Position numbers and translations under genes: made by a program. This document shows positions 1-47,847 of a stretch of DNA of 47,847 nt, piece after piece (the first letter of the stretch is position 1; each line of letters begins with the position of its first letter). The notes below the pieces were generated by a model. It worked only from the letters and a program-made list of their open reading frames with translations. It did not search any database and was not told the DNA's origin. Source of the DNA: a virus (taxonomy: Duplodnaviria; Heunggongvirae; Uroviricota; Caudoviricetes); IMG/VR virus record IMGVR_UViG_3300021255_000128, positions 128,001 to 175,847 of that record; one strand, given 5' to 3'.

Positions 1-141
1 ACCAGCACCAAGTAAAAATCCAATCAATGCACCACCCCAGCCACCAAGGCCTCAACCATTACCATTACCATTGTTGAGAGCATAAGCTAAAGGAAGAGAA
101 TTACCATCATTTCCAAATACGTAAGTTTTTTCTTCTGCCAT
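1..141 (-). CDS. Conserved Bacteroidota-phage protein, N-terminal part only (runs off window): MAEEKTYVFGNDGNSLPLAYALNNGNGNG(W)GLGGWGGALIGFLLGAG
   Basis: ATG at 141 after an A/T-rich leader. The frame is open to the window edge with one in-frame TGA inside a Gly/Trp-rich hydrophobic stretch. A promoter -7 box lies upstream. Confidence 0.7.
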
Positions 142-196
142 TTTATTTAAAATTTAAAAGTTTATTTAAAAATCTACCTTTTGTTGATCAACAGTG

Positions 197-204
197 CAAA
201 GATA
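197..204 (-). promoter_or_regulatory. Bacteroidota primary-sigma -7 element (TATCTTTG)
   Basis: Matches TAnnTTTG about 55 nt upstream of the ATG at 141. The -33 box is non-canonical (TTAG at a 20-nt spacer). Confidence 0.6.
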
Positions 205-323
205 CAACCGATTTAATGGCAGGCCTAACAACGCTAAAAGAAAATTTTTAATTAGTTAATTTATTGATTTTCAATTAGTTATAAAAAATAGGAATTAGTA
301 AAACAATACTAATGATATAAAAC

Positions 324-356
324 AAAAAAGCCCTCCGCGATTTGCGGAAGGCTTTT
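324..356 (-). terminator. Intrinsic terminator, probably bidirectional
   Basis: The minus strand reads AAAAGCCTTCCGC-AAATC-GCGGAGGGCTTTTTT, directly after the stop at 361-363. Confidence 0.8.
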
Positions 357-360
357 CAAA

Positions 361-549
361 TTATTCAGAAAGTTCTGATTTTATAGCTTCAACAGCGCCA
401 CTTACAACAGTTGCAAGCTCTGAAACTTTATCCAATGATGTAGGATGCAAATTATAATTAAGTTCTGAACCCATATTATATGCATCAAATGAACCAACAC
501 CCTCTTTAGTTCCATTTATATTTTGAATGGTTTTATCTCCAGTGCAATT
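361..549 (-). pseudogene. 5'-truncated paralogue of the 1087-1356 small protein (..FNCTGDKTIQNINGTKEGVGSFDAY..VVSGAVEAIKSELSE*)
   Basis: Resembles the C-terminal two-thirds of 1087-1356 (VGSF, then an amphipathic C-terminal helix). The upstream in-frame TAA arrives before any ATG, and a hairpin (550-575) sits where the 5' end should be. Confidence 0.45.
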
Positions 550-589
550 AAATGCCCATTTTCTAACGGGCGTTTATATATTATTTAAA

Positions 590-1057
590 TTATTCTTCAG
601 GTGCTTTCCATAAAACATTTTCAAGAATAGACTCTACATAGTTATTTAGAGGGTCAGCAGCTTTTTCATCCTTAGGCCTATTTTCTTTTCTAAGAGCGTG
701 CCAATCTTCAAATGAAATAGTCTTTACACCCTCAAGTTCAACGTCTGTATTTAACATGTCTGTTCTGGCTTTAATTCAAGCGTTGTATTTTGAATTAAGG
801 TCTGCGAGTTCTGCATTCTGTTCATCGGTACGATTTTCTGTTTCATTGAGAGTCTTATAACGATCATCAAATGCCTGAGGATCATCAATACCAGCATCAT
901 TTAGAATCTGGCGTTCCTTTTCCTGAATTTCCTCGTACTTCTTAACAAGAATATTTCTAAACTTCATTACTTTGTAAGCATTTGCTGCAGAAAGATCGTA
1001 ATTAGTGATGTTATTAACACCAGAATTGATCATGATTAAAATGTCTAAATTTTTCAT
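590..1057 (-). CDS. Hypothetical 155-aa helical protein (code 4), paralogue of 1369-1830
   Basis: Reading through TGA 776-778 gives ..KYNA(W)IKARTDMLNTDVELEGVKTISFEDWHALRKENRPKDE..VLWKAPEE*TAA, collinear with its paralogue. Confidence 0.85.
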
Positions 1058-1086
1058 ACTACATTAACATTAATTTAATAATAAAT

Positions 1087-1356
1087 CTAAATTGTATCTA
1101 AATCTGAAGCGATAGATGTACGAACAGCTTTAATTGCAGCCATTAATGCATCCTGAATAGATTCAGTATCTTTTGTAAAATATAAACTAAAAGAACCAAC
1201 ATTTGTAGAATCAGAAGTGTTAGTTACATTGCCTTTAAATGTAACAAGTTTATCATCAGAATTGGTTGTTAAAGTTCCAGCAACTGTATAATCACCAGAA
1301 GTTGTAGAATAACTACCAGTATGGCCAGTTGCAACATAATTAGTAACAATTGTCAT
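1087..1356 (-). CDS. Hypothetical 89-aa protein (beta-rich N-terminus, C-terminal helix), possibly fibre-associated
   Basis: ORF track entry. No Trp, TAG stop, tightly packed between its neighbours. Confidence 0.8.
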   Translation of the reverse strand: MTIVTNYVATGHTGSYSTTSGDYTVAGTLTTNSDDKLVTFKGNVTNTSDSTNVGSFSLYFTKDTESIQDALMAAIKAVRTSIASDLDTI

Positions 1357-1368
1357 AGTTAATTACTT

Positions 1369-1830
1369 TTATTCATCGGGTTCCACCCACAAAACTCCTT
1401 TAAGAGCATCTTCAATATAATTTGTTATAATCTCAGAATCATCTTTAGGACGATTTTCTTTTCTTAATAAGTATCAATCTTCATAAGAAATTGTTCCAAT
1501 ATCATTTAATGTGATGTTATCTTGTAACATTTCTGTACGTACATCTAAATACTGTTTCCTCTTACTTATAAGACTTTGATATTTTTCGTCTTCTTCACTT
1601 GTTCGAGATTTATTTTCTTCTAATTTTTTTATTTCGGATTCCATTTCTTGCATATCTTGGATATTACTGGCTTCCAGTAGACTTCTTTCAAGAGATTGTA
1701 TTGTTTCAAAGGCTTTACTTAAAATGCTTTTAAATTTTAAGACTTTGTATCTACTAGAAGCCGGTAAAGTATCACAAGTAATATTTGGGAACCCTGAATT
1801 AAACATTATCACTATATCCAAAATTTTCAT
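1369..1830 (-). CDS. Hypothetical 153-aa helical protein (code 4), paralogue of 590-1057
   Basis: MKILDIVIMFNSG.. aligns with MKNLDILIMINSG.. TGA 1474-1476 aligns with TGG 701-703 (ISYED-W vs ISFED-W). The start is placed at ATG 1830 because the promoter overlaps 1851. Confidence 0.85.
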
Positions 1831-1850
1831 ATTACCATTTATTTTGAACA

Positions 1851-1882
1851 CAAAGATAATAAAAAATATTTATAAAACCAAA
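1851..1882 (-). promoter_or_regulatory. Bacteroidota sigma promoter TTTG-N20-TATCTTTG
   Basis: Both boxes present with canonical spacing, 20 nt upstream of ATG 1830. Confidence 0.75.
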
Positions 1883-1888
1883 AATATT

Positions 1889-3058
1889 TTATTGTATTTG
1901 AACGGGATCATCTTCCGTAGTATAGTAAATTTCATCATTTACACTTCCAACAGAAGTATCATCGTTACCATAAATTTCTACACAGACGTATTTTCCTATA
2001 TCATCATGGAAATAGTAATCATATCTATCACTATAATCAGACGTCAGTTCATGATTATATACAATAGTTTTATCAGTTGTTTGAACCCTATCTCATGTTG
2101 TTCCATCTGAACTAATTTTTAAACATATATGTAACTCTCCGAATACTTCTCATAAAGCATCGTGATTAAAGGTAATATAGACATAACCATCATTTGAATC
2201 AACAAATGTACCTTCAAAACTAAATCGAGAATATCCAGTTACATCATATGTCATTCCAGGAATTGCTACATATTTACTTCCTGGTGTACAATAGAATTCA
2301 CAAACTGTCGATGTTTTACCAGTAGGAGAACTAATGGCACCTCTAAAGGTACCATTATCTTTAAATGGAACCGTTCCAACAAAAACATATTGTTCGCCAT
2401 CTTCTGTAAAGAAAATAACACCTCTATTAGGATGCAATCCTGCTCCTGAATCAGACCCATAGCCTCCACCATAGTACATTATATCGTATATATGTAACAA
2501 TGGTCTAGAAACAACGTTTGCACCTAACATATTATTTCTATAATATGTTTTTTGACTAGTATCGTCTGATAAAGTCTTATTATTAAGGTTTTCAGTCTTA
2601 TCAATAAGCATAATTTTTCCATCACTCCATGTTCGTCCAACACTATATCCTGCTGATTGTGGGAATGACATATCCAATTCACTATTAGCTATATATCCAT
2701 CCAAATCAAGAGCTCTAGCCATATCTCCAGAAGTAATATCAGGTCTAGTGTATTTAATCATATCTAACTCCCCTTTTCATTGATAATCTGGATTAGACAT
2801 TGCAGAAACAACATTATTTACAAATTGACTTTGTGTTGATCCTGTTACACAAGACATTCCGGAAGCATAAGTTGTTACTAAAGTTTGTTTATCAATATTA
2901 ACTAAAGACGATTTAACAGGCTTAAATTTAGCCCATTTATTAATTGTTCCCCTTTGTATAAGACTACCAAGATCTAATGACGAATTACTTAAAGCATACG
3001 ATATATCTCCTGTGCTCATTGGAGCGGTTAATGTTTTAGTTTCAGAATTTCAACTCAT
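1889..3058 (-). CDS. Tail-fibre-associated (adhesin-like) protein 1, 389 aa (code 4)
   Basis: Merges track ORFs 2777-3019 and 2150-2761 through TGAs. The N-terminus MS(W)NSETKTLTAPMSTGDISYALSNSSLDLGSLIQRGTINKWAKFKPV is shared with 3081-4283. TAA stop. Confidence 0.8.
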
Positions 3059-3080
3059 ATTAATTTAATTTTATATTAAT

Positions 3081-4283
3081 TTACTCTATCGTTATAAATG
3101 ATGGTCCATATATATTAAGTGTATATGTTGCTCCAGCTTGTGTAATTTGAAGAGAACTGTCATCAATATTGGGATAATCTCCAGCTTTAATATTATAGCT
3201 CGCTACATTCTTTTCAACACTTTGTGAAGATACTCCTCCTGAAGTAGTCCAATCACTTAAAACAAACACATCATTAGATATAGTGCCCTTGACAATATCA
3301 TTATCGTCTCTAATTACAACATTTGCTATAGATATTTTATAATTATTAACAACACTTCCTGGTTTAGTACCTTCAAAAACAATTCTTTTTATTGTATAAT
3401 CTTGAGCTAAATACATACCATAAGTAAGAGTAACAGTATTGGAAGGTGAAGTTGTAGCATATTTAAATGTAAACTTACAATCAGATTTTTTAGGAAAAGG
3501 TAATGGAATCATTTCATATCAATTAGACAATGAACTGACATTTTGAGAAAATCAAGTATTTGTTGTAAAATTATTACTACTATTTACTCCAACAATATAT
3601 CCGTCATACGTACCAGAACTAATTGTTAAATTCGTAGGTAATGTAAAAGAAATCTCTCCATTAACAACAGAATTTGGAATACTTGTATCCATTATTGCAA
3701 CATAAGCTAAAGATGAACTAACTTTAACAATTACAGCTAACAGATAATTATTTAACTGTGTTAATTTAGAAACTTCGATACTAGTACTTCCAGCTTCTCC
3801 ATCATTAGTTTGAATGGTTAAAGTATTAGTTGCACCTTGATAACCATAGAATGTAAACTCAGTTGGTCTATACATTGGTACATTTGGTGTAGAAGTATAT
3901 CCATCATAATCTAGTAGTCTTCTTCAAAATGTTCCATTTAATGGCGGTTGCTGATATACTCAATCTACTGCTGCATCAGCAGTTTCTCCACTAATTTTAT
4001 ATAAATTTGTAGAAGTTGTAACCTTTAGTCCATACGGTGCAAGAACACTACCATCGGAACTACTAACATGTTGCTGCATATGTGTTATTCAAGCTGCATC
4101 ACTTGTATATAATTCATCTGAAGTATCATATCCACTTAAAAGACGTACTGGTTTATGAAGTGCTCATTTTTGGATCGTTCCGTTTGCAATAAGTGTTCCC
4201 AAATCTAATGAAGAATTACTTACAGCTTGACTAACATCACCAAGGGAAATTGGTTTACTCATTAAATAACCATTTCAAGACAT
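3081..4283 (-). CDS. Tail-fibre-associated (adhesin-like) protein 2, 400 aa (code 4)
   Basis: MS(W)NGYLMSKPISLGDVSQAVSNSSLDLGTLIANGTIQK(W)ALHKPV. Merges track ORFs 3552-3875 and 3081-3512 in one frame. Confidence 0.8.
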
Positions 4284-4310
4284 AATTATATTTTTAAATT
4301 AATAATATCA

Positions 4311-4334
4311 AAGTGTCCTCAAAAGAGGACACTT
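4311..4334. terminator. Perfect 10-bp hairpin AAGTGTCCTC-AAAA-GAGGACACTT; weak terminator or mRNA-stabilising stem
   Basis: Perfect inverted repeat 5 nt after the fibre stop codon, with only a short U-tract on the minus strand. Confidence 0.5.
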
Positions 4335-4339
4335 CAACA

Positions 4340-7300
4340 TTATTTTGTTTTTAACTTTAAGTTTTCTTCTAAAAGATCTTTTACTTGTTGTTCTAATTCC
4401 TTAATTCGTTTTTCATGATCTTGTACAACAGATACAATAGGTGAAATTAATTTTGTATAATCAAGTCGTTTATACTTATTAAATATAACACCGATTGCTT
4501 GTGGTAAGTATTGTTCAACTTCTTGAGCAATCATACCTATGTCATCACCGTTGTATTGATCATAGAGCTTTGTTGCTTCTTTCTTTCAAGTAAACGTTAC
4601 AGGATTTAGATTAAGAACAATTTTTTTAGCATCTTCTATAGATAGAGATTGAATATTAGTTTTTAATCTAATATCAGACGCAGCACCACCAGTAACTGCA
4701 CCAGGAGTTTGGAAATTTCCACTCGAGTCTATTCTCACCGAGTTGGCGGAAGTGGAACCAAGGTAAAGATATCCATTGTATCCCTGAATGTACCAAGTCT
4801 TAGATCCTTGGATGAGTTGCAGGTACGGATTTGATGTATCATTGCTGAGAATCCAATAATCTGATCTGAAAACAGATCCGTATACCCTTAATTGTCCACT
4901 TGCGTTTTCAATGATTCGAGACGTATAGTCCGCCGTTGAGTTATTGAAGTGGAAGTCAATATAACCACCATTTCCAGCGGACGATGCTACATTACTGAAC
5001 TCAATACAACTTGTTATTGCAGTTGTTGAAGTTAGCGTAGTGCAGCCAATAGAACCATTAACATCTAACTTGGCGCTGGGCGTAGTTGTACCGATGCCCA
5101 CGTTGCCGGAAGAGTTAAGGTACATTCCTGTCGTATGTGATGTCCCATAAGTGAATGCGATATTGTTCCCACTAACGTATGTATTGTGTCCGGCCCCGGC
5201 ATTGCCCCACGCGAGAAATGCCGCATTAGAAGTGTCTATACTTAATAACGTTCTTCTTGTGCCATCAGTATCAAGTCCTCCGTATGACTGGTTATTGGCA
5301 ATCGTTACACCCGCATTTGCTTGTATGTTCCCGCTTGCCGTCAGCGTAGAGCAGGCCCAAGGGACGGTAGAGAGATTGGAGTTACCGGAGTGCCAAAAGG
5401 TATAGGTGTTCTTATACTTGAATACTCCATTATTGTCAAGATTTACATACGGATGCCCGTCTGCATTATCGTTTTCCAAATATGCACCAACGGACGAATT
5501 GCTACCAACACCCGCGGTCGATGTCCCATTTACTTGGAATCCAATGTATGGGCCAACGACGCCGGTGCTGGATGTCTCTTCATTCAAATACAAGATTGCT
5601 CTTTCTGAAGATTTTAGGGTTCCACCGGTCAACGGAAGAGCATATGAGGAATAGTTACCGGAATGTAATACCGTTTGCCAACCTGACCCATTATACCAAT
5701 AGAGTGTGGTCGGAGCAGAAGCGGTGTACGCGCCCAACATTCCACTTCCCATCTCAATGACTTCGTTATCCATGTCAATACGAGCTGACATGGTTAACTT
5801 GCCAGTCAATGTACCTCCATTTAGTGGAAGATACCCACTGGCGTTATAGGGAGCATAGGTCGTAGAACCAATAAGGTTAGTAATGATAGATTTCGTGAGA
5901 TTAGATGAATTGTATATTGTCTTCCACGCATCAGACGTGAAATTAGATGTTGTCCCCTTGCGGAAATAAATGTTATTAGAGTTATACGGGAAAGCAATCT
6001 GCGTGATGGTGTCTGAAGAAGATGTCCCTCGAATCACAAGCACTTGGCCATAATTGAAATCCGTAGTTCCGCTTTGATTGGAAACGCGATAAATACCAGC
6101 CGTCGTGAATGTGTCAGGAGAGTCCCCATCCACTTTTTTTACTATCCAATCAGTAATACCATATCCACTTAAAGTCGTTGGTTTATCAGAAGTAATCTTA
6201 GTTCATGAAAGATTTGGAACATCAGATGCAGCAAGAGAAGATTTCTTTGCTCAAGCTGATACATCACTTGCAGGTAATGTTGTCGGATACGCAGGTAAAC
6301 TTACAACTCCGCTTGATGGAGAATATGAAGTAGTACCAACTTTTACAGATGTTACAGTACCAGTTTTATTCAATCCAGGGAAGTTGGTCGTATTAACATA
6401 AGAAGTATAATTTCCAGAATGAAGGACTGTATTATCTGTAGCCGTTGATCCAAGAGTACGATTTGGAGTAAAATATAAAACTCCATTCTTTGCTCATAAA
6501 GTATCAACAGTTGTAGTAGTACGGAAGAAATGAATACCTTCTGCGGAATTATCGGCAAGATCTGCTGTATATATAGAATTAACTCCATATATATTAGAAT
6601 TTGATAAGTTCAATGCACCACTATAAGAATCTGCATATTGATTTGCAAGCATGGTGAGTGTGCCTATCATAGTACCACCATTTAATGGAACATATCCATT
6701 TGAATTATATGGAGCATAAGTAGTTGTTCCAATTAATCCGGTAATAACGGATTTTGTTAAATTGTGTGTTCCATATAATTCTGCACTTTCTGCTCAGGAT
6801 GTTCTTGCAGAAGCACTACGCATGATATATGCTCCAAGTGATTGACGATTCACACCGAAAGCAACACCGCCCCCAACGTCGTTTGCGTTATAGCAGTCCA
6901 TGATAATCCAATCCTTATACTGTGAATTACCATTGACCGTGGTGTTCATCATCAGGAACCCTACTTTATTAGTTCCGAAGTAGTTTGGATTCTGCTGTCC
7001 GCCGTTTAGGGTGTAGGAACCAGTTACAACATTTGATCTAGTAGCATATGGTATCGTTAAGTCAGCATTTGTTCCATTGGTATTAACTCTAAGATAATCA
7101 CCGTTAATTGTTGTACTACGTACACCGGAGTTCGTAATAGTTGTACCAGATATTGAAATTCCACCTCCAGCAGAATATTTAGTATCTACTGCTGTAAGAT
7201 TTAATGTTAATGTAGAAGAAGTTCCACCGGTACCAGAATAAGTTCCAGTACCAGAGATATTTGTACCAGTAATTGTAATAGTAGGTAAGTGAGAGGTATG

Positions 7301-10300
7301 AATTTTCTTATCTAGACCTTCACCTGCGTTTGTAGTAAGATTACCTCAAACGGCTGTAAGATCTACTCCACTAGTTCCACCACTATTAGAAAGTCCTCCC
7401 GCACTAACAAATGAATCGGAATAGAATCCAGCATTGGTATGAAGTCCATTGGCATCTAATTCAAGATAATAGGTATCTCCAAATCAAATCTTTTTAGTAG
7501 TAGTAAGTTTTGCACCTCCTGCTAATGTAGAAAGACCTGTAACAGAAAGGGTTGAAGAAAGGGTTGTAGCACCTGTCACATTGAATGTACCACCTACTGC
7601 AAGTTTATAAGATGGTTGTGTGACACCAATACCTACATTGCCATATCCATTTTGAAGAACAAGAGGGCGTGTGTTATTGGTGCCACCGGTTATAAAGATA
7701 TGTGCGTAATCAACGTTTGCAGTTGCACCATTTATGTTAGTAATGGCATTACCTGTTCCCTTTATAGACGCACCACCAGAAAGTGTAGTAGTACCTGTGA
7801 CACTAAGGGTGCCGCCAATAGTAGTATTTCCAGATATTGTTCCTGTACCACTAAAGTCAGCATTTACTCCATAAACTGTAGATCAACGATACGAAGACTC
7901 TCCAAGGGCATAGGTATTCGTTGTGAACGGAGAGATAGTCCTTCATACACGATCATTAATACCACGTGACATTGATACATAGCGATTACCTTGCGAGCTA
8001 TAATTCACTAAACCTATCTGAGCAATTCTTCTTCCGGATGTAGTGTTGGGAGAACCTACAAGGTGAATTCGTATCATATCAAATCCGTAACGCGTTGTTC
8101 CGTTGTCGTTTACGGAATGAGAGAGGGGAGAATAAAACAAATTGCGATTAGCATCAGAAGTGTTCGAAATCTTGCTTACATATGCAGTTTCATAAGCAGA
8201 CAATTTTACAAGCACTTCAACCGTACTGAATCCCCACCCAGAACCGAAATCAATATAGAACTTATTAGAAAAAGAGAAAATATGGGGCAAAGTAATATCT
8301 ATAATGATACCATCTGCTGCCATTTCCTCAGCTGTCGGATTACCGAAGTTGTAATACAAAGGCGAACCATCAAAAATTGCAGCATAAGTATTATCAGACC
8401 CCCACAAGTGCTTTATCGTTAGTGTCTCTTTTGTAAGGTCAGTATCCGTCGTAGAATAAATAGTGACGTGCCCCCCTTGTTGTACCAAGAAAGCAATGTC
8501 ATTATTAAGGAATGGAACGAGAACTCCAACCGTTGACCTTTCTGGATGGGACACCAAGTAAGACGATGCACTATCAGAGATTTTCCCGGATATAATGTTA
8601 CCATTTATAGTAGATACTTGTGTTGCAGTTCCAGCATTAAGATAAATTGGTCTTTCACTCGAACCAATAGTGGAGCTACCGAGTTTACTTGCAGTTCCAA
8701 CAGATAATGTAGATTGTGCCACTCAAGAGGGAGCACCTGAGCCGTTAGATTTAAGAATATAATTGTTAGTTCCAGCTTCTGTTGGAGCATAGAAACTGGC
8801 AGTACTTGACGCCTTACTTGTACCATTCAATGTAACAGCGGTACCTCCAGCATAAGTACTATTTGAAACATTTTCAAGTCCTACATCTGTCTTTGTGACA
8901 GTATCTCAAACAGGAGCAGTACCATTTGTACCATTACCAACCATTCTCAAGAACTTTCTTGTAGTAGTTGTATTATTTGAAATTTGGTCTAATGTTGTAC
9001 TAGCACTAGCATATACAACTCCATACTGAGTTCAAGTAGTCTTTCCAGTACCGCCTTTATCAACTCCAATCTTAGTACCACTTCATGTACCTGAACTAAT
9101 AGTACCAACAGTAGTAATATTACTACTTCCAGATCAAGTTGATAATGCAGTATTTTCTACATTCCCAAGTCCCACATCAGATTTACTAACTGTTTCCCAA
9201 GTAGGAGCCTTACCAGCAGAACCTGTTCCAGTCATACTCAAGAACTTCTTAGTTGCTGTAGTATTTGGAGCAAGGGTTGTCATTGCTGTTGCACTAGAAG
9301 TGTATACAATTCTATAAGCACCAGTAAATGGATTTGAACCTGACATTCCAGTACCACCATAAGCAGCAGTTATTGCAGTGCCGTTCCAAGTACCAGAAGT
9401 GATAGTACCAACTGTAACAATATTACTATTACCTTTGTGATAATAAAGTGTATTAGCTGTGATTAGATTTGTACTAGCTGTAACAGCTGTTGCAGATGTG
9501 TTATTAGTAATTTTACTTGAAGATACATCAAGAGTTCTATTACTTTCAAGACTACCACCACCTGACAAATAACCTGTACCAGTAATAGTCGTTGTTTTAG
9601 CAGCTCATGAGCTTTCGTCACCCAACTGAATCCATTTAGATCCATCTCAAGCAAATTCTTTTCCGCTATATATAACCAAATCACCAGTTTTTGCAGTTAA
9701 ATCAGAGCCGTTAATCTTCGCAGTTTCTGTACCGCCATTAGTAATAGCTGTAGAGCTTTCTCCTCTAAAATACAAAGCAGAAGAAATAGCACTATTTATT
9801 TGAGATTTAACATAATCAGCAAGAACTTTAGCTGTCCATAATCTACCAGTAGTTGCAGTACCTGTAGTTAGATCACTAGCAGAACCAGCAGAATAAGTCG
9901 TATTATTAAATGCATTTGCAGGTAAGCTATACCACTTTAAAGTAGTTCCTGTAAATCCAAGGAAATAATAAGAATCAGATGATGAACTTGTTGCTCTATT
10001 TGCAGTAGAATACATCGGAGCTAATCCATTAACAGAAGCAGTTACAACATTATAAGTAGTATCTGTTGCAGAAATTACACCTGCAGAAGAAATAGAAATA
10101 TTTGTTCCAGCAGTATAAGATAAGTGACTAACGTCAATCTTTTTAGTACTATCTGGTTCAGCTAAAGCTGTTCACAAACCATCCTCATCTATTCCTGATG
10201 AACCACTACTATTACTCAATCCTCCTGCAGAAACAAAACCATCTGCATAAAAGTTTCCTATAAGGTGTCATGCTTTATTAGTATCATCTCATACTAAATT

Positions 10301-11182
10301 AGAAGATGCATTATTATATGTTCCTCCTAATGTGATTCCTCCTGAAAACGTAGAAAGATTGGTTACTCCTAATGTTCCATTTACCTCTAATTTATATGCA
10401 GGATTTGTTTTATTTATACCTACATTACCTCCGTGTATAATATTTACATAATCATTAGCAGAAGTTGCAGTTGTGGATGCAGGACCTCGAAATCGCATAC
10501 CATTTGAATCAACAGTGATACCTCACATTCCAGCATCATATCCTGTTGCATTTGTTGCACCATATCAAATAGACGCAATACCTCCATATTTATGTAATCT
10601 TATACCTTCTGCAAAAGATGCTGTACCGGTAATATTTACTACTGATGAAACAGTTAAAGTTCCTCCAACATTAACGTTACTACTAAATGCACCAGTAGTA
10701 ATGCCTGTTAAAGCTTGTGCAGCAGAACTGGATTGAACTTTAGTAGTACCTATATATAAAGCAGGTATATCCGCAAAAGCAATACTTTCCCAAGAAGGAA
10801 CACTAGAAGTCATTGTTAAATACTTCTTAGTTCCTGTATTTGCTGCTAATTTAGCAAGTGTATTTGCTGCAGAAGCATAAAGTATATCACCTTTAGTATA
10901 AGATGTTAATCCAGTACCGCCTTTAGTTTCATCAATAGCTGTAGCACTTCATGTTCCAGAAGTAATAGTTCCTACTGTAGTGATATCACTAGAACCATTT
11001 CAAGTAGCTCAATAAGCATTTGTACCATTGCTCAAAAGCATCTGTCCTGCTGTTCCAGGGCTCATTGTTGTAGAAGTAGAAGATGAACGAGCCTTTATAG
11101 TATCAACTTGTACAACATCTGCTAAAATTGTATCTGTAACCCTTAAATTACCAGATACAATCGAATCTTTTAATTGTGCCAT
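4340..11182 (-). CDS. Long tail fibre, 2280 aa, with C-terminal peptidase-S74 intramolecular chaperone (code 4)
   Basis: Seven track ORFs share one frame and are separated by TGA. The C-terminus SDIRLKTNIQSL..LNPVTFT(W)..IGMIAQEVE..LDYTKLI plus coiled coil is the S74 signature. Fibre motifs KPTTLSGYGITD, YLPLNGGTLTG, GNVGIGTTTPSAKLDV and LGESSYR(W) are present. Confidence 0.9.
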
Positions 11183-11185
11183 ATA

Positions 11186-13555
11186 TTACATTTCTATTAA
11201 TTGATTTACATTTGCATCAAGATTCTTCTCTACTTCTACTTTTGTATTTCCTTCTAATAATAGATCACTTTCAAAAATTCCAGTTTTGTATAATTTTGTT
11301 TTATCGGTAGTAGAAGTAGGAACCTCTCTAAGACTTAAATTATGAATCGTTACCAATTTTGTAGAAGAAGAATCTGTACCAGTCCATCCATTTAATATTC
11401 TCAATCTTATATATTTACAAGGATTTACACCATCTGTCGCTAAATTAACAATACCTGTATATCTTTGTTTAACTATATCAGATGTTGGTTTTTTAGCAAA
11501 TGTATATACGCAAGCTTGATTTGATCTCGCTGTTTTATTTTCATCATACCTCTCAAATCCTATATAAAATTGATTTCCTGTTGATACAGATATTGTATAA
11601 TCATATATATATTTATTCGTACTTGGATTTATTTCAATGTAATCACTTCCAGCAGAACTTTGACCGTTAAATTCAATTCCCTCTTCTGAATAATTAGTAT
11701 AAGTAGATGTTATACTAGTGTAACCGTTCGTTATATTTCTAACTAACAATTCTCTTCCAACATGTAGTTCATTAAATTCGTAGCTATGCAAATTTCCAGA
11801 TTTATCAATCTTTCCAGAAACTTCATATAATTGTTTTACATCTTCTTCTGATAGGGCTGTTGCATAAATACGGAAATCTGATCATTTGCCTTGTGTATAT
11901 CTATTAGAATTAGCTCTACCTAGCCAAAAAGATTTAAATCCAACTAGAGACGTAGGACAAGAAATAGAACGAACAAATGTTCCATCTATATAAAGTTTTA
12001 TATCTGTTCCATCGTGTGTTAAAGCAATATGTTTTCACGTATTTAATGGAACGTCTTGTGTATTACATGTAATAGAATACAGATTTCCATCTGTCCCTCG
12101 CATTCTAAAACATGTATCTGTATGACTACAAGTTGTTTGATTATAATCATTTGGATTAGTTGTAGAATTAGTAGATGTTGCTCATAGTCCTGATACTTGA
12201 TAACCTCTAGTTTCTACATAAACCCATCCAGTAATAGTCAATCCTTTTGATTCTGGAAAATCAAATACACTCCCAAGTAAGTAAGAGCTATTGTTTTGAA
12301 TACAATTGTCATATCTTGGTGTATCATTCGATATAGTCAAATCACCTGTAATTTCACCATTATTTCCATATCCTGATGAATCGTGTACACTTGTTTCATT
12401 TCTGGAAGAATTTGTATATGGTGTTGGATGATCTTTTATTTCCATCTGAAAATCTCTAAAATAACATACTAGATGAGCACTTTGTCCTGCATTAAGAGAA
12501 CAAAAATAATGTATATAATTATTTTGTGCAGCATTATCAGCAATTGTTCCAGTGTGTCATATACGTTGTCACGTATCTGGCTTACTATAATCATATTGAT
12601 GATATTTTTTATTAGTTGATGTACCTTCAATCGCCTCAAAATTTCCAGATCTTGGCAAAGTTTGTCCAGATGGAACATATAACATTAATGATCTTGTGAC
12701 CGTGTCTCCAACAGAAGCTCCAAAACTTAAAGGTTTTACTAAAATATAGCATCCTCATCAAGAAGAAACATTATCTTTATCAATTGTTAACTTATAACAT
12801 TTGTATCCTGCAAAATTTACAATTTCTACAGTTGTACCATCTATAGTACTTCGTGAAAGATTTGTTGGAACAGCTTTGTTAGTGTTTAAATCATTACGGC
12901 ATGGATCTATATTATCTGTATTTTCCAAATAAGGATCATCTAATTTATAGTGCAAAACCAATCCTTGTGCAATTTCTTTTACTTCTTTAGGAGATAAACA
13001 ATGATCATATAATCTAAAATCATTTAATTTTCCATTACATTTTTCTCCACCATATGTTCCAATAGTCAAATTATCTACACTATATGTTATATAATTCACA
13101 TTCGTTACACGTTTCGCATTTAATTCTCCATCTATATAAATACATACAGTTCCATTATTAAAAGTTACAACATAATGATGTCAAACTCCATATGTAACAA
13201 AACTATCTGGAGAAGCGGATGAAACAGCTATATTATTTCCATTGTTTAATAAAACTCTAACAGCAGCTCCATCTTTACTTATACAAATTCTACCATAAGC
13301 CTGATTAAAAGAAATTATATGAAAACCATAATTTAAGGTGTATCCCTGGTTTAAATTAACTCAACCTGCAACACTAAAATTATATAACGTTTTATTTAAA
13401 GGAGTTGGAAAGGTCATCGATTTTTCTACAAAATTATAACATTTTCCTATTTTTCCATCATTATCTATTACAGCTCCATTATTTGTCACAGTAACATCAG
13501 CACAGCCTTTATTCTTTAAATCCCCATTTAAAGGTAATCACACTTGTAACGCCAT
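11186..13555 (-). CDS. LamG/concanavalin-A-like lectin-domain virion protein, 789 aa (code 4)
   Basis: MALQV(W)[18 protein letters not shown]. Two LamG-like repeats with motifs (W)[27 protein letters not shown] and (W)[14 protein letters not shown]..(W)[11 protein letters not shown]. Three track ORFs share the frame. Confidence 0.85.
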
Positions 13556-13557
13556 AA

Positions 13558-16533
13558 TTAACTAAATATAAATTCTATACATTTATCTGTTGCATTATAT
13601 TGCATTGTAGCAGCAGTTCCTCCAACTTGTACACTCTTTGTAGTTAAAACTCCACTTGTAACATAAACTTCATTATCTGAATATGTTTGAGGATTCGCTG
13701 CTTGAGTTGTCGCTCCAATTAAGAATATCTTACTAGATGTGTCTGTTGAACCAGTAGTATTTTTTGTATCAGTCCAAGGTACAGTTACATATGCTTTTTC
13801 AGAAGAAAGTTTAACGGCATAATTTGTTCCACTTTCTGAATATCCTATTTGAATACCACCTCTTGTGCCATTTGCAGCAAGTGGTAATGTATAGGAATAA
13901 GTTGCTGAAAGAACTCCTGCATCAGTTATAGCAAGTCCAGAACCTACTTTAATACCACCAAGTGTAGATGCACTTGCAGTAGGTAATGTATATGAATAAG
14001 TTGCACTTAAAACACCAGTACTTGAATTTATTGATAATCCTGATCCAACCTTAATACCACCTAATGTAGATGAACTAGCAATAGGTAGGGAATAAGCAGT
14101 AGGGAATTGAATAGTAACTACCCCATTAGTTGTTGAAACATTACCTCCAGAAGTTGCAGTACCTTTTACAACAGATGTAATACCAGAAGATGTAACATAA
14201 CCTTTACCCGCAATTCAACTTTCAAGATCTGAAATTTTAGATGTAGTGATATTAGGAATATGACTAACGCCAATAACTTCGTTTGTAGCATCAAGTATAT
14301 TTCATACACCTTCTTCATCAATACCAGAAGTACCGCTTGCGTTACTCAAACCACCTGCACTAACGAAACCATCAGCATAGAAATTACCAATTAAATGCCA
14401 TGCGTTATTTGTTGAATCTCAAACAAGATTAGATGAAGCGTTATTATAAGTACCTCCAAGAGTAATACCTCCAGATAAGGTAGCTAATCCTGTAGCAGAA
14501 ATAGTAGTAATTCCAGAAAGAGCTTGTGCTTGTGAAGTAGATTGAACTTTTGTAGTACCAATATAAAGGTTTGGTAAATCTGTATAAGCCATAGTTCCCC
14601 AAGTAGGAGCTTGTGCTACTCCAGAAGCATTTGTAGTTTGAGTTAAAAACTTCTTTTGAGAATTTCCAGTAACATTAGTAACTTGTGCTAATACATTAGA
14701 AGCACTTGCATATAAGACAGCGTTTGCTGTTCATGAAGTTTTTCCAGTTCCTCCTTTTCCTACAGAAATTGTATCTGCATTTCAAGTACCTGTTCCAATA
14801 GTACCTACCGTTGTGATTTTATTTGTTCCCGTTCATGTAGACAAAGCTGTATTTTCTACATTACTTAATCCTACATGATCTTTGGTTAACTTTAATGAAT
14901 ATGTACCACTTGTTGTAGGTTTATATGTAAGAAGGGTTGTATCAACAGAACTCTTAATTGTTAAATCATAGAAACTAGGTCTTCCAGTAACCCCTGTCCA
15001 AGGAACTGTATTTGCTGAATCGGCTATTATATACGGTCTAAACTTTCCGTTCTTATAATAATATGGAATTCCATCCGATATTAAATCGCCACGATATCTG
15101 TTTTTAGGAGGGGTTGCTTTTGATGCGTCTTCATTTCATTCATCAAATACACTTTCTACAACTTTAATATATATTTTACCATCTTCTGTAGTAGGTTCCG
15201 TTTGAGTTCATCATACTTCATCTAATACAAAATATCCATTAGAATTTAAAGTTCCTACTATAAAAAGTGGTTTATTTGCATATAAATTGTTTGCTAATCC
15301 ATTATCGGATGTATTTATATTTAATGAATACCGAAGATCAACTAAATCACGATGCGTTCTAACAATGCTATTTCCAACAAATCCGTCTGCAGCAACATCT
15401 GTAGACATAGCAAGATAATAAATCGGAGAATATAATCTAAACTGAGCATCTGCATTTCTTGCTTTAGACGTTCCTTCACCACCTGTACCAACTGTAAATG
15501 ATTGTCAAGTACCGTCCGAATCTTGCATACAAAGAGAATATCTTTTTAATCCTCCCGCTCCAGCTTTTAATTTTGAGTATGCTAACTGCACTGTTGTATT
15601 ATCAATAGCATCTCCTGTTTCTTGAAGACCTGTCGATGTAGCATTAAAATCTACTGTATTATAATACGTAGTATTATAAACATTTCCATAAGTTTCAATT
15701 TCTTCTGGAAAGCTAACAGTACAATTTAATGTTTCATAAACTTTGATTGTATAATGTCTTCCAACAGTATTTGGACCATAAGCGGACTGAATTCTTACTC
15801 CAATTTTTGCAGGATTAGATGTATGATAAGAATTGTACTTTGCTTCAGTATTATGATAAAGTAATTTATGATAATAAACTGGATAATAAGATGTACTATA
15901 GAATTTGTTAAATATATGATAATAGTAATTTGAACCAGAACAACCTATATAAATATCATATTCACCATGACAGTATTTAGCATTAGCATTATCTGACGTT
16001 AATCCATCAACTGTTAACAAATAATGTACTTCTCATGGAGTTGCCCAATCACTTGATGTAGGTGTAACGTTCATGAAATAAATATTTCCATTATTTGTAT
16101 CATTTGCAGTACATTTGTAAGTATATTCTTTTTCGTACAAAGGTACTAAATTTTTTGCATTTTCGGAATAGTTTATTCCATTAGTTAAATCTACGGCATT
16201 CTTACCATTATAAGAAACAGTATTTCCACTTGGATCTTTAAACGAGAGTGTTGCTAAAGCAGGAATGTCTGCTGCCGTTAATGCACGGAACGATGCTGCT
16301 CCTGCAGAGCCAGATGAAGGCCCTGCAAGAACAGTATTCGCCGTTTTATTACCTTTGACAAGATTATAAGCATCGTCTGCATGGCTTCCTTGAGTGGAAG
16401 TAGCATAGGCACTACTATCTGTTGTAGCAGCAGTGCCTAGCCCTATAACCGCATCAGCATGTGTTTCCGGATAAAATACTTCTCCAGTTTCACTCTTTTT
16501 TAATTGTATAATATCTCTTGTGACTTGTGCCAT
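13558..16533 (-). CDS. Tail fibre protein, 991 aa (code 4)
   Basis: N-terminal YPETHADAV motif. Track ORFs at 16033, 15505 and 15211 are in frame. Shares modules with the other fibres and ends ..KCIEFIFS*TAA, 2 nt before the next ATG. Confidence 0.85.
13845..14095 (-). repeat. Three tandem fibre repeats Y(S/T)LPxAxxxTLGG(I)KVGSGL..GVLSATYS
   Basis: Seen in the translation of 13558-16533. A fourth diverged copy lies at ~20510-20590. Confidence 0.75.
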
Positions 16534-16537
16534 ATTA

Positions 16538-19500
16538 TTAAGTTGTTATTGTTACTGTTCCAACTACTGTTCCCATAACACATGCGGAAAGATCTTCAGC
16601 TTTTATTGTTTTTTCCGAACTACCATCATAAGACTTTGTTCCAAATTTAAGTGAATATGGATTTTTTAAAGATGATGGTATTGTTGGAGCATATATTCGA
16701 TTAGCATTTCCATCTATTGTAATAGTACCTAATAATGTACCAGAAGTTTGACTAGCAGTATATGTAACATTTGTACTACTATTTTCTAGAGCAGTGATTC
16801 TAGAAGCAATTGTTGTACTTCCACTTCCAAAAACATCTTGATAGAATAAGTGTGTTGCCCAGGCAGAAGCAGTTGTAAAATCTTCATCGGAAGCAAGTGT
16901 TTTAATCGTAGCATAATCAATAAATGAAACAGCTCCTCCACCGCCTCCTCCAGAACCAGATGTACTAAGTCCACCTGCACTGACAAATCCGTCTGCGTAG
17001 AAACCTTTTCCTTCAGGATGTACAAGATGTACGTAATTATTACTATCTAATTCAAAATAAGTATTAGCGTTTAAATAGATTTTTGGAGCAGTAATACTAG
17101 TAGAAGCAGTAAGGCTTGTAACATTTAAAGCTCCATTTTTCATGGTAATACCTGTATTTCTCTTTAGAGTAGTTGTTGCAGCAGAAGTAACACCTACAAG
17201 ATATAATGTATTAGTTGTATCAGCAGTTGTAGTTACAGTATCTGATAATGTAGCAAAAGGTATTGTAATATACGTAGTAGAACCATTCTTTGTAATACCT
17301 AATTTCTTAGCATTATCTCCTGTTCCAACTGCTACACTCGATACATATGTTGCATAAATATCATTACCATTCTTATCTCCAGTAGCTCTACCAACAGAAG
17401 TATTACCTAGTACTGTTACAATATTTGCAGCAGTAATTGTTGATAATGTTGTGCCATTCTTAGCCTTTAATGTTAAAGCATTAGATGCAGCTCCTAAAGA
17501 AGCACCATAACTTGAGATAATTGTATTTCCGTTAGCATCCTGTGAAGCTTTAGTAGCATATCCTATTACAAGCTTTTTATTTGTTCCACCTATTGTAATG
17601 GATGTCTTTGTTGTATCCGTAGAATCCATTTCAAATAGTGTGAAATATCCAGTAGCTGCAAGGTTAGTTACATTTCCTAAACCAACATCGGATTTACTAA
17701 TCGTAATGTTTCCAGTGAGAGCATGTCCATTAACTGTCGTACTCTTTGGAACATAACTACTTTCATCTCCAAGCAATTGCCATTTAGTTCCTGTCCATAA
17801 GAACTCTAAACCTCCAGAAATTACTAAATCTCCAGATTTAGCTGTATAAGATGCTCCATCAATTATAATGGTACTTGATGTATCTCCATCAGATAACTCA
17901 CTTGTAGTAACGCCTCTAAATTTAAGAGCTGATGTAACAACATCATTTATTGCTGTATAAACATCACCACCAGTAACTAATCCGGTATTTCCAGATGCTA
18001 CAGATCCAACAGCTTTATATGCTGCAGCACCAAGTCCTTTAACAGCAATATTGTCTGTAACAGTAGATCCAACTGTAAGTTTTAAAGTGCCATTATTAGT
18101 ACCTGTTTCTAGCTTTACAGTTTGATGAGTTGTTAAAAATGTAGTACCTTTTGTAAGAGTTATTGTATGTCCAGAAATGCTTGCAGTAGTAACTGCATTT
18201 CCGGAACCAGTAACTGTCACTTCATTTACACCATCAGTAATCTCATAACCAGCAAGTGTTGTAGGTTTTCCAGTAATATTAGATCACGAAGAAGTTGTAG
18301 GTAATGTAGAAAGATTAACAGTAATAGTCTTTCCAGATTTGGTAATAGATGTTACATAATTACCAGTACCATTCGTAACAACTGTATTTACACATCCTGC
18401 TAACGCATCAGTTAAGTGACTACTATGAATTTGATCATCACCTTCCGATGATAACGCGTTCCAATCAATTCCAGCTGTACCAGAACCATTAGATAATCCA
18501 CCAGCAGATACAAAACCAGTAGCATAAATATTTCCAGTAATCTTTCAAGCATGGTTTGCAGCATCATAAGTAATGGTAGATTCTGTAGTATTATCCTCTA
18601 ACTTACCACCAGCAGAATACGTTGTAGATATTACTTTAGTAAGCCCTGTAAGTGTAGTGGAACTTCCACCTAATGATATTGAAGTCGAACCAATAGTTAT
18701 ACTTGAATGTTCTAATGCTGAATTTGGAAGATCATCGATTGTATGTGTATGAGTTCCATATGCTGTAACAATTCCATATTTATTTACTGTTACATAAGGA
18801 ATTGAAATTGTATTAGATCCAGTAGAAGCTGTTGATTGACCAGCAGTACCTGCAGTAATAGATGCTGTATTAAATAATCCTCCAAGTGAAACAGAAGATC
18901 CATTTATTGTAATACTTGAATTTGCTAATTTGTTATTAGCAATACTTCCAGCAAGCATAGCGTTTGTAACCTTACCCTCACCAATAGTAGTAGTAATACT
19001 TGTGGTACCAGAACCTGAAACATCTCCACTAAGTGTTATTGTTTGGTTACCAGTAAGATACGTATTTGTATCAATTGTTCAAGTAATAGTACTTCCAGAA
19101 ACGGTTCTTTTCAATAAACCGCTACCAGTAGAAATAGCTGCAATTGCAGTTAAATCAGAATCTAATGGTTGATAGGTACTTGCTGCATCAGATATAGTTA
19201 AATATGTACTATTATCTAACGTTCAAGTGTTATCTGCATTTCTCTTTAAGAATCCGGCTCCAGTTAAAGCTTCAATTAATCTAAGATCTGTTGTTCCAGA
19301 TATTTCAGATAAACTATATGAAGGTTTAGTGGATTGTTGCGCTCAAGAAGAAATTCCTAAATCAGATGCTGTAATAGTAACATCTGCACTACCATCGTAT
19401 GACTTTTCTCCAACTATTAAGAAATGAGGGTTTTTAACAGAAGTAGGGAAACTGTCATACGTTACTGTTAAAGTAGATCCATTCTTTGATATTGATTTTA

Positions 19501-22500
19501 CAAAATCACCAGTTGTAGAACTAGAAAGTGCATTTACATAAGATGCTAATGCTGTAGTTAAGTGAGAACTATGAATTTGTTCATCTCCACTAGAAGTTAA
19601 TGCATTTCAGTCTATTCCAGAAGTTCCACCACCAGGAGAATAACCTCCAGCTGATACAAACGAATCTGTATAGAAACCAGCACCTACAAGTTTAACACCA
19701 TGTTCATCCTTTACAAAGTATATATCGTCATCTAAATAGAATCTACTAGCTTTTACATTAGTGCTAGTTTCAATATCCCCAGATAAAGTTAACGATGTAA
19801 TTACACTTAATCCACTTGTACCATTGTAATATACAGGTAAAGACGCACTTCCAATAGTTGCACTGCCAAATAGATCTGATTGTACAAGTGTATGTCATAC
19901 AGGAATTCCACTTGAATTAGCGATTAAAATTTGATTAGCTGTTCCGGAACTAGTAGGAGCATATATAGAACCAAGATTAACTCCATTTGTAGAATCTCCA
20001 TTAGTAGTTCCGTTTATTGTAAGTTTATATGTAGTATTGGTTCCAGATATTGTTATTACACCACTAGCAGCACTAGTTGTAACACTACCAGAACCTTTTA
20101 TTTGAACATTTCCTTTATTTGCTCCACCACCAACTAATAAGATATATGGATTAGAAGCAACTGTAGAATTAGCAGTACCACCTGTTGCACCAGCACATAA
20201 CCCTAATGATTGATGAGTGATTTTTGCTTTAATATCTGTACCATGAATAGTTGCAATAGTAGTTAAAGATGTTCCTATTGTAGCATCACTACTTGTAACA
20301 GTTATGGTTTTCAAATAACCCTGAGTTGAATGGTCTCCTCATCCAAAGGCTGTATTTCAATTTGCCTGATCGGATGTAGATGGTAAACTATATCCAGATG
20401 CAAAAGATACTCTAAATGTTCCGTTACTTGTGATTGGTGAACCACCTACAGTAAATCCTGTTGGCATCATTAATCCAATAGAGGTTACTGTACCAGAAGT
20501 AGTGGTTAATGTTCCTGTAGCATCTATACTAAGTCCAGAACCTATTTTTACAACACCTAAAGAAGTAGTCGTAGCAATTGGTAAGTGGGCAGGATTTATT
20601 TTAGTAGTATTATCATAATCGGTAATAGAACTATCATTTGCTAACGATTGTCAGACAGATAAAAGATCTACACCTTCACTACCACCTCCACCAGTGGTTG
20701 AAAGACCACCTGCGGAAACAAATCCATCAGATGCAAGACCGGCGATATTAGTTGTATCACCACAAACAAGTCTTAAGTAATATCTCTGGTGTCCGTCAAC
20801 TGTATCATAAGGCTCTTTAACGAATCATGAACCGATTTCAAGAATTCTTTCAACTAATTCACTTGTTCCAATAGTATCATTTGGATCAGATCCCTGTAAA
20901 GTAGCTCCATGAATAACTAGTGAACCTGTATCACCTCAACTAATTTGTCCTCCAGCAAGATAACCGGAACCATCCATTCTAAATACAGAATTTGCATAAC
21001 TTGCAGCAGTAGGATCTTTTTCATGATCCACTTTTGGACCACCATATCAAGCTGCAATTCCGTGTCCAAAATGAGTAGAACTATTATCATATGCACCACT
21101 AATACCAGCGGTAATATTACCATTATTGTCTTTTAACTGAACTTCATTAGTTAAAACATAACCGTCAACTGTAAGATTACCAGATGAATCTCAACGAAGA
21201 TTATTACTAGCTAAATAACCGGAACCATCAAATCTGAATAATGATTTTGCTGCACGATTTACATCGGTATTACCAGAATAATATCTATCGAGCATTGCTC
21301 CACCATATCAAGCTGCGATTCCACCACCTTCAGCAGTTGAATCATAAACTCCATTTAATCCACTCCAAACTCTTCAAGTATTGTCATCGATAGTATCATC
21401 AATTTCAGTATCAGTATTACCACTATGTTTACTTCCTAATTGAATTAACGAGGATAAAATTAAACCTCCAGCTGTAACAGTATCTCCATCTCATAAGGCT
21501 TCAGTTAAATAGCCTAAATCTGTAAGATGTCCAGTTAACGAATTTATTTGAGAAACAATACTATTATCTCCAGTATTTATTTGATTATAAATGGCATTGT
21601 AATCATTATCCAATCCATTTATTAAATCTAAAATACTACCAGTAGCAGGAGAACTAGCACTTCCACCCTCTCCATAAACAATATTGTTAAAATAGTTCTT
21701 AGCAGATGTTACAGAATTAGAACTAACGCTATCAGCATATGCTTTTATGATAGTTTCACGTGTATCCGTATAACTCTTTGCATTGCTTTCAGCAGTATTT
21801 GCATAACCTTGTGCAGTAGATTCAGCAGCAGCTTGTGCAGCATCAGCATATCCTTGAGCAGCATCTTTTGCATTTTGTTCAGCTGTATCAGCAAAACCTT
21901 GAGCATTTTGTTCAGCTGCTGTTTGTGCATCTTGAGCTACGTCATCAGCATATGATTTAATATCGTTCTTTTGTGTAAGTCATACACTACCTGGAGCTGT
22001 TGAGAAAATACCCTCTATTTCAAGATTAGATGCACTAATTCTAGGAACTCCATTTGTATCATAAACAAGTGTTAAAGCTCTATTTGAATTAGGCTGATTT
22101 CCTTGTAATATGAAGTTATCACCTGTAATTGTTACAGTACCACCTTGAGTTACATGACCTTGATCATCATATTGTACACCAGAAATATCGATTCCAGTAG
22201 CAAGAAGGTCGTTACGTACACTTGCAACAGAAAGATTGATATTGTCTACAGTTTGTTTTACTAAAGAATAAGTATTTCCAGATATGATTCCATTTGGATC
22301 TTCTTGCCATACCTTACCTTGAATAGCATCTGCAAATATATCAAAACTAGATTTAATAACCTTTGTAGTTACTGCATCAAAAGCAATTGCTCAGTCTGAA
22401 CTAGAATAGCTTTGACCTTCTGCCTTTGGGGTGATACATTTATATATCATTCCATCTTTATTCTCAGTACTACCTTGTACCCATAAATCTCCGACTTGAT

Positions 22501-25500
22501 ATGGAGGAGTAGGAGTGGTAACGAAGACCTTCATTTTACCATCAGCTGTTGCTTGTGCTCTAGAAGCATTTTGCAAAGCTGTAGCAATATCGGAATCAGA
22601 AATTTGTTCCCAAGAATAAACACCGTCATTAAGCATGAATCGGTATGCATACTCAGTAGTTTTATCGTAATAAAGATCTCCAATATGAGTATTTTTATCT
22701 TCATCAGTAGTTCATTCTGATGCAGGAAGATTATTTAAAGTAGGAGCTCCGTTATAATATCAAGTCTCAATAGCTCCATCGACTTGACTTTGCAGAGAGG
22801 CAAGTAATCCGTTAGTGTTTATTACATAATTATTAAATGCTTCAGCAGTATTATCTAAATCTCCAGATAGAGCTGCAACTGATTCATGAATTCCAGCAGT
22901 ATCTATTAAAATATCAGAAATAGATTGATCGATACTTCCTGTTTTAGCATCATATTCTGTCTTAGATACTTTTAAATCAATTTCATCAGACAATTGATTT
23001 ATTTGACTTTGCTGATCTAAAAGTTCTCCATTTATTTCTGTAATTTCATTTACAACAGATGTTATACTTCCTTCTGTTTGAGTTATTCTTGTTGAAAGAT
23101 CAATAATTTTTCCATCGGCATCAATTTTATTTGCCTGAACAGTACTTTCAATACTACTTGCAGTTTGTTCAATTATGGAAAATCTTGTTTCTCTTTCAGC
23201 GTTATCGGTATCATAGTCAGTTTGAGATACTTTAGAAGAAATTAAATCAGCTTGTTGTGTCTGAACACTTTCAAGTTGAGATATTTTGCCATCAGCATCT
23301 TGTTTATTTGCTTGAATTGTTGATGTAATATCTTCAGCTGTTTGTGTTATCTGTGATCGAACACTTTCAATTTCTGAATCAGCCTCAGATTTATTCGCTT
23401 CTACAATAGAAGAAATTTCATTAGCTTTTTGAGTAATCTCAGACCGAGTTTGTTCAATTTCACCATTTACATTTTGAATCTGTTCTGATACTTCTGAACG
23501 AATACCATCAGCAGTTTGTGTAATTTTAGAATCCAATTGTTGAATAGAACCATCTACCTCTGTTTTATTAGCAGTTATTGTAGATGATAGTTCATTCGCT
23601 GTCTGTTGAAATTCAGATCTAGCAGATTCTATATTACCGTTTACATCTGTAATTTGTTGTGAAACTTCAGAACGAATAGATTCAGCTGTCTGTTGTATAG
23701 TAGAACTTAATTCAGAAATACTATCGTCTGTATCACGTTTATTACTTTCAACTATAGAAGTTATTTGATCAGCAGTCTGTGATATTTCTGATCTTGCTTG
23801 TTCTAAAACATTTCCAGAAGCATCTTCTATTTCTCGAGATACGTCTGAACGAATTTCTTCGGCAGTCTGAGTTATTTTACTGTCAAGATTTGCAATTTCT
23901 TCATCTGTTAGTTGCTTATTTGTTTCAACTAAAGACGTTATTGATTCGGCAGTTTGTGATATTTCAGATCTGGTAGATTGAATTTGTCCATTCACGTCCT
24001 CTATAGAAGCTGCGACTTCAGAACGAATTTCAGATGCGGTTTGAGATATTGTGGAATTTAGTTCTTCAATCCTTCCATCAGTATCCCTTTTATTTGATTC
24101 AACGGTTGATGATATTTCTTCAGCCGTCTGTGTAATTTTACTATTTAATTGTTCTATAGCACCATCTGTCTCAGCTTTATTTGCTTGCACAGTAGAAGAA
24201 ATCTCTTCAGCAGTTTGTCTAATTTCTGAACTAAGATTTTCTATAGCGCCATCTGTAGATTGTTTATTTGCTTCTACAGTAGCAATAATAGATTCAGCGG
24301 TTTGTGATATATTAGAACGTAATTCTTCAATATCTCCATCTAAATCTATTTTGTTTTGTTCAACTGTTGTTGCTATTTCATCTGCAGTCTGTTTAAATTC
24401 AGATTTTGCAGACTCAATATTCCCATTTAAATCTTGTTCAACTCTAGAAACTTCAGATCTGATTTCATCAGCAGTCTGCCTTATTTCAGATCTAGCGGCT
24501 TCTATTTGTCCATCAACATCAATTTTATTTCTTTCGACTGTTGCAGAAATTTCATCGGCCGTTTGTCTTATTTCAGACTTCGCTGCTTCAATTGCACCAT
24601 CCGTTTCAGCTTTGTTTCGTTCTACAGTAGAACTTATTTCATCAGCTGTCTGACGGAATTCCGATCTAGCTTCTTCAATAGATCCATCTAACCTAGTTAT
24701 ATTAGATTCTACTTCAGATCTAATCTCTTCAGCGGTTTGAGAAATCAACGATCTGTTTTCCTGAATAGCCTGATCAGCTAATATTTTATTTGATTCTACT
24801 GTACTAGATATTTCTGTAGCAGTTTGTTTAAGTTCCGAAATATCTCCAGCATTGTTTTCAACTCTACTAGAAATTTCATCAGCTGTCTGCCTTATCTGAC
24901 TTATATCACCTTCTGCATTTTCAACTCTAGATGAAATTTCAGTAGCTGTTTGCTGTAACTGACTAATGTTTCCCTGAACATCTTGTACAGTAGATTCTAT
25001 ACTATCTGCCTTTTGAGAAATTCTAGAGATATCACCTTGAGCATTTTCAACTTGAGATTTAATTTCATCAGCTCGTTGTGTTATTTTAGAAATGTCTCCT
25101 GCATTATTTTCAACCTGTGTTTGAATTTGATCTGCTCGTTGTGAAATGCGAGATATATCACCAGTATTATTTTCAACTTGCGTTCATATTTCATCTGCAC
25201 GTTGATGCATTTGAGATATATCCCCTTCAGCATTTTCAACACGAGTTTGTATTTCATCAGCAGTTTGACTAAGCTGAGAGATATCACCTTCTGCATTTGA
25301 CATTCTCACTCCAAACTCTTCAGCAGTAAGTCATAACCTTCCAACATCGCCCTGTAAATTAGACATTTGTACACTAAACTCATGTGCAGTAAGTGATAAT
25401 TGTCCAATTTCTCCTTCGGCGTTTTCCATTCTAACACCAAATTCCTGAGCAGTTAGTCATAATTGTCCAATATTACCTTCGTTATCAGAAACCTTATCTG

Positions 25501-26176
25501 ATAATTGTGTAGTTATTATCTGTAAATCTGATAAATCAGATAAAATTGGAGAAATTGCATTATTAATCTTAGTATTTAAACCTAATGCAACATAAATGGG
25601 ACTTTCTAAATCTTTTGAATCAACTAATGTTCAAACTAATCGGTCATTCTCTTCATCATAACTTGGAAGATAAACTCCTCCAGCGTCTCCTGGTTTTCCA
25701 ACTAAAACTAATTCCCAGTATTCTGATAAAATACCATATTTTTCACCATCACTTTCAACTCAATCAGTTGGTTCATTTTCATCAGAAGACATATGACTTT
25801 TTATACAAGCCAATAATGTATTATCTTTTACAACAAAGTCTACTACATATTCATCTGAAATATAATGAACTCCTTCTGTTCAAACTCCGGCAAATCTAAA
25901 TGACCGACCTCTGTAATAATCTCTTGTATGACGTAGTATATAAGATTCGGATTTAGGTTCGATATTGACAACTATATTTTTATTTGAAGTAGATATTACA
26001 TCATCTGTTTTTATATTGTTACTTGATTGTGTAGGATCTATTTTCAAAAGTGTGTTTGGTGAACCTCCGGATTTAATAGTGGATATTGTATTATCTCTTG
26101 ATACAATCTCCATTGAAACATCGTCCTGAGAATTTACTGTTGAAAAGGTATCGTTGTAATTAAAATTTATATCCAT
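16538..26176 (-). CDS. Giant fibre/host-specificity protein, 3212 aa: N-terminal anchor, ~900-aa repetitive coiled coil, then beta-fibre modules (code 4)
   Basis: Track ORFs at 25880, 22760, 22391, 19895, 18545 and 16538 share one frame and are separated by TGA. The motif GAIET(W)YYNGAPTLNNLPASE(W)TTDEDKNTHIGDLYYD has both Trp encoded by TGA. Most but not every codon was checked by hand. Confidence 0.85.
22850..25490 (-). repeat. Tandem protein repeats: ~11 x 21 aa (63 nt) followed by ~20 x 29 aa (87 nt), each centred on QTA(D/E)(E/S)I
   Basis: Examples are NAEGDISQLSQTADEIQTRVE (21 aa) and QTAEEIRSEVESNITRLDGSIEEARSEFR (29 aa). The period switches at ~24800. Confidence 0.85.
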
Positions 26177-26217
26177 TTTTGTAATTGTTCAATATCTTAT
26201 ACAATCTTATATAAAAT

Positions 26218-26415
26218 TTACATGTACTCGTAAGATGATAATATTCTTAAAATTTCATCATTGCTTAATACAGCATATCTTAGATAAAGTAACATTGTAA
26301 TTGTAGCTCTCATATAAGATAGTCTCTTATAATTATAGCCATGTCCAAGTTCAAGTTCTTTTAACTCATCCATGAACAAATCATATAAAAGTTCATTAAT
26401 CCTCTCCACAGCCAC
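26218..26415 (-). CDS. Small hypothetical protein (~65 aa, GTG start uncertain)
   Basis: ORF track entry. Overlaps the end of the upstream gene. Confidence 0.6.
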   Translation of the reverse strand: MAVERINELLYDLFMDELKELELGHGYNYKRLSYMRATITMLLYLRYAVLSNDEILRILSSYEYM

Positions 26416-27046
26416 ATTCCTTTAATGATTTTCTAACATCTTTACATAAACCACTACAAGTTTGTAAACGATTTAATAACGATTGTGCCTCTTGATATTT
26501 ATTTTGTCTAATTAAATATCTTAATACAAATAAAGCACTAGCTAAAAAATCTGCATTTGCCGCATATGGATTATTTGTACATGCAATTTTACATCCATTT
26601 TCAAATATACTGTTTAATCTATTACTTTCAGTAATAATAAAACATTTAACAATATTAAATATTGAAAAGAATATATCATCAAATCAGAAAACGTTTACAT
26701 TTTCAGATTTTTGTTTTCAGATTGTTTCAAAATCAACAACTTCACCATTAAGGTAAATTTTTCCATCCTCATAATAACAGTAATCATCACCCTCATGACT
26801 TTCTGTTGGAAGGATTAATTTTTGATAAACATACATTCCATCGGCTATTAATTCAAATGAGGAAACGGTATTTTCTACCAATAAAGTTGTTTTTGTAGTA
26901 ATAATGCTAGATTTATAATCAAGTAATCTTTCAATAACTATGTGATTCGATACATCTTCTTCTCATTCAGAATAATTTGTACGATCTGTTAATACAAGAT
27001 TACCATTTTCATCAGCACTAAGCGTGATCTCCAGTCTACTATCCAT
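26396..27046 (-). CDS. Putative virion structural protein, 216 aa, Cys-rich C-terminus (code 4); absent from the ORF track
   Basis: MDSRLEITLSADENGNLVLTDRTNYSE(W)EE..CSGLCKDVRKSLKECGCGED*TAA. The ATG is 1 nt after the portal stop. Confidence 0.75.
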
Positions 27047-27047
27047 A

Positions 27048-29267
27048 TTATACGTCTCTTATTTGATCATTATACGGATTACCATCTCGAATTTGCATAA
27101 TTTCTGCTTGAAGTTGTCTTTCTTTAACTTCAATAAGTTTATCATTGTAATCCTTCTTATCACGAGCAACTCTATCTTCAATCTGAACTCTCTGTTGCTC
27201 AATGTTAAGTTTCTGTTGAGAATTAGATTGTATTTGTTTTTGTAGAGATTGAATTTGAGATTCATAATCTCCAATTTGTTTTTCATATTGTTTTTGCTGA
27301 CTTGTAAGTTGTTCAACTTGCTGTTGTAATTGTTGAATCATATTATTTTCAGCCTTCTTACTTTGCATCGATTTATTAATATAACGCTTTAACTGTGTCA
27401 TATTCTTTGCACGAGTAATTTCAACTAAATCAGCAGCATCAATCATATTAGCTTTAATTAATTCAGGAACATTTGCCTGTAATTGTTCTCTCATATGATA
27501 TGATTCAGAACTATCTTCAATATGAATATCAAAGTCAGTTAATGTATAGTGTTCCGGCAATGCAGTAAATGTTTTTACAAGTCTATCTCCTAAAACAATA
27601 GTACCTGTAATTCCATCTTTATAAACAACTTTAGCTTCATTTAATAGATCGTAATTTGCTTCTTTATACATAAGATCCATTGCATGAAAATATTGTTTTG
27701 TGAGTAAAGTTGATTGATGAATTCCAACTTTTACATTACTTACTGCATCACGTTGTTCAATTTGTCCAAGTTTTTCAGCAAATACTCCAGTAATAGCAGA
27801 TGCTTGTGCTTCTACACTATCAATTGCGATTTGAATTGCCTGAATAGATTGTGCTTTAATTGTATCATCAAATCCATTAAAAGTAGTATTAATTATTTGA
27901 GCACCTTCTTGTGATGAATCATATAAAGCAAGCCCATTCTTTTTATACGCTTGCCATTTCATAATTCTTTCAGGCATATCAACACCTAGAGATACAGGTA
28001 TATGTGCGATATCAATCCAATCTCCTACAGTACCACTAGTAGCAATAAGATTATCTCTAGAGTACAATAGAAGATCATATTTATCTTGAAGATTCATTGT
28101 AGCCTGCATGAGACTATAAGGTTGTCCATTTTTATCATTAAAGAACATTCCGTTTATGTTTAACGAAACTTCTTTAGGATTGGATCTATTTTGAACATAA
28201 TATTTAGATTCTCCAGGAGTAATATAAACTTCTTCTCCAATTTTCACACCATAATGTAATACAGAACGACGTTGAGTTTTATCTCATTCAATTCATTCAC
28301 ATTCATAAACTTCAATTAATTCAGAATTATGATAACTATACTGTCCTGTATCATCTCAAGGAAATAAAGGATGAACTTCTCTACCAGCAATAATTCCAGG
28401 AGTTTCTTCATGAGGATCTCCAAGTAAACCACCTCTATCATCATATAAAGGCCCTGTAGAACGTACAATAATCGCTCTATCTCCTCGATCTCTTCTGGAA
28501 TCCATTGAATTTATCTTATCTACTGCATCTTTTCCTAAATCATCGGCAAACTCATTAAGTATTTGCTCCTTTGTCATTCATCGTCTTATTACAGCCCTTC
28601 TTGATTTATTAAGGTAGAATTCATTAGGATTTCTCTCAATAAACGTGTCGAGTGGATTAAGAATTTCTAATCCAATATCATCACCTTTTGGTTTTGTTCT
28701 ATAATAACAAATACCTCCTATAAGAAGGTCTGTAAATAACTCCCGCATTTTATTTTTTAAATCAATATTGCGAGAAGAACGAATATACGCTAAAATATTT
28801 TGTGCAGCAATTTCATAATCAGAAACAAAAGTGTTCTCTATTTCGGATTGAATTCGCTGCATTTCCTTTTCAATAAAAGGATCGTTGACAGGTTGTTGAT
28901 TATTCAGAATGATATTTACAATTGCATTTTGTAGATATTTTCTTAAATAATCATATAAGGCTCTATCAATCTTTAATTTCTTATCTCTAAAAATATTTGA
29001 GACGGTTTCGTCATCCTTACATGTAACTTGTAAATCCGGTTCTAGTTCAAGATATTCACCAACAAGCACATCAATGTGCTTCTTAATCAATGGAGTGAAT
29101 CCGACAGATGTTGGGACACCGATACCGTAATTTTCCTCAATATGTCTAAATTGTTCGGCGTCTCTTACGCCGTGATAATAGTTATAAGCTTTTTTTAAAG
29201 CCACTTTATCATAAACCAAATCACCTATACAATGATTGATTTTTTCAATTTCTTTTTCTTTTACCAT
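27048..29267 (-). CDS. Portal protein, 739 aa (crAss-like; code 4)
   Basis: Three track ORFs in one frame joined by TGA. Motifs AYNYYHG, TPLIKKHIDVLVGE and ITGV..LGQIEQRDAVSNV, a C-terminal Gln-rich coil, and a position downstream of TerL. Confidence 0.85.
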
Positions 29268-29554
29268 CCTAGTTCTAATTCACCATCGTCATTACAAACA
29301 AGTACAGGAATCTCTCTTGTTGTCTTTCAATATTTAACTTCATGAAGTCTTCTTTTCTTCATTTCTCGTTTTACAAACTTTTTGAAATCCTCGTATGTAC
29401 CTTGTTTAGACATGACCATCGGAACGAGCTCTCTATTCAAATAAAGATAGAGAGTTCATATATCACCATCTTGTCTAACGTGTAATTTGGTGATATATTC
29501 TCGTTCCGTTGCATCATTGATTATTTGTCTAATCTCGTCTTCTATTTCCTTCAT
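29261..29554 (-). CDS. Conserved hypothetical protein between TerL and portal, 97 aa (code 4); absent from the ORF track
   Basis: MKEIEDEIRQIINDATEREYITKLHVRQDGDI(W)TLYLYLNRE..HEVKY(W)K..LELGW*. Overlaps both neighbours. Confidence 0.75.
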
Positions 29555-31779
29555 TGTACCTCGTATTTATTTTGTTTTGGAATTGCACCATGATGTAAAT
29601 GTCCAGATTCATCTCTATATCATCCAAAATCAACTCATTGCGACGATATATCAACAACTTTAGCAGGATTTAATCCAAATAAAGCTTCATCTCCAATTTC
29701 TGCCATTTCCATAGCAGCAATAATATCGAACTTGCGCTTATTAGCATAAGAGTATTTAAGAAGTTCATTTAACATATCGGTATAATCGATAGTTGGTCAA
29801 TAATCTTCAAGAAATGCGGCAACTAATTCCAATCCATGTTTAATTACAGCTTCTGTAGCAGGAACACCAATTAATCGTTTTGTTACTTGTTTTTGTGCTC
29901 TTGTAGATACTGCAAATTCCGGTCTTTTCATTAATAAATCATCAGCTTTTCGTTCTTGCAAGAACTTCTGAAAAGAAATTTTTGTAAATTCAAGCATGGC
30001 TTGACAATTGTATCATACTAAAAGTTTATGTGCAGTTTCATATGCTTCACGAATTCTTCTAGGTCTTGCTTTATACATCGCAACATATTTTGGGTCATCC
30101 ATACCTCGAATTCTCTTTTTTATAACAATACAAAAATCCGAAACATCGTTATCTGTTGCAGATTCATCTGAACCTTGATCAATAGCATCAATACCTGCAA
30201 CATACAAATTTTTAAATGCAGATCCATCTTCAGCAAGCATTGGCGGTTCTACTACAAGAACATTTCCAGCAGGAGATTCAAAAGAATTAACTTTTTCATA
30301 TAACTTATCCGTAGTTTTATCTCATGTAAGAACAGTTCTTCTTGGTTCGGTATAATCTTTCTTTGTAAGAATTTGAGCCATTCGAGCTGCAATTAATTCA
30401 GCATCAAAAATATTTTCTCCTGTTTTAGATAAAGCTTCTTCTGGAATAAAACAATGTTCAGCACATTCAGATAAATATTTATCTCCAGTTAATTTTTTAC
30501 GTTGCGCGATATAGTATTCTTTGAATCTTATATGATCAGTAACACCTCTAGAATCAAGATATTCTGAACTCAGAGCGAATTTATGTGCTGGAATAAAGAA
30601 TGCACGTAATTCTGGTTCTCCATCTTGTGAATCATAATTTTTAAATGGGAGAACATTAAATGCTTCCGGATCCATAAAAATATCAGAAAGACCTTGAAGA
30701 GCCATATCTTCACCGCCTGTTCCACCAGCAATACGTACACCAAAATGAATACCGCCTAATGCTACTAGAGCATCCGCTTTAATTCAACTTTCTGCAAGTT
30801 TGTTATTACTACCTGCTTCTTCAAAGAATAAACGATCAACACGTTCACCTCTAACCTTATCGGATGTATCTGCTACAACAGCTCTCACCTGAGACATCCA
30901 GCCAAATTCAGTACCATCCTTTGTAATCTTAGAAGCACGTTTGGTATCATTATTGTTTAAAACTTGTCGAACATGTCTCATACCGCCTTGTGTATTGGTA
31001 TTTAATCAGTCCATTTGTTTCCAACATTTATTCTTTAATGGAGCTAATTTATTGTCAGCAGCGCATGTTAAAAGAACATTATAATTCTGATTTGTTGTAT
31101 AGGGTCTCACAGATAAAGACGCAATAACTTCAGAAAAACCAACACCTCTGGCTTTTAATATACAAACATCCTTGTGAAGTTTTTCAGCCATTTCTAAATA
31201 ATGAAAGAATTCATATTGTTTAGATAAAAATCCTGGAAATGATTCTTTACGTCCAGAACCTCCAACAGCGCCTTCAAGAACTGTTTGCATTCTATAATAA
31301 TTCAAAAAGAAATAGTGATCGCCAGTAATTCTATATTTTCCTACACTATATCCTTCTCTGCAACGTCGATATTCTTCTTTTCAAAATTCTAGATATGGCT
31401 TTGTACCTTGAGGAAATTCTGTATATTTTCCATTAGTTTCATATCTAGTTGCACGTTCTCTAAATGGAGCAATTTCAAAATCTAAACCTTGCTCCATTGT
31501 AATTGGTCTATATCCTGTAATTTCATAAGACAATTCTGGATCAAAATACTTGATTTCTTCATCAATTGGAACATCTCACTGTGCATTTTTTCGTCTATGG
31601 TGAACTCAGATCTGATCTTTCTGTTCTTGCACATTTTCAATATCAATCGAATCTAATTTCTTTCTTTTTTCTTCAAATAATTGTCTTATTAAACTTTCTT
31701 CATAATTCTCCGTAAATTTCGGCATTTTTCTACGTTTCTCTAACGGAGTTTCTAATTTCTTCTTATCACTCTTAGCCAT
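29542..31779 (-). CDS. terL: Terminase large subunit, 745 aa (crAss-like; code 4)
   Basis: EF(W)KEEYRRCREGY..RITGDHYFFLNY, Walker A KARGVGFS, Walker B LFFEEAG, GGTGG, and RNase-H-fold YVAGIDAID and KRKFDIIAA. Five track ORFs in one frame. Confidence 0.92.
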
Positions 31780-31801
31780 ATTATTCCTCTAAATTTTTGC
31801 A

Positions 31802-32374
31802 TTAATCAAATGCACCAAGAGAAACATCTCCTCGTACTTTTGATTCAGCAGCAAGATCTGTTTTATGTTGCAATTCTAACTCTTGTAACTGAGTTCTCAT
31901 TTTACTTATTTCTCCAATTGATGCAAGAACATCTTTAGCTTTATGGATTGGTTTTCCTTCAACATCAACTTCACTAAAATCGATATTGTCCAAATAAACT
32001 TGGAACTTATAAAGTGTTCTATAAGCAACTTTAATTGAAGTAAGTATTGGATCTGCATCTTGCAGTTCTTCATACTTCTGATATGCAGCAGCAAAGTCTG
32101 GATCTTGTAAATCTTTTTCTTTAAGTCCAGAATCTATTAAAGCTGCTTCTTGCCTATCTTTTATTGGAGATTTAAAATAAGGGGATTTAAAATCGAGAAC
32201 CAGATAAATATAAGTAAATTCTTTATAAGCCCTAAGTCTTTTTTCTCCAGTCTTATCTTCTTTACACTTATTTCTCTCTGGTTCTCAAAGTTTTGCAAAT
32301 TCTTTAATTAATAATATGGAATAATCATCTATTTGAAGAGTGTTTGTAGCATTATCAAATATAAAGATTTGCAT
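31802..32374 (-). CDS. Putative terminase small subunit, 190 aa (code 4)
   Basis: MQIFIFDN..LLIKEFAKL(W)EPERN..AYKEFTYIYLVLDFKSPY.. A helical protein immediately upstream of TerL. The function is inferred from position only. Confidence 0.55.
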
Positions 32375-32388
32375 ATATTAACTTAATT

Positions 32389-34470
32389 TTATTTCATGAG
32401 TTTAATAGGAGCTCTAAAAGGAATATATGAACTTCTTTGATTAAACTCAGGATTATTTATGTAAAAATTCTTTAAAGATTCTCATTTATTTCTATACCCT
32501 TCAAATTCCTCTTCGGAAATCAACTTTCCGTTTCGTTTATCTGAGCGGAACATACTATATGATGGTTTTCCATTTTTATCATATGTTACGTTAACTGTAC
32601 GTACAGTGTAATCAGGATCAAAACTGTAAGTAAATATAGAATCTCGTTGTTCTCTATTTGCAGATGGAAGTGTACGGAGCGTCATTCTTGTTGGAGGTGA
32701 TACAACTGTTTCACTATGAGGTGTATCTACAGAATATCCATTCTGTGCTTTTTCAATTTGACCACCTTGTTTAAAACCAACAGGTTTTAGCATTCGTAAA
32801 TTATTAGCTATTGTCTCAGCAAAATCTGTACCACTTGCGTATCGTCCAGTATTAACTCCCGTTCTACTAATAATTCTACCAGTTGCATTTTCAGCTAAAC
32901 GTTCACCAGAACCTTCACCAATAGTATGAAGGTACGTTCCAACTCTGGATTGTACAGGATTTCATCAGGTTCTAACTCCGTTTACTACTTCTGGTGCACC
33001 ATTTATAATATATGGTAAAGCTTCTGCAGTAGCAAGAGATCCAGCTAAAACAGCAGCGCCTTTAGCAACATTTCTTCCAGCTTGTTCTGTACGCGATTGT
33101 TGATTTGCAACAGTTCTGTTTGCCGAAATATTGTGTGGAAGTTTTTTATAATTAATACTTTGCTGTAGTGTTTCAGGAGTATTATCATAAATTTGTTGGA
33201 TTAGATCAGTGCCACCTTTCAGATTATATAAATATGCTCTAGCTTGATTTGCAGATTCATCATCTCCCCAGAATCATTCAGGATTTGCAGTAGCTCTTTC
33301 AGCAATATCGTTTAAATAACGTCTTTGTTGATTTGCAAGATTATTATTAGTAGTATTTCTTTGCGACGTATTTGTAACTTTGGAATCAGTCGTTCTTTGT
33401 CTTGGAGCATTTAAACTTCTTGCTAAACCAGAATTAGTTTCATCAAGTAATGTGTCTAATGTTCTTTGAGTTTCTGGTAGTGCTAATTGTTCAGGAGCAG
33501 TGATTGCAGCAGGTGCATTTAGTACTGGAGCTGAAACATTTAATTGTATTGGTTTATCTATAATAGAACGTTCTGTAGGTTTAATTCCGGCAGCCATTTC
33601 TCTAGCTCTTTGACGAGCTTCTGCTCCACGTAAACCCATAGCTCTTGCAGCATTCATTGCATTAGCCATTGCAAATGCGAATTGTTCATTGTTTTCAGAC
33701 ATTCCATTCACTCTTGCTAATTCTCTGGCTTGCCGGCGTGTAAGTCTAGTATCTACATCATACCCAGGTAGATCTGTATAAACAATTCCGCCTTCTTGCT
33801 TAGTTTCCACATAGTTGCTACGATTAATCGAAGGGTTTTGTTTTAAGGTTGTTATGGTACCATCTGCAAGTCTTGTAAAAGAACTAACATTATACGGCTC
33901 TGGTAATGATTCCGGATTTCACAGCATTCTTGACTGATTAATAGTATTATTAAATCTTGCAAGATTTGTAGGGTATGTAACAGTTCAAGTTCTATCGTTG
34001 TTTCTAGAATTGATATATTCCATTGTTCTAGGCTCATTTTCATAACCTAGGAAAACTCCATTCTCATTATAATAACCTTTAGGTATTTCGTTAAATGGAC
34101 CAGTAATGCCACCCTGTTGATTTAATTTAATTCCACCACATCCACAATCAACTCCACCACCTTTGCCAAATTTAGTAACTAATTGTTGTAGTTTTCCACC
34201 ACATTTAAATATTTGTGATTCTTCCATAGGTGTATAATTTAATACGTTCATCATCGCTTGTTGTACTGATTCATCAGAAGGATTCTCTCCGACCTGTTTA
34301 AATATTTCACTAAGTACTCCTTCTTCAGAACCATATGTATTTACCGCATCTTGCCAAAGTTGCTCTACTTTTTCAGGAGAATCTTCTAACATAAAGATTC
34401 TAGCAATTTCTGATTTTATTGCTTTTGTATCAATTTTACCACCTTTAGCAAATATTTGTAAGTAATTCAT
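32389..34470 (-). CDS. Putative virion cargo/internal protein, 693 aa (code 4)
   Basis: Track ORFs 33985, 33274 and 32482 join through TGAs, including a TGA-TGA pair. Repeated short xxxGG motifs and one hydrophobic segment (GAAVLAGSLATAEALPYII). Confidence 0.7.
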
Positions 34471-34472
34471 TT

Positions 34473-34715
34473 TTATAACTTAAGCAAATCTTTCGTAGAG
34501 AACAATTCCTCATGCATCACTTGATTTTTATCAAATCATCTGCATTTAATACCCAGGAATACATTCTCCATCTCTTGAGTTTCTTTATTAACCATAGAAC
34601 GTACAACTTTTTCTACAACAAACATTTTTGGAGTATTATCAATGTGATGCTTAATTGTTACAGTATCTCCTGGATTAAAGAAAACTTTATTTTCATCATA
34701 ATCATTATAAATCAT
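34473..34715 (-). CDS. YodC/DUF2158-like small protein, 80 aa (code 4); absent from the ORF track
   Basis: FNPGDTVTIKH..PKMFV..GIKCR(W)FDKN..ELFSTKDL. The conserved CxWF tryptophan is encoded by TGA. Confidence 0.65.
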
Positions 34716-34718
34716 AGC

Positions 34719-35141
34719 TTATTCATTTTGTGTTCCCTTTGGAACGATTCTACATAATATATTTTGTTCATCTACCTCTCATAGGTTTTGTTTTCTAAAT
34801 GGTACTGGTTTGAGAATATGCTTTATAAGAAAAACATCCTCTCCAACTTTTACATTTTTACAAAAAGGACCAACTGCGATCACTTTTGCACAAGTAACAT
34901 ATTCATCATTCTCTTCAATTTCTCCAGAATCACTGGATTTAACTTTCTGAGAACTTTGAACACCTATAATAAGGCCGGACTCAGTTTTTTCAATTTTACG
35001 ATAGGGATTTTCATCATAAGGTTTTACAATAACTCCCACATTACAAGGAATTATGTCAAACTCTCCCTCTTTAATTCCATCTAATTGTTTTTCAATAATT
35101 GTATCAGACATTAACCTATCTAAATAATCCATATTAGCCAT
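34719..35141 (-). CDS. GroES-like co-chaperonin, 140 aa (code 4)
   Basis: IIPCNVGVIVKP..KTESGLII..AKVIAVGP..VKVGEDV. Read-through of TGA 34779 supplies the final (W)EVDEQNIICRI strand. Confidence 0.75.
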
Positions 35142-35142
35142 A

Positions 35143-35367
35143 TTATCATTTATTTAAAGAACAGTGTTCATCAGGACTTGCAGTTTTTGCATGTAATTCA
35201 CATCCACAATGTGAGCAAATATAACCACGTCCTATTTTAATCTTATCATCACATTCCATACAAATTTGGAATCTCTCTTTAGACTGTTTTATATTTTTGT
35301 GGAAGATAAAATTATATCAACCTATAATAACTCTTCCTACTCAATTAAAGAACCTTTTTATTACCAT
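35143..35367 (-). CDS. Small Cys-rich (Zn-binding-type) protein, 74 aa (code 4)
   Basis: RFQICMEC..ICSHCGCELHAK..HCSLNK(W)*TAA. Paralogue of the adjacent gene. Confidence 0.7.
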
Positions 35368-35576
35368 TTTTTAGCAACACAATGTGCTGTTGGATTTTTA
35401 GATTTCCATTTAAGCCTACAAGCACAGCCTCTAATTCATCCAGACTTTGGAAGTCTTGATATCTCTCCAGTTTGAGGATTCATCCATTTGGAACTATCAC
35501 AAACTGGCCCATAAACAGGGTCATTTTTAACTAGAGGACATGTTGCACATATTTTTAATCTTTCTTCACTTGTCAT
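35361..35576 (-). CDS. Small Cys-rich protein, 71 aa (code 4)
   Basis: MTSEERLKICATCP..GCACRLKWK..HCVAKKW*TAA, with one internal TGA. Confidence 0.7.
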
Positions 35577-35577
35577 A

Positions 35578-36531
35578 CTATCCTATTTTATATGGTTCTA
35601 TCCTATCTAATTGTTCTCGTATCTGAAGTTGATTTTTATAATGTCTTATCATTCTTTCAACATCATTTTTACAATATTCCATCGGATATTCTGTTTGTTT
35701 TCCGGATCGATCGATATGAATAATTGATAAACCTCTAATGTTAAATTCTGGCCTTAATTGTTGTAATATTCAGCAATAAGTACTTAACTGCAATTGATAA
35801 TGTGCATAATTGCAATCCATAAAGTTATTAAGAGGATATTTCATACGTTGAACATCTTTCTTATTCTTATCATAAAAGCTCCTTTTCTTAATTTCTTTAT
35901 TTGTTTTCCAATCTAAGCATCAAATATCATTTCCTTGTTTAACAATTAAGTCAGATTGTCCAGCAATTTTTAATTTACCATCATCCGATGTTCAAGACAT
36001 TAAAAATTCTGGATAAACAGCATTTGGAAGATCCAATTCAAAATAGTTACGTGGACAATCATATAATCCAGATGCTTCTGCATATCCGTATTTTGAAAAA
36101 TCAAACTGAGTGTTACCATAAAATGTATTCTCCATTAAAGAGTGTACATAACTACCATGTTCGCAAGCTTCATCACGATTTAAAGCTCATTCTTGTTTGA
36201 TTTTATCAACTTCTTTATTAAATTCTTCAAGATTTACTTTATATTTTTCTAATAAAGAATTATCCCACCTTTTAGTTGCTTGGAGTTTTAATTTAACATT
36301 TGATCATACATCTCCATCTAAAAATAACTCTAAAGCTTTATATTTAGATCAAAACTCTTCATCAAATTTATTTTCATACTCTCCAATTAACGTAGTTACG
36401 GAAATATAATGTGAACCATCTTTCTTATTTACATATAAATGACTTGCATCATTAAAGAAAAGTTCTTTGTTTTCTTTATCAACACTAAGTCCATATAATT
36501 CTTTATACTCAATTCCGTCTAATTTTGGCAT
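35578..36531 (-). CDS. PD-(D/E)XK (Cas4/RecB-like) nuclease, 317 aa (code 4)
   Basis: HLY..SVTTLI, GSYVH, E..AGQSDL..LDWKT, HYQLQLSTY. Only the first 60 aa appear in the track. Confidence 0.85.
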
Positions 36532-36578
36532 TTTTAATTCATTTTACATTATTCATACTCATCTACATTTAGTATTAT

Positions 36579-36971
36579 TTATTCAGATTGCTCTGTATTC
36601 TTTTCAAGCATTAATTCTTCTGGAGTAAGTTCAGAATATCCGAATGGAGGTATTCTTGTTTTACATCCAAGTTTTGAACATCGCATTAAAGTAGCTTTTG
36701 CCAAGGCTGTATTAGCTTCATCTAATTTTTGTCTTAACATCGCACTAGTATCTTCAAGTTCAGTGATTCTTGAATCCTTTTTCTCAAGTCTTTCGTTTTG
36801 TTTTTCAATCTGATCTTGAAGTCCATTAACTAACATGCTCCACCGATTATCTTCTTTTTCTGCGTTGTCAATTTTCATACTTTTTTTGGTCTCTCGTATG
36901 GTAAATAGGCTAATTATTCCTCCACCAGTCAACGCTCCGATTATTGCAATTATAATTGATATTCAATCCAT
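36579..36971 (-). CDS. Putative holin / membrane-anchored coiled-coil protein, 130 aa (code 4)
   Basis: An N-terminal TM segment MD(W)ISIIIAIIGALTGGGIISLF, then a coiled coil and a CxxxxC-RxPP tail. Transcribed divergently from the endolysin cassette. Confidence 0.6.
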
Positions 36972-37034
36972 TTTTATAATTTAAGATTAAATTGTTTCAC
37001 AATACACGTTCTTATTATCCTATTATTTTTCGGG

Positions 37035-37066
37035 CAAATATAATAATTTATTTTGATATTTCCAAA
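37035..37066 (-). promoter_or_regulatory. Bacteroidota sigma promoter TTTG-N20-TATATTTG (leftward)
   Basis: Both boxes present with canonical spacing. Points into the holin-TerL-portal-fibre operon. Confidence 0.8.
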
Positions 37067-37073
37067 TTTTAAA

Positions 37074-37105
37074 CTTGGAATTTTAAAAGAAAATTCTTAT
37101 ATTTG
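37074..37105 (+). promoter_or_regulatory. Bacteroidota sigma promoter CTTG-N20-TATATTTG (rightward)
   Basis: Back-to-back with the leftward promoter, 26 nt upstream of ATG 37132. Confidence 0.75.
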
Positions 37106-37131
37106 TGCCAAAATATAAAACATAAAAGATT

Positions 37132-37392
37132 ATGAACGATAAGATTGAATTTTTAGTACAAAAACTTAAGAATGGATCAGGGATCCATATTAAGAAAAAG
37201 AATCGTGGAAAATTTACTGATTTCTGTGGAGGTAAAGTTACTGAAGCTTGTATTCAACGTGGATTACATTCATCTAACCCTACAACAAGAAAAAGAGCTA
37301 ATTTTGCACGCAATGCTAGACGATGGTCTAAGAAACACCAGTTCGGTGGTATTATAGACGAGCCTATTGTTAAATCTCTTATAAAATGATAA
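37132..37392 (+). CDS. Small basic protein, 85-86 aa, with crAss-type motif IHIKKKNRGKFT..RKRANFARNARRW
   Basis: ORF track entry. Ends AAA-TGA-TAA, so it is made almost identically under either code. Confidence 0.8.
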
Positions 37393-37874
37393 ATTGATTT
37401 AAAAAGAAAACTCCAAGAACTTGAAAATTTGGTGATAATCCAAAAGTACATTGATTGGCAACTAATAGATCAAAATATGATATGACTACATTTTGTAAAA
37501 TTGTATTAACTCAACTTCTAAAAATAGAGAATGTTGAATTAGTAGTTCTTACAAACGATAAGGCCATTTCTAAATTTGATTCTTCTGATATCGAAATGCA
37601 AGCATTATTGCAAGGTGTTCCTGAAAGACATCAATATCGATTAACACTACATAGTAGAATTAACCAATCAATGCTTACTGCAATTATTTGTCATGAAATG
37701 ATTCATCTAAAACAGTATGAAAAAGGTGAGTTAAAATTAGTTCATGGAGGTGCAACATGAAATGGAAAATTTTATGAGAAATGTACGCCATACTTCGATA
37801 GACCTTGGGAAATCGAAGCAAATGACAAAATGTATGAATTAGAAAGAGAAGTATTAAAGTTATACTATGAATAA
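37386..37874 (+). CDS. HEXXH zinc metallopeptidase, 162 aa (code 4)
   Basis: IICHEMIHLKQY..(W)NGK..YFDRPWEIEA. The third zinc ligand region lies beyond TGA 37758. Four in-frame TGAs. Confidence 0.8.
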
Positions 37875-38529
37875 TGTAATAGAGTTAAATCCAGCTACTG
37901 TTACTGGATATAAGTTTTGAGTTTTATTAGATAACGGTCATGCAAAGTCAACTCCTGGAAAACGATCCCCCGTATTTGAAGATGGGAAACAGTTTTTTGA
38001 ATATGAATTTGCAAGAGATATTGTAAATAGAATATCTAAAGAATTAGAAAAATTAAACATTAGTTATAAAATAGTAACTCCAGAAGTAGATAAAGATATT
38101 GCATTATCTACAAGAGCAAATAGAGTAAATAGATATTGTCAGAAACTTGGAAAAAATAATTGTTTACTAGTGTCTGTTCATGCCAATGCATCAGGAAATG
38201 GTAAACAATGGATGCCTGCAAGAGGTTGGAGTGTTTGAACAACAAAAGGAAAAACAAAATCCGATGCATATGCGGATATATTTTATAAAGAGGCTGAAAA
38301 GCTTTTACCTTTATATGGAATGAACGTAAGAAAAGATTTATCTGATGGAGATTATGATTATGAATCTGATTTTACAATTTTATACAAAAGCTGATGCCCA
38401 GCACTAATAACTGAAAATCTTTTCCAAGATAATAAAATAGATTGTGAATTTTTAATGTCTGATAAAGGAAGGGATGTTATTACACAAATTCATATAAACG
38501 CAATAAAACAAATATTAAATATTAAGTAA
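37867..38529 (+). CDS. N-acetylmuramoyl-L-alanine amidase (Amidase_3) endolysin, 220 aa (code 4); absent from the ORF track
   Basis: LDNGH..TPGKRSP..EYEF, LSTRANRVN, VSVHANA, PALITENLF. TGAs at 37918, 38236 and 38392. Confidence 0.92.
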
Positions 38530-38531
38530 TT

Positions 38532-38753
38532 ATGGCAAATAATAATGATTTAAAAGTATTGCACGATGCAGTTGTTGGTCGTGAAATCCCTATGGAAATG
38601 GAATTTGATCCAAAAGAATTAACTTTTCAATATGCATACAAACCTTATGTCGATGACAAAGTTAAAGAAGTTGGATATCCTGAATCAGAAAGTTCTTCTG
38701 AATCAGAAAGTCCTTCTGAATCAAGTTCTGTTCAAAATTCTAATCCAGAATAA
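38532..38753 (+). CDS. Small acidic protein with Ser/Glu-rich tail, 73 aa
   Basis: ORF track entry. ATG 2 nt after the amidase stop, followed by a terminator. Confidence 0.7.
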   Translation: MANNNDLKVLHDAVVGREIPMEMEFDPKELTFQYAYKPYVDDKVKEVGYPESESSSESESPSESSSVQNSNPE

Positions 38754-38756
38754 AAT

Positions 38757-38793
38757 AAAAATCCCGAGTACAATTAAGTACTCGGGATTTTTT
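38757..38793. terminator. Bidirectional intrinsic terminator between convergent genes
   Basis: AAAAATCCCGAGTAC-AATTAA-GTACTCGGGATTTTTT. Confidence 0.9.
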
Positions 38794-38796
38794 CGT

Positions 38797-41700
38797 TTAT
38801 GGTGTATTTAACTGTGATCAGTTGCCATTATTATAATATTTTATTCCAGAACTATCTATTTTTAAGCCATAAGTTCCACCTGTTAAAAATTCTAAAGTCA
38901 GGGTTGAATCTGTAGTATTTGTCTTTACTCTAAAATAATTGTCAGCATTTAAAATATGTTGGAAACCATTAGCTCCAATTTCAGTTAACTGCGTAGGTGT
39001 TGTTGTAATATTATGATAGTTAACTAATGGACTGAATATATTTTGATTTAAATATAATTTAGGATTCTCGAATAGTGTCCTTGTATCTGTTTCAGAATCA
39101 AATCAAATAATAAGCCAATAATCAAGATATAATGTATAGTTTCCTGGAGTTAACATCATTGTTTTGATAATATCTCGTTTTGTTTCTCCAGAAGAATACC
39201 TATCTGTAAGTAACGTAAATGCTTGGGCTTCTGATCTAACAGTGAGTCCAGATGTGCCGGTAATTGCAGAGGCATTATCATCTTGATCAATACTCTGATA
39301 TCATTGACTTGTTTCTTGTCCAGTTTTAGTATTTCTTGCGTAAATTCTTACTTCTCATTCGATTCTTGGAACAAGATCTGTTTTTGCTTCAGTTAATGTT
39401 CCTTCAAAACCTACACTAATTGTTTGAGGAAGAAGAGAATAAACTTCATCTGCCTGACTACCTGTGGAAGATAATATGTCAATATTACCTAATGCAATAG
39501 TATCACTACATTCTAAAGAATTTTCTAAATACTCTGTGGCATTAGCACCAGTAACTCATGAACCTAATGAATTTTTTCAAACTGTTTGTTTAGAATTATC
39601 AACATCTTCTGAAAGATCATCTCCAGATATCTTACATCTTGGAACACCAGGTTCTGAATTTAATACAATTTCATTATTTGCAATGTCCAATGTACCTGTA
39701 TCAGAACCTTTACCAGTCGTGTGTAATTCTTCAGCGATTAAATTTGAAACCTCAATCTGATTAGCGGCAATTTTATCAGAAAGTAAAAGTTTAGTTGCTA
39801 CAAAGTCTCATCCTTTTGCTTGAACGAAATAGTCAGGAAGTGTTGATGGATTTGCATTTGCAGGAACAGATGGATATTTTATATTCTGTTTACATCTCCA
39901 TAATCTATCAGCATTGGATGCAGCATTAGTTATAGTGATTCCTTCTTCTGCAACAGGCCAAATTGCAATATCATAGAATGTATCAGTATCATTATCTCCA
40001 CATTGTCATTCGCCTAATCCTTCAGCATCAGGGTTTGTATAATAATCCCAATTACGCATTCTTAATCTTGGACCAATATCACCTTTACTACCAGGATTAC
40101 CTTGTGGACCTTGAGGACCTGTTTCTCCGTCTTTTGCAAATTTTGCCCATAATCCTAATTCTCCAAATTGTAATTCTCACTCTCCATTAATTCGTTTAAT
40201 TGTGGAGCAATAACAATATGGCATTGATACTGTTGGAGCTTGTGGATCATCACTTCATCCTGTAGGAATCCATTCTCCATCAGATGTTTGAGATGCAGGT
40301 TTTGCAGGAATGTTACTTGTGCGTTCAGCAGCAGTTAACTCATGATCAAACAGTTTATAAACATATTGAACGCCATCACCATCTTCACCTTTCTCTCCTC
40401 ACTGACTCCATATTTTTGCAGGACTAAAAGGACCCCATTTTCTGGTAACATTGTCGTAATCTCGATAAGATGTCCATTCTGTTTTAGCAGTACTGGTTAT
40501 ACCTTGAGGACTATCTCACCATCCATTAGGAACCCAATCAGATAATGTATCACTATAGGCAACATTTCCATTGGCTGCATGATTTCCTGGAGAAATTTCA
40601 CCATTTCCAGAACTAGGAGGCGTTCCAGGATTTGCAGTTTGACGTTTATAAACTCATTCTCTACTTGTACCATCAGCACCATTTTCTGCTCAATTGGTAT
40701 GTAGATGCATCGTACCAGAATATTGTTCCCAGATTTTAACTTTACCTGTAGAATCATTAGGATCAGCAATCTTCTTACGTTTTGCCTTCCATTCAAACTT
40801 ATGATAAAAATCAGCACCTTGTGGGTCATCGGTACATTCTGTTGCAGCCGCTAAATCTCCACCACTAGCCATTGGAAGATAATCATCATCAAGATATGTT
40901 TTATTATGACTATCAGCGGCAGCACTACTTACTGTAGGAGCAACATTTGTATTTGTACGAATGTATACAGTTTCCTCACCAGCTCCATCTGCACCACGTT
41001 CACCTTTTATTTGTGTTAAAGATCATTCTGTTCATTTACCATTAATCAATGAACTAGTAGCCATTCATTTAGGATTAGAAACATTATCACTTCATATACC
41101 TAAGCTATTTTGTGTACAATATTGTCTCCATGCACTTTCGTTTACACCTTCAGGATCGTTATTATCAATAAAAGGATATTCGTTATTAATTCTTTCATCA
41201 AATCTTGGAAGTCTTGTAGAAATAGTAACTATATCTGAATTAGAATATTCTACATTAAAGAATTTATTATCAGATATAATTCTTGGAGATTCCCATGACT
41301 GATCTTGTTCTTCTGCATCTGGATCAATACTTCCAAATTGTTTGGTGGTCATTCATATTGGAGCATGTCCTATTTCAGGATTTTCAAAATCTTCAGGTCC
41401 TGGAACAGTATCAAACCAATTAATTGTTTCGGTTACTTGTGTTCCATCAATGGTTTGAGTAATCGTTTGAGGATCGGGTAGTGGATTGGAAGTATCACCA
41501 CCCTCTAATTGCATACTGCCAAGTTTTAAACGGCTTCTAGTAAAAGCAAAAGATGTAAACACGGGTGCGTATCCTGACCAGAATTTATTTCAAAGTACAG
41601 GATTGCCAAATCAACTCCATTGTCCTGTTTCTCCGTTATATTTTCTTATAGAACAGAATTCAAATGGTTGAGAAGGACTGACATCTAAAGGATCATCTGT

Positions 41701-42909
41701 TCAGTTTCTATCCCATCCTAAACTTGCAGCATCCGGATGTCCAGGAAGATTTCCAGGAACAAATTCATCTTGTTGATAAAGTTCAAGTGCAGCTTCTTCA
41801 GTGGTGTAACCTTCAGAATTTCTTGCTACAGTTAAAAATGCACTTGCACAACCCTCACCACAGATAGGAGGCCAGAATTCGGTTTTAAGTGTATAGCTTC
41901 CGTCATTATTGTCAATAACTTCATTTTGAGAAGCTACTCTAAAGATGTATTCTATGCCATCACCGTCAGTTCCATCTTCACCTCATATAGCTCACATTAC
42001 AGGGCCAATAAAAGGTCCTCAATTCCCTGTTTCTTTATCTTTCTTTCTAGAGCACATTATCTCCGCTTTGTAGTTTACAGGGTCTATTCCAGAAGGACTA
42101 TCAGTTCATCCAGTAGGAACATAATCGTCTGTTTCTGGTTCAGAATCAGGTGTAGGAACTAAGCGAGCTGCATCTTCGTCAACACAACGTTTATAAATAA
42201 ATTCTATAGATTCACCATCAACTCCATTTCTTCCATCCTTTCCATCTTTACCATCACGTACTCCATTAATACATATTGGTTCAGATCAATCACCTATAAT
42301 TTCTCCAGTCTCTGCAATGAATGTTCCCATAGACATCCATGTATAACAACCATCAACATGATTATTATCACTTGATCAATCCGTAGTCGTTCTTCCAATA
42401 GAAGCACCATTCTTAAAAAGTTCTGATGCAATATCTCCGACCAGTCTATTTTCTGTAACGTTTCATGCTCCTCCAGCAGGCCTTGATGGGACAAGATTTA
42501 TATCAGGAAGTTCAAGGAAAATTAAAAATGTTCTAGTTGTTGCATCATCATAAGTATCTGGTGCAATATCTCTTGAATTTCTAATTAAGATTGGTTCTGT
42601 CCAAGGAACATAAACAGATGTTGGACCAACAATTGTATAAGACATTCAGATGTTTCCAGTAAGTCCATCTGGCGTAGATCATCCTTCAGGATAAGCAGTT
42701 GGAGCATTTGAACTCATAACAGATATTGGTGTATCTGGTTTTAAGTCCGATGATTTAAAGACTGGAACACAAAGTACAGCATTGTTTCCTATAAGTGTTT
42801 TTATAGCTTCATCATAGTCTTCCGGAGAAGTACAAAAATCAATATTACCTCCCATTTCTATGATGGCGTCTCTAATATCATCAAATATTCGTTTTATTTC
42901 TTCAATCAT
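38797..42909 (-). CDS. Large Trp-rich tail protein with repeated domains and short collagen-like linkers, 1370 aa (code 4)
   Basis: Track ORFs 42679, 42463, 41353, 41092 and 40690 are in one frame. About 8-9 units of G(W)xDxP..(W)..R..(W)GxFxxPxx(W)..GEDG, plus GKDGKDGRNG and GPQGPQGNPG linkers. Confidence 0.8.
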
Positions 42910-42911
42910 AT

Positions 42912-44594
42912 TTAATAATTATTATAATAAGGTGAGGCCTTTCAATCTTCTGGCCCTCTATATTTTGTATAATCAACTTGCCTTCCAAACCGATCTACAG
43001 TTTTTCAATCTCAATCGTATTCTCCTAATGCCATAGCCCTTCTTGCTGCAGAACGTACTCCAAGTCATCCTTTTGCAGATTTAGAATGATCCATCTGTTT
43101 AACAAGTTCTCTTGGATCAGTTATTCCAGAATTAATCATTTTCATTAAATTTGGACTATCTTTTATCGTATTGGTAACACCTTTACCATTATAGGACGTA
43201 TCAACTAAAGCTAGCTGAACACCTCTTGAAAGATTTTTAAAATTCGGAACTTGTTTCATTCAATCGTCATATTCCTTCTGTAGATGTTTCTCCATTTCTT
43301 TTCTTGCAATTTCTTCTGTAAGTTTACCTTCATTTGCAAGTTTTATCATTTCTGGATTTGCGCTACCATATCCTGCAAGAGTTTGAGGTACTCCATCTGA
43401 AGTATTTAGCACATAAGCGTTGGGATTAAAAGTTTCAAAGCTTCCTGTAAATTTAGCAAGATCTGCTATTGTTTTTGGACCAATGTATCGATCCCCTTCT
43501 CAATGTCCAGCATCCATTCCAGGTTTATAATATTTAGATTCAGTTGAAAAAGTTTCATGACCTGGAAGTTTATAAGTATCGGGAAAATGGAATCCAGGTG
43601 CAATTACTTCATACTGTTTACCTTGTTTTACAAGATCATCGTAATAACCACGATAATCATAATGATGTTCGGGAGCATCAGGATTAGGATCTAATCCAAG
43701 TGTTGTAGAAACATATTGATATCATTTATCAAAACCATTGTCTACTCTTGGAGGATCGGATAGATTATATTCTCTTTGATATGGAGACGGAACTCTTTCT
43801 ACAAGAGATGTGGTACTTTTTGGAGATTTAAGAATACCTGCGTTTTGCATTTTTACAATTCCGCCTAATTTATAGGTAAGTGCTTCTAATGTTGCTTGTC
43901 TTCTTCTAGCAGAATGATTATTTGAATCTTTACCATAGAGTTGTATATGTTTTGCTCCATAGGCTCGATCTCTTTCTGCTACAGCTTTTGCAAGACGATC
44001 TCCACTAACATCTCTATAATTACCTCCTGTATACATTACATACGTCAAGTCAGAAGCTTCATCGGGATTAGATGATTGCCTTAATGCAGCTAGATATTCA
44101 GGATACTTTCTTTCAATTTCATCTGCAGCAAAATCTAACTGAGATTGAAGAGAATTACCATGTGTAGACGTTCATCTAACAAAGTCATCGTGCCTATTAT
44201 GGGTTCATTGTCCGATTCCTATTCCATATTGGGATGGATTTACAGAAGAGTTCTTTCCTAATTTTTCTGCTCTGTTTTCAGCATTAATATTTAATCCAGA
44301 TTCTCTCATGAATGATCCTACAATAGCTGATGCTTGATAATCAGATAATCCTAATCTAGACATTAGATAATTTCTTGCAGAACGTCCTTTTCCCTGTTTA
44401 GAAGAATCGTTTCAATCAATTATAGATGCTTCGACTTTTTTCTCTTCTGGCTTAGATTCTGGTAATGGAGCTATTACTATTTCATCTTGTTTCTTCTTTT
44501 TTGTAATCTTTGGCAAATCTACTTCAAAATTTGGTTGTTGAATTTGAAAAGTAGGTGTTTGATTAACATAAGGTGTATATTCTATTTGTGCCAT
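42912..44594 (-). CDS. Virion-associated peptidoglycan hydrolase, 560 aa: phage-tail-lysozyme-like domain, middle domain and GH24-like lysozyme domain (code 4)
   Basis: GLSDYQASAIVGSFMRESGLN..GIGIGQ(W)T..QLDF; YDYRGYY..HFPDTYKLPGHETFSTESKY; FETFNPNAY..TLAGYGS..QLALVDTSYNG. Confidence 0.75.
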
Positions 44595-44596
44595 AA

Positions 44597-44710
44597 CTAT
44601 ATTGTATTTCGATCTTCTTCATTATCATCTTCTGCTTTATTTATTTCTATATTAGCACTATCGTTCATTATAGCTTTTATAATAGCAAGTTCTAATTCAG
44701 TATTTTCCAT
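44597..44710 (-). CDS. Very small acidic protein, 37 aa
   Basis: MENTELELAIIKAIMNDS..NTI*TAG, between a promoter and the next ATG (2-nt gap). Confidence 0.5.
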   Translation of the reverse strand: MENTELELAIIKAIMNDSANIEINKAEDDNEEDRNTI

Positions 44711-44736
44711 AACATTTTTATTTTATAGTTTTCGCG

Positions 44737-44768
44737 CAAATATACAAAAATAAATTTAAAAATCCAAA
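44737..44768 (-). promoter_or_regulatory. Bacteroidota sigma promoter TTTG-N20-TATATTTG
   Basis: Both boxes present with canonical spacing, just downstream of a terminator. Confidence 0.8.
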
Positions 44769-44783
44769 TAAATATGATAAAAT

Positions 44784-44813
44784 AAAAAATCCTGAACCGA
44801 ATAGTTCAGGATT
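44784..44813 (-). terminator. Intrinsic terminator
   Basis: The minus strand reads AATCCTGAACT-ATTC-GGTTCAGGATT-TTTT. Confidence 0.8.
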
Positions 44814-44818
44814 CCCAT

Positions 44819-45106
44819 TTATTCGTCTATCTTTTTATCTTCATCTTTTTTAAGCATCTCTTTTAAGAGTTCTGTATCTTTATTTGAACCTCACATTTCA
44901 TTTGGAAATGGAGGTAAAAGTAACATTCCTAAAATGAGTCATAGCAAACAAAAACTTCAATTAGAGCCATATCCATACATTGTAGTAGATATAGTTTTAT
45001 TAAATTGTTCTAAATCTGCTTCTGTTTCAGGTCTCGGAAATACTTTCTTTTGCTCGTCTGTAAAATTACAGCGATCGTATGCTTCTTGAATTGTTTTTAA
45101 GTCCAT
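44819..45106 (-). CDS. Small single-TM protein, 95 aa (code 4); absent from the ORF track
   Basis: MDLKTIQEAYDRC..SN(W)SFCLL(W)LILGMLLLPPFPNEM(W)GS..KIDE*. Three TGAs cluster in and around the TM helix, where Trp is expected. Confidence 0.65.
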
Positions 45107-45150
45107 AGTAGTAATGATTTTATGGGCTTTAGATAGACTTACGTATTTGG

Positions 45151-45297
45151 TTAAAAATGGTTTGCTGCTTTATTAGCCATGTAATCCACTACAAACTGTC
45201 TTACATACTGTTGATTAGTGGATTGTTGTAATAATGCCAAAATCTGTTTTAGCATTACATTGTTTTCTCTTAATAACTGCGATTCTTCTCTAGTCAT
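45151..45297 (-). CDS. Small hypothetical protein, 48 aa
   Basis: MTREESQLLRENNVMLKQIL..NHF*, directly downstream of a promoter. Confidence 0.55.
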   Translation of the reverse strand: MTREESQLLRENNVMLKQILALLQQSTNQQYVRQFVVDYMANKAANHF

Positions 45298-45319
45298 AAC
45301 ACGTAAATTTTAATTTTTA

Positions 45320-45350
45320 CAAATGTAATAAAATTTTTGGAAATTTCAAA
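45320..45350 (-). promoter_or_regulatory. Bacteroidota sigma promoter TTTG-N19-TACATTTG
   Basis: Both boxes present. It is the first promoter of the minus-strand block. Confidence 0.7.
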
Positions 45351-45587
45351 AATAATTTTTACCCCGGTAGGTTTTGAATTGGAAATAGGTACAGTTATTG
45401 AATTTTTGTGTTGGAGTATAAAGATGGTACCTAAAATAAAAATGTAGAGGTTGTGAGGGCGAAAAGAGACACTATTTAGAAGACCCCTCCCCCATCGTCA
45501 ATGGAAAATTCATTTCCAATCCAGACTTTTCCTGAGAAAATCGTGGGATGGTACCTACTTTGCATAGTGTTATCTAATATTAATCAA

Positions 45588-45842
45588 ATGATCTGGTACA
45601 AGTATCAAACTCATGACTATATGGACGAAAAGCCGTCCATTGGTTATCGTCTCTTCGCTAATGTGGAGAACGCTCTCAAATGGGAGCACCACATGAACAC
45701 CAATTATTCTGGTGGTACTACTGTTCTTCTTGGTCCAGCGAATCAAGAGGAAGTTCTGAAGTTCGTTAAGGACAACGGACTGAAATTGGATAGTGATACA
45801 CTAGCCAATATTAATAATAAAAGTTATTATCTTAACAATTAA
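45588..45842 (+). CDS. Early-type hypothetical protein, 84 aa (standard-code compatible)
   Basis: Track ORF 45501-45842. ATG 45588 is preferred because it follows an A/T-rich leader. Trp is TGG. Confidence 0.65.
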   Translation: MIWYKYQTHDYMDEKPSIGYRLFANVENALKWEHHMNTNYSGGTTVLLGPANQEEVLKFVKDNGLKLDSDTLANINNKSYYLNN

Positions 45843-45846
45843 CACA

Positions 45847-46536
45847 ATGGGACTTTCGAAAGAAGACCGCAAGCTTCTGTACACCAAGATGTACACAGCT
45901 GTCTCAAAAGCTACGGCTGAGACAAAGAATGCTAATGGTGAGGCTATTAAGGTCACCTATAATGGTAAGGTTACAGATCTCTTTGATGGGATTTGCAATA
46001 ATGCACCCACAATTCGTGCGTTCATGTGGGCTGTATCACACAAGACAGACGCTCTTCCTACGGCTCTATTTCGTGTCGTGAGTCGCGGTGTCAATGGCAC
46101 CGAAATCTCCAGAATCCATTCCGGATTCTATGATGATGAAAGACATCACATCACTGGTACAGCTCTCATTCCATTCATCATGGAGGCTATGAAACTCTGG
46201 GAACCTAAGCCTAGAGCTAAGAAAGAGCTTGAAGCTCCGAAGCTTCCTGTTAAAGTGTTTTCTGAACAAGAAATGATTATGGATCATGTGTGTGAGCTTG
46301 CAACAGATCTCACTGGATTATCTGGAGTATCGGACGACGCTCTTGCATATTTTGGCAAAGATGCAAAAGAGCGTTATGAGAAAGCAAAAGCTGATCTCGA
46401 CGCCTATACAGAAGAAATACAGAGAAGGGAACAGGAACGAGAGAAAGTGGCCAAGAAACAAGAGCTTCTCAAGACGATTTCCGAACTCATCAAAGGTGAA
46501 GGATTCACTCTTGACGAAATAATGCAAATAGTCTGA
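45847..46536 (+). CDS. Early-type hypothetical protein, 229 aa, C-terminal coiled coil; ends in TGA
   Basis: ORF track entry. The next ATG is 1 nt after the TGA. Confidence 0.8.
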   Translation: MGLSKEDRKLLYTKMYTAVSKATAETKNANGEAIKVTYNGKVTDLFDGICNNAPTIRAFMWAVSHKTDALPTALFRVVSRGVNGTEISRIHSGFYDDERHHITGTALIPFIMEAMKLWEPKPRAKKELEAPKLPVKVFSEQEMIMDHVCELATDLTGLSGVSDDALAYFGKDAKERYEKAKADLDAYTEEIQRREQEREKVAKKQELLKTISELIKGEGFTLDEIMQIV

Positions 46537-46537
46537 T

Positions 46538-46702
46538 ATGAGGGAAATGATTAAGAAGGTTCTTCAGGAGCCGGATGCTGTAGATATTCTCTGTGAAACT
46601 TTCAACAAACTTCTCGGCTTGGCATCCTGTTGGGATAGCCTTGACGTGGATGATGTTGAACTCATTTTGAGAGCTAAAATCACAGAACATCAGATCGACT
46701 AG
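46538..46702 (+). CDS. Small hypothetical protein, 54 aa
   Basis: MREMIKKVLQEPDAVDILCETFNKLLGLASCWDS..HQID*TAG. Confidence 0.6.
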   Translation: MREMIKKVLQEPDAVDILCETFNKLLGLASCWDSLDVDDVELILRAKITEHQID

Positions 46703-46771
46703 TCCTACTCGTCTAATTGGTTAAGACGACTCTTTTGGAGTAAACCGCAGTTCGATTCTGTGGTAGGACTC
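46701..46771 (+). ncRNA. tRNA-like element with a shortened anticodon arm (non-canonical or pseudo-tRNA)
   Basis: Acceptor AGTCCTAC/GTAGGACT, D arm CGTC-TAATTGGTTAA-GACG, T arm CGCAG-TTCGATT-CTGTG. The anticodon arm is only ACTC-TTTTG-GAGT. Confidence 0.7.
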
Positions 46772-46792
46772 GAAATCAATCCAAATAAAGAT

Positions 46793-47086
46793 ATGGCACA
46801 AAAATCAAATCTCACTCTCGAAGAGTTTGAAGAAAAGCTCCGAGAAGTCATGGATTTTATCTATGACATCTATCTTCCCAACGATTGTTATGTTCAGAAC
46901 ATGACAAGTGCTCCTATGTACGCAGCTTTCTGTGATGAGAACAAAAAGTCTATCTCAGAAACTGTGATTCTTCTCATGGCCTTTCAGATTATCTGCAAGC
47001 GTTATGGCTTTGTCTATTGGCACTGTGTAGATGAGTTTGTTGAGCGTTTCAAGAAAGTGGTATTGGATTATCTTAATTCCAAATAA
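46793..47086 (+). CDS. Early-type hypothetical protein, 97 aa
   Basis: Track ORF 46760-47086. The GTG start lies inside the tRNA-like element, so ATG 46793 is preferred. Confidence 0.7.
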   Translation: MAQKSNLTLEEFEEKLREVMDFIYDIYLPNDCYVQNMTSAPMYAAFCDENKKSISETVILLMAFQIICKRYGFVYWHCVDEFVERFKKVVLDYLNSK

Positions 47087-47087
47087 C

Positions 47088-47255
47088 ATGAATGCACAAC
47101 AACTTCACAATCTTGCATTAGAAGATGCAAAATCTGCTGTCGCTTCCATAGAGCGGCATGACTACGACAATGCATATCGCAACGCTAAAGCGATATGTGA
47201 GAATCTTCTGCTCCTTCTTGAAGAGGAGATGTACAAAGGTAATAACAATGATTAA
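47088..47255 (+). CDS. Small hypothetical protein, 55 aa
   Basis: MNAQQLHNLALEDAK.., with the ATG 1 nt after the previous stop. Confidence 0.65.
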   Translation: MNAQQLHNLALEDAKSAVASIERHDYDNAYRNAKAICENLLLLLEEEMYKGNNND

Positions 47256-47490
47256 CATGAAGTATAACTACACACTTGTAATTGAAGGATTCATGGGAGT
47301 AGCTCCTATGATATCCTTGAAAGTCATTGGTAATAACTACAAAGAGGTTTCTAACCTCAGTGTAGACATCTTCAGAAAACCTGAAGATGAACTGTTTATC
47401 CATACTGCTCAGCGTATGGTGGAGGAGATTGAAGCAAACGATGACATGCTCGGAGCAATGGAAGCTTATCAAGAATCATTAGTGCCTTAA
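47248..47490 (+). CDS. Small hypothetical protein, ~80 aa
   Basis: The 3' part of track ORF 47158-47490. Starts at ATG 47248 or 47257. Confidence 0.65.
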   Translation: MINMKYNYTLVIEGFMGVAPMISLKVIGNNYKEVSNLSVDIFRKPEDELFIHTAQRMVEEIEANDDMLGAMEAYQESLVP

Positions 47491-47635
47491 CCTACAAACT
47501 ATTCAGAAATAACTTCAAGTTCCTCTATAAATAGGGCGTTTTGCCAATAGACGAGATATGATTGGTCCAACTATGGTTAAATAGTATCTGCCATTGATTG
47601 AATGGTATTTGTTGTACTCTTAATTCTATGCAAAA

Positions 47636-47847
47636 ATGAAAGCAGAAGAATTGAACAAGAAGATTGAAGATGCGATCAAAGGTCGTGTTGAGATCTTCTC
47701 ATGGTCTGAGCTGCAGGATCCTAACAATGCAGCTGCGAAAGCCTTTACGCAGGATAGAGGCGAAACCTTTGAATTCTTCGATGGAGAAGTATTCGAACTT
47801 GTTCCTCAGAACAAGGTCAGATTCGCTCCTAAGAAGTTTGATGGAGG
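47636..47847 (+). CDS. Hypothetical protein, N-terminal part (runs off window): MKAEELNKKIEDAIKGRVEIFSWSELQD..
   Basis: Open frame from ATG 47636 to the window end after an A-rich leader. Confidence 0.7.
   Translation, partial: MKAEELNKKIEDAIKGRVEIFSWSELQDPNNAAAKAFTQDRGETFEFFDGEVFELVPQNKVRFAPKKFDG

Follow-up and report, generated by a model that had tools for sequence, protein, structure and literature searches.

Partitioned use of TGA as a sense codon, most probably for tryptophan, in a crAss-like phage genome with its own candidate suppressor tRNA

Recoding of the stop codon TGA to tryptophan is already known in Zeta crAss-like phages (Yutin et al. 2021, PMC7886860; Babkin et al. 2025, PMC12386605), and all 39 rows with this code in the table of Yutin et al. 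are Zeta phages, a suppressor tRNA being listed for one of the 39 genomes. As described there, these opal phages feature genomes of 145-192 kb, about 20 tRNAs, group I introns, homing endonucleases and a DNA polymerase of the PolB type, with TGA standing for Trp in the genes of TerL (terminase large subunit), portal, RNAP, helicase and PolB. The TGA-recoded Agate and Jade phages (Borges et al., bioRxiv 10.1101/2021.08.26.457843) are described with recoded late and lysis genes, a suppressor tRNA, an early gene whose intron endonuclease is recoded, and a model of timed expression. Dual-code crAss-like genomes detected by Mgcod (Pfennig et al., bioRxiv 10.1101/2022.06.29.495998) alternate block-wise between code 11 and code 4 and harbor early genes readable in both, while Lak megaphages (Devoto et al. 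2019, PMC6784885) exemplify tRNA introns in a recoded gut phage. These traits are shared by the phage analysed here, in which the RNAP is a putative one and for which the original prediction had pointed to TGA recoding in crAss-like gut phages, a precedent indeed published for the Zeta group. It differs from the opal Zeta phages, as far as these are described in the two papers, by a partition measured at the level of genes, by a switch from code 11 to code 4 inside the plus strand at RNase H, by a suppressor tRNA with A73 and by its holders, since most of its close holders among public runs bear a bovine gut label, not a human one.

The window, i.e. the whole analysed stretch of 47,847 nucleotides (IMGVR_UViG_3300021255_000128:128001-175847), constitutes the late-gene arm of a complete phage genome of 175,847 bp (~176 kb) with a 107-nt terminal repeat and 21 tRNA calls. 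Judged by its sequence the phage is crAss-like (Crassvirales), as had been expected from the first reading. The best annotated matches of TerL are from Suoliviridae, Steigviridae and Intestiviridae (up to 31% identity, E 2e-55; PHROG 6681), and the portal matches gp20 of crAss001 (PDB 7qog, E 1.6e-12) as well as PHROG 6547. Moreover, the genome encodes a crAss-type DnaG primase, which matches 145 records with crAss phages at the top, and DnaB_C, Helicase_C and AAA_24 matches correspond to DnaB and SNF2 helicases and an AAA ATPase of crAss type. A putative RNA polymerase is represented by a 3,358-aa ORF containing SDLDID (DxDxD motif) within a block of 1,496-, 3,358- and 3,136-aa genes, for which no match was obtained in PDB, PHROG or named phages. 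The putative major capsid protein, an intron-split gene at genome 119.3-122.4 kb, is a candidate by position only and gave no PDB or PHROG match (PDB being searched with one exon); PDB searches with the amidase and a muzzle-like protein also returned none. Membership in the Zeta group (proposed Echekviridae) is most likely: the genome lies within the size range of 145-192 kb and contains a tRNA block. In addition, it features two Rfam Intron_gpI matches above threshold, eight endonuclease-like ORFs and intron-like inserts in the Leu and Arg tRNAs. In a quick ML tree of TerL with 39 rows, a long-branch clade (SH-aLRT 100) unites the phage with 27 opal relatives, one standard-code phage and one amber phage; it is separate from the nine named references, none of them Zeta, as is described for the Zeta group.

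Within positions 1-45,300, the share covered by stop-to-stop ORFs of ≥150 codons rises from 0.379 under table 11 to 0.905 with TGA as sense, stays at 0.379 with TAG as sense, and reaches at most 0.057 in ten local-composition shuffles with TGA as sense. For the whole window the values are 0.374, 0.873 and 0.391, respectively, and 0.590 with TAA as sense. The comparison of coding densities proposed beforehand thus yields a gain with TGA as sense; table 15 (TAG as sense) was discarded for lack of any gain in coverage, and TAA as sense for a small gain confined to short ORFs. Only with TGA as sense does the longest ORF grow from 808 to 3,223 codons. Altogether, 29 code-4 genes without frameshifts tile positions 590-45,106, and 26 of them contain TGA (177 TGA, 80 TGG). 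They end in TAA (26 genes) or TAG (three), and their intergenic gaps are mostly short (≤4 nt in 15 and ≤30 nt in 21 of 28), whereas 177 of 206 table-11 fragments end in TGA; this is the pattern of true-frame fragments that had been noticed at first. The main features are as follows.

590..4283, minus strand: five code-4 genes, including two paralogue pairs (590-1057/1369-1830 and 1889-3058/3081-4283) that carry the TGA/TGG pairs 1474/701 and 4164/2933
4340..11182, minus strand: tail fibre, 2,280 aa, with C-terminal Peptidase_S74 chaperone domain; 24 TGA, 18 TGG
11186..13555, minus strand: Laminin_G_3 / ConA-like virion protein, 789 aa; 10 TGA
13558..16533, minus strand: fibre-like paralogue of 4340-11182, 991 aa; 11 TGA; has the TGG of the 10268/14398 pair
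16538..26176, minus strand: tail protein, 3,212 aa; 27 TGA, 9 TGG
27048..29267, minus strand: portal (crAss001 gp20, PHROG 6547), 739 aa; 4 TGA
29542..31779, minus strand: terminase large subunit (PHROG 6681), 745 aa; 11 TGA, 2 TGG
34719..35141, minus strand: GroES-like co-chaperonin; 1 TGA
35143..35576, minus strand: two small Cys-rich paralogues ending in K-W-stop (TGA-TAA at 35146, TGG-TAA at 35364)
35578..36531, minus strand: PD-(D/E)XK exonuclease; 6 TGA
36579..36971, minus strand: membrane / coiled-coil protein, 130 aa, with weak Rz-like spanin match; TGA at codon 3
37867..38529, plus strand: Amidase_3 endolysin, 220 aa; TGA at codons 18, 124 and 176
38797..42909, minus strand: Trp-rich protein, 1,370 aa, presumably a virion protein by its position; 31 TGA, 22 TGG; no family match
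42912..44594, minus strand: Phage_lysozyme2-domain protein, 560 aa; 10 TGA, 0 TGG
44819..45106, minus strand: final gene of the recoded block, 95 aa; 3 TGA
45501..47847, plus strand: start of the standard-code early arm, which runs across the terminal repeat into genome 1-45 kb

TGA recoding is confirmed, on the level of coding sequence, for virion, lysis, putative RNA polymerase and replication genes. For annotation this means that under table 11 about three quarters of the genome are fragmented, including TerL, portal, endolysin and putative RNA polymerase, and the shredding predicted for TerL, portal, amidase and fibres holds. The right boundary had been placed correctly near 45,300, as the sole internal TGA of the plus-strand genes beyond lies five codons before a TAA. 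On the contrary, the restriction of recoding to the structural and lysis block does not stand, since that block is recoded but so are the putative RNA polymerase and the replication arm.

To assess the encoded residue, both TGA and TGG were replaced by X in the alignments. Opposite TGA, 66 cells from five non-opal phage homologues hold Trp in 16, Tyr in 13, Phe in 10, Arg in three and Gly in one case. Among 80 relatives, which were retrieved with a code-4 query and do not constitute independent lineages, 1,966 such cells contain TGA (707), TGG (342), Tyr (340), Phe (71) and Gly (49), and 41 of the 49 Gly cells fall into a single variable portal column. In the six nearest distinct relatives TGA is exchanged for TGG 34 times and TGG for TGA 15 times, and none of 155 cells holds Gly. 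Furthermore, TGA encodes the active-site Trp of the thioredoxin motif WCGPC and the Trp of W-V-K-G-H in RNase HI, and amidase codon 124 corresponds to Trp in four of five bacterial-genome homologues. Since homologues have Tyr, Phe or still other residues in many of the TGA columns, only a part of the TGA codons occupy conserved Trp positions; nevertheless, the tabulation proposed beforehand favours Trp or another aromatic residue, with Gly rare. The original prediction had also claimed that internal paralogues alone identify the residue. The four TGA/TGG pairs (1474/701, 4164/2933, 10268/14398, 35146/35364) are exact, quoted contexts included, but the systematic test is noisy: its 60 cells opposite TGA comprise 18 TGA, 7 TGG, 6 Thr and 4 each of Gly, Ser and Leu. 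It is weak alone because these cells mostly lie in low-complexity fibre repeats, and the residue call rests on outside homologues. Taken together, TGA very probably stands for Trp and is likely decoded by a tRNA-UCA of the phage, which the host tryptophanyl-tRNA synthetase (TrpRS) probably charges, presumably after the early phase.

Other assignments of TGA, namely Gly (table 25, as in phages of Gracilibacteria / Absconditabacteria), Arg or selenocysteine, have a very slim chance of being correct. ARAGORN does label the suppressor as a selenocysteine tRNA under the bacterial code, and arginine could be argued from the identity rule of Arg tRNAs, given that the suppressor has A20 and an anticodon loop one base from Arg-UCU. 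These hints are opposed by the scarcity of Gly and Arg in the alignments described above and by the WCGPC motif, while the suppressor itself, a 77-nt class I cloverleaf with a 4-nt variable loop, is not selenocysteine-like. That the recoded genes are pseudogenes or assembly errors is suggested by nothing but their fragmented look under table 11 and has a negligible probability: at least two TGA codons in TerL/portal occupy shared columns in 79 of 80 related loci, contigs from four further runs cover the TerL-portal region, and the 29 genes are free of frameshifts. This reading is refuted by the conservation across relatives.

Recoding extends over about 128 of 176 kb and covers the putative RNA polymerase genes as well as the replication arm from RNase H onward, including a DNA polymerase gene with 10 TGA and 0 TGG; in the crAss and Agate examples described by Borges et al., replication genes are in standard code. 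Internal TGA/TGG counts amount to 1/124 in the 52 early non-endonuclease genes, 59/83 in middle genes, 267/155 in late genes and 17/1 in early endonucleases. In 13 relatives the corresponding counts are 84/1,299 (early), 56/8 (early endonucleases) and 274/409 (middle), leaving out G003 (which nearly equals G002 but contains unrelated segments), G007 and G021, and with the early/middle borders of G014 and G028 set by eye. In three early genes the terminal TGA overlaps the following start codon as ATGA, and thus TGA is a stop there; the gene at 45847-46536 closes with a TGA that lies one base ahead of the following ATG. With internal TGA avoided and TGA usable as a stop, the early arm is readable in standard code. 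The change from code 11 to code 4 occurs mid plus strand at RNase H, which contains 2-5 internal TGA in 11 of 11 relatives with an orthologue in the DNA compared, and is away from any strand switch, unlike in the Mgcod genomes as described, where code switch and strand switch coincide.

The extent of recoding, replication genes included, would also suit a host that itself uses code 4, with TGA as Trp genome-wide and a phage tRNA that only supplements the supply; in addition, Table 1 of Babkin et al. 2025 (PMC12386605) predicts Holdemanella / Faecalibacillus, not Bacteroidota, as hosts of some opal Zeta phages. Such a host is nevertheless quite improbable in view of the near absence of TGA among 52 early genes, its role as stop in the three ATGA overlaps, and the same avoidance in early genes of 13 relatives. 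Moreover, the nearest cellular homologue of the amidase (59% identity) resides on a Bacteroidales MAG contig and has no TGA in its aligned part; this match points to a putative host among the Bacteroidota.

After the onset of infection, a suppressor tRNA encoded by the phage itself likely decodes TGA. This tRNA-UCA is encoded outside the window at genome 41581-41657, at the end of the early arm and 3.7 kb before RNase H, the first recoded replication gene; ARAGORN detects it, Rfam does so with 50.7 bits, and it adopts a cloverleaf fold. In the proposed sequence of events, early genes would be made by the host's standard machinery while the suppressor accumulates, whereupon replication proteins and then virion and lysis proteins would become full length, a timing suggested by gene order. 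Early-arm homing endonucleases, written with TGA, would be delayed likewise. The tRNA is probably charged with Trp by the host's TrpRS. Genes with 22-31 TGA need a read-through of ~97-98% per codon if half of their chains are to reach full length, which leads to the prediction that host RF2 loses the competition or is inhibited.

G73 is a bacterial determinant of Trp tRNAs. The suppressor's acceptor end, however, comprises C1-G72 and A73, as opposed to G73 in the UCA tRNAs of 14 of 14 relatives. With TrpRS of B. subtilis the exchange G73A costs ~9-fold, and E. coli TrpRS is described as having no need to tell C34 from U34 (PMC12135181), while 13 of 13 phage tRNA-UCA tested in E. coli extract inserted Trp (PMC12636597). 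Such a charging cost fits badly with the read-through needed and counts against the preferred explanation. With TGA as Trp, the A73 tRNA may be poorly charged by host TrpRS alone, and an unrecognised phage factor (non-homologous charging helper, tRNA modifier or RF2 inhibitor) may be required; this refinement, which involves no alternative code, is a real possibility but the less probable case. It is favoured by the deviating acceptor end, which is no assembly error since the identical tRNA occurs in metagenome contig L142 and the independent run X8, by the read-through demand, and by the one A73 phage tRNA-UCA described in PMC12636597, which comes with its own TrpRS. On the other hand, lower charging could be offset by tRNA abundance, and no TrpRS (PF00579) or release factor (PF00472) domain was found in this genome or in 26 relatives, with positive controls giving matches; Jade phages, in contrast, are described as having genes of TrpRS and RF1 next to theirs. 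The gene behind the A73 tRNA shows lead-level HTH matches only (Atlas), leaving no candidate helper, and a search of this genome revealed no second or split UCA/CCA tRNA. The route to ~97% UGA read-through thus poses a testable question, and the A73 tRNA offers a natural test case and possibly an orthogonal UGA tRNA for synthetic biology.

In the relatives, pattern and DNA searches for a suppressor found nothing because their tRNAs are too divergent, and the suppressors were located by tRNA family search together with stretches of the relatives' DNA. When anticodon introns and long extra or odd arms are allowed, a UCA tRNA is present in 14 of 14 relatives examined, as compared with a Sup-TCA tRNA described in 3 of 17 code-4 genomes by Mgcod. 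The "missing suppressor" gap (1/39 in Yutin et al., 3/17 in Mgcod) hence closes in these relatives, and host suppressors need not be invoked there. Five of the 14 are split in the anticodon, after U34, by a group I-like intron with P/Q/R/S motifs, which differs from the Lak introns, described as unclassified and located in Tyr and Thr tRNAs. The group I label is based on sub-threshold Rfam matches (G009, 33 bits, E 6.8e-7; G005, 18.5 bits, E 0.022), P/Q/R/S-like motifs and U...G splice sites; the insert of G016, which an ORF interrupts, gave no Rfam intron match. An intron-split suppressor was not reported in the openly accessible papers and preprints searched, and an earlier description elsewhere is possible.

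It can tentatively be proposed, at less than even chance, that the opal Zeta clade makes a near-complete, timed switch of UGA to Trp by tRNA alone. The suppressor would be universal, yet masked by a self-splicing anticodon intron, whose endonuclease with early TGA would need the spliced suppressor, or by an extra arm with a second, CCA-type loop. In the present phage, the non-bacterial acceptor end (C1-G72, A73) would imply that an undescribed phage factor boosts charging or silences host RF2 for ~97% read-through.

The spliced tRNA of G020 is not called by ARAGORN, yet folds as a cloverleaf. The endonuclease of the suppressor intron often has a TGA within its first five codons.

Counted as stop-to-stop ORFs of at least 150 codons, coverage of window positions 1-45,300 rises from 0.379 under table 11 to 0.905 with TGA as a sense codon and stays at 0.379 with TAG as sense, ten local-composition shuffles reaching at most 0.057. 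Likewise, the longest ORF of the whole window grows from 808 to 3,223 codons with TGA sense only. Positions 590-45,106 are tiled by 29 code-4 genes, 26 of them containing TGA (177 TGA, 80 TGG), which end in TAA (26) or TAG (3) and are separated by gaps of at most 4 nt in 15 of 28 cases; 177 of 206 table-11 fragments stop at TGA. These gains bear out the original prediction that TGA is recoded across 1-45,300, and the four TGA/TGG paralogue pairs cited for it are exact in position and context. An all-against-all paralogue test (42 non-TGA cells opposite TGA: TGG 7, T 6, G 4) is only suggestive as support for Trp, because the fibres are of low complexity. A 3,212-aa tail protein (within 16538-26176) features a long coiled-coil repeat region (17000-25600, minus strand), whose approximately 800 codons without Trp codons account for the 808-codon table-11 ORF and a 770-codon antisense shadow frame.

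The encoded residue was addressed by codon-level alignments, in which TGA and TGG were both masked as X in every case. Five phage records whose versions of these genes lack TGA, namely three named Crassvirales plus a standard-code and an amber relative, place W16, Y13, F10 and K4, down to G1, opposite the window TGA in 66 cells. Eighty IMG/VR loci related through TerL (49-87% identity), 79 of them with at least two TGA in TerL/portal, supply 1,966 opposing cells. These include TGA 707, TGG 342, Y 340, F 71 and G 49, a single variable portal column contributing 41 Gly; leaving TGA aside, the most frequent state is TGG in 13 columns and Tyr in 10, out of 34. Among the six nearest distinct relatives, TGA>TGG occurs 34 times and TGG>TGA 15 times, and Gly opposite TGA in 0 of 155 cells. 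Moreover, TGA stands at the Trp position of two cellular anchors, thioredoxin WCGPC and RNase HI WVKGH, and amidase codon 124 (TGA) faces W in four of five bacterial-genome homologues, while codons 18 and 176 (TGA) show no conservation. Trp is thus well supported by non-opal phages, relatives and cellular anchors, and TGA is almost certainly read as Trp. Trp or another aromatic leads in the homologues and Gly is rare; the recoding is real and was rightly interpreted. Gly, Arg and SeC at TGA are not supported by the same alignments.

Regarding extent, the right-hand boundary holds as predicted, yet recoding extends over approximately 128 kb of G000, the whole source phage record, including replication and putative RNAP genes. 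The early arm, which runs from 173.4 kb across the genome end to 45.4 kb, holds 1 internal TGA and 124 TGG in 52 non-endonuclease genes, as opposed to 17 and 1 in five endonuclease genes; the middle arm holds 59 and 83, the late arm 267 and 155 (early versus late, Fisher p 1e-42). Seven plausible early-arm genes stop at TGA, three with an ATGA overlap onto the next start, and each encounters TAA or TAG 3-9 codons further on, so that all seven survive either reading; a further three calls ending in TGA represent endonuclease fragments or are doubtful. Among replication genes, recoding begins mid-strand with RNase H at 45.4 kb; its orthologue contains 2-5 internal TGA in each of 11 genomes. In 13 relatives, counting ORFs with a positive codon score, 548 early-arm non-endonuclease ORFs comprise 84 TGA and 1,299 TGG (exceptions with TGA including GNAT, LicD and ClpP genes), 20 endonuclease ORFs 56 and 8, and the middle arm 274 and 409. 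Recoded early endonucleases were already proposed for Agate phages (Borges, bioRxiv 10.1101/2021.08.26.457843). GroEL (G000:C1:42309-43895, 0 TGA) lies in the standard-code arm, 120 kb from GroES (window 34719-35141, 1 TGA) in the recoded block.

G000 is rated complete (175,847 bp, 107-nt terminal repeat, 32.7% GC) and features 21 tRNA calls, eight endonuclease-like ORFs and two Rfam group I introns in its putative capsid gene. TerL and primase match Crassvirales, the portal matches crAss001 gp20, and the DNA polymerase, which its motifs suggest to be family-B-type, matches PHROG 1252. The putative RNAP (SDLDID within a 3,358-aa ORF) and MCP, assigned by motif and position only, gave no named match. 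In a quick ML tree of TerL (39 rows, nine named references, no named Zeta TerL among them), G000 and 27 opal relatives group together with an SH-aLRT of 96; a standard-code and an amber phage are their sisters, and all of these lie on a long branch apart from the nine references. Tree pattern, size and intron load match the Zeta group (PMC7886860), to which all 39 TGA|w rows of Yutin 2021 Supplementary Data 1 belong (PMC7886860); opal, PolB members of 173-177 kb are listed by Babkin 2025 (PMC12386605). Membership of G000 in this crAss-like group, in which opal recoding is already known, is likely. Its amidase shares 59% identity with a gene on a Bacteroidales MAG contig, and five of five cellular matches are Bacteroidota by their titles, pointing to Bacteroidales as the probable host; many runs holding 29-43% of its words are labelled bovine gut.

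Beyond the recoding itself, the points of note are hidden suppressors in relatives, an A73 tRNA and the high read-through efficiency that these genes would need. The sole UCA tRNA found in G000 closes the tRNA series of the early arm:

G000:C1:41581-41657 (L003:5581-5657), tRNA-UCA

Neither tRNA-Trp(CCA) nor a split UCA/CCA tRNA was found in G000. Searches with PF00579 and PF00472 gave no match in G000 or 26 relatives, controls being positive, from which we infer charging with Trp by the host TrpRS. Such charging is plausible, since in E. coli extract Trp was inserted by 13 of 13 phage tRNA-UCA analysed (PMC12636597), and according to PMC12135181 the TrpRS of E. coli has no need to discriminate U34. 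On the other hand, the acceptor end of the G000 tRNA (C1-G72 and A73), a tRNA that also has a T56, counts against it, because G73, present in 14 of 14 UCA tRNAs of relatives, is described as the major bacterial Trp determinant, G73A being approximately 9-fold lower in B. subtilis (PMC12135181). Contig L142 has the identical tRNA and X8, a run of another study, shows it unchanged, so the A73 form is real. An HNH gene immediately precedes the suppressor, and in close strains (runs X2, X5, X7) the DNA differs upstream of L003 position 5681, just before the next gene; the cassette formed by the tRNA and HNH gene appears to vary between such strains, which suggests a recent swap. For full-length product to make up half of the chains, genes with 22-31 TGA need 0.969-0.978 read-through per codon, so that host RF2 would have to be strongly out-competed or blocked. 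Overall, the full model of phage tRNA-UCA and host TrpRS is considered highly probable. A 156-aa HTH-like gene (L003:5671-6141) lies directly 3' of the suppressor in G000, G002/G003 and G009, whereas in G024 the two are 2.4 kb apart, in the same order; the G009 and G024 copies each contain 3 TGA.

Published suppressor counts are 1 in 39 opal Zeta genomes (PMC7886860) and 3 in 17 code-4 genomes by Mgcod (bioRxiv 10.1101/2022.06.29.495998). Sixteen related genomes were scanned for tRNAs and the tRNA regions of 14, equalling approximately 10 distinct tRNAs rather than 14 independent cases, were fetched and examined. ARAGORN detected a UCA tRNA in eight of the 14 and a hairpin scan a ninth (G012), while the remaining five (G005, G009, G010, G016, G020) have a gene interrupted after U34:

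L128:12342-13032, minus strand, split opal suppressor tRNA gene
L091:6936-7374, split opal suppressor tRNA gene
L107:9057-9510, minus strand, split opal suppressor tRNA gene
L110:10979-11266, minus strand, split opal suppressor tRNA gene
L105:520-839, split opal suppressor tRNA gene

The inserts (213-600 nt) end in G and bear group I P/Q/R/S-like motifs, and their removal restores CU-UCA-AA; in G016, the exons have the same sequence as the intact tRNA found in G018 and G022. Rfam matches to inserts were below threshold (E 6.8e-7 and E 0.022), and the G016 insert had none. A 14-mer splice-junction pattern search retrieved at least 120 loci, 15 of which splice to a UCA tRNA. Endonucleases, mostly PD-(D/E)XK-like, are encoded within several suppressor introns; eight of ten such intron ORFs examined have TGA as codon 4 or 5, implying that production of the endonuclease would depend on the spliced suppressor. 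A literature search found no report of an intron-split suppressor, tRNA introns as such being known from Lak phages (PMC6784885). In addition, seven of the 14 suppressors feature a 25-26-nt extra arm with a loop like the Trp CCA anticodon loop:

L098:12588-12681, long extra arm
L094:2026-2116, long extra arm
spliced tRNAs of G005, G010, G016 and G020, long extra arm
tRNA of G022, long extra arm

In addition to its opal suppressor, G022 yields a call for a possible CUA (amber) suppressor (L095:16354-16434; L096:16354 region). In G000, the anticodon loops of tRNA-Leu(UAA) and tRNA-Arg(UCU) (G000:C1:9376-9685 and 10913-11424) are interrupted by group I-like introns. G000:C1:69909-72976 encodes a YqeY-like gene, a PHA02142 OB-fold gene, which we take to be RNA-ligase-like, and an AAA_33 kinase-like fragment, for which tRNA repair or handling is possible. 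At G000:C1:29342-33232, the standard-code arm harbors a cluster of glutamine amidotransferase, phiEco32-like COOH-NH2 ligase, class II GATase and amidoligase genes, and the early arm of G009 (L111:8796-10043, minus strand) encodes a Tad3-like (Thoeris inhibitor) domain.

What the first reader, a model, noticed from the sequence alone, without database searches (positions are those of the whole stretch)
45300..47847. Sharp genetic-code boundary: the plus-strand early block appears to use the host standard code
Seen: beyond ~45590 the strand flips, codon style changes (many more C/G-ending codons such as CTC, ATC, TTC, AAG), and all 7 Trp codons I found in these genes are TGG. TGA 46534-46536 behaves as a stop, with the next ATG 1 nt later. 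Inference: early genes are readable immediately on infection, while late genes need a phage-induced code switch (suppressor tRNA-Trp(UCA) and/or RF2 inhibition) encoded elsewhere. The uncharacterised early proteins here are candidates for the switch effectors. The sample of Trp codons is small.
Basis: partly seen in the sequence, partly recalled or inferred. Interest (0 to 1): 0.75.

Follow-up and report, generated by a model that had tools for sequence, protein, structure and literature searches.

The report
Early genes avoid recoded TGA codon
In this large crAss-like gut-type phage the block of genes that likely acts first never spells tryptophan with the stop codon TGA, while its replication and particle genes often do, so these likely need the phage's own TGA-reading tRNA; the pattern is real but already described for this phage group.

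Summary
Observation confirmed. The strand flips near 45300-45588, GC3 rises from 0.16 to 0.45, all 7 Trp codons are TGG, and TGA 46534-46536 is a stop: 8 of 11 full-length homologue loci end in TAA or TAG at the equivalent place. The window ends a circular 175.8-kb Zeta-like crAss phage that reads TGA as Trp.

The boundary is sharp only here. The TGG-only + arm runs across the join to C1:45105 (73 genes, 160 TGG, 2 near-terminal TGA), except homing endonucleases. Replication genes further along that strand are recoded (PolB 10 TGA, 0 TGG). The predicted UCA tRNA exists (C1:41581), 3.5 kb before the first recoded host-independent genes. No TrpRS or release factor was found. Nothing ties the early ORFs to the switch; the 229-aa protein looks like a winged helix plus coiled coil.

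The two-code layout is published (Yutin 2021, Borges 2021, Mgcod 2022), and this scan noted it on other DNA. One open point: this UCA tRNA lacks bacterial Trp identity (A73, C1-G72). Relatives carry, at the same locus, an intron-split G73 version or a two-anticodon tRNA, which the scan found before in at least 20 genomes.

The parts
44819..45106 (-). Last TGA-containing gene of the late arm before the strand flip (95 aa under code 4)
   Evidence: 3 in-frame TGA
45151..45297 (-). First gene of the - strand arm, 48 aa, no Trp
45298..45587 (.). Divergent intergenic region, the strand and codon-style boundary; the same boundary is seen in relative G001 (L009:7782-8414)
   Evidence: no excess of sigma-70-like sites (10 found, 10.4 expected)
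45588..45842 (+). Early ORF, 84 aa (start codon inferred), 2 TGG, TAA stop, GC3 0.43
   Evidence: no Pfam or PHROG hit
45847..46536 (+). 229-aa protein, predicted winged-helix-like N-domain (residues about 5-116) plus long C-terminal helix; 2 TGG; ends at TGA
   Evidence: 62 homologues, model pLDDT 81, VIA-align Z 6.2-7.3 to RecQL4, CRP/FNR and IscR winged-helix domains
46534..46536 (+). TGA used as a stop; read-through would add 6 residues before TAA
46538..46702 (+). Early ORF, 54 aa, 1 TGG, TAG stop
46702..46770 (+). tRNA-like element of 69 nt with acceptor, D and T arms and a shortened anticodon arm (4 bp, 5-nt loop); its first base is the last base of the upstream TAG
   Evidence: fold z -2.9; homologues in L011 and L020; missed by ARAGORN and Rfam
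46793..47086 (+). Early ORF, 97 aa, 1 TGG; replaced or skipped in some other strains
47088..47255 (+). Early ORF, 55 aa, no Trp
47257..47490 (+). Early ORF, 77 aa, no Trp
47520..47586 (+). Conserved non-coding element (hairpins; promoter or RNA), shared with distant relatives
   Evidence: no Rfam match
47636..47847 (+). 5' part of a 179-aa early ORF that continues across the circular join to C1:435; 2 TGG, TAA stop, GC3 0.48

Best explanation
45588-47847 is the start of the likely first-expressed operon of a crAss-like phage whose genes there contain no TGA for Trp, so a host with the standard code (inferred) could translate them at once, while TGA-containing replication, particle, lysis and homing-endonuclease genes likely become translatable only after the phage's UCA tRNA accumulates. 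Shown: four tiers of genes (high-GC3 TGG-only; low-GC3 TGG-only; mixed replication block; mostly TGA late arm), TGA read as Trp, one UCA tRNA lying just before the first recoded replication genes, and no TrpRS or release factor found. Inferred: the order in time; a soft switch in which the tRNA competes with host RF2, which is why the few early TGA stops have short read-through tails and why probably abundant proteins (capsid, RNA ligase) avoid TGA; charging by host TrpRS; and high GC3 as a fit to host tRNAs before the phage's own, mostly A/U-reading, tRNAs are made.
For: Tiers as TGA/TGG: immediate-early 8 genes 0/10; middle to C1:45105 65 genes 2/150, both TGAs within 8 codons of the C-terminus; replication 45 genes 74/83; late arm 61 genes 285/155; homing endonucleases 8 genes 30/2. 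The middle tier ends K/E/Q codons in A 73% of the time yet avoids TGA, so base composition does not explain it. TGA=Trp: 148 of 222 aligned TGA sites face W in G001 (42 as TGG), against 155 of 227 for TGG sites and 5 facing R; the thioredoxin WCGPC Trp is TGA. Conservation: G001 switches at the same gene; its 25 orthologues upstream have 67 TGG and 2 TGA. Of 45 downstream orthologue pairs with at least 3 Trp each, 35 use TGA in both, 6 in neither and 4 differ (Fisher 9e-5). A third relative (G015:C119) is largely TGG-only up to its UCA tRNA, apart from endonuclease-like genes and one unassigned gene with 7 TGA, and has a 5-TGA gene shortly after it. The UCA tRNA has a perfect acceptor stem and encoded CCA. 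Read-through tails of 5 TGA-ended early or middle genes are 4-10 residues; 21 of 66 control stops have a tail that short (my gene caller favours short tails).
Against: No expression or timing data. The host is not identified. The UCA tRNA has C1-G72, U3-A70 and A73, and A20 under one numbering of its D loop, whereas G73 is the major Trp determinant in E. coli and B. subtilis and A20/C35/A73 belong to the Arg set (PMC9976931 passages); charging with Trp by a host TrpRS is therefore not assured. In G015:C119 the gene after the 5-TGA gene has 0 TGA and 1 TGG, and the GroEL part has no stop under code 11, so the switch there is not shown to be sharp. The switch in G000 lies 3.5 kb and several TGG-only genes after the tRNA. 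One database homologue of the 229-aa protein is predicted with the ..WYEGND tail.
Confidence: 0.75

Rival explanations
1. Hard switch: one of the uncharacterised early proteins (45588-C1:1098) inactivates RF2 or remodels the ribosome.
For: About 65% of late-arm Trp codons are TGA and single genes carry up to 31, which needs very efficient read-through. The 8 early proteins have no Pfam or PHROG annotation.
Against: The one early protein that was folded resembles winged-helix DNA-binding domains plus a coiled coil (Z under 8), and homologues of it were not shown to be confined to code-4 phages. No release-factor domain in the genome. Short tails after early TGA stops fit tolerated read-through. 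The other 7 early proteins were not folded.
Confidence: 0.15
2. TGA avoidance reflects expression level or speed of translation rather than a timing gate: suppression is present early but incomplete, so abundant proteins avoid TGA wherever they lie.
For: The capsid gene pieces (0 TGA, 6 TGG; PF23898 E 4e-6), RNA ligase (0/7), exonuclease VIII-like (0/7) and others past the switch are TGG-only in both G000 and G001.
Against: All 73 upstream non-endonuclease genes avoid internal TGA, many of them small low-GC3 accessory genes, and the switch falls at the same gene in G001. This is not exclusive of the best explanation.
Confidence: 0.25
3. The host itself reads TGA as sense, and the block is merely foreign DNA recently taken from a standard-code donor.
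For: The block's GC3 is very different from the rest of the genome, and its gene content varies between strains.
Against: TGA is a stop at 46534 and in 4 middle genes. TGG-only status extends over 44 kb of low-GC3 genes. G001, whose 229-aa orthologue is only 37% identical, has the same high-GC3 TGG-only block, so the block is old.
Confidence: 0.04

Closest known systems
Zeta-group crAss-like phages with TGA-to-Trp reassignment (Yutin et al. 2021, PMC7886860; phage Lera, PMC12386605)
   Same: Size within 145-192 kb, many tRNAs, introns and homing endonucleases, an intron-split capsid gene without stops, a UCA suppressor tRNA, and TGA mostly in late genes but also in PolB or helicase (Yutin Fig. 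7 text; Lera text). Lera's UCA tRNA was also typed 'Trp or Arg'.
   Different: No tree with Zeta references was built; the best TerL match is 46% identical. No amber suppressor was found here. In the passages I read I saw no mention of the high-GC3 first block or of a gene-level TGG-only pattern conserved between relatives.
Dual-coded early blocks (Mgcod, bioRxiv 10.1101/2022.06.29.495998)
   Same: Early genes translate almost identically in both codes, the code switch follows a strand switch, and a soft switch is proposed.
   Different: Here the second switch lies in mid-strand, about 3.5 kb after the UCA tRNA, and the replication block is recoded.
Stop-codon recoding as a late-gene gate (Borges et al., bioRxiv 10.1101/2021.08.26.457843; proteomic support for code 15 in PMC9523058)
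   Same: Standard-code early genes, recoded structural and lysis genes, a suppressor tRNA without phage TrpRS or release factor in most phages, and a recoded homing endonuclease within early genes (Agate phages).
   Different: Jade phages carry TrpRS and RF1; this genome has neither. The experimental validation was for TAG, not TGA.

Membership tests
crAss-like phages (Crassvirales) | crAss-type TerL and portal | tested here: met
   phrog_6681 E 3e-68 and phrog_6547 E 2e-47; 14 of the 15 TerL hits listed after the top one or two are crAss-like 'cr' phages or Bohxovirus at about 29-31%
crAss-like phages (Crassvirales) | crAss-type major capsid and ring proteins | tested here: inconclusive
   PF23898 25.8 bits (cut-off 27), PF25702 22.8 and PF24228 17.3, all under the curated cut-offs
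crAss-like phages (Crassvirales) | Primase, DnaB and SNF2-type helicases, AAA ATPase, PolA or PolB | tested here: met
   Toprim, DnaB_C, ResIII/Helicase_C and AAA_24; DNA polymerase phrog_1252
Zeta group | Genome of 145-192 kb | tested here: met
   175,847 bases with a 107-base terminal overlap
Zeta group | High density of introns and homing endonucleases; many tRNAs | tested here: met
   8 endonuclease genes, a split capsid gene, 19 tRNAs by ARAGORN plus intron-split ones read by eye
Zeta group | Monophyly with Zeta references in TerL or capsid trees | not tested
   The Lera record is not held; no tree was built
Code-4 recoded phage with a standard-code early block | In-frame TGA aligns with Trp in conserved genes | tested here: met
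   148 of 222 sites; thioredoxin WCGPC
Code-4 recoded phage with a standard-code early block | Block free of internal TGA, with TGA usable as a stop | tested here: met
Code-4 recoded phage with a standard-code early block | Host uses code 11 and the switch happens during infection | not testable with these tools
   No host link; no RNA holder listed
Bacterial tRNA-Trp identity (for the UCA tRNA at C1:41581) | G73 discriminator and A1-U72, G2-C71, G3-C70 | tested here: not met
   A73, C1-G72, G2-C71, U3-A70 against the E. coli and B. subtilis set in PMC9976931; the set for the unknown host was not examined
Jade-type code-change module (tRNA + TrpRS + RF1) | Phage TrpRS and release factor | tested here: not met
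   PF00579, PF00472 and PF03462: 0 matches in the complete genome, controls positive

The most novel reading that the evidence does not exclude
The site after the GMP-reductase gene is a swappable code-switch cassette holding at least three natural designs of UGA-Trp suppressor in close relatives: a two-anticodon tRNA (G001), an intron-split G73 tRNA (G015:C119) and, here, a tRNA with C1-G72/A73 that comes with an HNH gene which itself needs TGA read-through. This genome's tRNA would then be charged with Trp outside the textbook bacterial identity rules, either by a permissive Bacteroidales TrpRS or with help from an unrecognised phage factor.
Probability: 0.25. Interest if true: 0.65.

Novelty: new member of a known kind. 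Interest (0 to 1): 0.27.

Why it matters
The finding as given adds one more genome to a published pattern. What is useful is the sharper map. The gate falls before DNA replication, not before assembly. It lies just after the suppressor tRNA and at the same gene in a distant relative. This makes a simple test possible: is the tRNA alone enough? How phage opal suppressors are charged is an open question in Borges et al., and this locus offers three natural variants to compare.

Tried and rejected
Relatives of the 229-aa and 560-aa proteins as single queries in viral contigs: none; the alignment found 1 locus there and 12 in metagenomes. Foldseek on the 229-aa model: no match with E at or below 0.001. 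The 156-aa gene right after the UCA tRNA (C1:41671-42141) was considered as a charging helper because it also lies near the tRNA in G015:C119 and is absent from G001. It has 9 homologues, no Pfam hit, Atlas hits only under 0.9 (HTH-like leads) and no significant fold match; the VIA-align and representative searches did not run. Not supported. Atlas for the 189-aa early protein gave only unnamed clusters at 0.89. An intact or split two-anticodon tRNA or tRNA-Trp(CCA) in G000 was sought by T-arm and anticodon-arm motif scans and not found. No RNA holder listed. Sigma-70 promoter scan at chance level. Rfam gave nothing for the two non-coding elements in the block. No complex prediction was sent, as I had no candidate pair worth it. 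Searches for a published two-anticodon phage tRNA listed 2 and 1 papers that look unrelated by title and abstract start; I did not open them. My notebook says 223 aligned sites and three TAG stops; the correct figures are 222 and two (L020 excluded). Twelve doubtful short gene calls (tRNA overlaps, opposite strand) were dropped and 13 calls were re-delimited by hand, most of them TGA-split genes rejoined, before the tier counts.

Full report
Context. The window is C1:128001-175847 of a 175,847-base virus record with a 107-base terminal overlap, rated complete. Code 4 raises long-ORF coverage from 0.3-0.8 to 0.8-1.0 over most of C1:40-170 kb; code 15 does not. TerL, portal and DNA polymerase match crAss-type PHROGs, capsid and ring proteins match Pfam crAss families just under the cut-offs, and size, tRNA number and endonuclease load fit the Zeta group as described in PMC7886860 (passages). 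No tree was built.

The strand flips between 45297 and 45588. The eight + strand genes from 45588 across the join to C1:1098 have GC3 0.45 against 0.16 in the window's - strand genes, and 10 of 10 Trp codons are TGG, 7 of them inside the window. The window's 31 late genes have 176 TGA and 80 TGG. The TGA at 46534 is a stop: of 13 homologue loci, 11 are full length and end TAA (6), TAG (2) or TGA (3) at the equivalent place (two pairs are near-duplicates). Of 62 database homologues, 59 end at the equivalent column, 1 is truncated and 2 are extended, one as ..WYEGND and one with an unrelated tail.

TGA means Trp. Against the complete relative G001, 148 of 222 aligned TGA sites face W (106 TGA, 42 TGG), like 155 of 227 TGG sites; 5 face R. 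The thioredoxin WCGPC Trp is TGA.

The map has four tiers, not two (my own gene calls, with 12 doubtful calls dropped and 13 re-delimited by hand). Immediate-early: 8 genes, 0 TGA and 10 TGG, high GC3. Middle, to C1:45105: 65 genes, 2 and 150, GC3 0.22, 4 TGA stops; both TGAs lie within 8 codons of the end and are probably stops too. Replication block on the same strand: 45 genes, 74 and 83, PolB 10 and 0. Late arm: 61 genes, 285 and 155. Eight homing endonuclease genes have 30 and 2, five of them inside the TGG-only arm. So the boundary is sharp at 45.3-45.6 kb, but the other end lies in mid-strand and is a mosaic, and codon style and TGA avoidance are separate features. G001 has the same strand flip, the same high-GC3 TGG-only block and the same switch gene; 41 of 45 downstream orthologue pairs agree on TGA use, with 6 genes TGG-only in both, including the larger capsid piece and RNA ligase. 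Contig G015:C119 is largely TGG-only up to its UCA tRNA, with exceptions in endonuclease-like genes and one unassigned 7-TGA gene.

The switch. One UCA-anticodon tRNA lies at C1:41581-41657 (Rfam 50.7 bits), 3.5 kb before the first recoded non-endonuclease gene. No TrpRS or release factor was found. The early ORFs have no Pfam or PHROG match. The 229-aa protein folds with mean pLDDT 81; its N-domain aligns to winged-helix proteins at Z 6.2-7.3, rmsd 2.5-3.6, and its C-part to coiled coils. That Z range is common for unrelated folds, so a DNA-binding role is only a lead, but nothing points to RF2 or the ribosome. The other seven early proteins were not folded. TGA-ended early and middle genes have read-through tails of 4-10 residues, against a control median of 19.5 (biased by the caller), which fits a soft switch. 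Timing, host and charging are inferred, not shown.

An open point. The G000 tRNA has C1-G72, U3-A70, A73 and possibly A20, whereas G73 is the major bacterial Trp determinant and A20, C35 and A/G73 belong to Arg identity (PMC9976931 passages). Relatives differ at the same locus. G015:C119 has an intron-split UCA tRNA whose exons closely resemble the G000 body but carry A1-U72 and G73. G001 has a tRNA-Trp with a UCA arm and a second CCA anticodon hairpin. That design occurs in 14 viral contigs (11 distinct), where the two outer pairs of the CCA hairpin, not fixed by my pattern, pair in 11 of 11 with four pair types each, against 2-6 of 11 when slid. Of 6 other carriers sampled, 4 show clear code-4 gains, G014 is too short and G010 shows none; only G001 of the 14 matches the crAss TerL and none has TrpRS (12 are fragments). 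The scan had already noted this tRNA in at least 20 genomes. In contigs of three runs (X3 from the same study as the possible source sample, X5, X6) the HNH gene plus tRNA of G000 is replaced by 101 other letters that the tool did not print.

Comparison. Code change in late genes, in step with a strand switch, dual-coded early genes, suppressor tRNAs without aaRS or release factor, recoded endonucleases in early regions and TGA in Zeta PolB or helicase are all in print: PMC7886860, bioRxiv 10.1101/2022.06.29.495998, PMC12386605 (its supplement searched, no tRNA sequence seen), bioRxiv 10.1101/2021.08.26.457843 and PMC9523058. I read search passages of each, not whole texts; Ivanova 2014 I know only as cited there. 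Supplements of the two bioRxiv papers are closed and may list this genome type or its tRNA. Literature searches. The scan has filed the same pattern on other DNA.

Verdict. A real and well-supported feature, a new member of a known kind. Interest 0.27, most of it for the charging puzzle at the suppressor locus.

Noticed in passing
window 46702-46770 (+): tRNA-like element with a shortened anticodon arm, overlapping or abutting the upstream stop codon in three phages. L011 has a 7-nt loop version; L020 keeps only acceptor and T arm with compensatory changes; four runs carry T46761C, which makes a G-C pair in the T stem. Possibly an RNA-processing signal or a decoy.
   Followed up: partly
window 47520-47586 (+): Non-coding element conserved in L009, L011, L012, L013, L015 and L016, with hairpins and one compensated pair; a promoter or structured RNA; no Rfam match.
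   Followed up: partly
G001:C1:80188-80280 (-); L052-L065: tRNA-Trp with two anticodon arms (UCA, then CCA), covarying, in 14 viral contigs; already noted by this scan elsewhere.
   Followed up: yes
L086:2039-2734 (G015:C119): UCA tRNA split in the anticodon by an intron-like insert holding an endonuclease-like ORF with a TGA at codon 5.
   Followed up: partly
L003:1570-2680 (C1:40570-41680): HNH gene plus UCA tRNA replaced by 101 other letters in contigs of three runs.
   Followed up: partly
L002:2157-2582 (C1:21757-22182): tmRNA-like gene (Rfam RF00023, 33 bits, E 1.5e-11, under the gathering score), missed by ARAGORN.
   Followed up: partly
L001:1490-1563; L009:13415-13568: tRNA-Glu(CUC) at the end of the early block (two copies in G001) with G19-C56 apparently replaced by A19-U56; GAG is enriched in the block.
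   Followed up: no
L001:9376-9685, 10913-11424; C1:20399-20578; L001:16261-16375: Intron-split tRNAs (Leu-UAA, Arg-UCU and a Met-like one, read by eye) and a tRNA-like gene with a long insert in the anticodon arm.
   Followed up: no
L007:13201-14784 (C1:120598-122184, -): Major capsid gene split by a 318-base intron-like insert; TGG-only and with raised GC3, also TGG-only in G001.
   Followed up: partly
window 37132-38753 (+): Four + strand genes inside the late arm, including an endolysin with 3 TGA; the first ends TGA-TAA.
   Followed up: no
L001:1630-2352 (-): Replication-initiator-like HTH gene right after the early block with a TGA at codon 14, a possible gate on replication start; its counterpart region in G001 also has TGA.
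   Followed up: no
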